Source of the DNA: Hypanus sabinus
Taxonomy: Eukaryota
Length of the DNA: 64,000 nt
Direction: 5' to 3'
NCBI RefSeq assembly: GCF_030144855.1
Contig: NC_082710.1
Span: 149,172,001 to 149,236,000, forward strand
The translations under genes and the position numbers were made by a program. The notes beneath the pieces were generated by a model. The model worked only from the letters and a program-made list of their open reading frames with translations, searched no databases and was not told the DNA's origin. Below, in pieces: positions 1-64,000 of the stretch. Each line of letters opens with the position of its first letter. The stretch's first letter is position 1.

Positions 1-1129
1 AGTAAGTTTATGGGGTGGTGTGATGGGAAGCAGTGATAGGGTGGGGGGAGGTGACGGGGAGAGGAATGTGATGGATTTAAAGATGCCAAGCTTACTAGGC
101 CGATGCATCACCAAGCAGGAGGTCAATGAGGACAATAGTTCAAGGGGATCAGAGGTGATGAGGCCTGTCTCACAACATCAAGGGAACACAGGATATGGCT
201 CTCACAGGAGTGGTCTGCTGGACAAACGTTCCAGAGGGAACAAGAGCCCGATGGGAGGTTCATCTCTGAGGCAGCAATGGGAGGGGCAAAGCAGGTGCTC
301 CAGGATCTCACCATGTCCCGACATGCCCCTCCCACCCTGCACACCTGGGGGGGGGGGAGCACTAGACCTGCTGACATTGGCAGAGCAAAGTGGGGAGGTG
401 GGGCTGGTCAGAGGTCAGACGAGCAAGTAGCAAACAGCACTGGGAAGAAGATAACTCAAGAGAAATTTGTTTGGACAATTGTGGGAGGCCAGGGATTTGC
501 AGCCGACTCTTCAACCTGGTACTCTGGGGAGCCAACTGCTCCAATATTACAGATACCCATACTTCAAAACACAGAGGCTCCACTAACCAAGTCCCTGCAG
601 GACCCGAGCCTACACTCACTCCCTCTTCACCTTGGCAGCCTCCCCAGTGCCGACTCCTCCTATCCCTATCCCTGCCCTCCACTCATCCCCAAACCCCTCA
701 CGCCTGTATTAGGCTAAAAAAAATCTTTGTTCCCATGACTGGAAATGAATAAATAGAGGGCATAGATTTAAGGAGAGATTTAATAGGAACTAGAGGGGCA
801 AGTTTTTCTACACAAAGATTGCTGAATGAGCTTTCAGAGGAAGTAATTGAGACAGGTACAATAAGAGCTTGGACTGGTACACGGATAGGAAAGGTTTAGA
901 GGGACATGGGCCAAACTCAGGTAAGTGAGACCAGCATAGATAGGAATCTGGATCAGCCTGGTACAGATGGGCTGAAAGGCCTGTTTCCATGCTGTATGAC
1001 CCCATGACCTGCTGCTCTCACCCACTCCACAGCTTAACTCTGCTGTCATTATTTTGTCAGGAGTAGGCATGGCATTGTGCGTGGAAAGTTCTGTTTGACA
1101 GATCTTTCAAAGATCTTTGAAGGAATAAC

Positions 1130-1700
1130 GAAAGCTCAAAGTTCAAAGTAAATTTATTATCAAAATACATATATGTCACCATATACAACCCTGAGGCTCA
1201 TTTCCTTGTGGGCAAACTCAATAAACCCACAATAGAGTAATAACTATAAGTGAAAGACCACACCAACTGGGTGTTCAAACAGAGTGCAAAAGACAACAAA
1301 CTGTGCAAATACAAAGAGATAGAAATAATGAACAAGCAATAAATATCAAGAACATGAGATGAAGAGTCCTTGACAGTGAGTCCATAGGTTGTGGCAACAT
1401 TTCAATGATGGGGCAATTGAAGTTGAGTTATCTACTTTGGGTCAAAAGCCTGATGGTTGAAGAGTAATAACTGTTCCTAAATCTGGTGGTGTGAGTCCAG
1501 AGGCTCCTGTACCTTGTTCTTGATGACAGCTGTGAGAAGAGACCATGACCTGGGTGGTGGAGTATCTGATGATGGATGATGTTTTCCTGCGACAACACTC
1601 TGTGTAGATGTGCTCAGTGGTAGGGAGAGCTTTACCCGTGATGGACTGGGCTGCATCCACAACTTTTTGTAGGATTTTCCATTTTCCAATGGAGCCAAAA
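1130..1700 (-). mobile_element. Degenerate non-LTR retrotransposon 3' fragment (Rex1/Babar- or L2-like RT C-terminus)
   Basis: ORF 1442..1660 (DAAQSITGKALPTTEHIYTECCRRKTSSIIR) matches the same family at 12845..13270; related pieces occur near 5740-5990, 9420-9960 and 14330-14600. Confidence 0.6.
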
Positions 1701-1737
1701 GGGTAAATGAGGGTAGGGCTGTAAATGTTTCATAGAG

Positions 1738-2030
1738 CAGTGGTCCCCAACCTCCGGGCTGTAGACAGATACTGTGCCGCGAAGAACACAGCGGTAGCTG
1801 GAAGGCACCCAGCACATCTGTAAGAAAAAAGCCAAAATAAACAAGCTAGTTCAGCACGTAAAAGCCTCTGATCTGGGCTGATTTTTACGTGCCGGGTGGC
1901 ACCTAATTAATTAGCTTGTTTATTTCGGCTTTTTTCTTAAAGATGTGCTGGGTGCACTCTGGCTACTGCTGTACCCCTGAACGCTTCGCGGCCCAGTGTT
2001 GGTCTGCAGCCCGTTGGTTGGGGACCACTG
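1738..2030. mobile_element. hAT-type MITE
   Basis: Terminal inverted repeats CAGTGGTCCCCAAC...GTTGGGGACCACTG, a long internal palindrome, and an imperfect 8-bp TSD (TCATAGAG/GCATGGAG). Confidence 0.8.
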
Positions 2031-3493
2031 GCATGGAGGATTTGACAAGGTTGGTTGGTCTGCCAGGATAGGTCCCATTGAAGTCCTATTGGCTCTGAGT
2101 TAGGAAGCAGAGGGTGCTGGTTGGATTGTTTCTCAGAATGGGCGCTGGTCATTCGTGGTGTGCTGTAGGGTTCTATGTAGAATATCTATCTAAATATTCA
2201 TTATTTATATCAATGAATGATAAACATACTAGATGAATGAACTTGCAGATTACACAAAATTAAGTGGTGGTGTTGATAGTGAAAAAGTCATAGCTTATGG
2301 GCAATCCTGATCAGTTAGGGACATTGGCCCAGGAGTAGCAAATGGGTAGATGAGATTATCAAAGGCCTAAGGTTAACATGTCTGCTTCCAAATTTGAGTC
2401 CGAATCCAGAACTGCGGGATGCTGGAGGCTGAGGCTTAAGGACTGTCTTGGGGTTAGAGGACTGTGCATGTGGGTGGGTGAGAGGGAGGAACAGGGGCTT
2501 GTTTTGCTGTTGTTGTTTTGTTGTTTGTTGTGTTCCGTGTTACTCTACTGAGCATTGTGGGCCTGCTATGTCGGTGACAACACTTGCAGACTGCCCGAGC
2601 ACACCCTTGGGTGTGTTGGTGTCAATACAAATGTCAAATTTCACTACATGATTCGATGTACACATGATAAATAAAACTTGAATATTGATGTCAGTACAGG
2701 TAAGTGTGAGATTATGCATTTTGGAAAGTCAAATCAGCAAAGGATTTATATGATAAATAGTAGGGAACCAGGGAGAAAAAGGGACCGAGGAGCAAGAGGC
2801 ATAGCAGCTCCTTGAAAACGGTATCACAGCTAGCTGCAGATGTGAGGTCACATTTAGAGTGCTGTGTACGGTTTTAGTCACCTTTTAGTAGCAGGAAAAG
2901 CATGGTTAAACTGGACTGAATGCAGAAAAGCTTTACAAGGATGATGTCAGGACAAGACGACATGAGTTAAGGCAAGAGATTGAAGAGCGACCTTTTGGGA
3001 ATGTACAGGATTAAGGGAGACATGGATAATGTGGATGGTAACAGTTTTTTCCCAGGGCAGTGGAGTCCGAAACTATGGAACATAGGCAGGGTGAGGGGGG
3101 TAAATGTAGAAGGAACATGAGGGGCAACTTTTTCAAACAGTATTTTCAGACAGATTTTTTCAAACAGTATCATTCATTATTTTATATGAGCTGCCAGAGG
3201 AAGTGGTTGAAGCCGATGTAATGATATTACTTGGAAGCACTTGGGTAGGTACATGGAAGGGTGAGCCTTGGGAAATTGGGACTGGCTGGATGGGCACATT
3301 GTTGGCACCAATAGGTTAGACCAAGGGGTGTATATCAGTGCTGAATTACTATCTATTTAAACCCCTGGTCACCCCTCATTCCCATATAAATCCTACTGCA
3401 TATCTCTTCCCCTCCCAGTACAGAACCGTACCCCTACTCTACCCCTCACCTCTCACCCTGTCCCACTACTGCCTCCCCTTGGACACAACTTAC

Positions 3494-3980
3494 CAGCCGA
3501 TGACAGGACCAGGAAGACGGCCACGAGGAGGAAACGACTGGAGTCAGGCTTCAGACAGGATACCAGTCTGGTGAGGGAGGCTGTCTGGGAACCCCCGACC
3601 TCCGGCAGGAACCTCTGGTTGACGGTGAATCCCAGTCCTGTGAGTAGGTAAGAGAGGGCCAGCACACGGGTGGTACAGGAGCCGTGTAGGAGCTCGGGGC
3701 AGGGGCAGCCGACGGCCACCAACAGGCTGGTGTAGGTCGGCAACAGAAGGCAGCACGTGGCCAGCCCCAGGCGCAGGTCCCGGAGCTGGCCAGACGTCAG
3801 CCCCGGGAGCAGACAGCTCACCGGCTGCAGACAGGCAGACAGCAGACAGAGCCGCACCAACGAACTGGCCCAGAGCGCCAGGAGGGGCTCTGCCCCCCAC
3901 AGCTGCAGGGCTGGGCTCAGGACCCAGGTCACGGCCACATCCAGCACAGCGAGGCACAGCAGGGCCCTGGGTACAGCCAT
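3494..3980 (-). CDS. TAP1: Transporter associated with antigen processing 1, first coding exon (TMD0 and start of core TMD; 162 codons + 1 nt); the rest of the gene lies left of the window
   Basis: MAVPRALL...PLLALWASSLVRL...LLHGS...LSY...SLTRLVSCLKPDSSRFLLVAVFLVLSSAG resembles TAP1 motifs (PLLRVWAVGLSR, LLHWGS, RRLLGCL...LVVLSSLG). It ends at a phase-1 G|GTAAGT donor (3493-3492), the same position as in mammalian TAP1. Confidence 0.88.
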
Positions 3981-4074
3981 TGCTGGAGCCAATCCCGGGG
4001 ACCTGAAATACAGAGACACACAGGTTACAGAGACACACACATCACATTCGGAAATACAGTGAGACCCACGTTCC

Positions 4075-4490
4075 ATAGAGGAGGGGTAGGAGGGGAATGG
4101 AGAGGGGAGGAGCGTAGAGGTAGAGTGAGGAGCAGAGGGTGAGGGAGAGAGAGGGAAGAGGAGGGTGCAGAGCAGGAGGAGTGGTGTTGAGGGAGAGGTG
4201 GGGGAAGGGGATGGGGAGGGGAGAGTGTAGGAAAGTGAAGGGGAGGGGGATGAGGATCAGGGGAGTGGAGAGACGAACTAGGGGAGGGTAGGAGGGTGAG
4301 GAAGAGGGCTGCATGATGCAGAGATGGGAGAAGGGGTGGGGAGAGAGAAAGTGTAAGGGGTGAGGGGGTGGGGCAGGAGGGGTGGGTGGGGAGAGGGGAG
4401 AGTGGGATTGGGAAGGTGCAGCAGGGTGAGGAATAGTAAACGGTGAGGAGAGGCTGTAGGAGTGGAGGGTGGGTAGGGATTGTGAGGAGT
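4075..4490. repeat. Polypurine (G/A-rich on +) low-complexity tract in the TAP1 5' UTR intron
   Basis: About 420 bp composed mostly of G and A on the + strand. Confidence 0.8.
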
Positions 4491-4635
4491 GGAGAAGGCT
4501 GACCTTTCCTCCGTAGTTCAGGTACTGGGAGCAGCAGCTACACCCCCGCACGTCCAGCCTCTGTACGGACCTCTCCCCCCGCCAACCCCCTGCGCGCCCC
4601 GCCGGCCTCCCGTTCTCCGGTTCCCGGTCACTGAC

Positions 4636-4750
4636 CGCGGGAGTCTCCCCGGCGCAGACAGACGCTTCGCTTCGGGATTCAGTCCCGCTCCGCAGTGACC
4701 CAGCTCAGGGACTCTTTGCCGGGAACCCCCGAGCTCGGCTCGGAGTCTGG
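4636..4750 (-). other. TAP1: Probable non-coding first exon of TAP1 (5' end uncertain), spliced to an acceptor at 4003
   Basis: The minus-strand acceptor TCTCTGTATTTCAG|G lies 22 nt upstream of the ATG (exon starts at 4002). A minus-strand donor CCGCG|GTCAGT lies at 4635-4630 inside the CpG-rich promoter. Confidence 0.55.
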
Positions 4751-4771
4751 GAAATGGAAAGCGAAAGCGAA
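4639..4771. promoter_or_regulatory. TAP1 interferon/NF-kB-responsive promoter
   Basis: kB-consensus GGGAGTCTCC (4639-4648) and GGGAACCCCC (4721-4730); GAS-like TGCCGGGAA (4717-4725); tandem IRF-E/ISRE GAAATGGAAAGCGAAAGCGAA (4751-4771); CpG-rich context. Confidence 0.75.
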
Positions 4772-7700
4772 GCACAGTTTGACGGACAGACAGAGCGGGA
4801 GTGTCGACACCGCCCGACGAGCAGAGAGGGGCAAAGTAAACAGGTCGACACGAGGCAGGAGTGAGTCTGCCCAGCACAGGGCAACTGCTTCACTTCACAG
4901 GGAACTGGTACCCACATTAGAGTAAAGTCCGCGTGGCTTTGTGAAAAGGGGATCATGTTTCATTAAGTTTATTGCAGTTCTTTAAAAAATTAGCCCTTAT
5001 CTCCAACGCGCCCACAAAAAAATTCACCTTTCCCCACAACTGGTAAGTCTGAACGCCAAAAGCATTGGTTTAAGGTTAGATCAGGGGTTCCCATCCTGGG
5101 GTCCACGGACCCCTCAGTTAATGGTAGAAGTCCATTACATTAAAAAGATTCATAAAGACCACTAGAGTGCTACACAGGATCAAGCCTTTTGCTCCATGAA
5201 GACTGTGCCAATCATGATGCAGATCTAAACTGATGGCATCCTCCGGTTTATAGTCTGTGTCCCGCCACTCCCTGACCGGTCATGTTTCTGCCTAAATACC
5301 CGCTAAAAGTTCTTACCGTATCTGTTTTAACCATTATTCCTCAAAGCCATTCTCTATGTAAAGAAATACTCTTAGAACTGTCTTAGAAAGCTCCTGTAAA
5401 CTTTTCCCCACTCACCATAAACCCATTGACATTTCAATCTGATTATCTGTCCAATCTGTACTTTGCATAATTCTCTCAACCACTTTCACGTCTCCTCTAA
5501 GCCCCTGATCCTCCAAGGAAAAAATCTGAGGTTGCCCAACCTCTTAGAGCTGATTCCTTCTAATCCAGGCAACATCCTGGTAAAGCTCTTCTGTAGCCTC
5601 TCCCACGCTTCCACATCCTTCCTGTAATGGGGTGAGCAGAACGACACACAATACTTTTAATGTGATTTATCCGGAGTTTTCTACAACTGCAACATGATCT
5701 CCTGACTTTCATGTCAATGCCCCAACCGATGGAAGCATGTCATATCAATGTCAGTCAAAATTAAATTTATTATCAGAGTACGTACATGTCAGCACATACA
5801 ATCCGAGATTATTTTTAAACAGGATCAATGGAGAACAAACTCTGTACAACTTACGATGCATGTCATGTACAGTGGAGAGCTTTCTAACTGGTTGTATCGC
5901 TGTCTGGTATGGATTGCAAGTGCCGGGCTCACTGACAGCAGCGTCACAGGGCGGTGAAGAAGGTGTTTGGTCAGGGCATTGAGTGTGGGGTTTGGAAGTT
6001 ATGTTGCTGTGGTACAGACTTTGGAGAGGTTGTATTTGGGCAGCTTTGGCCATCCTGCTTTCAGAAAGATGTTACCAAACTGGAGTAAGTGCTGGGAAGA
6101 TTCACCAGGATGTTGCCTGGGTTTGGGGCCAGGGTTACAAGCAGAGGTTTTACTTTATTCCGTGGATTATAGGAGGTTGGGGTAGATAAGCCACAAGGGG
6201 TAGAGGCACTGTGAGAGCCCGTACTGTTTTCCCCAGCAAGCTGATGCTAAAACAATAATGTAGGTTTAAGATCGGAAGTCAGAGATCTTAGGATAAAAGG
6301 GTATCAGGGGAACTTCACACAGAGTAGCGTGTATTTGGCGTGAACTGCCAGAAACAGTTGGGGGGGGGGGGGGCACATTAGCAACATGTAAAAGCATCTA
6401 GGTAAGTATATGGATAGGAAAGGCTTAGAGGGCTGTGGGCCAAATGTGGATAAATGGAACTAATAAGCAGGGCAGCACAGTTGGCAGGGATGTGTTAGAC
6501 TAGAGGCCCTGTTTATGACATGGGGGGTGGGGCATATTCTCCTCAGAAGGTAGCTGGTATCTGGGTGAAGGCATTCAAATTCCCGAGCATTTTAATTACC
6601 AGGCAGCGAAGGTTACGGGTCAATGAGAGTTAGAATTGATGGGGATCTTAACTATCTGGAAGGCCGAAGGACCTGCTTCTATGCTAACTTTATGAATGCT
6701 TGATAAACAGTGGGTTCACATTTACTCCCCCAATCCACAGGAAGTTCCAAAGCCCACAGGACGGACGATAATCGGTGTCCATTTGATCTCATACCCTCTC
6801 TCCATCTATCATCTGCACCTCATCGCAATCATTCCCCTTTCCCAATTCCAATCTTAACCTCCCTCTCCCCTGTCCCTCCCGCTCCCCATTCCCCTTCATC
6901 CTCTCTCTCAACACTTTCACTCCATTCTGCTTTTCTCCATTTCACTCCATCTCCTCCTCTCCCTGCCTATTTCCCCTCTGTCACTCCTGCCCCTTCCCCC
7001 ACACACACACACACCGGGAATCTCGGGGACCCACCACACCAGCCTGGTCGTGAATTCGGGAATTGTTAGTTTGATTTACCGCCGCAACTCACCTTCAACC
7101 CCAAAGAAGCACAGGGCACAGCTGGAACCCCGAGTATGTCCAATGAGAGTAGAGCTCAGTGCTGAGTCATCAGTTGCTGGGCAGAGTGAGGCTGCCGAGG
7201 TTGGTTTCTCACTCTGACGCGCATCGGAGCCGCTGCTGCCCCCTAAAGGCCACAGTGACAACGTCCCGTGTCCCGTACCGGTGAGCGGAGGTCCGTAGGT
7301 AGCATCGTAAGGACGGAGGAGACGCCTTGTGCCAGTGAAAGAGCAGGGAGATTGTTCTGTAACAGTTAACAGAACAGAGCCATGTTCTGTGTCAGCGAAG
7401 GGACAGACTATGTTCAAAGTTCTAGGTCAAGTTTATTGTGACAGGAGTTTTGGGTTCCAAGTTGCAAGGATTGGTCAGCGAGGCTGTTGACTTGAGAGCT
7501 CATTTTGGGAGGCTTTGATGTTCACATTGGATGTGTTTCTAGATTGGGGTCACTCTATTTTTTGCTGATTTTGAGCGGTTTGGGGTGAACGGTGCCAACT
7601 GGGGTGTTTTGGTGAAGACTGGCTCTGCAGCCTGCAGTCAGTTATTGCACTGTACTAAACTAAGCTGAATTCTCCTGGTCTCTTGTTGATATTCTATGTG

Positions 7701-7892
7701 TCATTCACTCACTTTTTACCGTTTGCACAATTTGTTCTTTTTTTTTGCAGGTTGGGTGTTTGGTGTTTCCTTTGAACAGATTCCACGGTGTTTCTTGTTT
7801 TGTGGCTGTCTGCGGGAGGACGAATCTCTGAATTGTATTCTGTATACTTTAAAAAGAGAAAAAGGTATCAAAAAAGGTGTATTTAATTACAT

Positions 7893-9300
7893 AACCATAG
7901 AACATTACAGCACAGAAACAGGCCTTTTGGTCCTTCTTGGCTGTGCCGACCCATTTTTCTGCCTAGTTCCACTGACCTGCACCTGGACCATATCCCTGCA
8001 TACACCTCTCATCCATGTACCTGTCCAAGTCTTTCTTAAATGTTAAAAGTGAGCCCGCATTTACCACTTCATCTGGCAGCTCATTCCACACTCCACTACT
8101 CTCTGTGTGAAGAAGCCCCCCCATTGTTCCTTTAAACTTTTCCCCCTTCACCCTTAACCCATGACTTCTGCTTTTTTTCTCCCCTTGCCTCAGTGGGAAA
8201 AGCCTGCTTGCATTCACTCTATCTATACCCATCATAATTTCATCAAATCTCCCCTCAGTCTCCTAAACTCCAGGGAATAAAGTCCTAACCTATTCAACCT
8301 TTCTCCGTAACTCAGTTTCTCAAGTTAGGGCAACATCCTTGCAAACCTTCTCTGCACTCTTTCAACCTTATTAATATCCTTCCTGTAATTAGGTGACCAA
8401 AACTGCACACAATACTCCAAATTCAGTATCACCAATGCCTTATACAACCTCACCATTACATTCCAACTCTTACACTCAATGCTTTGATTTATAAAGGCCA
8501 ATGTACCAAAAGCTCTCTTTACGACCCTATCTACTTGTGACAACATTTTTAGGGAATTATGTATCTGTACTCCCAGATCACTCTGTTCTACTGCACTCTT
8601 CAGTGTCCTACCATTTCTCTTGTATGTTCTACCTTGGTTTGACCTTCCAAAGTGCAATACCTCACACTTGTTTGTATTAAACTCCATCTGCCATTTTTCT
8701 GCCCATTCCTCCAACTGGTCCAAATCCCTCTGCAAGCTTTGAAAACCTTCCTCACTGTCCACTACACCTCCAATCTTTGTATCATCAGCAAATTTGCTGA
8801 TCCAATTTGCCACATTATCATCCAGATCATTGATATAGATGACAAATAACAATGGACCCAGCACTGATCCCTGTGGCACACCACTAGTCACAGGCCTCCA
8901 CTCAGAGTAGCAATCCTCCACTACCACTCTCTGGCTTCTTCCATTGAGACAATGTTTAATCCAATTTACTACCTCTCCATGTATACCTAGCAACTGAATC
9001 TTCCTAATCTGCCAAGCGGGACCTTGTCAAAGGCCTTACTGAAGTCCATGTATGCAACATCCACTGCCTTCCCTTCATCCACTTTCCTGGTAACTTCCTC
9101 AAAAGACTCTAATAGATTGGTTAAACATTACCTACCATGCACAGAGCCATGCTGACTGTTTCTAATATGTCCCTGTCTATCCAAATACTTGTAGATCCTA
9201 TCTCTTAGTATTCCTTCCAATAATTTACCTACTACTGATGTCAAACTTACCAGCCTATAATTTCCCGGCTTACTTTTTGAGACTTTTTTAAACAATTGAA
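7893..9300 (-). mobile_element. CR1-like LINE, 5'-truncated (RT domain and 3' tail)
   Basis: ORF 8325..8993 contains SGVPQGSVLGPLLFVIYINDLD...KFADDTK, which are RT motifs typical of CR1. Confidence 0.92.
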
Positions 9301-10911
9301 CTATACTGTTCTCCTCTAAGCCAGTGGGGGTCAGGAAGGACCAAATTCACCAACACTGAGTCGCAAGCTTTATCCTTCCTCCCATCTCCTACCTCATCCT
9401 CTTCTTCTGCACTCCTCTATTAATTGGTAAATCTGTCTATTATTGTCACATTTAGCAAGGTACAGTGAAAATCCTGTCTTACATGCAGTTTATAAGTATT
9501 AATTTCTTACAACAGTGCACTGAGGTTGTACGAGGTAAACCAACAAGAGTGCAGAATAAAGTGTTACGATTACTGAGAAAGGGCAGTGAAGACAGACAAG
9601 AAGGTTCAGGGTCATAAGGAGGTAGATTGTGAGGTCAGGAGTCCACCTGTCGTACCAGGGGACGGTCAATTGTCTAAAACAGTGGCACAGTCGCTGTTGT
9701 TCTGCCTGCTGGAGGGGCAGCTTTTCTATCTCCTGCCCGATGGGAGGGGAGAAGAGAGAATGTCCTCGGTGGGTGAGGTCTTTGAAATGCTGACTGCTTT
9801 ACTGAGGCAGTAGGAAGTGTGGACTGAGTCTGTAGAGTGGAGAATAGTTTCCCTGATGAGCTGAGCTGTGTCCACAACTGTCAGTAGTTTCATGTGGTCA
9901 TGGGCTGAACAGTAGCCATACCAAGCAGTGATAAGATGGCGGGCGCTCGGACACTGCAACTTCTATGGGGCTAACATGCAACGGTGTTATTGTCTTTTTT
10001 CAACTTATTTTCTACAATCACAAGACCCTTCTGGATATTACAAACATAGAGTATTGCAGACCTGCCCCATCAGTGAGGTGCTTGTTTGTGGAGAAACTGA
10101 CGGAGTTGGATTTGGTGCAGACTGTGTTGCTGCCTGCGTCAGACAGACGTCAGAGTGGGTGCACGAAGGATGTGTACACTGTAACAGTGAGTGTTCATCT
10201 TATTAATTTGTCACTGCTTGAGATCACAAAACCCTGTCGGACATTGTTAATGTGGAAAGCTGTGAGTCCAATCCACTGGTCTATTGGCAAACAGCAGGGG
10301 CGGATGGCAGGAAAGCTGTGTGACCTCAGTTGTAGTGAGGACTGGGCCTCAACCCATGGTATCAGCTGCTTGCAGCCGCCCAGAGGGGAAGTGACAGAGT
10401 TGGTGCACTTCACCAGAGTGCTGGGGGGGGGGGGGGGGCGCGATGTGGCACAGTAAACATTCTGAAATCTGTGCTGTCTTCTAATGTTTGCTCAGCAGAA
10501 GACAAGATGTATGGAGTTCAAATGCAGATTGCTGCAACAGTCATGGACTCAGGGTCTGTGACTATATTTTACTGCTTTGGCATATATACGTACCCTGTGT
10601 GCCTTGTGTTGTGTATGACTGTGGGTACTGTTTTGCAGCTTGGCCCCAGAGTAACGCTGTTTCATTGGGCTGTATTCAGGGGTATTCATGTATGGTTGAA
10701 CAACAATTAAACTCAATCCTTTAGTGCCTCTGATGTATCGAGATAGACTCCTTCCCATGATGCATCACCAGAAGTTGGTGAGGGTCAAAGGGGACCTGCC
10801 AAACTTCCTTATCCTTTTGGGGAAGTAGAGGCATTGGTGAGTGAAGAGGCCACGACCATGAAAGACTGTTGGAGATGTTCAGTTCTCGGAACCTTGCACA
10901 TTTCAACCCTC

Positions 10912-11121
10912 CCAACCTCAGCACCATTGACACAGACAGGACTATATACACTGACCTGCTTTCTAAAATCCGTGACCAGCTCCAACCTCAGCACCATTGA
11001 CACAGTCGGGACTATATACACTGACTAGCTTTCTAAAATCCGTGACCAGCTCCAACCTCAGCACCATTGACACAGACGGGACTATATACACTGACCAGCT
11101 TTCTAAAATCCGTGACCAGCT
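10912..11121. repeat. Three tandem copies of a 70-bp unit at the truncated end of a LINE fragment
   Basis: CCAACCTCAGCACCATTGACACAG...GTGACCAGCT starts at 10912, 10982 and 11052. Confidence 0.9.
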
Positions 11122-11429
11122 CCTGCTTTACTGATGAAGCAGCCTGTTTGAAAACAGGGGGTGAGGAAGGAGAGGACATGATCTTGTATCTTGGGGCTGC
11201 AGCCTTGGATCAGGGAACAGTCAGAGTTCCTCCATTGTACGTGTGGGCTGGCAGGGTCAGGATCCAGTGGAGGACCATCTGATGAGTTTTGTCTGAACTG
11301 GGCCAGGGAGGGTTTAGAACAGGTGTGGTTGAACCTTTGAGGTGATGGGCCTAGTAGATGAGAAATATTCTTCGTGAGGGTTTCCAGTGGAGATAGACCA
11401 ACCTCCAAGATGATTGGTTGAGTAGGCAA

Positions 11430-12535
11430 TGAAGGAGATGAGGCTTTTCATTCTAGAATGAAGGAGATGTCCTCCTTTTTCAAAGAAAGAGGCATCCCTT
11501 CCTTCACCATCAATGTTGCCCTCAACTGCACTCTTCCATGTCACACACGTCTGCTCTTACAGCACCCTCCCAGGGATAGGGTTCCTCATCCTCACCTACC
11601 ACCCCACCAGCCTCGGAGTCTAGCACATAATTCTCTGAAACTTCTGCCACCTCCAACAGGATCCCACCACCAAGCACATCTTTCCCTCCCCCCAACTTTA
11701 TATTTTCCGCAGGGATCACTCCTTACGTGACTCCCTTATCCATTCATCCCTCCCCAGTGATCTCCTTCCTGGCACTTAACCTTGTAAGTGGAACAAGTGC
11801 TTCACCTGCCCCTACGCCTCCTCCCTCACTTCCATTCAGGGCCCCAAACAGTCCTTCCAGGTGAGGCAACACCTCTCCTGTGAGCCTGTTGGGGGGTCAT
11901 ATACTGTATCTGGTGCTCCCAGTGTGGCCTCTTGTATATCTGTGAGACGTGACGTAGATTTGGAGACCGCTCCATTGAGCATCTACGCTCGGTCCGCCAG
12001 AACAAGTAGAATCTCCTAGTGACCACCCATTTTAATTCCAGGTCCCATTCCCATTCCAACATGTCCATCCATGGCCTCCTCCACTACTGGGTTCCGTTTG
12101 GGTAGTCTCCAACCCGATGGCATGAACATCAATTTCTCGAACTTCTAGTAATGATCCCCCCCCTCCCTTTCACCATTTCCCATCCCCTTATCCCTCTCTC
12201 AAGTTATCTCCTATAGGCGGCATCACTTCCCTCAGGTGCTCCTCCCCAACCCCCATTTTCTTTCTTCCATGGCCTTCTGTCTCTTTCACCAATCAATTTC
12301 CCAGCTCTTTACTTCATTCCTCCCCCTCCTAGTTTCACCTATCACCTGCTACTTTCTGTCTTCCCCCCACTTTTCAAATCTACTCCTCAGCTTTTTTTCT
12401 CCAGTCCTGCTGAAAGGTTTCAGTCCGAAACATCGACTGTACTTTTTACCATTGATGCTGCCTGGCCTGCTGAGTACCTTCAGCATTATGTGTGTGTTGC
12501 TTGGATTTCCGGCATCTGCAGATTTTCTCTTGGTT
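11430..12535 (+). mobile_element. Penelope-like retroelement 3' fragment (RT C-terminus, GIY-YIG endonuclease, terminal region)
   Basis: Reading across frameshifts gives KEMSSFFKERG...QGPKQSFQVRQH..C....IYCIWCSQCGLLYICET..RFGDR..EHLRSV, a GIY-YIG-type endonuclease. Confidence 0.8.
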
Positions 12536-12629
12536 TTGAGGAACTTCCTGATTGGCAGGGCGTGGTGAGTTCCAGCTCTCCCGTTCACTAGGGCATCTCC
12601 TTGCCACTCCTGGTGTCCAAAGTTCCAAG

Positions 12630-13265
12630 TAAAATTTGTTAGAGTACATACATGTCACCACATACAACCCTGAGATGCTTTCTCTGTGGGTATACTTAGC
12701 AAATCTACAGAACAGTAACTGTAAACAGAACCTGTAAACATCAGGAACTGTAAACTATAAACAAACTGTGTGAATACAGATAACAGATAAATAGCAATAA
12801 TGAGCATGAAATAACAAGACAAAAGAGTCCTTAAATGAGTGAAGTTATCCCCTTTTGTTCAAGAGCCTGATGGATGAAGGGTAGTAACTGTTCTCGAACC
12901 TGGTGGTGTGAGTCCTGAGGCTCCTGTACCTTCTAGCTGATGGCAGCAGTGAGAAAGGAGCATGGCCTGGGTGGTGAGGATCTTTGATGATGGATGCTGC
13001 TTTTCTACAACAATGTTTCGTGTAGATATGTTCAATGGTTGGGAGGGTTTTACCCGTGATGTACTGGGCTGAATCCACTACCTTTTTTAGGATTTTCCAC
13101 TCAACGGCATTGGTATTCCTAAACCAGGTCCTAATGCAGCCAGTCAGCACACTTGCCACCATGTATCTATAGAAATTTGTCAAAGTTTTTGATGTTATGC
13201 CAGATCTCTGCAGACTCCTGGGGAAGTCAAGGCAGTCATGCTTTCTTCGTATTATGATTGGGCAG
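12630..13265 (-). mobile_element. Rex1/Babar- or L2-like LINE 3' fragment
   Basis: ORF 12845..13270: LTNFYRYMVASVLTGCIRTWF...YRSLRTHTTRFENSYYPSSIRLLN. Confidence 0.7.
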
Positions 13266-13879
13266 AGCATTCATGAATCTCTGAACCTCCTGATCATTGC
13301 TACCAGGTGGAGAGTGCAGGGATGGAGAGAGAGAGTGGGTGAAACAGTGACAGATCGAGTGATAACCTCGATAATGTCAGTGGCCAGTGAAAACAAAGAA
13401 TGTTGTGGTCAGAAAGTGTAAAGTGTTTTTTCTCTCTCTCTCTCTCACTCCCTTCCCTCCCTCCCTCCTGCCCTCATTTCTCTCTCATTCTCTCCTCTGC
13501 CTGTCCCTATCTTTGTAGACACCCTAGTTTCACTGTCTCTCACCTTCTCCATGACCATCTCTCTCTCTCCCTGTCCCCTTAATTCATTTCTTTCTCTATC
13601 TCTCTCCCACCCTCTCTCTGTCATCCCCTCTTTCTCTGTCTCTGCTACATTCCCCATCACTGTCTGTCTCCTCGTATCTCTCTCTCTGCCTTTATCTGTT
13701 TAATTCTTGCTCTCTGTCCATCCCTTCCTCTATGCCAGTCAATGCCTCTTTCATTGTGTCTGTTGGGCTTATTGGGCTTGAATACTTTCTCACAGCACTG
13801 GCCACAAACACACACACTTTATGACTGCTTTAACCTTTGTCTGACCACTGTCACAGTGATCCCAGACCTCGTTTCATTG

Positions 13880-14015
13880 GTCAGTGACATTTGGCAGTCC
13901 CACCCCTGGGAAACTCCCTGTGACTGAGTGAGAGGTTGAGTCATGCCTTCTGACATGGAAAAGTGAAGCTGGAACTGGAATCTGAAACAGACAGAGCTGG
14001 TGAGGTGTCGTCACT
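13880..14015. promoter_or_regulatory. Candidate distal immune enhancer or relic promoter (kB + AP-1 + IRF-E)
   Basis: GGGAAACTCC (13908-13917), TGAGTCA (13937-13943) and GGAAAAGTGAAG (13957-13968); shows collinear similarity to the TAP1 promoter. Confidence 0.5.
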
Positions 14016-16089
14016 GCAGAGTGAGGGAGAGTCAGACTTCGTGACCCAGAACATGGGGTGAAAGGGTCTGGATGAAGCTCAGTGTGAGGGGTAAAGACGT
14101 GAGACGTGGCTGAAACTGGAACCTGGAATGAAAAGCAATCACTGGAACAACACAGTGGGTCAGGCAGCATCTCTCTTAGTTATTGTCTCAGGTGGAGACA
14201 CTGCGTCAGGGACCACACAGTCTCTTGTCCCAAAGCATCCTCATACATCTTTCGGATCCATAGAGACTGCCTGAGCACTGAGTTTTACAGCGTTCCGATC
14301 ATAAAATAAAGTTTTATCTTATCTTGAATTGACTTTATTTCGTACATCCTTCACATACATGAGGAGTAAAAATCTTTATGTTACATCTCCGTCTAAGTGT
14401 GCAATGTGCAACCATAGTAATTTATATTAAATGGACCATGCAATGTAATATCGAGTACACTCAAATCAGCGTGAGTTCATCAGTCTGATGTCCTGGTGGA
14501 AGAAGCTGTCCCGGAGCCTGTTGATCCTGGATTTTACTCTGCGGTACTGCTTCCCGGATGGTGGCAGCTGGAATAGATTGTGTTTGGGTTGACTCGGAGC
14601 CCCAATGCTTCCTACACTTTAACAACACTGAGACCACTTTAGTGTAAAATTGACGATTTTTGTTCTTTTCTGTAAAAGTATGTAATTCACGTTTATGATT
14701 TTCTAGTGAATGTTGCTTACCTGATACTTTGTGACTGTGCAAACAAGCTTTTTATTTTACCTGCGCTCACACATACTTGTGTATGTGACAATAGACCTGA
14801 CCTTGACCTTGTTTTTTTGTGTCATAGGTCACAGGGCTGTAGGGTCAAAGTGCAGAGGTATTGACCTCGCAGACTGAGTCTCCTGACCTCAGAGAGGATG
14901 CACTGGGCACAGAAGGAGTTCAGCAGAGTTTCAGGAGGCTGCTCCCACAGACAGAGGGTTTGCCGAATGAGGGGAGATCGAGCTGACTTGGGCTGTATCC
15001 TCCAGAGCATGAGTGGAGATCTCCCGAAGAAAGTTCCAACAGGGCTCGACTGACTTGATGCAGGGAGGAGGATTCCTGTGGCTGAGTGGTCTGGATCAGG
15101 CGCAGTCACAAAACAAATTGGGGTGGGCTGGGCTGGAGGAGGAGAAGCTTCCACACTGAGAAGGTGATGGATGTTTGGAAGTCTCTCCAGCAGAGATCAG
15201 CTGAAGCCCTGTCAGCGAGTTTATTTAAATGTCTGTGATGTATTTATCTCATCGCCATAGCAGCGAGAGGGGCTGCGGATGGAGTGCGGAAGTTTAGAGG
15301 GAGGTGACGGGAAGAGAGTTCGGGCAGTAACGGGGAGCAGAGGGACTGAGACAATGGATGGGCAGAGGGAGGGTGGGGATGGTGACGGGGAAGGGAGGAA
15401 GGGGATGTTAATGGTGTGGGAGTGGGGAAGGGTTAGGGACTATGATGCAGGAGAGAGTGGTTAGGTGTGAAAGGGAAGGGGAGACTGGAGACAGGAAGGG
15501 AGAGAGTGGGACAGTGCTGGGGGGCAGGGTTGGGAGGGGAGGATGGGGTGTGTGGGATGGCTAAAATGAATGGACTGAGACCTAAAACATTAACTCTTGT
15601 CTCTCTCCCTTTACAGATGCTGCCTGACCTGCTGAGTCTATTCCAGTTTATTTCAGGAATACAGCAACTCTCATTTTTTTGGTTTTGACTCACACTACAG
15701 TGCATCACCTCTGCCCATCTCCCAGTAGTAAGAACATTTCACTAACCTGCCCCCCGCCAGTCCCCCTGTAACAGAACACACTCACGGGTCACGGATGGGG
15801 TTGTGTGAACCTGTTACCATGAAGGTGGGAACAGCAACAGACCACTGAGAGAAGATGGCAGCACACTGCCGTTAGGCTACCTGGAAACCCCCAGTCACTG
15901 TCCACAGTGCAACCTGCTCCCTGGCTACTCTCCAACCTCTTCCCAGGAGCTGCTTCTCCCAAACACAAGTGGGTACAGATCCCACTCCAGTCTCACAGCC
16001 TCTGGCTGGTTCCAAAACTCTCTTCTGCAGCCAGTTTGCCCAATCTACTTTGTATCTCAAATGCTAGGGCTTAGGATAAAACAAGATTA

Positions 16090-17765
16090 CCAGGGAACAG
16101 TGACAGGAGACAGCTCTGAGCCCCAGGCCTGGAATACAGACAGGATTGCATCCAAGCTCACTGAACAGTGACAGGCCACAGCTTTGTGTCCCCAAGCCTG
16201 GAATACAGACCAGTAATAGATCCAGTGTCAGGAAACAGAGACAGGTCAGAGCTCTATATCCCAAGGCCTGGAATACAAACCAGGAATTAATGTGTAATGT
16301 ACTGTAAGGATTCACCGCTAATGTAATGGCTTCTTTGTAATGTTCACTGCTGAGGTAATGGTTTCTCTGTAGCAGCAATGTTTGGGTTATGGCTGGAGAT
16401 AACCGGACTGTGATATGCATGTTAGCCAATCAGAGATTGTTGCTGTCTTGTGAACCTGGAAGGAGATTTTTCGTGGTCTTTGGTCGTGGAGAGATGAAGA
16501 GAGAAGATGTGTGTGGAGCCGGAGTGGACTGGGATCTGAAGGTTGGCGACGTTTGGAGGAGACTGATGGTGGAAGAATGACTACTGAGTGAGCTCCAACG
16601 TGAACTTGCGACTTTTCCTTGACTTGGGCCCTTTTTTGTTTATTTTCATTACTAATCCTATATTCAGATTAAGATTCATAAAGTTCAATCATTTAATTGC
16701 ATATGCTGTACTGTCTGATATTTTGTGTTGTGGGTTTGTAACTGGGGGTACATTACATAGCATCCACACAAATGCGGTACCCAGTTTGGCAGGGCCAAAG
16801 GCTGTTCCCCAGATGAGCACGAGCTGGGTGAGCATGAGGGTTACAGATGCAATGTGAGGAACAGTGACAGTCCACAGCTCTGTGTCCCAAGGCTTAGAAT
16901 AGCAACCAGGAATGGATCAAATGTCAGGGTGCGGTGACAGGCCAGAACTCTGTGTCCCCAGACCTGCAGCAGAAACTCAGGATCAAGGCTCAGGAAAACA
17001 GTGACAGCATCCAGCTCTGTGTCCCAAGGCCTGGATTACAAACTGGGAATGTATGCCAGAATGTATCCGGTGTCAGAGAATGGTGACAGGCCACAGCTGT
17101 GCATCCCCAGGCCTGGAATACAGACCAGGATTGCATCCAGGCTCAGGAAACAGGAACAGTCCACAGCTCTGTGTCCCTAGTCCTGGATTTCAGACCAGAA
17201 TTGCACTCAAGATCTGGGAAATGTACAGGTCACAGTTCTGGGTCTTCAGGCTCAGAAAAGAAATCTGTAATGGATCTGGTATCAGGAAGCAGGAACAGTC
17301 CTCAGCTCTGTGTCCCAAGGCTTGGAATACAGACCGGGAATGGATCCGGCGTCTGGAAAAGGTGACAGGCCACAGTTGTGTATTGCCAGGCAGGGAATAC
17401 AGACCAGGAATGGATCCAAGCTCAGGGAACAGTGACAGGCCACAACACTATGTCCCCAGGCCAGGAATGGATCCAGGGTTGGAAAACAGTGACAGGCTCC
17501 AGTTCTGTGTCCCTAGGCCTGGAATACAAGACCAGGAATGGATCGAGACTCGGGGGGAAAAAATGTCAGTCGACAGCTCTGGGTTCCCAGGTCTGGAATA
17601 TTGTCCAGGAATGATTCTAGTGTCAGGAAACAGAGACAGGTCCACAGTTCTGCATCCCAAAGCCTGGAATACAAGGGATGGGTCCAGAGTCAGGGAATAT
17701 TGACTGTCCACAGTTGTGTATCCCCGGCCTGGAATACAGATCAAGATTGCAACCGGACTCAGGGA
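16090..17765. repeat. Degenerate ~60-70 bp minisatellite (ACAGTGACAGGCCACAGCTCTGTGTCCCCAGGCCTGGAATACAGACCAGGAATGGATCCAG...), interrupted by an LTR-like insertion
   Basis: The unit recurs about 3 times at 16090-16290 and more than 10 times at about 16860-17765. Confidence 0.85.
16293..16757 (+). mobile_element. Solo-LTR-like element (465 bp)
   Basis: Perfect 10-bp terminal inverted repeat TGTAATGTAC...GTACATTACA and an internal CCAAT box; no clean TSD seen. Confidence 0.6.
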
Positions 17766-19299
17766 AAATTGCTGGCGAAGTGCAAGTGCAAACTGCATTT
17801 GGGTCCAAGTCATTTTTGTCAAGGGCTCTCATCACAGAAAGCTCAATGAACACAATCTCATTATTACTTTTCTTCCCAGTGTTTATTTGTTTTTGGATTT
17901 TACAGTAATCTTGACCTTTTTATACTGAATTGCTACCATAAAATAACAAACTTTACATCAGGTAAGTTATTGATAATAATTTCATTCTGTGTCTGATCTG
18001 TAGGGTGTGTCTGGCCCAGTGAGGAATCGCTTTGTTGGATTTGGTTCTAGGGAAAGAGTTAGACAAACTTATGCATCTGTCAGTGGGGAGCATCCAGTAA
18101 CCAGCGATCATAATATCATAAAGCATTTGAATGGCAATGGAAAGGGACAAGTCTAGTGAATTTATTGTAATTTAACCATATAGATGTATATAAATGTATA
18201 TAGAAATGAAACAATGATTCTCCGGACTAGGGTGTAAAGCATAGAAATACACATAACACACGTAGCACCTGATAACTTATGAAGGTAAGGATAAATTCTA
18301 CAGATGAATCATGCATGAATAACAACCTAAACTGCATAAAATAAATATTGTAAGGTATGGAACAGATTAACCAGGGACACTTCAAATGCAATGGGGGACC
18401 ACTCTAGGATTCAAATAGTCAGTTGAAATAAGAGATCCAGCCCAGGTAAACTAGAAACAAAGCTGAGCTAAGAAACCGGTGTGTGCATAATGGGAGGGCT
18501 TTGCAGTGGAGATGGTTCACCTACAGTCTGGGTACATTCATGTAGAGGGAAGGGAAACTAATGCCTTTGTGTCCCTGTGTCTGTGTATGAGTCCTGGCCC
18601 TATGTCCTGTTCCTAAGGAGGGGCCCTGGCTCAGTGATCCTTTGCTCAAGTCTTAGGCCCTGCGTCCTGGTCCCATCAGTGGCCTGGGCCCTGTGTCCTG
18701 GTCCTGTCTGTGGCCAGTGTTTGTATCCAGCTATGCCTCTCTCTGCTTCTGCTTTCCTTTCCCTTGACCAAGACCAAGTTTGAGTCCTTGTCCAGCCATG
18801 GAGTCCTGCGTCCTGCCCCCACATCCAGTCCTTGCCTGGATTTGGAGTCCAAGCCTGAGTCAAGACCCAGGTTCTGGGTCCCTGTCCAGTTTCTGGCTCA
18901 GAGTCCTTGTCCAGGTTCCTAGTTCCTTATCCAGGTCCCACTTTCCTAGTCTAGTCTTAGCCCAGACCCTGTATCCTAGTCTTGCCCAGTGTTGTTTCTA
19001 ACCCCCCCCACCCCGACTTCCCTTGCTTTCTGACACACCAGGTCCCACTTTCCCTAGTACTTCAGTGTCTGTGCCTTGCATTTGGGTCTGCTCTCAATGC
19101 CCCCCTTATGACAATGTGACACTTTTCCCAGGATTAAATTTCCTCCACATCCTCTCCATCCATTCCACTGCCCTCTTATCAACTTCTTCACAATTCACAC
19201 CCCCCAGTTCTGTACAGACTGCAGATTAGGCCCTAGTGGTGCTGGTCTTCCTATTAGATCTGGCCCAGCCCGTTATCTGTACTCCCACGGAGTTTGTCC

Positions 19300-20090
19300 C
19301 ACAGGTATAGGTCTATTCCCTCAGTGTCTGTGCCCCCAATGTTTCTGCCCACAGGCCACCATCAGGGTCCTTATCCCAGGGTATGTGCCCTCCATCCATA
19401 TTCAGCATATCATCCTTCATCAATTCCATCAACCTCATCAAATCTTCTCCTCATACTTCATTTTTGTCTTCTTGTAGGGACCACTCCCTTCGTGACTCAC
19501 GGGTCCACTCATCCCACCTCTCTACATGCACCATTGGTGTCCCCATACCCTCTCTACCGCCACCATCTAGGGACCCGAACACCCCTTCCAGGTGAAGTTA
19601 TATTCATTTGCACCACTTCCAAACTCCTCTACTGTTTTCAGTACTCCAGCCTGATTTACATCAGCCAGATCAAGTGGAAGCCATTTCGCAGGATCGTGTG
19701 TACAGTCCACACCACTGACCCGACCTTTCACCTTAAACAAACCATTGGTCTGTATATTCTACTTTCAGAAATCGGGTAATTAGCACGTGCTCTCTCTAAC
19801 TTACTCCCCACCCCTTTATCCAGTTCGATTCCCTCCCCAACACTTACTCTGATCCCACCTGCCCATTCGATAATAAATAGGTTTAAACACACCGATTTAT
19901 CCGAGGTTCTCCTCCCGTCTCTTCGGCCGCCTGGATCCATCTGCCGATCAACACCCCCCACCATCTCACGCCCCCCGATTCTACCTATTACCCACAGAGT
20001 CTGTCTCTGAACTCCCTCGGTCCTCACCTGGTTCTACCCATCACCTACCACCCCTGACCTCACCCCTCACCTCCACCTCTCTCATCTAGT
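19300..20090 (+). mobile_element. Second, more degenerate Penelope-like fragment just upstream of the class I promoter
   Basis: Similar to 11600-12200 (GGGACCCGAACACCCCTTCCAGGTGA...FICTTSKLLYC). Confidence 0.6.
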
Positions 20091-20243
20091 TCGCAGCCCT
20101 CTACATTCTCAATCCCTCGGCACTGGCGATCACTGGAATTCTACAAATGATTCTCGCCATGCTGAATCTCTTTAGCGGGTTATCTTTCTCCTCCTGTGTC
20201 ATTTCCCTCGAGTCTGACCCCCCGGGTCTGTTCCCGGGATCTG

Positions 20244-20490
20244 TGACGTCAGGACCCCGCCTCTCCCTCCCGTTCCCATACTTTCGATTTTGATTCCCAA
20301 CTCCGCTCACTCCACCCTTCCCGGCAACCGATGACTCACAGAGCAGCTCTTTTTCTGATTGGACGGATGCGGATATTTGCAATTTTATTTCCAAAACGAC
20401 TCAAACTTCTCTGACCAGTTCTGCCCAGAAACCACTGACGCTAAACAGAGTCGGATTACGATTGGGCTGCACTATCGCGCGGACCAATCA
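20244..20490 (+). promoter_or_regulatory. MHC class I promoter: CRE, ISRE and SXY module
   Basis: TGACGTCA (20244-20251); ISRE-like ACTTTCGATTTT (20280-20291); X1-like CCCAGAAACC (20424-20433); X2 TGACG (20436-20440); Y-box GATTGG (20460-20465) about 20 bp downstream; second CCAAT (20484-20488). Confidence 0.75.
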
Positions 20491-20627
20491 GCGTGCAGTT
20501 CGGGAATGAACCTGACGGGCATCGCCCAGCGACGGCAGATTTTGAGGTGCGGTGAGCCGAGTGCCATTGGTGCTGTGTAGTGGCGGAGGACTTGGGAACT
20601 CGAAACAGTTCGGATAGAGAGGGAATA

Positions 20628-20679
20628 ATGATGCTGCAGCTACTACTGCTGGCCCTCCTATGTGGAGGGGTCTCCGCAG
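20628..20679 (+). CDS. MHC class I exon 1, signal peptide MMLQLLLLALLCGGVSA
   Basis: 52 nt, ending at the G|GTGAGT donor. Confidence 0.93.
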
Positions 20680-23600
20680 GTGAGTGAAGAGTCAATGGTC
20701 AGCGGGACATTCAGTGAGTGAGAGGGTGGACACAGGGTCACCGTCCCCAGTCAAGGTGTGAGGGTCCCACGCCACCCAGCCTGAGGTCAGTGGAGATCCG
20801 TTTGGGGGTGTTGTGTGGTGGGAGCCCCTGCAGAGACTGCACACGGGAGGCGAGGTGCGGACGGATGGGTTAACACCTTCACTGACCTGGGCAGGAACTG
20901 GACAAGTGGACAGTGGGACACCAGATGACTGGTTAGCACTGGGGTTTAGAGGATGGCGCGGGAAGAGCCAACTCAGTCCTGTAGATCCGTGCTGGGGTAT
21001 TGCTTCCTTCCGACGCGTTGTCGGGGCATTTACACAGAACAGAGAGGGGTTCTGACTGGGTTGTGGGAAGCAGGTTAAACGTGTTACAGCAGGGTAATGA
21101 GGTGAGTCATCTTCGTGTTGTGAAGGAGAGGTTATTTATCTGTTAACTAGACGGGCCAGCGCTGACCGCCCTACTTTATCAGAGACAGAGTATTGTCCAA
21201 TCACTCCCTCCTTCCCACCCACTCGTTTCCTCACTTTCCCAGTTCTGGACCTGAAGCATTAACTGTGGTGCTGCCTGGGCTGTTCAGAGTTTCCAGTTTT
21301 ATGGTGCAGCCCATTTTGTGTCTTCCTTCCTCTTCCAGGGATGAAATCTTTGGAGTTTCCGTGTTTTTACGGGATCGGGTTGCCAGTCTCATGCCCAACC
21401 CCCCCCCCCCCCCCCCCATTCCCAGCCAGTCCCGGAACCGTTCGTGGCTGAGTTTTTGTGATTGAAGAGTCCAAAGGCCTCTTTAATGTAGTGTTAGTAT
21501 GTGATTGCACCACATCCCCTGGCAGCGAGTTCCAGATATCAGCCACTCTCCGTGTAAAAAACACCAGATCTCCTGTAAAACTCCTTCCTCTCGCCTTAAC
21601 CTATGACCCCGTGTTTTAATATCCCTATGATGGGAGAAGGACTTTGACCTCTTATATATCGGGTCACCCCTTGGCCTCCCATATCGTACGGAGCGGAAAT
21701 GTTGACAGTACTCAATGCAGACTCACCGCTGTTTTATGCAGTTCCATTGTAGAGAGAATGAGATCTTCTTTACCTTCTCTGTCAAGGATAATCTGAAAAT
21801 CATCTGTATATCAAGAGCAAAGGGGTAATTGGGAAGAGCAGAGGTCCCTGAAGGATCGGTGTGGTTGTATATATGTGGAGCCAGAGGTCTCAAATAAATA
21901 CTCATCTCCACTTACTGGGGAGAAGGTCATGCCCAAGCTAAGGAATTCAAGAAAGACTGCAGAGACATCCTGAAACATTTCAGTATTATAAATGAGGTGT
22001 TGGTGGTCTTGAGGTGCATAAAAATGGATAAATCCAGGAGTCTGAATGAGAGTATCCAAGGATATTCTGGGAATGAAGGCAGAAATTGGTAAGGCCCTGG
22101 GAGATCAGTTGCTTCAATAGACAAGGGTAAGGTACCAGAAGATTGGAAGATATCTGATGTTGTCCTTTTATGTAAGAAAGATTGCACAGGCAAGCTAGGG
22201 AACTACAAGCTGTTGAGCCTAACGTTAGTGCTGGAAAATTTACCAGATGGGATTCCGAGAAACTGGATCTACCTGTGTTTGGAAAGGCAGGGGCTGAGAA
22301 ACTGTTTCTCACAAATCTGATTGAAGTCTTTGAAGAGGTGACCAAGAGGATTGATAAGGGATGGGCAGTATATGTTGCCAGCATGGACTATAGAAAGGCT
22401 TTTGATAAATTCCTATCACTGAGCCATGGTAGGCAGATCCAGAAAGTGAGATCACATGGGATCCAGGGTAAGCTAGCCAAATCGATACAAATTGGCCCAG
22501 TGGTAGGAGTGAGTGTGACAGTAGACGGTAGATTTTTCAGATTGGAATCCAGTGACTGGTGGTGTGTTACAGGCATCAGTTCTGGGACTCCTGTTGTTTG
22601 TCATTTGTGTTAATGATTTGGATGAGAATGTAGGTGCCATGTTTGGAAGTTTGCAGATAGAACCATAGAACATTACAGCACAGACACAGGCCATTCAGCC
22701 CTTCTAGTCTGTGCCAAAACTTTATTCTGCTAGTCCCTTTGACCTGCACCCAGTCTGTAACCCTCCAGACCTCTCCAATCCGTGTATCTATCCAATGTAT
22801 TCTTAAAACTTAAGTGAGCCCACATCTACCATGTCAGATGGCAGCTTGTTCCACGCTCCCATCACACTCTGAGTGAAGAAGTTCCCCCTAATGTTTCCCC
22901 TAAACCTTTTCCCTTCCACCCTAAAGTAATGTCCTCTCATATTTATCTCTACTAATCTAAGTGGAAAGAGCCTACCCGCATTTACTCGCCCCTCAATTTT
23001 GTAAACCCCCCCTCATTCTTCTATGCTCCAAGGATTAAAGCCTTTACCTGTTCAATCTTTCTCTGTAACTCAACTCCTGAACTCCAGCAACATCCTAGTA
23101 AATCTTCTCTGCACTCTTTCAATCTCACTGATATCCTTCCTATGGTTAGGTGACCAGAACTGCACACAATACTCCAAATTTGGTCTCACCAATGTCTTAC
23201 ACAACCTCACTATAACATCCCAACTCCTATACTCAATACTTTGATTTATGAATGCCAGGATACCAAAGGTCATCTTTACAACCCTGTCTACCTGTGACGC
23301 CACTTTCAGGGAATTATGTATCTGAACTCCCAGATCCCTTTGTTCCTACGCACTCCTCAGTGCCCTACCAGCTATAGTCCTATAGTTAAGATGACAACAT
23401 CTTAACTGTATTCAAACTACAAAGGAATAGAATAGGACATGGGTGCACTGTAAATATACATGTGAAAATAATCAGCTAATAATGAGGAGCAGCAGCATCA
23501 GAGCTTGGAGGATTCTGGTGCCCCCTGCTGATCGGATTGAATCATGACAGGTAGTGAATGAAGAGATTGGCATATTTACCTTCATTGATCATGTTACTGA

Positions 23601-26600
23601 GTACAAATCTTGAGATGTCATGTACAGTTGCATAAGGCATTGATGAGAATGCACTTGTAAATATTCTGTGCAGTTTTGGTCACATAGCTATAGGAAGGAT
23701 GCAATTTTTTTTAGAAATGATGCAGAAAAGATGCACATGCAGTTACCAGAACAGGAAGGCTTGAGTCATAAGGAGGGATTGGAGAGGCTGTGGCTGTTTT
23801 CCATGGAGCGAAGGAGACTCAGGGGTTACTTTATTGTACATTGCAAATAAGAGATGTCACAGCACTGATCTGTGGTATGTCACTAGTCACAGAATTCCAA
23901 TCAGAAAAACATCCTCCTACCTTCACTTTCTGCCTGTCATCACCCAGCCAGTTTGGACTCTTTGTCTCGGCCCCATCAATCTTCTCTCTTGCTTCTCTCA
24001 ATAACCGGGGTATATCCCAACAGATCCCATGGACTCCTCCACTTTCATGTTATTGAAGAGACCCAATACATCCTCTTCCTTGAAATCCCCAGCATTGCAG
24101 CATGTTGCACGATTATCTACTGGTGCTGGGTACTATGGTTGTATAGTGGTTAGTGTGATATTAATCACAGCTCAGAGTGTCAGAGTTTGGAGTTCATTCC
24201 TAGATCCTCTGCAAGGAGTTTATACTCCCCATGGAATGCCTGGGTTTTCTCTGGGTGCTCCGGTTTCCTGCCACAGTCCAAAGACGTACTGGTTAGTGGG
24301 TTAATTGGTCATTGTAAATTGTCCAGTGATTAGGTTTAGGCCAGTGTTAAAATCAGGGTTTGCTGATGGTGGCTCAAAGGGCTATTTGCGCAGTATCGAT
24401 AAATAATTAAATAAAGTGAAGAAGATTATCGAAATTTTCAGAGGGATCATGATCAACAGGGTAAATGGTTCATGGACTGTAAATTAGTTCAGACAAGTAC
24501 TAGGTTAAGCAACTTAGAAAATCAAATCCAGGCACGACTTTCAAGATGAACGGTTGGGAGTGTTGTAGAAGAGGTACCAAGGTCTTCAGCTATATAGTTC
24601 TCTGAAAGTGGCATCACAGGTAGATAGGTGGCAAAGAAGGGTTTTGGCAAGTTCACCTTCATCAGTCAAGGCACTGAGTATGGAAGTTGATTTATTATTT
24701 GCAGGACATTAGTGCAGATTCATTTGGATTATTGTGATCTGTTCTGGTCAATCTGCTTCAGGAAAGAAGCCATTAAGTTATAATGCAGCAGAAGTGAGTT
24801 ATGAGCATGTTCCTTGGGCTGTAAGGACTGGTACGGAGAGTGGTTGAATGGCTTGGGTCTTTTGTCGTTGAAGATTAGGGGAATGAGGGGTGATCTTGTC
24901 AAAGTGTGTAATGAACAGGATAGATAAAGGAGGGTGCTGTGTACATGGATTTTCAGAAGAACTTTGACAAGGTGCCTCATGAGGCTGTTTAACAAGAGCC
25001 CATGGTATAACAGGCAAGGTACTAGCATAGATCGAGTATTGACTGATTGGCAGGAGGCTAGGAGTGGGAAAGAAGGGAGCCTTTCCTTATTGGCTACCAG
25101 TGTCTAGTGTTGTTCTGTAGGGGTTAGTGTTCGAACTGCTTCTTGTTATGTTGTGTGTCAGTGATTTGGTAACGGAATTGATGGCTTTGTGTTCAAGTTT
25201 GCAGATGATATGAAAATAAGTGGAGGGGCAGGTAGTGTTGAAGATGCAGGGAGGCTGCAGAAGGACTTGGATTAGGAGAATGGACAGATGGAATATAGTG
25301 TTGGGAAGTCTATGGTCATACACTTTGGTAGAAAGAATAAAAGCATAGACTATTTTCCAAATGGAGAGAAATTTCCAAAATCTGAGGTGCAAAGGGACTT
25401 GGGGGTCCTTGTGCAGGATTCCCTAAAGGTTAATTTGCAGGTTGAGTCAATGGTGAGGAAGGCAACTGCAAAGTGAGTGTTTGTTTCAAGAGTACTAGAA
25501 CATAACAGCAAGGATGTAGTGCTGAGCCTTTAAGAAGCACAGGTGAGGCCTTGTTTACAGTACTGTGAGCAGTTTTTGACCCCTTATTTAAGAAAGGATG
25601 TAATGACGTTGATGAGGGTTCAGAGGAGGTTCACAAGAGTGATGAAATGGCAGAGCAGACTTGGGCCTAATTCTGCTCCTATGTCTTATGGTGACATCTT
25701 AATACCCACAGACTTTTTCTTGGGGTTGGGTACTCACGATCTGAGGGCAAAAGTTTAAGGTGGGAGTGAAGAGATGTTGCCAAAGGGCAACGACGTCCCC
25801 CAATAGATGGTTCATCTTTACCAAAGGTGGTCCTAGATGAAGTGGTTGAGGCAGGTACTTTAACAACATTTAAAAGGTACTTTGATAGATACGTGGATTG
25901 GAAAAGTTCATCGTGAAAGAAGTAGTTTTGTGAACCATCTGGAGGATGTTGCCCTCGGTCGAGTTGTTCACTAGCATCATTTTCTTTAGGGGAAGATGGA
26001 AAAGGCTGATGAATGGGACACTTGGGATAGGAGTTTTAATTGGGCTGAAGGGCCTGTTTCTGAAATGTGTGACTCTGACTCCTCAACCGCATGTATTCTA
26101 ATTCCTACCCTCACTGGCACAGAGTAATTCAGTGCAACTGTAAGAGATCCTGCTTTTTGCCTTCTGCCAGATCTCCATAAATACTTTCTGCAGGACCACA
26201 CCTCTCTGCCTATTTCTTTGGTACCAGCACCTAACATGACCTCTGACTTTTCAACCTCCCCCTTCAAAACATGACACTTCCCTGACCCTGGCACCAGGGA
26301 GGCATCTCACCTTCCTGGGCTCAGCTTGAGAAGCACTTGTTTTTACCCCTCTGTAACGATCCCTCCACCACTAACACGCAACATGAATTTTCCCTCCTCT
26401 GCTGTGTGTCATAGTCAGCAGTGGTACCACAATTTTGGCAGTTGTCACTGTTTCTCTGTGAGAGATTACTCCCCCAGCAGTGTCTGATATGGTATACGTG
26501 TTTGAGAGGGCAGTGACCACTGAGTGTCCTAGACACTACCTCCCTGTCCTTACCGCCCAACCTGGCGGTTGTGTTGGCGTGTGGCCAAGTGGTTAAGATG

Positions 26601-29600
26601 TTTGGTGATCTGAAGGTCTCTAGTTCGAGCCTTGGCTGAGAGTGTGTTGTGTCCTTCAGCAAGGCACTTAACCACACACTGCTCTGCGACGACACCGGTG
26701 CCGAGCTGCATGGGACCTAATACTCTTCCCTTGGACAACATTGGTGCTGTGGAGAGGGGAGACTTGCAGCCTGGGCAATTGTCGATCTTCCATAAAGAAA
26801 ATCTTGTCTAGGCTTGCGGCCTGGAAACTTTCCAAGGCACAAATCCATGGTCTATCGATACTAACAGACCCGTACCGCCCTACCTGGTGGTCACCCACCT
26901 CCTCCTCCTGGACCTGTGATGTGACCAGATCACTAAGTGAACCTTTTACCACATTCTCTGCATCTAAAATGCCCCAGAGTCCAGCAGCTGTGTTTGTTCT
27001 GCCATGAACTGTGGTTGGACACATGTCCCACAGTGTTAATGGTGAGTGGGAATGTCTCTGTACTCACACATCCTTCAGGAGGGACAGACCAATGTCCTCA
27101 CCTCCCCAGTCTCCCCTGAAAGAATAGGTGATTGTTTGCTCCAGTTGTCCATCAAAACATCTGTGAGATGTCATTTGCCTCATTGACCAACACAATCTGA
27201 GGATGTTTTGGGGGAAGCCCTCAAGTGTTACTTTGCTTCTGGTCAGTGTCCCCTCTGATCTGTAATGACCAGTCTGCTCAAAAATCTGGTGCTGGGCAAG
27301 TTTTTGCCCAGTGATAATGACACTGAATTTTTCAGTGGAAGTAAGCCTGAAGGTATTCTGAGGATAATAAATTGCCAAGTTCTGTTTGTTGTTCAAAATA
27401 ATACACATCACTGAGTTTTATTTCTCATATACAATAGCCAGTTCTGAAATCTGCAGACAAATCGTCACAAACACCAGGTTGTCAACACCGTCCACATCAG
27501 AAACCGGAAAAGGAAAAGTAATTGTGTACCATTATGAAATATACTTAATGTTCCAACCCTTTGCGCACAATTAAAATTCCTTTGTGTGCGAGTAGCAAAA
27601 TTAGACCTTAAAGAGAACATTTAATGCCAACATAGCATGCCCAAAACGTATAGCCTGTATGTCTATGGCATGTGGGAGGAAACTGGAGTTTCTGGTTGAA
27701 ACTCAAACATTCATGGGGAGAATGTACAAACTCCTTGCAGAGTTTAGCTGGAATTGAACCCAGATCCTTGACACTATAAAGTGCTTTGCTAACCGCTATA
27801 TTACTGTGCAATTCCTTTACCAAAGGCCAAATGTTACAGAATGGCCGCACCCTCTTTTCCTACCCTTCCTATTGCTTTCCTCCACCAGTGATGCCTCAAA
27901 TTCCTCCTATTTACTGTTGCCTCTGGTACTGTTGACTGAGTGACATCCTGTCCATCAATGGAGAATATGTCCTGCTCTTAGATCCTCTCTCTGCTTTGAG
28001 TGTGGCTCCTGGGGTGAGGGGTCAGTCCTGATTCACCAGTTTTGTGATCCCGATTCTCTCAGGGGTTTGAGGTGGACCCCAGTGTCTCAAGTTGCTGGTT
28101 TCAGGCATAGGTCCTTCCTGAAATTTGGACTCCCAGCCCCTCTAACTCTCTGCTCTGGTTCCAGGCTCTCACTCTCTCCGTTATTTCTACACGGGGGTGA
28201 CCCCGGGGTCAGGGGTCCCTGAGTTCATTACCGTCGGGTATGTGGATGAAGAGTCAATCGATCACTACGACAGTGAGTTGGGGAAGGCAGTTCCCCGTCA
28301 GCAGTGGATGGCAGAGAGTCAGGGACCCGACTACTGGGAACGGAACACACAGATCTATAAGGAATGGGAGCAGTGGTTCAAGGCCAACATCCCGATCGCC
28401 ATGAGCCGGACCAACCAGTCAGGGGGTGAGTGGTGAACAACGTGGAAAGTGGGGGTGATGGTAGGGACTGGGCATGGGGTTGTTATGGGGGGTAATGATA
28501 AGGATTGTGGGGGGTAATTGAAGATTGTAAGGGGGGGATGGGGTAACTGGGGATTGTGGGGGTGACTGGGTAACTGGGGTTGGGGGACAGGGATAACTGA
28601 GGGGTGTGGTAAGTCTGGGGATGTGGGGACATGGGGTAACCGTGAGGATTGTGGAGGGGACGGGTGAAACTGAGGATTGTGGGAGGACGGGTTAACTGAG
28701 GATTGTGGGAGGACGGGTTAACTGAGGATTGTGGAGTGTCATGAAAATTTAACCTTAGGTGAAAAGAATACTTGACCCCTGAGTCTTGTTTCAGGACCTT
28801 TGTTTTACTTGAAATCAAGGAGAGAGAGCTGGTCTCCACCAGACCCAACTCTACTCTCCTGTTATAATAGCGTTGTTTTATACAGTTGAGCATAGTAACA
28901 GCAGACTTACTATAAATTATTGTATAGGGCTATTACCACAGTAACAGTATTTTACCGTTCACTGAAAAAAAACTTAGAGAATGGCACAGTTACAAGTTAA
29001 ACATATCTTGCAGAGCTCAGCACATTAGTTTCTGTTTCTCTGGTCGCAGCAGATTAGACTCAAACATTATCTTGCAAGAGTTAGCATGTAATGTTCTCTG
29101 TTTGCACATAATGCTTTTTGCTTTGCCTCCACTCCTTTTTGATCTTCTAGATCAACACTCATATTGTTTACCCTATTCACATTTGTATTCTCTCATTGAG
29201 TCTCTCTCTAGGAGGGGCCTCGTAACCCTCAGAAAAGGGGTGCAATTTCAGACATTCCTCCTCCTCGTAGCTGTCACTACTGTCCTCTTCCTCCTCCCCT
29301 TCTCTGGAGGTACCAGGCCTTCCTGTTGGTCTTCGTACATACATGGGGGCCAGAGTCATTGGGCCAGGCCCTCTGGAGGGTAGTAGGGCACAGAGGAATC
29401 TCGTGGCCAGTAAACAAATGACCACAATTACAAGTATTATAAGCAGGCTAGTGGCATCAGTGTTGGACTTCGGAGTGAAGGCTCCCGAGTTTGAATCCAG
29501 CCGGCTCCCTAGTATGCTTTTCATCCATGCTGGGCTGAGCGCCAAGCTAGCAACTCGGCCTTGTAAAAATAAGAAAGCCTGCTAAAAAAAAAACCCGTCA

Positions 29601-31702
29601 TGACAGCGTCCCTGTGACTCCACTTGGAGTTAAGGGCTTTCTTCTTCTTCTACAAATATTATCCCATAATGTACCACCAGCCACCATTCTCCCCGAGGTG
29701 GGTTATAGTTGCGGAACTGCCTGCTAACCTGTTTTATTTTAGTCATTGATTTCTTCATGATCTGCAAGATTAGTGATGGTGTGGCTCCTTTCACTCGACT
29801 CGGCAGCTGAACAGGTGCTATTCACTCAAGTTCACTCCAGTCTGTTGTTCCTTGTTAGTGTTAAGGTTGGGTTGGGGTTAGGATTGGATGTATCCAGTCG
29901 GATGGCATTTGCTACCTTCTGTAGTGAGGAGAATGCCGTCCTCCCTCTGAGTGGTGGCAGCCCCAGCGGTGATCATTGAAAAATCCATCCCTAGAGTGCT
30001 TGAGTGGCGTGAATCCAGTCGGGTTTTCCTTCTCCCTTCATTGTGGTCCAAGTGACCAACCGGACTGATAGGATCCTCTCCAACTAGGAGAGAAAGAATC
30101 TTTTATCATAGTTTGAACGTATACCCAGCCCCCTGGTTTGAAAGGGTACACATTTCCTTCAGAGAATTTGGACATCCCTCACTTTGCTGTTTAGCTTTTC
30201 CACCTGGGGACACAGTGCTTGTGCATATTTTAGGGTTTTTCATCGTTCCAGATCAAAGCCACTCTCTCCGGTGTCATCGGGAGCTTCAGCCCCGTTGTCA
30301 TTGGTCTACCCATGAATATTTCGTCTCGGGTGAACCCCATACTCCTATTCTTCCGGTTTTGCAAAGCATCCATTACCGGAGGCAAATCCTCTGACAGTTT
30401 AAGATCATTCTGCTGACACACCTAGCCTGGCGCATTTCTTGGGGTTGATAGGGAATCTGTAATTTCCACTGAAATCCCAGGGTGACTTTCAGCCCTTTCA
30501 CTAATCTGTTAGTAAAATGAGTTCCCCTGTCACTATTAATGCACAGTGGAATCCCAATTCTTGGTAGGATTTCCTTCATTGGGGCATTCACTACTGTGCT
30601 GGCATCATCCTTCCTGCCCGGGAATGCCTCCACCCACTGAGAGAACATCTCTCTTACCACCAATAGAGCAGCGGCCCTGGCTGAGGCGGATACTGGTTGC
30701 CAGCAGTACAATACTGCAGTATCATGACAACCATCCACTCTTCCTTCCAGTGAGCTTTAACATCTGCGGGAGATCCACATAAATGGCATCAGATCGACAG
30801 TACAAGGTCGCACCTAACTTACAATCCCTTATCTCACGCAAGTTACATGTTCCAACATAGGGCCAATCTCCTTGTGACCACCCGTACAGGTCACTACTAA
30901 ACGTTACCCCGTATCGATCATCCCGTTTCACGTATTACTGTATCGGCCGGCGATCCGGGCGGTACCAGGGTCCCCAATTAATTTTCGATGCTCTCTTACC
31001 TTCTCGAGTGCTTCTCCATCTTTTTACCGACTCTCAAGGTTCCTTCATCAGCAGGACCAGCATTACCTGATCGACCGCTGCCGTTCCCATCCTTCTTGCC
31101 TTTTTCTCTTCTTCCTGTCAGCAGAGTGGTTTAATTTTCATGTCCCCCAAACCCCAGTTTCCCTTTGAGTTCTCACCGGTTCACGTGATCCCTTCCCGAG
31201 CAGTGGGAGTCGAGTCGCTGCGTTCTTTATGATTTCTTCCAATTTCACCCCCTATCTTTTCCCAGTTCCCCAGGAACTGAGTGTCCGGACGGAGATAAGT
31301 AATCCCGGAGTTGTCTCTACACTGGACGGCCTCGGAATGCCTTACTCCCAGAGTTCGGTCCCTCGAGCTGTAATCACTCCTGCCAAATCTCTCACTTCTT
31401 ACAAATCTACTCAATTGCCAGATTGTGAATGTTTGGTCCCGGCTCTCCCTTTTACCGTTGGATCAGCCGGGACTTTCCCCCAGACACAAGAGTCGCAGCT
31501 GCCTTGTGCACGTTAGGATCGCGACCATCAATCGCTTTCCTTTTCTACAGGGGTTTTCCCAGCTGTCCCCCCGCTCGTATCTCATTAACGCTGGGATCCT
31601 GCCGACTTGCGCCAGATGGTCGTGGAAATTTGACCTTCGGAGGGTGAAAGGAATGCTCGACTCCAGAGTCTGGTTTCGGGACCTTTATTTTACTTGGGAT
31701 CA

Positions 31703-31767
<65 letters not shown>

Positions 31768-34700
31768 GGTCTCCACCAGCACCCGACTGTACTCACCTGT
31801 TACAATTGTGTCCTTTCATACTGTTCAGCATAGCAACAGCAGACTTATTATAATACGTCCAATCATTGTATAGAAATATTATCACTCTGTCAATATGTTA
31901 CCATTCACTAAAGAAAACAGGGAAAAGTGAAGTTACAAGTTAAACTACCTCGCAGAGCTCAGTACATTAGCTGTTGTTTCTCTGGTTGCAGCAGATTTGA
32001 CTCGTACCTTATCCCGCAAGAGCTTGCACGTAATGTTCTGTATTTGCACAGGAGGGTCTTTGCTTTGCTGTCTCCTCGACCCTTGTCACGTAGCTTATTA
32101 ACCCTTTTCCTCCACATGGAGGGTAACTGTAGGGATTGTGGAGGGGGTGGTGACTGCGGGGGGGGGGGGTGGGTTATTGTGGGGTGATGGAGTAACTGGG
32201 GATTGTTGTGAAGGCAGAGGTAACTGGGGATTGTGGGGGGACTGGGTAACTGGTGATTGTGGGGAAGGCACCGTAAATTCCGGTGTATAAGCCGACCCCT
32301 TTTGAAGTGGATTTTGATTTAACCAGAAAAAAGTGACAAGATCTCACATGCCAGTACTCAGCTTTGCCGGATCCGGAACCTGGAAATTTTGTGAACCAGT
32401 ACCTGCTAAGAAAATAGGCCCACACATTGTAGAGCATTATAAGTGAATTCTTAATAAATAAATCAAGCAGGGAAGTTTTGGATTTGGTCTCCAATGGTAA
32501 AAAATCCTTAGAAATGTAACCCCCGTGAAACCATTTAGCGCCCACCGTAATCTCGTTAAAACGTAACACGGGGTGGCGGGATCAGGACGTGTACTCAGTA
32601 TTGAGTTTGCGACCACCACATACAAAAGATTAAAACGAATGGGATATGATGCTGGCTTCAAGCTGAAGGTTGTTGATTTTGCTAAAGGAATGAATAACCC
32701 TGCAGCTGCTAAGAAGTTTAGGGTAAAAGAGAAGCAAGTGAGAGAGTGGAGAAAGGCAGAGGACACGCTGAGGGAAATGCCAAAGGTAAAATGTGCAAAC
32801 CGCAGGAAATCATGCCAGCGGCCAGAACTGGAAGAAAAAGTTGTAGAGTGTGTGAATCACCAGCGATCGTCTGGATACGTTGTTACCAGACAAATGATTC
32901 GAGTTCAAGCGTTGAAATGGGGCGAAAAACACCGTGAGGTCAGCAAAAATTTCAAAGCTACACGAAGGTGGTGCACCCGATTTACGAATAGACGTGATCT
33001 TGTGTTGAGACAAAAAACAAAGCTTGCTCAGAAGTTGCCGAACGACCTTGAGAATAAGATTATGGCCTTCCAATCGTTTGTAATCAAGCATCGAAAGGCG
33101 CTTTCTTACCCGCTCTCACTGATTGGTAACATGGACGAGGCACCAACGTTCTTTGATTTTGCTGGCAACCGCACTGTCAATCGGACGGAAAAGTCGCTAC
33201 CTGTCTGGGACATGTTCAAAGTGCACTTGTCAGGTGAGACAAAATCAGCACTGAGCGCTGAAAATGCGGACATTGCCGTCATCCCCGGTGGTGTGACATC
33301 CATGCTCCAGCCACTAGATGTGAGTTTAAACAAACCGTTCAAAGAATTCATGAGTCGACAGTGAAGCTGCAAATGACGAAGTGGAAGCAGAAATTGACAA
33401 TCATATGATATGGTGACTGCGGAAGAATGGGACACGATTTCCTTCCGTGTATTCGTCTTTCCAAAGTTGGCATCCTCTGTATAAGCCGACCCCCTAATTT
33501 TAGGACCAAAATTTAGGGCCAAATTCTCGGCTTATACATCGGAATTTACAGTAGAAATTATCTCACAGGAGTTAGCATGTACTGTTCCCTATGTGCACAC
33601 GAGGGATTTTGCTTTGCCTCCACAAATCCCTCGTTGCTGACCTTCTAGCTCAACACTCATATCGTTTACCCTGTTCACATTCGTATTCTCTCATTGAGTC
33701 TCTCTCTAGGGGGGGCCTCATAACCCTCAGGAAAGGGGTGCAATTTCAGAAATTCCTCCTCCTCATAGCTATCACTACTGTCCTCTTCCTCCTCCCCTTC
33801 TCTAGAGGTACCAGGCCTTCCCATTGGTCTTGGTACATACATGGGGGCCAGAGTCATTGGGATCTACCCTCGGGAGGGCAGTAGGGCACAGAGGAATCTT
33901 GTGGCCAGTAAACAAATTACCACAGTTACAAATATTGTCCCATAATGTACCAGCGTCCCCCACCAATTTCCAAGCGACCACCACTCTCCCCCAGATTGGG
34001 TATAGTCGTGGATATAGTTTCTCAACTTTCTCAAATCGCTCCGTTTTGGAGATTGCCCTCTTCTTGTTTCTGCTTTCACCCTTTTCCCAGTGTGGGTGGT
34101 CTGTTAAAGAGGGGTACTTCCTAACCGGGGGTACTGCAAACCCAGGGTACCAGTCATTCTTTAGCCAGGGGTAAACTTGCTCTCCACAGATCTAAAAGGT
34201 GTTGTTTGGCAGAGGTGGGGAGTGGGGAAGGTAGTACTACTGTGGCCGGTCCAATTACTCTTCTTTTCTCCGTTCACTTACTCCATCCTGTCTTCCACAG
34301 TCCATTCTCCTTACACCAACAGGCGTCTCCTCTCTGTCTTATATACTACCATCCAAGAGTCTGAAATGTCAAGGTAACATGGGAAATAGGGTCCATTTAG
34401 CAGACCGGTTAGCCCCCTCAGTTCCATTCCCCATTCCCCTGTGCCATCTCTGCCTCGCCAGCAATGTGTCCATCCTCTGGGCCGTTGTAGGTGGTACCAC
34501 TGGGGGTAAAATTGTTCCCCACGACATGGGGCCTGCTCCTCCCATCCAAATCCTATAAGTCCCCTCCTCTTTTTTTGGTGAGGGGTATAGACACAAAGGG
34601 CATCTTCCGTCCTCCTCCGGTGTGTGCTGGTATCACCATACAGACCCAACAGCTTGTGTGGGTGGTGCTATTCACATAATCATACGCCAACTGGAGGAAG

Positions 34701-37700
34701 GTATTCTTGGATTCAACTCCGATTCCTCTGATTACAGTGGTTAATAGTCCAGTTATTAACAGTGAGTGGGACCACAAGGTGGTGTGGCTCCTTTCACTCG
34801 ACTCGGCAGCTGAACAGGTGCTGTTCACTCCAGTTCACTCAGGTCTGTTGTTCCTCTCCTTTCTCGTAGTGCCGTTTGCACCGAGGGGCGTGAATCCAGT
34901 CGGGTTTTCCTTCTCCCTTCACTGCGGTCCGAGTGACCAACCGGACTGATAGGGTCCTCTCCACCTCGGAGAGAAAGATCCTTTTGTCACAGTTCGAACA
35001 TATACCCAATCTGCTGGTTTGAAGAGGTGCACATTTCCTTCAGTCGGGAGTCTGGGCATCCCTCACTTGGCCAGGAAGCTTTTCCACCTGGGGACACAGT
35101 GCTTGTGCATATCTTAGGGTTTTTCATCATTCCAGATCAAAGCCACTCTCTCCGGTGTCATCGGGAGCTTCAGCCCCGTTGTCATTGGTCTACTCATGAA
35201 TATTTTGTGTGGGGTGAACCCCGTAATCCTATTCTTCTGGTTTTGCAAGCATCCATTACTGGAGGCAAATCCTCTGACAGTTTAAGATCATTCTGCTGAC
35301 ACACCTAGCCTGGTACATTTCTTATTTCTCCGTTTACCCTTTCCATCATTCCCGAGGATTGGGATTGATAGGGAATGTGTAACTTCCACTGAAATCCCAG
35401 GGCGACTTTCAGCCCTTGCACTAATCTGTTAGTAAAATGAGTTCCCCTGTCACTATTAATGCAGAATGGAATCCCAAATCTTGGTAGGATTTCCTTCATT
35501 AGGGCATTCACTACTGTGCTGGCATCATCCTTCCTGCCCGGGAATGCCTCCACCCACTGAGAGAACATCTCTCTTACCCCCAATATATACTTGTGGCCTT
35601 TCTGCACTGAGATACGCACAAAGTCTATCTGTAAGTTTCCAAACGGCATTTCTGTCTGGGACAAATGATCATAGTTTGCTGGAGTCTTCCCTTTACTGTT
35701 CTGCTGACCGTGCATGTCCGTGCGACCCTCTCGACTGTGACAGTTATCCCAGGGGCTTACCATTGCTGACGAGTCGCACGGTGCGTCCCTTCCTTGCCCA
35801 TGTGAGTCTGGCCATGGGGCGAGCAAGCCGGGGTGAAAACAAGCTTTGGGGGCAAACAACACGCCCACCAGGGTGGCAGCTTCTGTCCACGCGCACTTTT
35901 CTTGTGGTGTGGCAAGATCTTGGGCTTGTTGCAATCTGTCGATCCTGATGGCAGTGAGGAGCTGTCCCTCCCCTGTTGCCACCCAGGGGGGTGTGGGGGG
36001 GGCTGTAATATCGGCTGCTGCTGGAGCACCACCTACTTCACTGTTGTGTCAGTGAAATGATTCCCTTTGGAGACCTCGTCTCCTGCCGAGGTCTGTGCCT
36101 CACATTTAATGATGGCTCAGGCTGCGGCAACTGGATGGCCTCCAACAAGTTAATAACCAGTTGAGAATGTTTGATAGGTTTTCCAAAGGAGGTATTGAAT
36201 CCTCTGTTCTTCCAGAGCTGTCCAGAATCATGGGCTACTCTCAGCTATAACAGGAATCAGTGTCAATGTTCACAGTCTGGCCTGAGGCCGAGTGGTTCTG
36301 CTCCCTGTGTGGACGTTCCGTTTGGCAGGGCGTCAAGCCTCTACAATCTCATTGGCAAAATGCTGTGTGGCGGCAGAATTGAGGAGCAGGGTCACGGCAC
36401 GGGGTACCAACACAACACAGGGGGGATCAAGCACTCTGGGGATGGGTTTTTCAATCATCACGGGTGGGGCTGCCACCACTCGGAGGAAGGAGGGCACTCC
36501 CCTCACTACGGCAGGTAGGAAGGCGGAGTAATAGGCTGCTGGTCGCTTGCCACCCCGGTATTTTTGGCATTTTACTCCGGTAGCAAGTCCTTCCTTCTTG
36601 TTAAAGTACAGCAGGAAAGGCTTCTCAGAGTCAGGTAGGCCCAGGGCTGGCGCCTCACGAAGGGCATCTTTCCGTGTATCCCTGGGGCAATCGGGACCAT
36701 TTACACTGCAGGTTCTTGTAGGTGAAAGTGAATAGGTACTGGCTGTCAGCATGTAGAGGTATAGAAAAATCCAGAACGTAAGTCTATGACAGTGAAGGTA
36801 CTGGCGGAGGTGCGTGTAGAAGTGAGGATGATGTTGGTATTGGGGATCAGTGGGGCAATGGGGATAACGATCTAATTGGGTCCTGCACGAATCGCCATTC
36901 GTTCTCCCTCCCTGGTTTCAGAATCAGAAGGGTGTAACATCTGTAGCAGGTGTTACAGGCACAATGCCTTCCTCTGCCTGAGCTGTCAGGCAATATTGTT
37001 TCACGCAGGGCAGGAGGGATCCCTTCTTGAGGGTCACCTGTTGTTCTGGAGCCGTGCGCACCAGACCGACGTGGTTCTCATGTAGGGCCCACAGTCCCGT
37101 GTTAACGCCGGCGAGAGCTTTCAGGTAGAGCAGCGGCCCTGGCTGAGGCGGACACTGTCGCTGGAATAATGCATTTAACAGTAATCCTTCCTGTCTGCCT
37201 GTCAAAGATCTCGATGGTGAGCGTAATCGCTCCCGGGATTAGAACAGAGATTGTATGGACTGGGTGTGAAATTTGTGACAGACGGTGCACCGTAGGTCCA
37301 ATGTGCTTTGGTTTAGCGGTGGGGGGAGCTTACAGCCACTGTGATGTGGAGTCCACAGGACCCCTGTGAGAGAGCCCCTCTGTTTTCCATCTGTCTCACT
37401 GTTGTTTAGTTCTACTGCTACTCCCAGCCCTTCGGTGCTGAGGAACAGAAAGGGCCCAGTACTCAAGGTCCCCGTGCCTCCCACACAGGGGGGCTGCCAG
37501 CTCATCGTAGGTGGGATCTGTGCCCTGCCTGGAGAAAGCGGTGCAGTGAAGCACCTTGCTTTCCTGTCTGGTTTCGAGGAGGTGTTGCAAATACTGTCCT
37601 TGCAAGTCAGGGGAATCCCTCAGTGCTGTACACGGTGTTTGTACGAGCGGGGAGAAAGGGTTGCAACCCGGTTGCCAGCAGTACAATACTGCAGTATCAT

Positions 37701-40700
37701 GACAACCATCCACTCTTCCTTCCAGTGAGCTTTAACATCTGCGGGAGATCCACATAAATGGCATCAGATCGACAGTACAAGGTCGCACCTAACTTACAGA
37801 GAGTCTGTCTGCCTAACAAGGGGAGGGGACGGGACGGGTGTTAGTGAGGGAGGGGTCGAGAGGGGTTCCGTTATCAGTAAACTGGCTATCTTGATGGTGA
37901 TAATCAACTGTCCGTTAGCTTGCACGTCCGCGGAGGGGACACAGAAGACAGAGCAGCTCCATTTCAATCAGACAAGCCACCTCACTATTTTTACAGCCCT
38001 CATGGGCTCTGCTCTCACACTTCTGGATAGTCTGATAGCTGCTGCCTGCACCACCGGTTCTCCGGCCACCCCTATTGCTGAGGCAAGGGGTGAGTGAAAG
38101 GGAAAGTGGGCGACTGTCGATTCTCTGAAGCTCGGGGAGGGGGACGGCATGGGGGGGGGTACAGACAGTTTCGGGTCGACTGTGTAACGTCTCATTGCCT
38201 CATTACCGAGCACCGTGTCATCCTGTCCCCAGTCTCCAGGGGTGAGTATATGGCATCTGCACATTCTCCTCATCCCGGGGAGGTGTGAGTATATAGTATC
38301 TGCACATCCCCCAGGGAGGGGCGAGTAAACAGCATCTGGACCAACCAATTGTGGAAGGTGTCTTTAAGGGGTCAGGCGCCTCTGTGACCATGGCACCTAC
38401 TTCGGTTGGGGTCCAGGGTTTAATACAGGGACGTCACCCATCATGATTTTGGGGCCTGAATTGTGGGGTTTGGCCCCTCCTTTTCTTTTTTCTCTCTTCG
38501 TCCCCGTGTTTGCTGTCGAGTCACGCGGCCTCCCACAGAACCTGTAGTGCTGTTCACTTTGGCCTCGTCTCCGGCAGCCCTCGCGCCTCCTGGAGCCGTC
38601 GCGGCCCTGTCCTCATAGGGAGGGACTGATGCTGTGACAGGGGGCCTGGCTGCATTCGCCTCTGGCCTCACCCACAGACGGTGGTCATCTGTGTCCCCTC
38701 CGGGGAACACTCGGGGCTGACCGGAGATACTGTCCCAGTGGCGGTTGGGAGGCCGGGGGATTATTCTTATGCGGTCATTTATCTTTCCCAGGGGACCAGA
38801 GTCTCCTCCCATTTTATCCCAATTCGGATCCCATCTCCCATTTCCACAGTCTCTTTCCAATCTCTTATCTTACGCAAGTTACACATTCCAACATGGGACC
38901 AATCTTCTTGCGACCAACCGTACAGGTCACTACTAAACGTTACCCCGTATCGATCATCCCGTTTCACGTATTACTGTATCGGCCGGCGATCCGGGCGGTA
39001 CCAGGGTCCCCAATTAATTTTCGATGCTCTCTTACCTTCTCGAGTGCTTCTCCATCTTTTTACTTACTCTCAAGGTTCCTTCATCAGCAGGACCAGCATT
39101 ACCTGATCGACCGCTGCCGTACCCCATCCTTCTTGCCTTTTTCTCTTCTTCCTGTCAGCAGAGCGTTTTAATTTTCACGTCCCCCAAACCCCAGTTTCCC
39201 TTTGAGCTCTCATCGGTTCATGTGATCCCTTCCCGAGCAGTGGGAGTCGAGTCGCTGCATTCTTTATGATTTCTTCCAATTTCACCCCCTATCTTTTCCC
39301 AGTTCCCCAGGAACTGAGTCTCCGGACAGAGATAAGTAATCCCGGAGATGTCTCTACACTGGACGGCCTCGGAATGCCTTACTCCCAGAGTTCGGTCCCT
39401 CGAGCTGTAATCACTCCTGCCAAATCTCTCACTTACAAATCTACTCAATTGCCAGATTGTGAATGTTTGGTCCCGGCTCTCCATTTTACCATTGGATCAG
39501 CCGGGACTTTCCCCCAGACACAAGAGTCGCAGCTGCCTTGTGCACGTTAGGATAGCGACCATCAATCGCTTTCCTTTTCTACAGGGGTTTTCCCAGCTGT
39601 CCCCCCGTTCGTATCTCATTAACGCTGGGATCCTGCCGACTTGCGCCAGATGGTCGTGGAAATTTGACCTTCGGAGGGTGAAAGGAATGCTCGACTCCAG
39701 AGTCTGGTTTCGGGACCTTTATTTTACTTGGGATCAAGGAGAGAGAGAGAGAGAGAGAGAGAGCTGGTCTCCACCAGCACCCGACTGTACTCACCTGTTA
39801 CAATTGTGTCCTTTCATACTGTTCAGCATAGCAACAGCAGACTTATTATAATACGTCCAATCATTGTATAGAAATATTATCACTCTGTCAATGTGTTACC
39901 ATTCACTAAAGAAAACAGGGAAAAGTGAAGTTACAAGTTAAACTACCTTGCAGAGCTCAGTACATTAGCTGTTGTTTCTCTGGTTGCAGCAGATTTGACT
40001 CGTACCTTATCCCGCAAGAGCTTGCACGTAATGTTCTGTATTTGCACAGGAGGGTCTTTGCTTTGCTGTCTCCTTGACCCTTGTCACGTAGCTTATTAAC
40101 CCTTTTCTTCCACATGGAGGTTAACTGTAGGGATTGTGGAGGGGGTGGTGTCTGCGGGGGGGGGTGTGGGTTATTGTGGGGTGATGGAGTAACTGGGGAT
40201 TGTTGTGAAGGCAGAGGTAACTGGGGATTGTGGGGGGACTGGGTAACTGGTGATTGTGGGGAAGGCACCGTAAATTCAGGTGTATAAGCCGACCCCTTTT
40301 GAAGTGGATTTTGATATAACCAGAAAAAAATGATCGGGAACCTGGAAATTTTGTGAACCAGTACCCGCTAAGAAAATAAGCCCACACATTGTAGAGCATT
40401 ATAAGTGAATTCTTAATAAATAAATCAAGCAGGGAAGTTTTGGATTTGGTCTCCAATGGTAAAACATCCTTAGAAATGTAACCCCCGTGAAACCATTTAG
40501 CGCCCACCATAATCTCGTTAAAACGTAACACGGGGTGGCGGGATCAGGACGTGTACTCAGTATTGAGTTTGCGACCACCACATACAAAAGATTAAAATGA
40601 ATGGGATATGATGCTGGCTTCAAGCTGAAGGTTGTTGATTTTGCTAAAGGAATGAATAACCCTGCAGCTGCTAAGAAGTTTAGGGTAAAAGAGAAGCAAG

Positions 40701-43700
40701 TGAGAGAGTGGAGAAAGGCAGAGGACACGCTGAGGGAAATGCCAAAGGTAAAATGTGCAAACCGCAGGAAATCATGCCAGCGGCCAGAACTGGAAGAAAA
40801 AGTTGTAGAGTGGGTGAATCACCAGCGATCGTCTGGATACGTTGTTACCAGACAAATGATTCGAGTTCAAGCGTTGAAATGGGGCGAAAAACACCGTGAG
40901 GTCAGCGAAAATTTCAAAGCTATTCAAGGTGGTGCAGCCGATTTACGAATAGACGTGATCTTGTGTTGAGACAAAAAACAAAGCTTGCTCAGAAGTTGCC
41001 GAACGGCCTTGAGAATAAGATTATGGCCTTCCAATCGTTTGTAATCCAGCATCGAAAGGCGCTTTCTTACCCGCTCTCACTGATTGGTAACATGGACGAG
41101 GCACCAACGTTCTTTGATTTTGCTGGCAACCGCACTGTCAATCGGACGGAAAAGTCGCTACCTGTCTGGGACATGTTCAAAGTGCACTTGTGAGGTGAGA
41201 CAAAATCAGCATTGAGAGCTGAAAATGCGGACATTGCCGTCATCCCCGGTGGTGTGACATCCATGCTCCAGCCACTAGATGTGAGTTTAAACAAACCGTT
41301 GAAAGAATTCATGCGTCGACAGTGAAGCTGCAAATGACGAAGTGGAAGCAGAAATTGACAATCATATGATATGGTGACTGCGGAAGAATGGGACACAATT
41401 TCCTTCGTGTATTCGTCTTTCCAAAGTTGGCATCCTCTGTAAAAGCCGACCCCCTAATTTTAGGACCAAAATGTAGGGCCAAATTCTCGGCTTATACATC
41501 GGAATTTACAGTAGAAATTATCTCACAGGAGTTAGCATGTACAGTTCCCTATGTGCACACGTGGGATTTTGCTTTGCCTCCACAAATCCCTCGTTGTTGA
41601 CCTTCTAGCTCAACACTCATATCGTTTACCCTGTTCACATTCGTATTCTCTCATTGAGTCTCTCTCTAGGGGGGGCCTCATAACCCTCAGGAAAGGGGTG
41701 CAATTTCAGACATTCCTCCTCCTCATTGCTATCACTACTGTCCTCTTCCTCCTCCCCTTCCCTAGAGGTACCAGGCCTTCCTGTTGGTCTTCGTACATAC
41801 ATGGGGGCCAGAGTCATTGGGTTCTACCCTCGGGAGGGTAGTAGGGCACAGAGGAATCTCGTGGCCAGTAAACAAATTACCACAGTTACAAATATTGTCC
41901 CATAATGTACCAGCGTCCCCCACCAATTTCCCAGCGGCCACCACTCTCCCCCAGGTTGGGTATAGTCGTGGATATAGTTTCTCAACTTTCTCAAATCGCT
42001 CCGTTTTGGAGATTGCCCTCTTCTTGTTTCTGCTTTCACCCTTTTCCCAGTGTGGGTGGTCTGTTAAAGAGGGGTACTTCCTAACCGGGGGTACTGCAAA
42101 CCCAGGGTACCAGTCATTCTTTAGCCAGGGGTAAACTTGCTCTCCACAGATCTAAAAGGTGTTGTTTGGCAGAGGTGGGGAGTGGGGAAGGTAGTACTAT
42201 TGTGGCCGGTCCAATTACTCTTCTTTTCTCCGTTCACTTACTCCATCCTGCCTTCCACAGCCCATTCTCCTTACAGCAACAGGCGTCTCCTCTCTGTCTA
42301 TATACTACCATCCAAGAGTCTAAATGTCAGGGTAACATGGGAAATAGGGTCCATTTAGCAGACCGGTTAGCCCCCTGCATCCCATTCCCCAGTGCCATCT
42401 CTGTCTAGCCAGCAATGTGTCCATCCTCTGGGCCGTTGTAGGTGGTACCACTGGGGGTAAAATTGTTCCCCACGACATGGGGCCTGCTCCTCCCATCCAA
42501 ATCCTATAAGTCCCCTCCTCTTTTTTTTGGTGAGGGGTATAGACACAAAGGGCATCTTCCGTCCTCCTCCGGTGTGTGCTGGTATCACCATACAGACCCA
42601 ACAGCTTGTGTGGGTGGTGCTATTCACATAATCATACGCCAACTGGAGGAAGGTATTCTTGGATTCAACTCCGATTCCTCTGATTACAGTGGTTAATAGT
42701 CCAGTTATTAACAGTGAGTGGGACCACAAGGTGGTGTGGCTCCTTTCACTCGACTCGGCAGCTGAACAGGTGCTGTTCACTCCAGTTCACTCAGGTCTGT
42801 TGTCCCTCTCCTTTCTCGTAGTGCCATTTGCACCGAGGGGCGTGAATCCAGTCGGGTTTTCCTTCTCCCTTCACTGCGGTCCGAGTGACCAACCGGACTG
42901 ATAGGGTCCTTTCCACTTAGGAGAGAAAGATCCTTTTGTCACAGTTCGAACATATACCCGATCCCCTGGTTTGAAGAGGTGCACATTTCCTTCGGTCGGG
43001 AGTCTGGGCATCCCTCACTTGGCCAGGAAGCTTTTCCACCTGGGGACACAGTGCTTGTGCATATTTTAGTGTTTTTCATCGTTCCAGATCAAAGCCACTC
43101 TCTCCGGTGTCATCGGGAGCTTCATTCCCGTTGTCATTGGTCTACCCATGAATATTTTGTCTCGGTGAATCCCATAATCCTATTCTTCCGGTTTTGCAAG
43201 CATCCATTACCAGAGGCAAATCCTCTGACAGTTTAAGATCATTCTGCTGACACAGCTAGCCTGGTGCATTTCTTATTTTGTCCGTTTACCCTTTCCATCA
43301 TTCCCGAGGATTGGGATTGATAGGGAATGTGTAACTTCCACTGAAATCCCAGGGCAACTTTCAGCCCTTGCACTAATCTGTTAGTAAAATGAGTTCCCCT
43401 GTCACTATTAATGCAGAATGGAATCCCAAATCTTGGTAGGATTTCCTTCATTAGGGCATTCACTACTGTGCTGGCATCATCCTTCCTGCCTGGGAATGCC
43501 TCCACCCACTGAGAGAACATCTCTCTTACCCCAATATATACTTGTGGCCTTTCTGCACTGAGATACACACAAAGTCTATCTGTGAGTTTCCAAACGGCAT
43601 TTCTGTCTGGGACAAATGATCATACTTTGCTGGAGTCTTCCCTTTACTGTTCTGTCGACATTTCAAGCATGTCCGTGCGACCCTCTCGTCTGTGACAGTT

Positions 43701-46700
43701 ATCCCAGGGGCTTACCATTGCTGACGAGTCGCACAGTGCATCCCTCCCTTGCCCATGTGAGTCTGGCCATGGGGCGAGCAAGCCAGGGTGAAAACAAGCT
43801 TTGGGGGCAAACAACACGCCCACCAGGGTGACAGCTTCTGTCCACGCGCACTTGTGGTGTGGCAAGATCTTGGGCTTGTTGCAATCTGTCGATCCTGATG
43901 GCAGTGAGGAGCTGTCCCTCCCCTGTTGCCACCCAGGGGGTGTGGGGGGGGGCTGTAATATCGGCTGCTGCTGGAGCACCACCTGCTTCACTGTTGTGTC
44001 AGCGAAATGATTCCCTTTGGAGCCCTCGTCTCCTGCCGAGGTCTGTGCCTCACATTTAATGATGTCTCAGGCTGCGGCAACTGGATGGCCTCCAACAAGT
44101 TAATAACCAGTTGAAAATGTTTGATAGGTTTTCCAGAGGAGGTAATGAATCCTCTGTTCTTCCAGAGCTGTCCAGGATCATGGGCTACTCTCTCTAACAG
44201 GAATCAGTGTAAATGTTCACAGTCTGGCCTTGGGCCGAGTGGTTCTGCTCCCTGTGTGGACGTTCCGTTTGGCAGGGCGTCAGCCTCTGCAATCTCATCG
44301 GCAAAATGCTGTGTGGCGGCAGAATTGAGGGTCAGGGTCACGGCACGGGGTACCAACACAGCACAGGGGGGATCAAGCACTCTGGGGATGGGTTTTTCAA
44401 TCATCACGGGTGGGGCTGCCACCGCTTGGAGGGAGGGGGGCACTCCCCTCACTACGGCAGGTAGGGAGGCGGAGTAATAGGCTGCTGGTCGCTTGCCACC
44501 CCGGTATTTTTGGCATTTTACTCCGGTAGCGAGTCCTCGCTTCTTGTTAATGTACAGCAGGAAAGGCTTCTCAGAGTCAGGTAGGCCCAGGGCTGGTGCC
44601 TCATGAAGGGCATCTTTCCGTGTATCTCTGGGGCAATCGGGACCAAGTACACTGCTGGTTCTTGTAGGAGAAAGCGGATAGATACTGGCTGCCAGCATGT
44701 ATAGAAAAATCCAGAACGCAAGTCTATGACAGTGAAGGTACTGGTGGAGGTGCGTAAAGAAGTGAGGATGATGTTGGTATCGGGGAGCAGTGGGGCATTG
44801 GGGATAATGATCTTCTTGTTCTTGGGTCCTGCAAGAATCGCCATTCGTTCTGCCTTCCTGGTTTAGGAACGGGAAGGATGGGGGTGATGCAGCACCTCCT
44901 GTATCAGGTGTTACAGACACGATGCCCTCCTCTGCCTGAGCTGTCGGGCGATAATGCCGGCGAGAGCTTTCGAGTAGAGCAGAGGGTCTGGCTGGGATGG
45001 GCACTGTCACTGAAATAATGCCTTTAACATCACAGGTTTTAGAATAATCCTTCCTGTCTGCCTGTCAAAGATCTCGATGGTGAGCATAGTCGTGCCTGGG
45101 ATTAGAACAGAGATTGTCTGGGCTGGGTGTGTAATTTGTGACTGACAGTGCACCGTAGGTTCAGTGCGCTTTGGTCTGGCCTCATGGCCACTGTGAGCTG
45201 GGGGTCGACAGGACCCCTGTGAGAGAGCCCCTCTGTTTTCCATCAGTCTCGCTGTTGGTTGTTTAGTTCTGATACCCCCAGCCCTTTGGGGCCTAAGAAC
45301 AGAAGGGGCCCGGTTCTCGAGATCTCCCTGCCCCCAATGTCGGGGACTGCCTGCTCATCGTAGGTGGGATCTGCACCCTGCCTGTAGAATACATCAATTC
45401 CTCTGTGTCCGTCTCCAGGGGAGCACTCGGGGCCGACGGGAGATACTGTCCCAGTGGCGGTTGGGAGGTCAGGGGATTATACTTCTGCACTCATTTATCT
45501 TTCCTAGGGGGCCGGAGTCTCCTGGCTACCTCCACCCATTTATAAAAACAGCTGATCAAATAATCCATATCCCAATTCGGATCCCCATCTCTCATTTCCA
45601 CAGTCTCTTTCCAATCCCTTATCTCACGCAAGTTAAATGTTCCGACATAGGGCCAATCTCCTTGGGACCACCTGTACAGGTCACTACTAAATGTTACCCC
45701 GTATCGATCATCCCGTTTCACGTATTACTGTATCGGCCGGCGATCCGGGCGGTACCAGGGTCCCCAATTAATTTTCGATGCTCTCTTACCTTCTCGAGTT
45801 CTTCTCCATCTTTTTACCGACTCTCAAAGTTCCTTCATCAGCAGGACCAGCATTACCTGATCGACCGCTGCCATTCCCCATCCTTCTTGCCTTTTTCTCT
45901 TCTTCCTGTCTGCAGAGCGGTTTAATTTTCACGTCCCCCAAACCCCAGTTTCCCTTTGAGCTTTCACCGGTTCACGTGATCCCTTCCCGAGCAGTGGGAG
46001 TCGAGTCGCTGCGTTCTTTATGATTTCTTCCAATTTCCCCCCCTATCTTTTCTCAGTCCCCCAGGAACTGAGTGTCCGGACGGAGATAAGTACTCCCGGA
46101 GTTGTCTCTGCACTGGACGGCCTCGGAATGCCTTACTCCCAGAGTTCGGTCCCTCGAGCCAATCACTCCTGCCAAATCTCTCACATCTTACACATCGACT
46201 CAATTGCCAGATTGTGAAAGTTTGGTCCCGGCTCTCCATTTTACCGTTGGAGCAGCCGGGACTGTCCCCCAGACACAAGAGTCGCAGCTGTCTTGTGCAC
46301 GTTAGGATAGCGACCATCGATTGCTTTCTTTTTCTACAGGGGTTTTCCCAGCTGTCCCCCCGCTCGTATCTCATTAACGCTGGGATCCTGCCGACTTGCG
46401 CCAGATGGTCGTGGAAATTTGATCTTAGGTGAAAAGAATACTCGACTCCCAAGTCTCGTTTTGGGATCTTTATTTTACTTGGGACCAAGGAGAGAGAGAG
46501 AGAGAGAGAGAGAGAGCTGGTCTCCACCAGCACCAGACTCTGCTCTCCTTTTACAACAGTGTCCTTTTGAACAGTTCAATATAGCAACAGCAGACTTACT
46601 TACTATAATATATCCAATGGTTGTATAGGTACATTACCACTCACTAAGTATGTTACAGTTCAGTATAAAAAGCAGTTACAAGTTAAGCTACCTTGCAGAG

Positions 46701-49700
46701 CTCAGCACATTAGTTTGTGTTTCTGTCTTTGCAGCAGATTTGACTCGTACCTTATCTCACAAGAGTTAGCATGTAACGTTCTCTGTTTGCACACAGGCGT
46801 CTTTGCTTTGCTGTCTCCTAGTGGCTCTTTTCCTCCACATTGAGGGTATCTGTGGAGATTGTGCGGGGGGTGGGGTAGATTGTGGGGTGATGGGGTAACT
46901 GGGGATTGTGGGGTGATGGGGTAACTGGGGATTATGGGGGGTACAGGGTAACTGGGGGATGGGGTAACAGGTTTGTGGGGGTACAGGATAACGGGTTTGG
47001 GGTAGGGTAATGGGAGTGTGGGGGATGGGTGAAACTACAGAGGCACTGGGGATCGTGCAGGGTAGGGGTGACTGGGGATTGTGGGGTACAGGGGAACTGT
47101 GAGGTTTGTGGAGGAGTAATTGAGGATTGTGGGGAGACAGGGTATCTGTGGGTACTGGAGGGGGTTATCTGTGGGGATTGTTGGGACGGTGTAACTGGGG
47201 GGTACGGGGGATGGGGTAACTGGGGATTTGGGGGATATGGGGTAACTGGAGACTGTTGGGGGTGACGGGGTAACTGTGGGGATTGTAGGGGTGTGATTTG
47301 AGCCACGTTTAACAGATGTGGATGTCCCCCCTCCCCCCCCCCCCCCCCCGGGTGGTTCCAGGGATCCACACTTACCAGCAGATGTACGGCTGTGAGCTCC
47401 GTGACGACGGGACCACCACCGGGTTCCGTCAGCACGGCTGGGACGGGTCAGACTTCATCTCCTTCGACAAGGACCGGATGGTGTGGGTGACCCCTGTGCC
47501 CTGGGGTGTCATCACTAAGGACAAGTGGGACCGGAACACGGCCGGGAACCAGTATTGGAAGGGATACCTGGAGCAGGAGTGCATCGAATGGCTGAAGAAA
47601 TACATCAAGGCCGGGGAGAGTCACCTGAAACCCAGTGAGTGGTGGGGGGGGGGGGGGCAGAATGTATGTCTGGGAGTGACACCCCACAATTGCCCCATGC
47701 CCCCTTCCACCCATCTCCTCTCTCTCCCCCCCCGCTGTCTCCTTCCTTCCCCCCCGCCGTCTCCTTCCTTCCCCCCCGCCGTCTCCTTCCTTCCCCCCCG
47801 CCGTCTCCTTCCTTCCCCCCCGCCGTCTCCTTCCTTCCCCCCCGCCGTCTCCTTCCTTCCCCCCCGCCGTCTCCTTCCTTCCCCCCCGCCGTCTCCTTCC
47901 TTCCCCCCCGCCGTCTCCTTCCTTCCCCCCCGCCGTCTCCTTCCTTCCCCCCCGCCGTCTCCTTCCTTCCCCCCCGCCGTCTCCTTCCTTCCCCCCCGCC
48001 GTCTCCTTCCTTCCCCCCCGCCGTCTCCTTCCTTCCCCCCCGCCGTCTCCTTCCTTCCCCCCCGCCGTCTCCTTCCTTCCCCCCCGCCGTCTCCTTCCTT
48101 CCCCCCCGCCGTCTCCTTCCTTCCCCCCCGCCGTCTCCTTCCTTCCCCCCCGCCGTCTCCTTCCTTCCCCCCCGCCGTCTCCTTCCTTCCCCCCCGCCGT
48201 CTCCTTCCTTCCCCCCCGCCGTCTCCTTCCTTCCCCCCCGCCGTCTCCTTCCTTCCCCCCCGCCGTCTCCTTCCTTCCCCCCCGCCGTCTCCTTCCTTCC
48301 CCCCCGCCGTCTCCTTCCTTCCCCCCCGCCGTCTCCTTCCTTCCCCCCCGCCGTCTCCTTCCTTCCCCCCCGCCGTCTCCTTCCTTCCCCCCCGCCGTCT
48401 CCTTCCTTCCCCCCCGCCGTCTCCTTCCTTTCCCCCCGCCGTCTCCTTCCTTTCCCCCCGCCGTCTCCTTCCTTTCCCCCCGCCGTCTCCTTCCTTTCCC
48501 CCCGCCGTCTCCTTCCTTTCCCCCCGCCGTCTCCTTCCTTTCCCCCCGCCGTCTCCTTCCTTTCCCCCCGCCGTCTCCTTCCTTTCCCCCCGCCGTCTCC
48601 TTCCTTTCCCCCCGCCGTCTCCTTCCTTTCCCCCCGCCGTCTCCTCTCTCTCCCCCGCCGTCTCCTCTCTCTCCCCCGCCGTCTCCTCTCTCTCCCCCGC
48701 CGTCTCCTCTCTCTCCCCCGCCGTCTCCTCTCTCTCCCCCCGCCGTCTCCTCTCTCTCCCCCCGCCGTCTCCTCTCTCTCCCCCCGCCGTCTCCTCTCTC
48801 TCCCCCCGCCGTCTCCTCTCTCTCCCCCCGCCGTCTCCTCTCTCTCCCCCCGCCGTCTCCTCTCTCTCCCCCCGCCGTCTCCTCTCTCTCCCCCCGCCGT
48901 CTCCTCTCTCTCCCCCCGCCGTCTCCTCTCTCTCCCCCCGCCGTCTCCTCTCTCTCCCCCCGCCGTCTCCTCTCTCTCCCCCCGCCGTCTCCTCTCTCTC
49001 CCCCCGCCGTCTCCTCTCTCTCCCCCCGCCGTCTCCTCTCTCTCCCCCCGCCGTCTCCTCTCTCTCCCCCCGCCGTCTCCTCTCTCTCCCCCCGCCGTCT
49101 CCTCTCTCTCCCCCCGCCGTCTCCTCTCTCTCCCCCCGCCGTCTCCTCTCTCTCCCCCCGCCGTCTCCTCTCTCTCCCCCCGCCGCCTCCCCTCTCTCCC
49201 CCCGCCGTCTTCCGTCTCTGCCACCCCGCCGTCTCCACTCTCTCTCTGTCTTCTCTTCCTCTCGCCTTTTTCTCTCCGCCTTTGCCCTTTCCTATCACCC
49301 CCCTCCTCTTGCTCCCCTTTCTGCCCCCACTCACTGCCTCCTCTCCCCCCCCAGATCCCCCCGAAGTCTCGTTCACCGCCTCCAAGGATGGCCGCCTCCT
49401 CTCCTGTGTGGCCACTGGCTTCTACCCTCAGTCCATCGACGTGACGATTCTGCGGAATGGCCAGACCCTGGAGGAGGCCCATTCCCACGGGATCCTGCCC
49501 AATCACGACAACACCTACCAGCTGACCAGGACGGTGCAGGTGGAAGGCATGGACACAGGAAAGTTCTCCTGTCAGGTGGAACACCGGGGTCTCCCCGAGC
49601 CCCTCGTCCTGATCCAGGGTAAGAGACACGCACTAGTGGGGTGGTACATGGGCAGTGAGAGGGAGGGGGCTTGGCTGACCACTGGCCCAGGGCTGGGACA

Positions 49701-52286
49701 CTGTTGACCTCTGGTCCAGGAGCACAGTGAGGTGACACTGTTGATCAGAAACCCAGGGTTGGACAGAGGGAGGAATCACTGATTCTAAGACAGGATGGTT
49801 GGTCTCTCTCTGTAGGTTGGGAGGGTGAGGGCGTGGGTGGGGTGGTGGAGGGAGAATCGGGGTTATCCCTGTCTCTGTCACTGATGTCACTGTTTCTCTG
49901 AATCCCAACAGGTCCGAAGTCCAACTCCATCCCAATCTGGATCATCGCTGTCGTTGTGGTCCTGGTGATCCTGGTGGTCGTCATCGCTGTTGGTGTTGCC
50001 TACAAAAAGAGAGGTAGGACTGGAGGGAGTTGGACTGTTGCCCTGGGGAAGGGGGCTTGGGCAGGGTGTGTCCTCCTGGCATTCCTCAGCAAACCCCATC
50101 CCAGCACCGTTGTGTTTCTACACCCAAAGGTGCCCACATCCAACGCAGCCTGTCTTCAACCCCCCCCATTCCCCACCTCTCTTCCTTCTCCCATTATAAC
50201 AATTCCCGCCTCTTAACTGTCCGTAATGTGTCAGCCCCGACACCACCCCCAGCAGTGTCCCACACACCCCTGTGACGTCCTCCCACTGTACTTTCTTTCA
50301 ATCAGCCTCACAAGGATGTTCTTTGGTATTAGACATTGCTTTCCTGCTTAAAGCCAAAGCTGGCTGTCCACGTTATCTACGCCTCTGATCATCTTATAGA
50401 GTAACGGTTGTTACGACACAATGAACATAGAATTGACACAGGGTTTTTTTTTATATAAACAAATAAAACATTTATTAAACACTGCTCAATAAAAAACCGA
50501 AAGTAAGCAAACAACTAACTTAACCGGAAGTTAACTGCTGTACAGCAACTCGAACAGTTCTTAAAGCGATAAATGCGAACACAGTTCTTAAAACTGGTAA
50601 ATGCAAAAGTCCAAATGATTTACACAGTCAATTAGGAGAGACTTTCCCAAAGTAACGAATTCCTCAACGACGTGACGTTACTGCTGATCCCAGCCAAACT
50701 TTGCCTTGCCTGAAGGATATACGATGAAGGAAATAAAACGGCTTAAAGGCACTGACCTTTCCGTAGCGAATAACGCTGCATCCAGCTCTTTCCGCTCTTA
50801 TAGCAGGGACTATTTCGCATGCAGGTTACTGTCTCTTCCGAATGAGGATTGAATAAGGTTGATCTTGTATTACTGCCAACAACACCAACTTTTCTCAATC
50901 CTTCAGGTCTCCATACTTCCATAAATCTTCACTCTCTGACTGGACTAGACTGACAGTATTGTAGCAAAACTGCCAGCAATAACCTTTGAAACTTAAGACA
51001 TAAAGTAAGACTCCACTTTATAACAAAACTACGTCATGAGACGAATACGCAGCATAATGGAGTCACTGACGAATTAAACCACGAACTGACCTGCGTCACA
51101 GCAAGGCTTTCCCCTTTTATACCTGTTGAAACAGGCCATCACATGACCTCTCACTGGGGGGGGGGGGGGAAATTACATCATGTGACCTCACATTGGCAGG
51201 AAATTACATCACTCCAGCATCACAAGACCATTACATCACGCCCAGCAGAGACTCAATTACTTCATGCTCATGTGGCAGTCACAAGATACCCACGGGGTAT
51301 GTAACACGGTCACCTTGTTCTCGATTTTCTCCCAGTTCAAGAGTCATTGGGTCAGACTGCATGGAATTACTCCCTTTGGCCCGACCTGCCATTGCTGACC
51401 ACACACTTGCACACTCTGATTCCATTTCCTTGCCCCTCTCGGTATCTTGGTGATTCAAGTACCTGTCTGGATCTATCTTCAGTGTTGTGAGAGTCTGTCT
51501 TCACCATTCCTTCAGTGTGTTCGATCCCAGCCACCCTCTGGGAGGAGATGGAGAACATTCTTTCCTCCGGTCACTTCCAGTGATCTTGTTCCTCACTTAC
51601 AGATTCTGATTATGGACTCCTCTGCTCCGGGAAATCAGTTCCTCCTACCTGTCCCACCTGAGCCTCTCATTACCGTGTGCATCCATACCTGGTGGACCTG
51701 ACCAGGGTCAGTATTAGAGTAAATGGTCACTCCAAACTCCCACTGACCACTCTGTCACACACCAGCTTTGTTCCGTCTCATGGCCTTACAATGAGTTGGG
51801 GCCACACTGGTCCAGTTGGATGTGTCTCCTTTCACAGATTGTAGCTTGAGTTCTGTTTGATTGGGATTCAGAGCCCACTGGGCAGGTACTGAATCTATCT
51901 GGTTAAATGCTGGGGATGTGGGACCGTTCTCACTGACTGTCTCTGTTTTACAGCAGCGTGTTTCTCAGCAGGGAACAAAGGCTACAATCCCACCAAAAGT
52001 AAGTTCACTAAATCACAGCTGGATGGTTGTGTTACATTGTTCATGATCGCTGTGTCTCATCTAAAGAATGGGAGTTTTGTGTGTGTGACACCACTGTGTA
52101 TGTCTCTGTCAGGGTGTGAGATTACCTGTATATACCTGTGTTTGTGCGGTGGTGTATTGTGTGATGTGACTGTCTTTGTTTCTCCGAGTCTGCTCTGCAT
52201 CGATAATAAATGTTTTCCTGCCTGTCCTTCCATTCACAGCTTCTGACAAAGGAGAATCCTCCTCCAACTCCTCTGCCACGGCCTGA
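20628..52286 (+). CDS. Classical-type MHC class I heavy chain (UAA-like), spliced: join(20628..20679,28165..28425,47362..47634,49355..49618,49912..50013,51954/51969..51998,52240..52286)
   Basis: All exons have GT-AG boundaries in phase 1, with an open frame across them. The conserved peptide-terminus residues Y7, Y59, R84, F123, T143, K146, W147, Y159 and Y171 are present, along with the N86 glycan site, both disulfide pairs, a TM segment and a Tyr/Ser-containing tail. Confidence 0.95.
21730..23370. mobile_element. Nested CR1 fragments in class I intron 1 (+ strand RT piece ~21730-22660, then - strand 3' piece ~22660-23370)
   Basis: ORFs 22182..22613 (LIEVFEEVTKRIDKGWAVYVASMDYRKAFDK) and 23070..23303 (LVRPNLEYCVQFWSP). 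Confidence 0.8.
24135..24390 (+). mobile_element. tRNA-derived V-SINE-like element
   Basis: Degenerate tRNA head followed by the GGGTTTTCTCTGGGTGCTCCGGTTTCCTGCCACAGTCCAAAGAC core. Confidence 0.7.
24400..25910 (+). mobile_element. Several degenerate CR1 RT/3' fragments
   Basis: FKFADDMKISG-like and HFGRKNK...SEVQRDLGVLV (ORF 25288..25476) motifs. Confidence 0.75.
26575..26860 (+). mobile_element. tRNA-derived SINE
   Basis: Box A TGGCCAAGTGG and box B GTTCGAGCC, followed by a non-tRNA body. Confidence 0.75.
28165..28425 (+). CDS. MHC class I exon 2, alpha1 domain
   Basis: TTCCAG|GC...; [28 protein letters not shown]...DYWERNTQ...MSRTNQSG; 261 nt; G|GTGAGT donor. Confidence 0.97.
28440..28736. 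repeat. G-rich degenerate intronic repeat (GGGGTAACTGGGGATTGT-like), 5' end of intron 2
   Basis: Recurrent G3-G6 runs. The same repeat occurs at 32117-32270, 40115-40267 and 46840-47300. Confidence 0.85.
28737..32116 (-). mobile_element. Endogenous retrovirus copy A (class I, epsilon/gamma-like), heavily deleted: 3' LTR 28737-~29133, env 3' end, integrase and gag fragments, leader, PBS 31596-31614, 5' LTR ~31617-32116
   Basis: 5-bp TSD TGGAG on both sides; PBS close to the complement of the tRNA-Ser 3' end; integrase MFSQWVEAFP...SDRGTHF; gag MA WPYVGTCNL. Confidence 0.85.
29439..29650 (+). mobile_element. SINE inserted into env of ERV copy A
   Basis: tRNA-like head (GAGTTTGAATCC), (CTT)n tail, TSD TACAAGTATT/TACAAATATT; absent from copies B and C. 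Confidence 0.85.
32271..33551 (+). mobile_element. pogo-superfamily (POGK/Passer-like) DNA transposon, internally deleted, copy 1
   Basis: TIRs CCGTAAATTCCGGTGTATAAGCCGA / TCGGCTTATACATCGGAATTTACAG+TA. ORF 32573..33364 has a Brinker-type DNA-binding domain (YDAGFKLKVV), a CENP-B HTH, and DDE_1 remnants NMDE, WDMF and QPLD. Confidence 0.9.
33552..40114 (-). mobile_element. ERV copy B: partial 3' LTR 33552-33624, deleted env, integrase, RNase H/RT connection, gag, PBS 39630-39648, 5' LTR ~39651-40114
   Basis: Integrase ORF 35305..35982 (PFGNLQIDF...SDRGTHF...SSGMMERVNG); LPDSEKPFLLY...RPAAYYS (36333..36752); env CWVC and RNKKR; followed by TGGAG. Confidence 0.9.
40268..41511 (+). mobile_element. 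pogo-superfamily transposon, copy 2 (frameshifted)
   Basis: Same TIRs and internal deletion as copy 1, 7997 bp downstream; ORF split into 40601..40969 and 40963..41193. Confidence 0.9.
41512..46839 (-). mobile_element. ERV copy C: partial 3' LTR 41512-41584, deleted env, integrase/RNase H and gag remnants, PBS 46385-46403, 5' LTR ~46406-46839
   Basis: Collinear with copy B but with different pol/gag deletions; followed by TTGAG, a 1-mismatch version of the TSD. Confidence 0.88.
46840..47300. repeat. G-rich degenerate repeat, 3' end of intron 2
   Basis: GGGGTAACTGGGGATTGTGG-like units run up to the alpha2 acceptor region. Confidence 0.85.
47362..47634 (+). CDS. MHC class I exon 3, alpha2 domain
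   Basis: GIHTYQQMYGCEL...DGSDFISFDK...ITKDKW...KGYLEQECIEWLKKY; 273 nt; A|GTGAGT donor. Confidence 0.97.
47726..49205. repeat. 22-bp pyrimidine-rich satellite (CCCCCCCGCCGTCTCCTTCCTT and variants), about 65 units, filling intron 3
   Basis: Near-perfect array in three variant blocks: CCTTCCTT-C7, CCTTCCTTT-C6 and CCTCTCTCT-C6. Confidence 0.95.
49355..49618 (+). CDS. MHC class I exon 4, alpha3 Ig-C1 domain
   Basis: PPEV...LSCVATGFYPQSI...LPNHDNTYQ...FSCQVEHRGL; 264 nt; G|GTAAGA donor. Confidence 0.96.
49912..50013 (+). CDS. MHC class I exon 5, connecting peptide and transmembrane segment
   Basis: GPKSNSIPIWIIAVVVVLVILVVVIAVGVAYKKR; 102 nt; CAACAG acceptor and G|GTAGGA donor. Confidence 0.93.
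50409..51306 (-). mobile_element. Solo LTR (898 bp), antisense, in class I intron 5
   Basis: TGTTAC...GTAACA ends, 4-bp TSD CGGT/CGGT, minus-strand TATA (GGTATAAAAGGGG) near 51115. Confidence 0.9.
51954..51998 (+). CDS. MHC class I exon 6, cytoplasmic (A[ACFSA]GNKGYNPTK); start ambiguous among four in-frame acceptors
   Basis: Carries the conserved cytoplasmic Tyr motif GYNP; strong A|GTAAGT donor at 51999. Confidence 0.85.
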
Positions 52287-52287
52287 G
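52240..52287 (+). CDS. MHC class I exon 7, cytoplasmic end TSDKGESSSNSSATA*; stop at 52284-52286
   Basis: TTCACAG acceptor, Ser-rich tail, TGA, then G|GTAGGA donor. Confidence 0.9.
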
Positions 52288-52830
52288 GTAGGAACCGTGT
52301 TGGACACCGGTCAATGCTGGGCTTCCCAGCTCTTGTCACTGGAGCTGGAGCTGGTCATTACAGCACAGTCTGGGCACTGAGAAACCCCGGTCTGGAACCG
52401 GAACTGTGGGAGGGGGTGTAACCAGTCCCCACAGCACCTCACCCTGGGAATGGCCTCCTGCTCCGTTCCATTCCAGGGATCCAGTGCCCAGTTTTCATAG
52501 TTTGTCATTGGAATTGCTGCTTTTCCAGGGTTGCTCAGTGTTTTGTGGTGGGGGAGGGCGGTAGGGAGAGTTTGGGGTATGGGGATGTTGTGGGTGATTT
52601 ATGGTGGTAGGGGAGATGGGTTTTGCGGGACGTGTTATGGTTGTGATGTGGGGAATGGATTTAATGTTACAGATTATGTTGTACTGCTTGTTGGGAATTG
52701 GAATCACTGGACATTATTCCCAGTGTGGGATGGGGGAGGTGTTCAGTAGGTTTCATTGTCAGTGTTGGGGAGGTTTGCTGCTGATGCCTCACTCCATAAC
52801 CATCTCTCCTCGCCTCTCTCCCCCCTGCAG

Positions 52831-53375
52831 GAAATTCAGTTCACAGCAGAATATGGATGAAGAAATCTATGGGAACAGTGTGTAATCTTGGGACTCTGGG
52901 TGATTACGTGATATTCTCCGGGGAAAAATATGATTTATGCTTTGATCTTTGTGCTTAGGAATACGGATAATTTGCTGATTCACTTCAGGAGCCGGAATGT
53001 AATGTTGCTTTTCATAGAAAGCTGAATCACTTTAGTGTGTGTGGGATGGGGCTTAGTGGGGAACAGCTCTGACCCACAGCTCAGCCCTGGTCGGCATCTG
53101 GAGACTCACAGTTGGTGAATAGATTTGCTCATTCAGTCAATTTGATTGTTGACCGAGAGTGGCTTCTGGCCCGTGTGGGATGGGAGGGGAGTGGGTGGCA
53201 GGTGCTGGAGTTAAATTGAGACTTTAAACCATGGGCTGTGGGATGATTGCAGGGAGATCTGGAAACGTGATTTTATGCTGGTGGTGGGTCGGGAGGGAGG
53301 GAAAAATTCTTTCATGCTTCAATGTCAAGGCTTTTTAATACTAAATACAAATAAAATTGATGTTTACTCCATCTC
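52831..53375 (+). other. Probable terminal non-coding exon 8 (3' UTR) with polyA signal AATAAA at 53350-53355
   Basis: Long pyrimidine tract plus CTGCAG acceptor at 52829-52830; first AATAAA downstream. Confidence 0.65.
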
Positions 53376-54453
53376 CCTGTCTGGCAGTGTTTATCATGGT
53401 GGGAACATTGGGATTTGAAGGATGCAGTCACTAGGACTCCAGACAAAGTGGGAATGATGTGTATTATGGATTTAAGGAGAATCTGCATTTCTGGGGGGGT
53501 GTGGGAGAAGACATGAGGAGTGGTTCCTGATGAGGCAACAGTGTCCAGGGAGAGATCTGGCAAGGACCAATAAAACGGTGTCTGGTACAGTGGTGACTAT
53601 GTTTCCGAGAAGCTCCTAGTTACCTTCTGCAAAGTTGGAAGCCAAGGATTTATGTAATTGCACCATCACTCAGAATCAGGTTTAATATCAGTGGCAATGT
53701 CGTGAAATTTGTTGTTGTGTGGCTCCATCCAGACCGTGCTCTGTTCCTACTGCTGCCGTCAGGAAGAAGGTACAGGAGCCTCAGGACTCTCACCACAGGA
53801 TTAGTAACAGTTGTTACTTCTCAATTATCTGACTCTTGAACCAGGGGTGAAAACTAACAAGTTTTCATAGACCATAAGACTTCAAAGGTTCAAGGGTCCA
53901 ATTTAATGTCAGAGAAATGTATACACTCTCTCCCGTACAAGCCGGGGGTCAGTCCAAGGTTACACGTTGTACTGGAGGGATAGAAAGGTAGGCAGGTGGG
54001 TTGGCATGGCTCTGCTGGTAAAAAAAAAATGGCATCAAATCGGGAGAAAGTGTAACATAAGATCCGAAGATGTTGAATCCTTGTGGGTTGAGTTGAGAAA
54101 CTGCAGGGGTAAAAGGACCCTGATGGCAGTTATATACAGGCCTCCCAACAATAGCTGGGATGTGGACCACGGATTTCAACAGGAAATAGAAAAGGTGTGT
54201 CAAAAGGGCAATGTTGTGATAATCATGGGAGATTTCAACATGCAGGTAGATTGGGCAAATCAGTTTTTAACATTTAACTGTCATTCTTTGGGGTAATCCT
54301 GTGTTTTTGTGGATATTTGCGAAGAAAAAGCATTTCTAGATGTATATTGTATTACAACCGTCCTTCAACCACGATTCAGTGATGGCCACAACATCATAAC
54401 TGACAATCTGTAAAAGTGGAAAAAGATCATTCACCTTATTTCTTAAGCTCTGT

Positions 54454-55295
54454 TGTTATGTACCTGTGGGTATCCTGTGGCTGTCACGTGACCACGGTGT
54501 AATTGAGGCTCTGCTGGGCATGATGCAATGGTCTTGTGATAGTGGAGTGATGTGATTTTCCCGCCAGTGAGAGGTCTTGTGATGGGTTTTTTTCAACAGG
54601 GTATAAAAGGGGCACGCATCCCTGTAGCGCAGGTCAGTTTGCGGCTTAAGTCGTCAGTGACTCCGTTCTGCTGCGTATTTGATTTTACGACGCAGTTTCA
54701 TTTAAAAGTGGAGTTTTGATTTCCATTGTAAGAACTGTTGAGCCAGCAGTTCTGAAAATTGCTGCCAGTTAAAGTTCGGTCAGAGAGTGAAGAATTATCG
54801 AAGTTCGGGAAGCTGAAGGATCGAGGAAAATTGATGTCGGCGGTAAAACAAGTTCGACCTTATTTAATACTCAATCGGAAGGAACCTGCAGTCCAAGGTA
54901 GATCCCAGATAAAGAGCAGAAAGGAATGGAGCAGGGTTTCGCCAAGGAAAGGTCAGTGCCTTTGAGCAGTTTTTATTTCCTTCATCGTAAATCCTTCAGG
55001 CAAGGCAGACTGGCTAGGATCAGCAGTAACGTCACGTAAGAGAATTTATTACTGCAAGGAAAGTCTCTCCTCACTGACTTTGTAAATCATTTGGACTTTT
55101 GCACCTACTACTTTAAAGAACTGAGTTTGTATTTCTCATTTTAAGAACGGTTCGAGCTGCCATACAGCAATCCACTTCCAGTTAAGTTAGTCGTTTGCTT
55201 ACTTTTGGGTTTTTTTTCAGCAGTGTTTAATAAATGTCTTATTTGTTATCTAAAACCTGTCTCAATCCTATATTCTTTGTTGCCATATTGTAACT
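54454..55295 (+). mobile_element. Solo LTR (842 bp) of the same family, sense orientation, downstream of the class I gene
   Basis: TGTTATG...GTAACT ends, TSD CTGT/CTGT, GTATAAAAGGGG at about 54601, AATAAA near 55229. Its start resembles the reverse complement of the end of 50409-51306. Confidence 0.85.
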
Positions 55296-55299
55296 CTGT

Positions 55300-56600
55300 G
55301 CATTGAGTGTTGTATTTGCTACACTTCTTGATTTTGCATCACCAAAGCACTGATACCGTTCTGGCTGCAGTTTTGTCCTGTCACCTGCCTGCCCTACGTT
55401 ACAGTCTGTCTGCTCGCTATCTTTGCTTATTTACCATCTGTCCTATCCTGAGTCCCTTCACTCCAGTTCCCATCCCTTTCAGGTGCAAGCCATTACTTTT
55501 GAACAGGTCATACCTCCTCCAGAAGAGATCCCAATGATCCAAGAACCTAAAGCCCTGGCCCCTGCACCAACTCCTCAGCCACGAACTAATTTGCCAAATC
55601 ATCCTGTTTCTACCCTCACCAGTGGCATAGACAACAATCCAGAATCCTGCTTCTCAGTTCTCCACCAGCTCTCAAAATTCTCTCTTCAGGACCACTTTGC
55701 TTTTCCTTCCCATGTCATTGGTACCAATATGTACCAAGACATCTGACTGCCCTCCCTCCCTGTCCAATATGGTGTGAACACAATTCAAAACAGCCCTGAC
55801 CCTGGCACCCGGCAGTCTTACACCATTCAGGTATCCTGTTCATGTTCACAGAATCTCCTGTCTTTTCCTCTGATACTGAGTCCCCTGTCACTACTGAGTC
55901 CTCTATCACTACCGAGTCCCCTGTCACTACTGAGTCCTTTATCACTACTGATTCCCCTGTCACTACTGAGTCCTTTATCACTACTGATTCCCCTATCACT
56001 ACTGAGTCCCTTGTCACTACTGAGTCCTCTATCACTACCGCTCCGCACTTCTCCCTCTTTTCCTTCTGCACCATGGACCCATGCTCAGTGCCGGTAACCC
56101 GGTCTCTGTGGCATTCATCTAGGAGGTTATCCCCCACAACAGTATCCAACATGGTTTACTTATTATTGAGGGGAATCGCCACAGGGTGCTCTGTGCTAAC
56201 AGCTTGTCCACATTTCCATTTCTCCTGACAGTCACCCAGCTACTCGCCTCCTGCAACTTCAGGATAACTATTTCCCTGTAACTTTGATCAATTATCTCCT
56301 CACTCTCCCGTACAAGCTGAAGGTCATCCAGTTGCTGCTCCAGATCCCTAACATGGTCTTCAAAGAGCTGCAGCTGGATGCACTTCACACAGATGTCGTT
56401 CCCTGGGAGACTCTGGATCTCCCAGGACTCCAACATCCAGCATGAAGAATGTATAATAGCCGTTTACTGCACTAGCTACAGTAAGAGAAACCAAAAGGGA
56501 ACTTTAGCAAAAGCTTACCCGGAGCCAACATCTCTTTCGAGCCAAAGCCTGACACTCCGACTGTCAAAAACAGCCGGCCCATTTGTCCCTTCTGTCCTTT
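55300..56600 (-). mobile_element. CR1 ORF1 region (zinc-finger/leucine-zipper and SGNH esterase-like), degenerate
   Basis: ORFs 56119..56436 (CVKCIQLQLFEDHVRDLEQQLDDL), 55715..56152 and 55417..55602 (WLRSWCRGQGFRFLDHWDLFW). Confidence 0.8.
55875..56039. repeat. 18-bp VNTR (~9 units) inside CR1 ORF1
   Basis: ACTGAGTCCCCTGTCACT and variants. Confidence 0.9.
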
Positions 56601-59600
56601 TAAACAGCATCGGTGACCTGCGGGAAACCTCGTCACTGTGACCTGCTCCTGCCACTGATTAAGCTGCTTGTTTAAGTTGTCCTTTTAAAAATATATTTAC
56701 TGTAATTTACAGAGTTTATGTGTTGCTGTCACAGAACAACAAATTTCACGACAGTGATAATAAACCTGATTCTAATTTTATTGCTTATTTATTTAGTATG
56801 TGTTCAGCTTGTGTTCCTTTGCACATTCGTTGTTAGTCTGTCTTGTTGACACAGTCTTTCATTGATTCTATTCTGTTTCTTAGATTTACTGTGAATTCTG
56901 GCAAATAAATGAATCTCGGGTTTTATTTGATAATAAATTTATTTTTGAACTTTTCCTGAGTAGCCTTGCACAATACACAAAAACAACGATAAATTACATT
57001 AAGAAATATTCCTCGCTCATCTCACAAGTTGTCCTATTTCTAATTATGGGGCTCCTTCACTCAGCCTGTCTCTGTTCCATATTATCAAAGCTTCTACAGT
57101 CCAGTGTTATTCAATATTACTCTGATCCTCTCTTTCTGCTTTTTGAACGGTGTGCATGTGGTGGGACTGACATGTGCCCGAGGGTCAGGTTTGTCACATT
57201 ACACCATTCCTCCATGGATCCAACATTATCCGCAGCTTCTCCTGTGGCTGTGACTGAATTGCTTTTCCTCCTGCATTTCTACACCAGATGGAATGTATAA
57301 CTGTTGTGGTTTCTACATCTGTTCCATAAATGTTACCCCGTCTCTCTGCTCTCAGGCCTTGTAACTGAGTCTTCCCACCTTTCATAGACAACACACTCCT
57401 CACACCTTCATGATTTTCTTGGTTTATTTTGGGGCCAGAGTGTCTGATCAAAGTGTACAATGTCCTGAGTCTGCAGGACTATGTCAGTCTTAACCACAGA
57501 AACAGACTCTCCAGCCCACTATGTCTGTCCCAACCATTAAAGACCAATCCACATTATTCCCATTCACTGACGCTTGGTCCATAACCTTCTCTGCCTTGGT
57601 TATTCAAGTGCTTCTCAAGGTATTTCTTAAACATTGTGAGTCTGTCCCTCCACCATCCCCTCAAGTAGTGTGTTCCAGGTTCCAACCCTCACACCCCCAT
57701 GTGAACATTCTTCCTCAGATCCCCTCTAAACCTCCTCACCATTGTCCAATCCCTGTCTGTTTAGTTTCAGACACATTTGCCAAGGGGAAGGTTTCAAATA
57801 TGGACGACCCTGACTTTGCCTGTAAGGATATTGTACCTCTATCAGGTCTCCCCTCAGCATCCTCCACTCCAAGGGAAGGGTCTATCCATTCTGTCCTTTA
57901 TAACCACACTGCTCCATCACAAACACCACCATGATGGATCTCTACACCCTGTCCAGTGCAATCACATCCTTTCCCCCTCCTTGGGGACCACGGATACTGA
58001 TGGATTTCTGACAATCCCGATGTTTCAGAGTACTTAGTGAGACTAATCAAGAATCTATCAACCTCTGCCTTAAATAACCCTACTGACAGCCTCCCACAGC
58101 GGCCTTTGGCAATGAATTCCACAGATTGTCTGGTTTAAGAAATTCCTAATTATCTCCATTCTAAATGGACGTTCCTCTGTCCCAGGGTTGTGGCCTCTGG
58201 TCTAACACCTCCACCCCCTACCCCACTCTCAAGGGCTTTCAACATTAAATAGGTTTCAATGAGATACCTTCCCCCCCCCCCATTCTTCTGAATTCCAGTG
58301 AGTACAGGCCCAGAGCCATTAATTGTTCCTCATAAAGTAACCCTTTCATTACCGGAATCATTCTGGTGAACCAACTCTGAACGTTCTCCAATGTCAGAAC
58401 ATCCTTTATCAGATAAGGGGCCTAAAACTACCCAGAATGCTCCAAGTGGGGCCTTAGTCCTCTCAAAATGAACGTGAACATTGCATCTGTCTTCCTCATC
58501 ACCAACTCTTCTTGCAAATTGAACTTTAGGGAAACTTGCACGTGGACTTCCAAGCCCCTTTGAGTTTTGGACTTTTGGCGTCGAGTGTGACACCCCATTC
58601 CTCACTGCCCTGTGTGTGAACCCTCCTCCCAAACTGCTCATGAGTGACCTCTCCTCCCTCCCCCCGCCCTCAGCCGGTCTGTACTACTTAAGAACATAAG
58701 AACGTAAGAGATAGACTCCGCCTCCCACCTGTGGACATGTAAGACAGTTTCTTTCTGTCCACCTTTAGTCTCTCCCTTTTCCGACTTAAACTTTGAAAGT
58801 TTAACTTTACTCAGCCGGATCTGTAGAGCAACAGTTATAATCATAGCGACCCTAAGAAGCACCACAAGGAATCCGGACAACGGGAAGGGAACGGGAAGCC
58901 TAAAGAAAGCTGACGAGTCCTCGGAGGAACCGCCTTGGGAAAAGAGATTAGAGTCTCAAATCAGCTATATCATTACTGAAGTAACTCAACTAAAAGTTAA
59001 ATTTCACCCTTTTGAGGAAAAAATTGATTCTCTGAGCCTCGATCTTAAAGAAGTTAGTCGAAATGCGGCTGACCTTTCTTCTCGTTCGGAAAAGGCTCAA
59101 CAACGAATCGTCGATCTGGAAGCTCGGTCGTGTCGGAATAATATCCGAATTGATGGATTAAAGAGAAATCAGAACCTGCCGACACACTGGATTATTTTGC
59201 TAAAATGTTTCAGTCTTTATTTCCGGAGGCTTACCCACAACCGCCGGGGACTGAAATGGCTCACAGAATCGGTGCTTTAAATCTTTTGGACCAAGGTAAA
59301 AACAGGCATATTGCTGTGCGTTTTCTTCGTTTTAGAGACAAAGACCGCATTATTAAGCTTGCAAGAAAACAAAGGTTGTTTCAATTTCAAAGTTCGGAGA
59401 TTCGCTTTGTTGAAGATTTTCCACGTGAAATTGTTAAGAAACGTTCTGGATTCGCTCTGGCTATGCGTACGGCTTATCAAAAAAAGCTTTTCCCTTCACT
59501 TCAATACCCAGCTAAATTAAGGCTTTTCGTCAAAAATTCTGGGGTTCGTAATTTTGATGACCCAGCCGAAGCATTGTGTTTTATTAATTCACTGCCTGAC

Positions 59601-60079
59601 AAGTCTGAAGCATGTAGTTTGAATGATTTACAACTGTTTGATTGTCTTGCGATGTAAGAGTGATGAAATTGGAAGATTTGATGGTTATAGAAAGTCTTTA
59701 CCTTAAAATGTACTTTTATCTCTGAAATAGACTTGTTTGGATGGTTTTAACCTCAGAAGACATAACGGGAGAACTGTTGAAAGACTGTAGATAACTTTGA
59801 ACCATCTAAAATTTTTTGTTTATAGCATTTAAATGAATTAATTACTTTTTTCTCTGTATGCTTTTGTAAAGATCTTTTAAGTAATTTTCTGAATTTCTTT
59901 ACTTTTTAAAGATAGATTGGATAATTTAAGGACAGCGATTGTTTTTCTTCTGTGCAAATATTTCAAGAATTGTTTTGGACGTGTTTTTCTTTCCTTACCT
60001 AATATTTTGAAAGTTATTCTCAAAATTGAAGGTCGTTTTCCTTTAAAAAAAAACACCGTTCCTTCCAAATCAATTATTT

Positions 60080-60175
60080 TGAGTACGTACACAATGCTGG
60101 GAGAACTCAGCAGGTCAGGCAGCATCCGTGAGAAAAGAGTAGCCAACGTTTCGGGCCGAGATCCTTCGTCAGGAA
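60080..60175 (+). mobile_element. Short fragment of the abundant Penelope-associated terminal repeat inserted between L1 ORF1 and ORF2
   Basis: ACAATGCTGGGAGAACTCAGCAGGTCAGGCAGCATC; related copies at ~12410-12530 and ~15590-15690 (opposite strand) and ~14150. Confidence 0.65.
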
Positions 60176-62779
60176 TTATTTTGTTATGTCGACTGTAATG
60201 AGTTTTACATCCAGTAGAGGGAGACAGAGATTACTTTTTACATTTTTACTTTTTATTTAGGCAGGTGGAGTTTATAATTGCTTTTTATGAATTCTTTGGG
60301 GCTTGCGTCTATTGATATTGATTTATTTCTGGGCTTTGTAGTTTGGGTGGGTTTTTTTATTTTATCTTTTCTTATTTTTTATCCCCATTATGGAATCCCG
60401 GAGCGTACGCAAATTATTATTATTGTTGTTTATCTCCGTCATTCTCGACTATCTTATCCTGACATGCGTCTAACTACTTTTTTTTAGATATGAAGTCTCA
60501 TGATGATATTTAAACAGTTAAATGTTTTAAGTTGGGATGTCCGTGGTTGGAACCATCCTATTAAGTGCAAGAAAACATTTAAAACTATTAACTGATTCCA
60601 ACCTGATATAATTTTTGCATAAGAGTTGCATATCAAGTTATGTGATAAAAATTGAATTTTTAAATTTTGGAAGGATCCTTAGTTTCATACAAATTCTCAA
60701 AATAAAATTAGAGGTGTCTCTATTTTTATTGATTCCAATATGCCTTTTAACCAAGAGGATATTATAGCCGATATTAATGGTAGATTTTTGATTGTTAAAG
60801 GAACAATTCTTAACAGGAAAATGATTTTGTTTAATATTTATGGACCAAATGTTGATGATCCCTCATTTGTTAAAGCTGTCTTTGCTCTATTACCTGATCT
60901 AAATGAATATATGTTATTAATGGATGGTGATTTTAATTCTTGTTTAAGTCCCTTAATGGATAAGTCATCATCCAAATATCAACTCCCTAATCGTTCTGCA
61001 TCACTTATTAATTCCTTTTAAATTGATTATGGCTTAATTGTAAGTTGGAGGTATATACATCCTAGTGATAGAGAATATTATTTTTCTCACATGTTCATAA
61101 TAAATATTCGAGAATCCACTATTATATAGTCGACCCTTGACTTCTATTTAATGTTCAGAAATGTGAATATGATGCAATTATTATCTCTGATCATGCTCCT
61201 TTAAACCTAATATTTGAACTAAAAGATGTTGCTTCTACCAGACCACTTTGGCGTTTTCCAGAACATTTGTTACAAAGTTCAGAATTTTTTGAGTTTATTG
61301 AAACTCAGATAAAAGAGTTTTTTCTCTTTAATAATACAGGATACGTCTCAAAGTTAGTGATTTGGGATACATTAAAAGCCTATTTACATGGTCAGATTAT
61401 TTTGTATATAGCTAAATTGAAGAAACAGACAAGAATGGAATTAGATAAAACCTCTAAACAAATTAAAGACTTAGATAACATCAATGCAACCTCTCCAAAT
61501 GTTGTTGTGTTTAAAAGAAGAGTGGAATTACAATCACAAATATAATTTATTATTAACTTATCCTATTGGAGGATATTTGCTTACATTGAAAAGTCAGTTT
61601 TATATTCTTAGGGATAAAGATAATAAGCTCTTAGCCTCCCAATTAAGGGCAGCTAGAGCTAAGACACAAATTTTAAAGATTTGTAAAGAAAATGGAGATA
61701 TAGCAAGTAACCATGAAGACATCAATAATATTTTTCAGGACTTTTACTCTGATCTTTCGAGATCTCAATTTCCTGCAGACTCCTCCAAAATGAAGGCTTT
61801 TTTACATGATTAAATTTCTTCAAATTACTGTTGAAGATCAACAGATTTTTGATGCTCCAATTACTGAGCATGAAATTCAGAAAGTTATGTTGTCAATGCA
61901 ATCAGTTGAAGCTTCTGGACTTATTCGGTAGAATTTTACAAAAAAATTGAAAGATTACTTTCTCCATACCTTTTGGAAATATTTCATGAATCCTTTGAGA
62001 AGGGTAATTTACCTTCTTCTTTCTATGAAGCGTCTATTTCCTTAATCCTTAAGAAAGATAAAGATCCTACTGAATGTTCATCATATAGAACTATTTTGTT
62101 ATTAACTGTTGATGCAAAAATCCTTTCTAAAATAATAGCTGACTGCTTGGAAAATATTTTAACTAAAATCATCTCTAAGGATCAAACAGGCTTTATTAAA
62201 GGCCATTACTCTTTCTCCAATGTTCGGAGACTGATTAACATCATTATCTATGGAACCCCAATGTGTTATTTCTCTTGACACAGAAAAAGCATTTGATAGT
62301 GTTGAGTGGTCATATCTGTTTAAAGCATTAGAACAATTTGGTTTTGGTAATAATTTCAATAGGTGGATTCAAAAGATCTATAAGAATCCTACTGCTATGG
62401 TTATTACTAATAATTTCAGGTCCTCTTTTTTCACTTTTGCGTGGTACTAGACAGGGATGTCCATTAAGCCCGTTGCTATTTAATCTTGTACAGGAGCCTT
62501 TGGCCATAACACTCCGAGAAGGTAAAAATATCCATGGTATCTCTATGAATGGGACCATACATAAGTTTTCTCTTTATGAAGATGATATTTTGGTTTTTAG
62601 TTCGAACCCTGAGGAATCAATTCCTAATCTTTTGGAAATACTAAAGGATTTTGGAAAATTTTCAGGATATAAACTTAACTTGAATAAAAGTGAATTGTTT
62701 CCATTAAATGCCCCTGTTTTTATACATAATGATATTCCATTTAGAATTGTTAATTCTTTTAAAGATTTAGATAAGCTGT

Positions 62780-63810
62780 TAACTGTCCTGTGCTATTATC
62801 AGTGGGATCATCAGTTGACCTGCCACCTGTCTTCAGGAGTTTCGGCCCGTTTATGATCAAGACTCCCTCGAGGTGGTGGGCCAGCAGTGCTAAAGCACCA
62901 CCTCCCACTGATGAGCTTAACAACTTGGCATCTGCCTCTATCAGAGTTGTTGGTCGCTTCCATCCAACAGATAGTCCACTCTTCAGGTATCTATGCAGCT
63001 AATGAAGAGTTTACAAAAGATGGATACACTGTCCGATTATCTCCCCTTTGGACGTACTTGGTCCACACCCATGATGATCCTGTCTCTGTTGCCTCAGCTA
63101 CAGCCCTGCTGGTTGACTTGATCTCTCTTCTAGTGAAGCCAAGGTCACGCAGCCACTTCTGGAAAGTGAACGCAATAAAGCCACGGCACCCTACTTTGAA
63201 TGGATAGCATGAGACCGTCCACCCTCTGTCTCTGCAATCTGATCTTTATTCTGCATACTTGGTTAACTTGTGCTCATGGGCTTCATCGATGTTGTTTTCC
63301 CAGGGGACTGTGAGTTCTCCAATAACCATCTCTCTACTGGTGTCAGACCATGCGATTATATCTGGATGCAATGTGGTGAAAACTATTTGCTCCGGGAAAC
63401 TGCCTCTCCCATCCAGTTCGGCCTTGACACACCAATCATTGGCTGAAGAAAGTATGCTCGATCGTGGGCCTGCGCTGTACACCCTTGACTTGGAGCCATC
63501 TTACACAAATGATATGCGATGTTCTGTGCAGCATGGGGCATGAGATAAGTTGTGCTGCAGTACTCTCTGCTCAACCGCTTCTGTTACAACTTTGAGAACG
63601 TTGTTACGACTCCAAGTGTACACGCTGCTGAAAGATTGACCCTGCATGCACTCAAAATATGCTGAAGTGTTCCCTTCTCACCACAACCAGCACACCTGTC
63701 TGTCTTATCTTCATACCAGGTGCTGAGGTTGGCAGGTGTTGGGAGCAGGTCAGACATTGCTCTGTATAGAAAAGAAATGTGGAGCAGTTCCATCTGCCAC
63801 AGAACATTCC
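62780..63810 (-). mobile_element. 3' fragment of an RLE-type (R2-group, HERO-like) non-LTR retrotransposon nested in L1 ORF2
   Basis: LPTPANLSTWY...CAGCGEKGTLQHILSAC (CCHC knuckle, ORF 63584..63793) and PDIIAWSD...ELTVPWENNIDEAHEHKLTKY (restriction-like endonuclease, ORF 63246..63482). The L1 frame resumes after about 63810. Confidence 0.75.
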
Positions 63811-64000
63811 AAGATAGGTGTCTTGGATATAAAGATATCCAATATAAAGATCTCTATAAGGCTAATGTAGTTCCTTTAATGGACTCCATGAAACAACTAT
63901 TTTCTAGATGGAATCCACTTACTCTTTCTTTAATAGGTCATATCCATGCCGTGAAAATGATGATTTTACCTAGAGTTTTATATCTTTTTCAAAATATACC

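What the first reader, a model, noticed from the sequence alone, without database searches (positions are those of the whole stretch)
28426..47361. An 18.9-kb alpha1-alpha2 intron built from long direct repeats: candidate substrate for alpha1 exon shuffling and structural haplotype variation
Seen: intron 2 is mostly a G-rich repeat / ERV / pogo array with an ~8.0-kb offset between units (LTR ends 32116 and 40114; pogo starts 32271 and 40268). It is mosaic: copy A gag-leader-LTR is nearly identical to copy B, B env-integrase pairs with C, and the outer LTRs are much more diverged. Established: several teleost classical class I genes (salmonid UBA, medaka) recombine alpha1 lineages across a long intron at this same position. 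Inference: repeated unequal exchange or conversion has happened here, and the array could uncouple the two halves of the peptide groove in a cartilaginous fish. I am not aware of this being described for chondrichthyan class I, but could not check.
Basis: partly seen in the sequence, partly recalled or inferred. Interest (0 to 1): 0.8.

Follow-up and report, generated by a model that had tools for sequence, protein, structure and literature searches.

The report
Retrovirus-relic repeat array bloating stingray MHC intron
The 18.9-kb intron between the two peptide-groove exons of an intact Atlantic stingray MHC class I gene is 96% a three-unit tandem array of one dead endogenous retrovirus plus a pogo transposon; the array was built by unequal crossing-over, and nothing yet shows that it reshuffles the groove halves.

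Summary
The window carries one intact, classical-type MHC class I gene of Hypanus sabinus. Seven GT-AG exons reproduce the annotated 346-aa product exactly.

- **Intron 2:** it runs from 28426 to 47361. Bases 28737-46839 (95.6%) are three tandem copies (A, B, C) of one antisense gamma/epsilon-like ERV relic. A 153-nt G-rich host spacer and a pogo element with 26-nt inverted ends sit at each junction.
- **Origin of copy B:** B is a hybrid. Its left part matches C (2.44% divergence) and its right part matches A (2.34%). One unequal crossover explains this.
- **Older history:** the array edges differ by 15-19%, and interior segments differ by intermediate amounts. This points to an older duplication followed by homogenisation.
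- **Ancestral intron:** the host remnant is 833 nt of G-rich 26-nt minisatellite plus a poly-C run. The same design fills the short intron 2 of sawfish (0.29 kb) and skate (0.08-0.3 kb), and the α2-proximal end of a sevengill shark intron 2 (5.1 kb). The long intron is therefore not ancestral.
- **α1 versus α2:** α1 sides with Mobula and one Hemitrygon gene; α2 sides with other genes. This is suggestive only, because the partners were chosen after the fact and bootstrap support is low.
- **Untested:** any link between the array and α1 shuffling, and any haplotype variation.

Verdict: an ordinary mechanism in an interesting place.

The parts
20628..20679 (+). MHC class I exon 1 (coding part, leader peptide)
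   Evidence: Exon model reproduces P0153 exactly; leader located
28165..28425 (+). Exon 2, α1 domain
   Evidence: best solved relative is nurse shark MHC class I 6lup_A, E 5.5e-32
28426..47361 (+). Intron 2, 18,936 nt, GT..AG, phase 1
28444..28736 (+). Host G-rich 26-nt minisatellite, left remnant of the ancestral intron (49% G)
28737..32116 (-). ERV copy A: both LTRs (28737-29181 and 31617-32116), most of the interior lost and rearranged
32117..32269 (+). G-rich host spacer 1 (right flank of the ERV, duplicated with it)
32270..33552 (+). pogo-type DNA transposon copy 1: 26-nt terminal inverted repeats, internally shortened and broken transposase gene
   Evidence: Pfam BrkDBD, HTH_Tnp_Tc5 and partial DDE_1; inverted repeats
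33553..40114 (-). ERV copy B (hybrid): left LTR cut to 127 nt (33553-33679), right LTR 39651-40114, primer-binding-site-like sequence inside the right LTR
35305..36752 (-). Broken pol remnant of copy B (RT connection/RNase H-like segment to integrase core)
   Evidence: Pfam rve E 1.1e-11 and RT_RNaseH_2 E 2.7e-5; integrase relatives in PDB
40115..40266 (+). G-rich host spacer 2
40267..41512 (+). pogo-type DNA transposon copy 2 (1.9% from copy 1 together with the spacer)
41513..46839 (-). ERV copy C: left LTR remnant 41513-41639, right LTR 46406-46839, about 1.2 kb shorter than B
43239..45010 (-). Broken pol remnant of copy C (RT thumb/connection to integrase region)
   Evidence: PDB hits to MLV/XMRV reverse transcriptase p80, E about 1e-19; Pfam RT_RNaseH_2
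46840..47361 (+). Host G-rich minisatellite (right remnant), poly-C run and splice acceptor
47362..47634 (+). Exon 3, α2 domain
47714..49236 (+). 22-nt x 69 C/T-rich tandem array filling intron 3
49355..49618 (+). Exon 4, α3 domain
49912..50013 (+). Exon 5, connecting peptide and transmembrane region
51957..51998 (+). Exon 6, cytoplasmic
52240..52286 (+). Exon 7, cytoplasmic tail and stop codon

Best explanation
Intron 2 of an intact, classical-type MHC class I gene of the Atlantic stingray was originally a short intron (under 1 kb) made of a G-rich 26-nt minisatellite followed by a poly-C run.

1. One gamma/epsilon-like retrovirus integrated into that minisatellite, antisense to the gene. This is shown by LTRs with TG..CA ends, a 5-nt flanking duplication, a primer-binding-site-like sequence, and RT and integrase remnants.
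2. Long ago the provirus and about 150 nt of its right host flank were duplicated in tandem. This is inferred from the 15-18% divergence at both ends of copies A and C.
3. A pogo transposon sits exactly at the junction, where the second copy's left LTR is cut short (shown). It is open whether pogo caused that duplication or inserted afterwards.
4. Interior segments were later partly homogenised (inferred from 3-12% divergence in the interior).
5. Most recently, one unequal crossover between misaligned copies joined the left part of C (spacer, pogo, LTR remnant, integrase side) to the right part of A (gag side, right LTR, spacer). This created the middle copy B and the 8.0-kb period. It is shown by matching divergences of 2.44% and 2.34%, with the junction zone inside the pol remnant.
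6. Copy A has since lost most of its interior.

All copies are non-coding relics. What the array does for the gene is physical only: it adds 18 kb and several kilobases of direct homology between the α1 and α2 exons. An exchange there between homologues would recombine α1 with α2, but no such event is demonstrated.
For: Gene and splice model.

Repeat geometry.

A single integration followed by duplication, not three integrations:
- All three right LTRs are followed by the same host G-rich flank beginning TGGAG/TTGAG, and the same 5-mer precedes the A left LTR. TGGAG occurs only 6 times in 766 nt of flank.
- B and C share the identical pogo/LTR junction and the same 127-nt LTR remnant.
- The left-type and right-type LTR ends differ in all copies.

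Retroviral nature: rve and RT_RNaseH_2; MLV/XMRV RT hits at E about 1e-19; integrase hits; a primer-binding-site-like TGG... sequence 2 nt inside the right LTRs.

pogo: domains and 26-nt inverted ends.

Hybrid origin of B:
- B-C has 93 mismatches in 3,811 nt on the left; A-B has 33 in 1,409 nt on the right.
- B-C mismatch rises from 1-3% to 14-21% between about 35.7 and 36.9 kb.
- A keeps a 129-nt piece identical to the segment of B that C lacks.

Ancestral short G-rich intron: Pristis 291 nt of 28-29-nt G-rich repeats plus C20; Leucoraja about 80 and 300 nt; Heptranchias has a 61%-G block before α2. No ERV, pogo or G-rich repeat copy lies elsewhere in the window.
Against: - Only one haplotype of one individual was seen, so the array cannot be checked against reads.
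- Divergence is uneven within the right part of A-B (3.3% on the gag side against 0.9% in the LTR). More than one exchange or conversion may be hidden in what I count as one event.
- The 280-nt identical B-C run is only marginally unexpected (0.03-0.1 expected).
- The 5-nt target duplication lies in repetitive sequence and is weak on its own.
- The 19% difference between left and right LTRs could also mean the provirus was chimeric rather than very old.
- gag, protease, RT palm and env could not be recognised, so the internal map rests on position.
Confidence: 0.75

Rival explanations
1. One reading: the array is an active substrate for exchange between homologues, so α1 and α2 alleles are reassorted and structural haplotypes differ in unit number, as at salmonid UBA.
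For: - At least one unequal crossover occurred inside the intron.
- The gene has all classical groove-end residues.
- The window's α1 shares states with Mobula P0163/P0167 and Hemitrygon P0164, whereas its α2 shares states with Hemitrygon P0154, H. sabinus P0155/P0151 and Mobula P0156. Fisher p ranges from 1e-4 to 0.18 over 24 triplets.
- There is a teleost precedent (PMC6523485, PMC1971071).
Against: - There are no population or second-haplotype data.
- The exchanges seen could all be between sister chromatids, which do not reassort alleles.
- Comparison partners were chosen after seeing the identities, and NJ support is 24-52%.
- The sequences compared are genes from different loci and species, so gene conversion between loci or convergent selection on α1 would give the same pattern.
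- The long intron is absent from sawfish and skate class I genes.
Confidence: 0.2
2. The first duplication was produced by aberrant (alternative) transposition of the pogo element rather than by unequal exchange in the G-rich minisatellite. This would explain why pogo sits exactly at the junction between copies.
For: - pogo with intact 26-nt ends lies precisely between the host spacer and position about 325 of the next copy's left LTR.
- It has TA on its right side, at a site where the right LTRs carry TA.
- Copy A's left LTR is uninterrupted.
- Tandem duplications with the transposon at the junction are known from alternative transposition of other cut-and-paste elements. This point is from my own knowledge and was not checked here.
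Against: - The left side of pogo shows CA, not TA.
- The mechanism is documented for hAT and P elements, not, to my knowledge, for pogo.
- An ordinary insertion followed by an adjacent deletion gives the same end state.
Confidence: 0.2
3. Assembly artefact: two diverged haplotypes, or mis-joined reads, were stacked in tandem, and the real intron has fewer units.
For: MHC regions are heterozygous and repeat-rich. The 2-2.4% divergence between neighbouring units is in the range of deep haplotype differences. I could not examine reads.
Against: - There are no gaps (no N) anywhere in the window.
- The three units differ in structure, not only in substitutions. A has a full left LTR and no pogo, and C is 1.2 kb shorter than B.
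- The mosaic has different partners on the two sides of B, which stacked haplotypes would not give.
Confidence: 0.05
4. Three independent integrations of related retroviruses into the same intron.
For: The outer LTRs are 15-19% apart, as if from different elements.
Against: - The right host flank is the same after all three copies.
- B and C have the identical truncated LTR/pogo junction.
- Left-type and right-type LTR ends are shared across copies.
- Only one pair of matching 5-nt flanks is found, at the outside of the array.
Confidence: 0.02

Closest known systems
Salmonid (and cyprinid, medaka) classical class I genes with a large intron 2 used for α1/α2 recombination (Onmy-UBA, Sasa-UBA)
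   Same: Both have a long intron (over 10 kb) at exactly the same position, between the α1 and α2 exons of a classical-type class I gene. Both show evidence of past recombination inside the intron (PMC6523485, PMC1971071).
   Different: In the teleosts the recombination is shown between alleles: the same α2 occurs with very different α1 sequences. Here only exchange between intronic repeat units is shown. The long intron is lineage-specific and made of one amplified ERV. Related batoids have a 0.08-0.3 kb intron 2.
Tandem duplications by non-allelic homologous recombination, including tandem proviruses (own knowledge)
   Same: The array consists of head-to-tail units, has a hybrid middle unit, and has edges more diverged than the interior. 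These are the classical signs of unequal crossing-over.
   Different: The units do not share an LTR. Each junction holds 153 nt of host flank plus a pogo element, so the unit is a segmental duplication that contains the provirus, not an LTR-LTR recombinant.
G-rich minisatellites and retroelement remnants at recombination hotspots in mammalian MHC genes, such as the mouse Eb second-intron hotspot (recalled, not checked here)
   Same: A G-rich tandem repeat and retroelement-derived sequence lie in the intron that separates the polymorphic exons of an MHC gene.
   Different: No recombination-rate data exist for the stingray. The resemblance is by composition and position only.
Gamma/epsilon-like (class I) endogenous retroviruses of fishes
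   Same: The RT thumb/connection segment is closest to MLV/XMRV reverse transcriptase. An integrase core, LTRs with TG..CA ends and a primer-binding-site-like sequence are present.
   Different: gag, protease, RT palm and env are not recognisable, so the genus was not assigned.

Membership tests
Classical MHC class I gene (elasmobranch UAA type) | Complete leader-α1-α2-α3-TM-cytoplasmic reading frame with canonical splice sites | tested here: met
   Seven GT-AG exons translate exactly to the annotated 346-aa product P0153
Classical MHC class I gene (elasmobranch UAA type) | Conserved residues that hold the peptide ends (Y7, Y59, R/Y84, T143, K146, W147, Y159, Y171) | tested here: met
   All are present and identical to the nurse shark chain of 6LUP. 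Paralogues P0166 and P0155, and Hemitrygon P0164, each deviate at one or two positions
Classical MHC class I gene (elasmobranch UAA type) | High allelic polymorphism and linkage to TAP/PSMB genes | not testable with these tools
   Only one haplotype is available. No TAP or PSMB gene lies in the 64-kb window, and the flanking ORFs searched gave only reverse-transcriptase fragments
Teleost-type intron-2 α1 shuffling locus | Intron 2 of 10 kb or more between the α1 and α2 exons | tested here: met
   18,936 nt
Teleost-type intron-2 α1 shuffling locus | Alleles of one locus that share α2 and downstream sequence but carry divergent α1 lineages | not testable with these tools
   No allele set is available for Hypanus sabinus. 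Cross-species and cross-locus site patterns are only suggestive
Teleost-type intron-2 α1 shuffling locus | Large intron 2 shared by related species at the classical locus | tested here: not met
   Pristis about 291 nt, Leucoraja about 80 and 300 nt, Heptranchias 5.1 kb. DNA of the closest relatives (Hemitrygon, Mobula) could not be fetched
Endogenous retrovirus (provirus) | Two LTRs with TG..CA ends, flanked by a short target-site duplication | tested here: met
   LTRs of 432-498 nt. TGGAG lies on the left of copy A and after the A and B right LTRs, and TTGAG after C. The duplication lies in repetitive DNA, so it is weak evidence
Endogenous retrovirus (provirus) | Retroviral reverse transcriptase and integrase | tested here: met
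   MLV/XMRV RT p80 at E about 1e-19; Pfam rve at E 1e-11; PFV/HTLV integrase at E about 1e-7
Endogenous retrovirus (provirus) | gag and env genes | tested here: inconclusive
   No Pfam or PDB match for any ORF piece in the expected positions. The copies are heavily decayed
pogo/Tigger DNA transposon (Tc1/mariner superfamily) | Transposase with CENP-B/Brinker-type and Tc5-type DNA-binding domains plus a DDE_1 catalytic domain | tested here: met
   BrkDBD E 1e-12, HTH_Tnp_Tc5 E 2e-8, DDE_1 partial (profile positions 73-128 of 177) E 4e-4. The catalytic domain is incomplete
pogo/Tigger DNA transposon (Tc1/mariner superfamily) | Terminal inverted repeats and a TA target duplication | tested here: inconclusive
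   26-nt inverted ends are 92% complementary. TA is on the right side only and CA on the left
Tandem provirus formed by LTR-LTR recombination (shared LTR between units) | Adjacent units separated by a single shared LTR with no host DNA between them | tested here: not met
   Each junction holds a right LTR, 153 nt of host spacer, a pogo element and a truncated left LTR

The most novel reading that the evidence does not exclude
A G-rich minisatellite on the sense strand, just upstream of the α2 exon, may be an ancient, conserved part of elasmobranch class I genes. I found it in a sevengill shark, a skate, a sawfish and this stingray. It could act as a recombination or conversion-prone joint that lets α1 lineages persist across species and be recombined with different α2 exons. 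The stingray ERV/pogo array would then be one product of that instability, and now a much larger target for it.
Probability: 0.12. Interest if true: 0.7.

Novelty: new member of a known kind. Interest (0 to 1): 0.35.

Why it matters
If exchange in this intron also occurs between homologues, a cartilaginous fish would be reassorting the two halves of the peptide groove in the same way as salmonids. That would push this mode of MHC diversification back to the base of jawed vertebrates, or show that it arose twice.

As it stands, the locus is useful in three ways:
- It is a clearly readable record of unequal crossing-over inside an immune gene.
- It gives a ready marker (number of 8-kb units) for haplotype surveys in stingrays.
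- It points to a conserved G-rich minisatellite in elasmobranch class I intron 2 that nobody seems to have described.

Tried and rejected
**DNA of relatives not retrievable**
- DNA of the H. sabinus paralogues and of the closest relatives (Hemitrygon akajei P0164, Mobula birostris P0163, Chiloscyllium P0177) could not be fetched because the assembly files are too large. Only gene spans were returned: 18.4, 27.5, 27.5 and 36 kb.
- P0153, P0162 and P0225 are not on record in the index.

**Weak or empty results**
- NJ trees per domain gave low support: 52% for window + Mobula P0163 in α1, and 24% for the α2 grouping. I therefore do not claim tree incongruence.
- Pfam on ten further minus-strand ORF pieces of copy B found nothing relevant.
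- PDB searches with putative env-side and gag-side ORFs found nothing.
- No tRNA gene and no Rfam family lies in 28-50 kb. My idea that an A-specific segment is a tRNA-derived SINE is unsupported.
- No other copy of the ERV, pogo or G-rich repeat lies in the window outside intron 2.
- No second α1-like exon is hidden in the intron.

**Readings rejected**
- Three independent integrations.
- A shared-LTR tandem provirus.

**Errors of my own, corrected**
- A first exon model starting α1 at 28158 was wrong; the acceptor is before 28165.

**Not done**
- I did not count frameshifts against a reference Pol because no full-length relative was available through the tools.

Full report
**What the window holds**

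The window contains one MHC class I gene on the + strand.
- The α1 exon translation is most similar to the nurse shark class I chain of PDB entry 6LUP (E 5.5e-32).
- A search restricted to the α2 exon found a 346-aa protein, P0153, at 99% identity. Its source names it 'class I histocompatibility antigen, F10 alpha chain-like isoform X2 [Hypanus sabinus]'. The window is therefore Atlantic stingray DNA.
- Joining seven exons as they stand gives P0153 exactly, with GT-AG at every intron. The exons are 20628-20679, 28165-28425, 47362-47634, 49355-49618, 49912-50013, 51957-51998 and 52240-52286.
- Against a horse class I sequence used for numbering, the product has Y7, Y59, R84, T143, K146, W147, Y159 and Y171. 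This is the same set as the nurse shark chain, while several paralogues and relatives deviate.
- Only one α1-like, one α2-like and one α3-like exon exist in the window.

**The observation**

Direct repeats fill the intron.
- Repeat families have spacings of 7,946-8,037 nt and 6,745-6,755 nt.
- Self-BLAST gives blocks up to 4.6 kb at 95.7% identity.
- There is no N in the window.
The LTRs end at 32116 and 40114. The pogo ends start at 32270 and 40267, one base earlier than stated.

**Anatomy of intron 2**

From left to right:

| Coordinates | Feature |
|---|---|
| 28444-28736 | G-rich 26-nt minisatellite |
| 28737-32116 | ERV copy A |
| 32117-32269 | 153-nt G-rich spacer |
| 32270-33552 | pogo |
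| 33553-40114 | ERV copy B |
| 40115-40266 | spacer |
| 40267-41512 | pogo |
| 41513-46839 | ERV copy C |
| 46840-47361 | G-rich minisatellite, poly-C run and AG acceptor |

The mobile-element array is 18,103 nt, or 95.6% of the intron. The host remnant is 311 + 522 nt.

*The ERV* lies on the minus strand, antisense to the gene.
- Pfam finds an integrase core (E 1.1e-11) and an RNase H-like RT domain on that strand.
- The largest ORF piece of copy C matches the thumb/connection region of MLV and XMRV reverse transcriptase (E about 1e-19).
- The integrase piece matches foamy-virus and HTLV integrases weakly.
- The LTRs start TG and end CA. A sequence beginning TGG lies two bases inside each right LTR, where a primer-binding site belongs.
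- The 5-mer TGGAG precedes copy A's left LTR and follows the right LTRs of A and B. C has TTGAG. This 5-mer occurs 6 times in 766 nt of flank, so the match is meaningful but not strong.

*State of the ERV genes.*
- Every copy is a relic. The longest minus-strand ORFs are 136 aa in A, 225 aa in B and 268 aa in C.
- In B, the RNase H-like and integrase matches lie in separate ORFs in two different frames, with a third ORF between them. That means at least one in-frame stop and at least one frameshift within that stretch of pol.
- In C, the integrase region is split over at least two ORFs.
- In A, pol is almost wholly deleted.
- RT palm, protease, gag and env were not recognisable in any copy, so their breaks cannot be counted.
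- Relative to B, copy C lacks about 1.2 kb. Copy A lacks more than 3 kb and carries a small inverted fragment.

*The pogo element* has Brinker/CENP-B-type and Tc5-type DNA-binding domains and part of DDE_1 on the + strand, plus 26-nt inverted ends. At 1.25-1.28 kb it is internally shortened and its reading frame is broken.

**One integration, then duplication**

Four findings show this.
- All three right LTRs are followed by the same host G-rich sequence.
- B and C share the same junction: spacer, pogo, then a left LTR cut to its last 127 nt.
- The left-type LTR end differs from the right-type end in every copy.
- Only the outside of the array carries the matching 5-nt flanks.

Three separate integrations cannot explain these findings. 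A shared-LTR tandem provirus is also excluded, because host DNA and pogo lie between the units.

**The mosaic and what it means**

| Comparison | Segment | Divergence |
|---|---|---|
| B vs C | spacer + pogo | 1.9% |
| B vs C | LTR remnant to integrase | 2.7% |
| B vs C | the two combined | 2.44% (93 of 3,811) |
| A vs B | gag side | 3.3% |
| A vs B | right LTR + spacer | 1.1% |
| A vs B | the two combined | 2.34% (33 of 1,409) |

- Between about 35.7 and 36.9 kb (B coordinates), the B-C mismatch rises from 1-3% through 8% to 14-21%.
- Copy A retains a 129-nt piece that is identical to the part of B that C lacks.
- An unequal crossover between a misaligned C and A predicts exactly this pattern: a new middle unit with a C-type left part and an A-type right part, both the same age, and two identical spacer-plus-pogo junctions.
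- The array edges are much older. The A left LTR is 81% identical to the right LTRs, the C right LTR is 85% identical to those of A and B, and the B/C left remnants are 82-83% identical to the A left LTR.
- Interior blocks of A against B or C are 88-96% identical, and the gag side of all three differs by 3-5.5%.

The history therefore needs an old first duplication, nearly as old as the integration, then later homogenisation, then the recent crossover. A 280-nt identical B-C run is only marginally unexpected (0.03-0.1 expected).

How the first duplication arose is open. One route is exchange within the flanking minisatellite, followed by pogo insertion and an adjacent deletion. The other is aberrant transposition of pogo, which would place the element at the junction directly.

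**The intron in relatives**

| Species (locus) | Intron 2 | Content |
|---|---|---|
| Pristis pectinata (L001) | about 291 nt | 28-29-nt G-rich repeats followed by C20 |
| Leucoraja erinacea (L002) | about 80 nt | G run and GT repeats |
| Leucoraja erinacea (L003) | about 300 nt | G/GT-rich repeats of about 27 nt |
| Heptranchias perlo (L004) | 5.1 kb | two 31-nt minisatellite arrays and a 61%-G block just before α2 |

- The sources are for Pristis, for Leucoraja, and for Heptranchias.
- In L002 the long intron is intron 3, about 14 kb.
- In the window, 12 of the 28 plus-strand G-quadruplex-type motifs lie in the 1.1 kb of host intron-2 remnant.
- The ancestral batoid intron 2 was thus short and G-rich. 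Its 18.9-kb size in this gene is a lineage-specific result of the ERV, pogo and duplications.
- The gene spans of the likely closest relatives, Hemitrygon P0164 and Mobula P0163, are both 27.5 kb. This leaves room for a shared large intron, but their DNA could not be fetched.

**α1 versus α2**

- By domain, the window's α1 is closest to Mobula P0167 (85%, partial), Mobula P0163 (79%) and Hemitrygon P0164 (78%). Paralogues from its own species are at 69-72%.
- Its α2 is closest to Hemitrygon P0154 (84%) and H. sabinus P0155 and P0151 (83%).
- Site patterns flip between the two exons in all 24 triplets examined, with Fisher p from 1e-4 to 0.18.
- The partners were chosen after seeing the identities. 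NJ bootstrap support is low. The sequences are genes from several loci and species, not alleles.
- I take this as a hint that α1 and α2 have partly separate histories in myliobatiform rays, and no more than that.

**Literature**

- The teleost precedent is documented. Rainbow trout has an intron of more than 10 kb between the α1 and α2 exons that was used for allelic recombination. Cyprinids show similar evidence, and some medaka alleles have a large intron (PMC6523485). In Atlantic salmon, UBA exon 2 is shuffled through intron 2 (PMC1971071).
- The recent survey of elasmobranch MHC organisation does not contain the word 'intron' at all. It notes extra Ia-like genes near the true Ia gene (PMC10751288).
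- I found nothing on α1 shuffling or intron 2 in cartilaginous fish. The library does not cover most subscription journals.

**Verdict**

- The structure is real and well explained by ordinary processes: one old retroviral insertion, a transposon, and unequal crossing-over.
- It proves that exchange has occurred between the α1 and α2 exons. It does not prove that this ever reassorted alleles.
- It is a new example of a known kind. Interest is moderate, mainly because of where it lies and because of the conserved G-rich minisatellite.

While reasoning about whether G-rich intron 2 is general for class I genes, I began to recall a human HLA intron sequence from memory.

Noticed in passing
window 47714-49236: Intron 3 is almost entirely a 22-nt C/T-rich tandem array of 69 copies with 97% matches. 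It keeps a 768-codon frame open from 47316 to 49622 without being coding. It is C-rich on the strand where intron 2 is G-rich.
   Followed up: partly
L001 8231-8521; L003 about 10210-10521; L004 about 9980-10574; window 28444-28736 and 46840-47361: A G-rich minisatellite (47-61% G, units of about 15-29 nt) lies in intron 2 next to the α2 exon in sawfish, skate, sevengill shark and stingray class I genes. In sawfish and stingray a long poly-C run follows it.
   Followed up: partly
L004 7001-8642 and 8960-9833: Intron 2 of the Heptranchias perlo class I gene (5.1 kb) holds two large 31-nt minisatellite arrays of 53 and 28 copies. The same intron has therefore been inflated by a different route.
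   Followed up: no
L002 about 15260-29155: In the Leucoraja erinacea gene for P0175 the long intron (about 14 kb) is intron 3, between α2 and α3, while intron 2 is about 80 nt.
   Followed up: no
window 20680-28164: Intron 1 of the stingray gene is also long (7,485 nt). The sawfish gene likewise has a first intron of several kilobases (L001: α1 starts at 7967 in a locus whose gene starts at 501).
   Followed up: no
window 10912-11123, 16091-16287, 17086-17740, 55874-56038: Further tandem repeats flank the gene: 70-nt units upstream (three arrays, the largest with 9.6 copies) and an 18/36-nt array downstream.
   Followed up: no
window 8328-8993 (-) and 62338-62853 (+): Two ORF pieces outside the gene match the reverse transcriptase family RVT_1 (E 4e-17 and 3e-14). 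They are other retroelement remnants with no DNA similarity to the intron-2 ERV.
   Followed up: no
proteins P0151, P0152, P0155, P0001: Several annotated class I products of Hypanus sabinus and a relative are fusions, with two α1-α2-α3 sets or repeated α3 or TM segments. This suggests tandem class I genes merged by gene prediction. At least five distinct class I genes lie on the same 187-Mb chromosome record.
   Followed up: no
window 31705-31765 and the matching places in the other right LTRs: A (GA)n microsatellite inside the LTR differs in length between copies and is longest in copy A, with 30 repeats.
   Followed up: no
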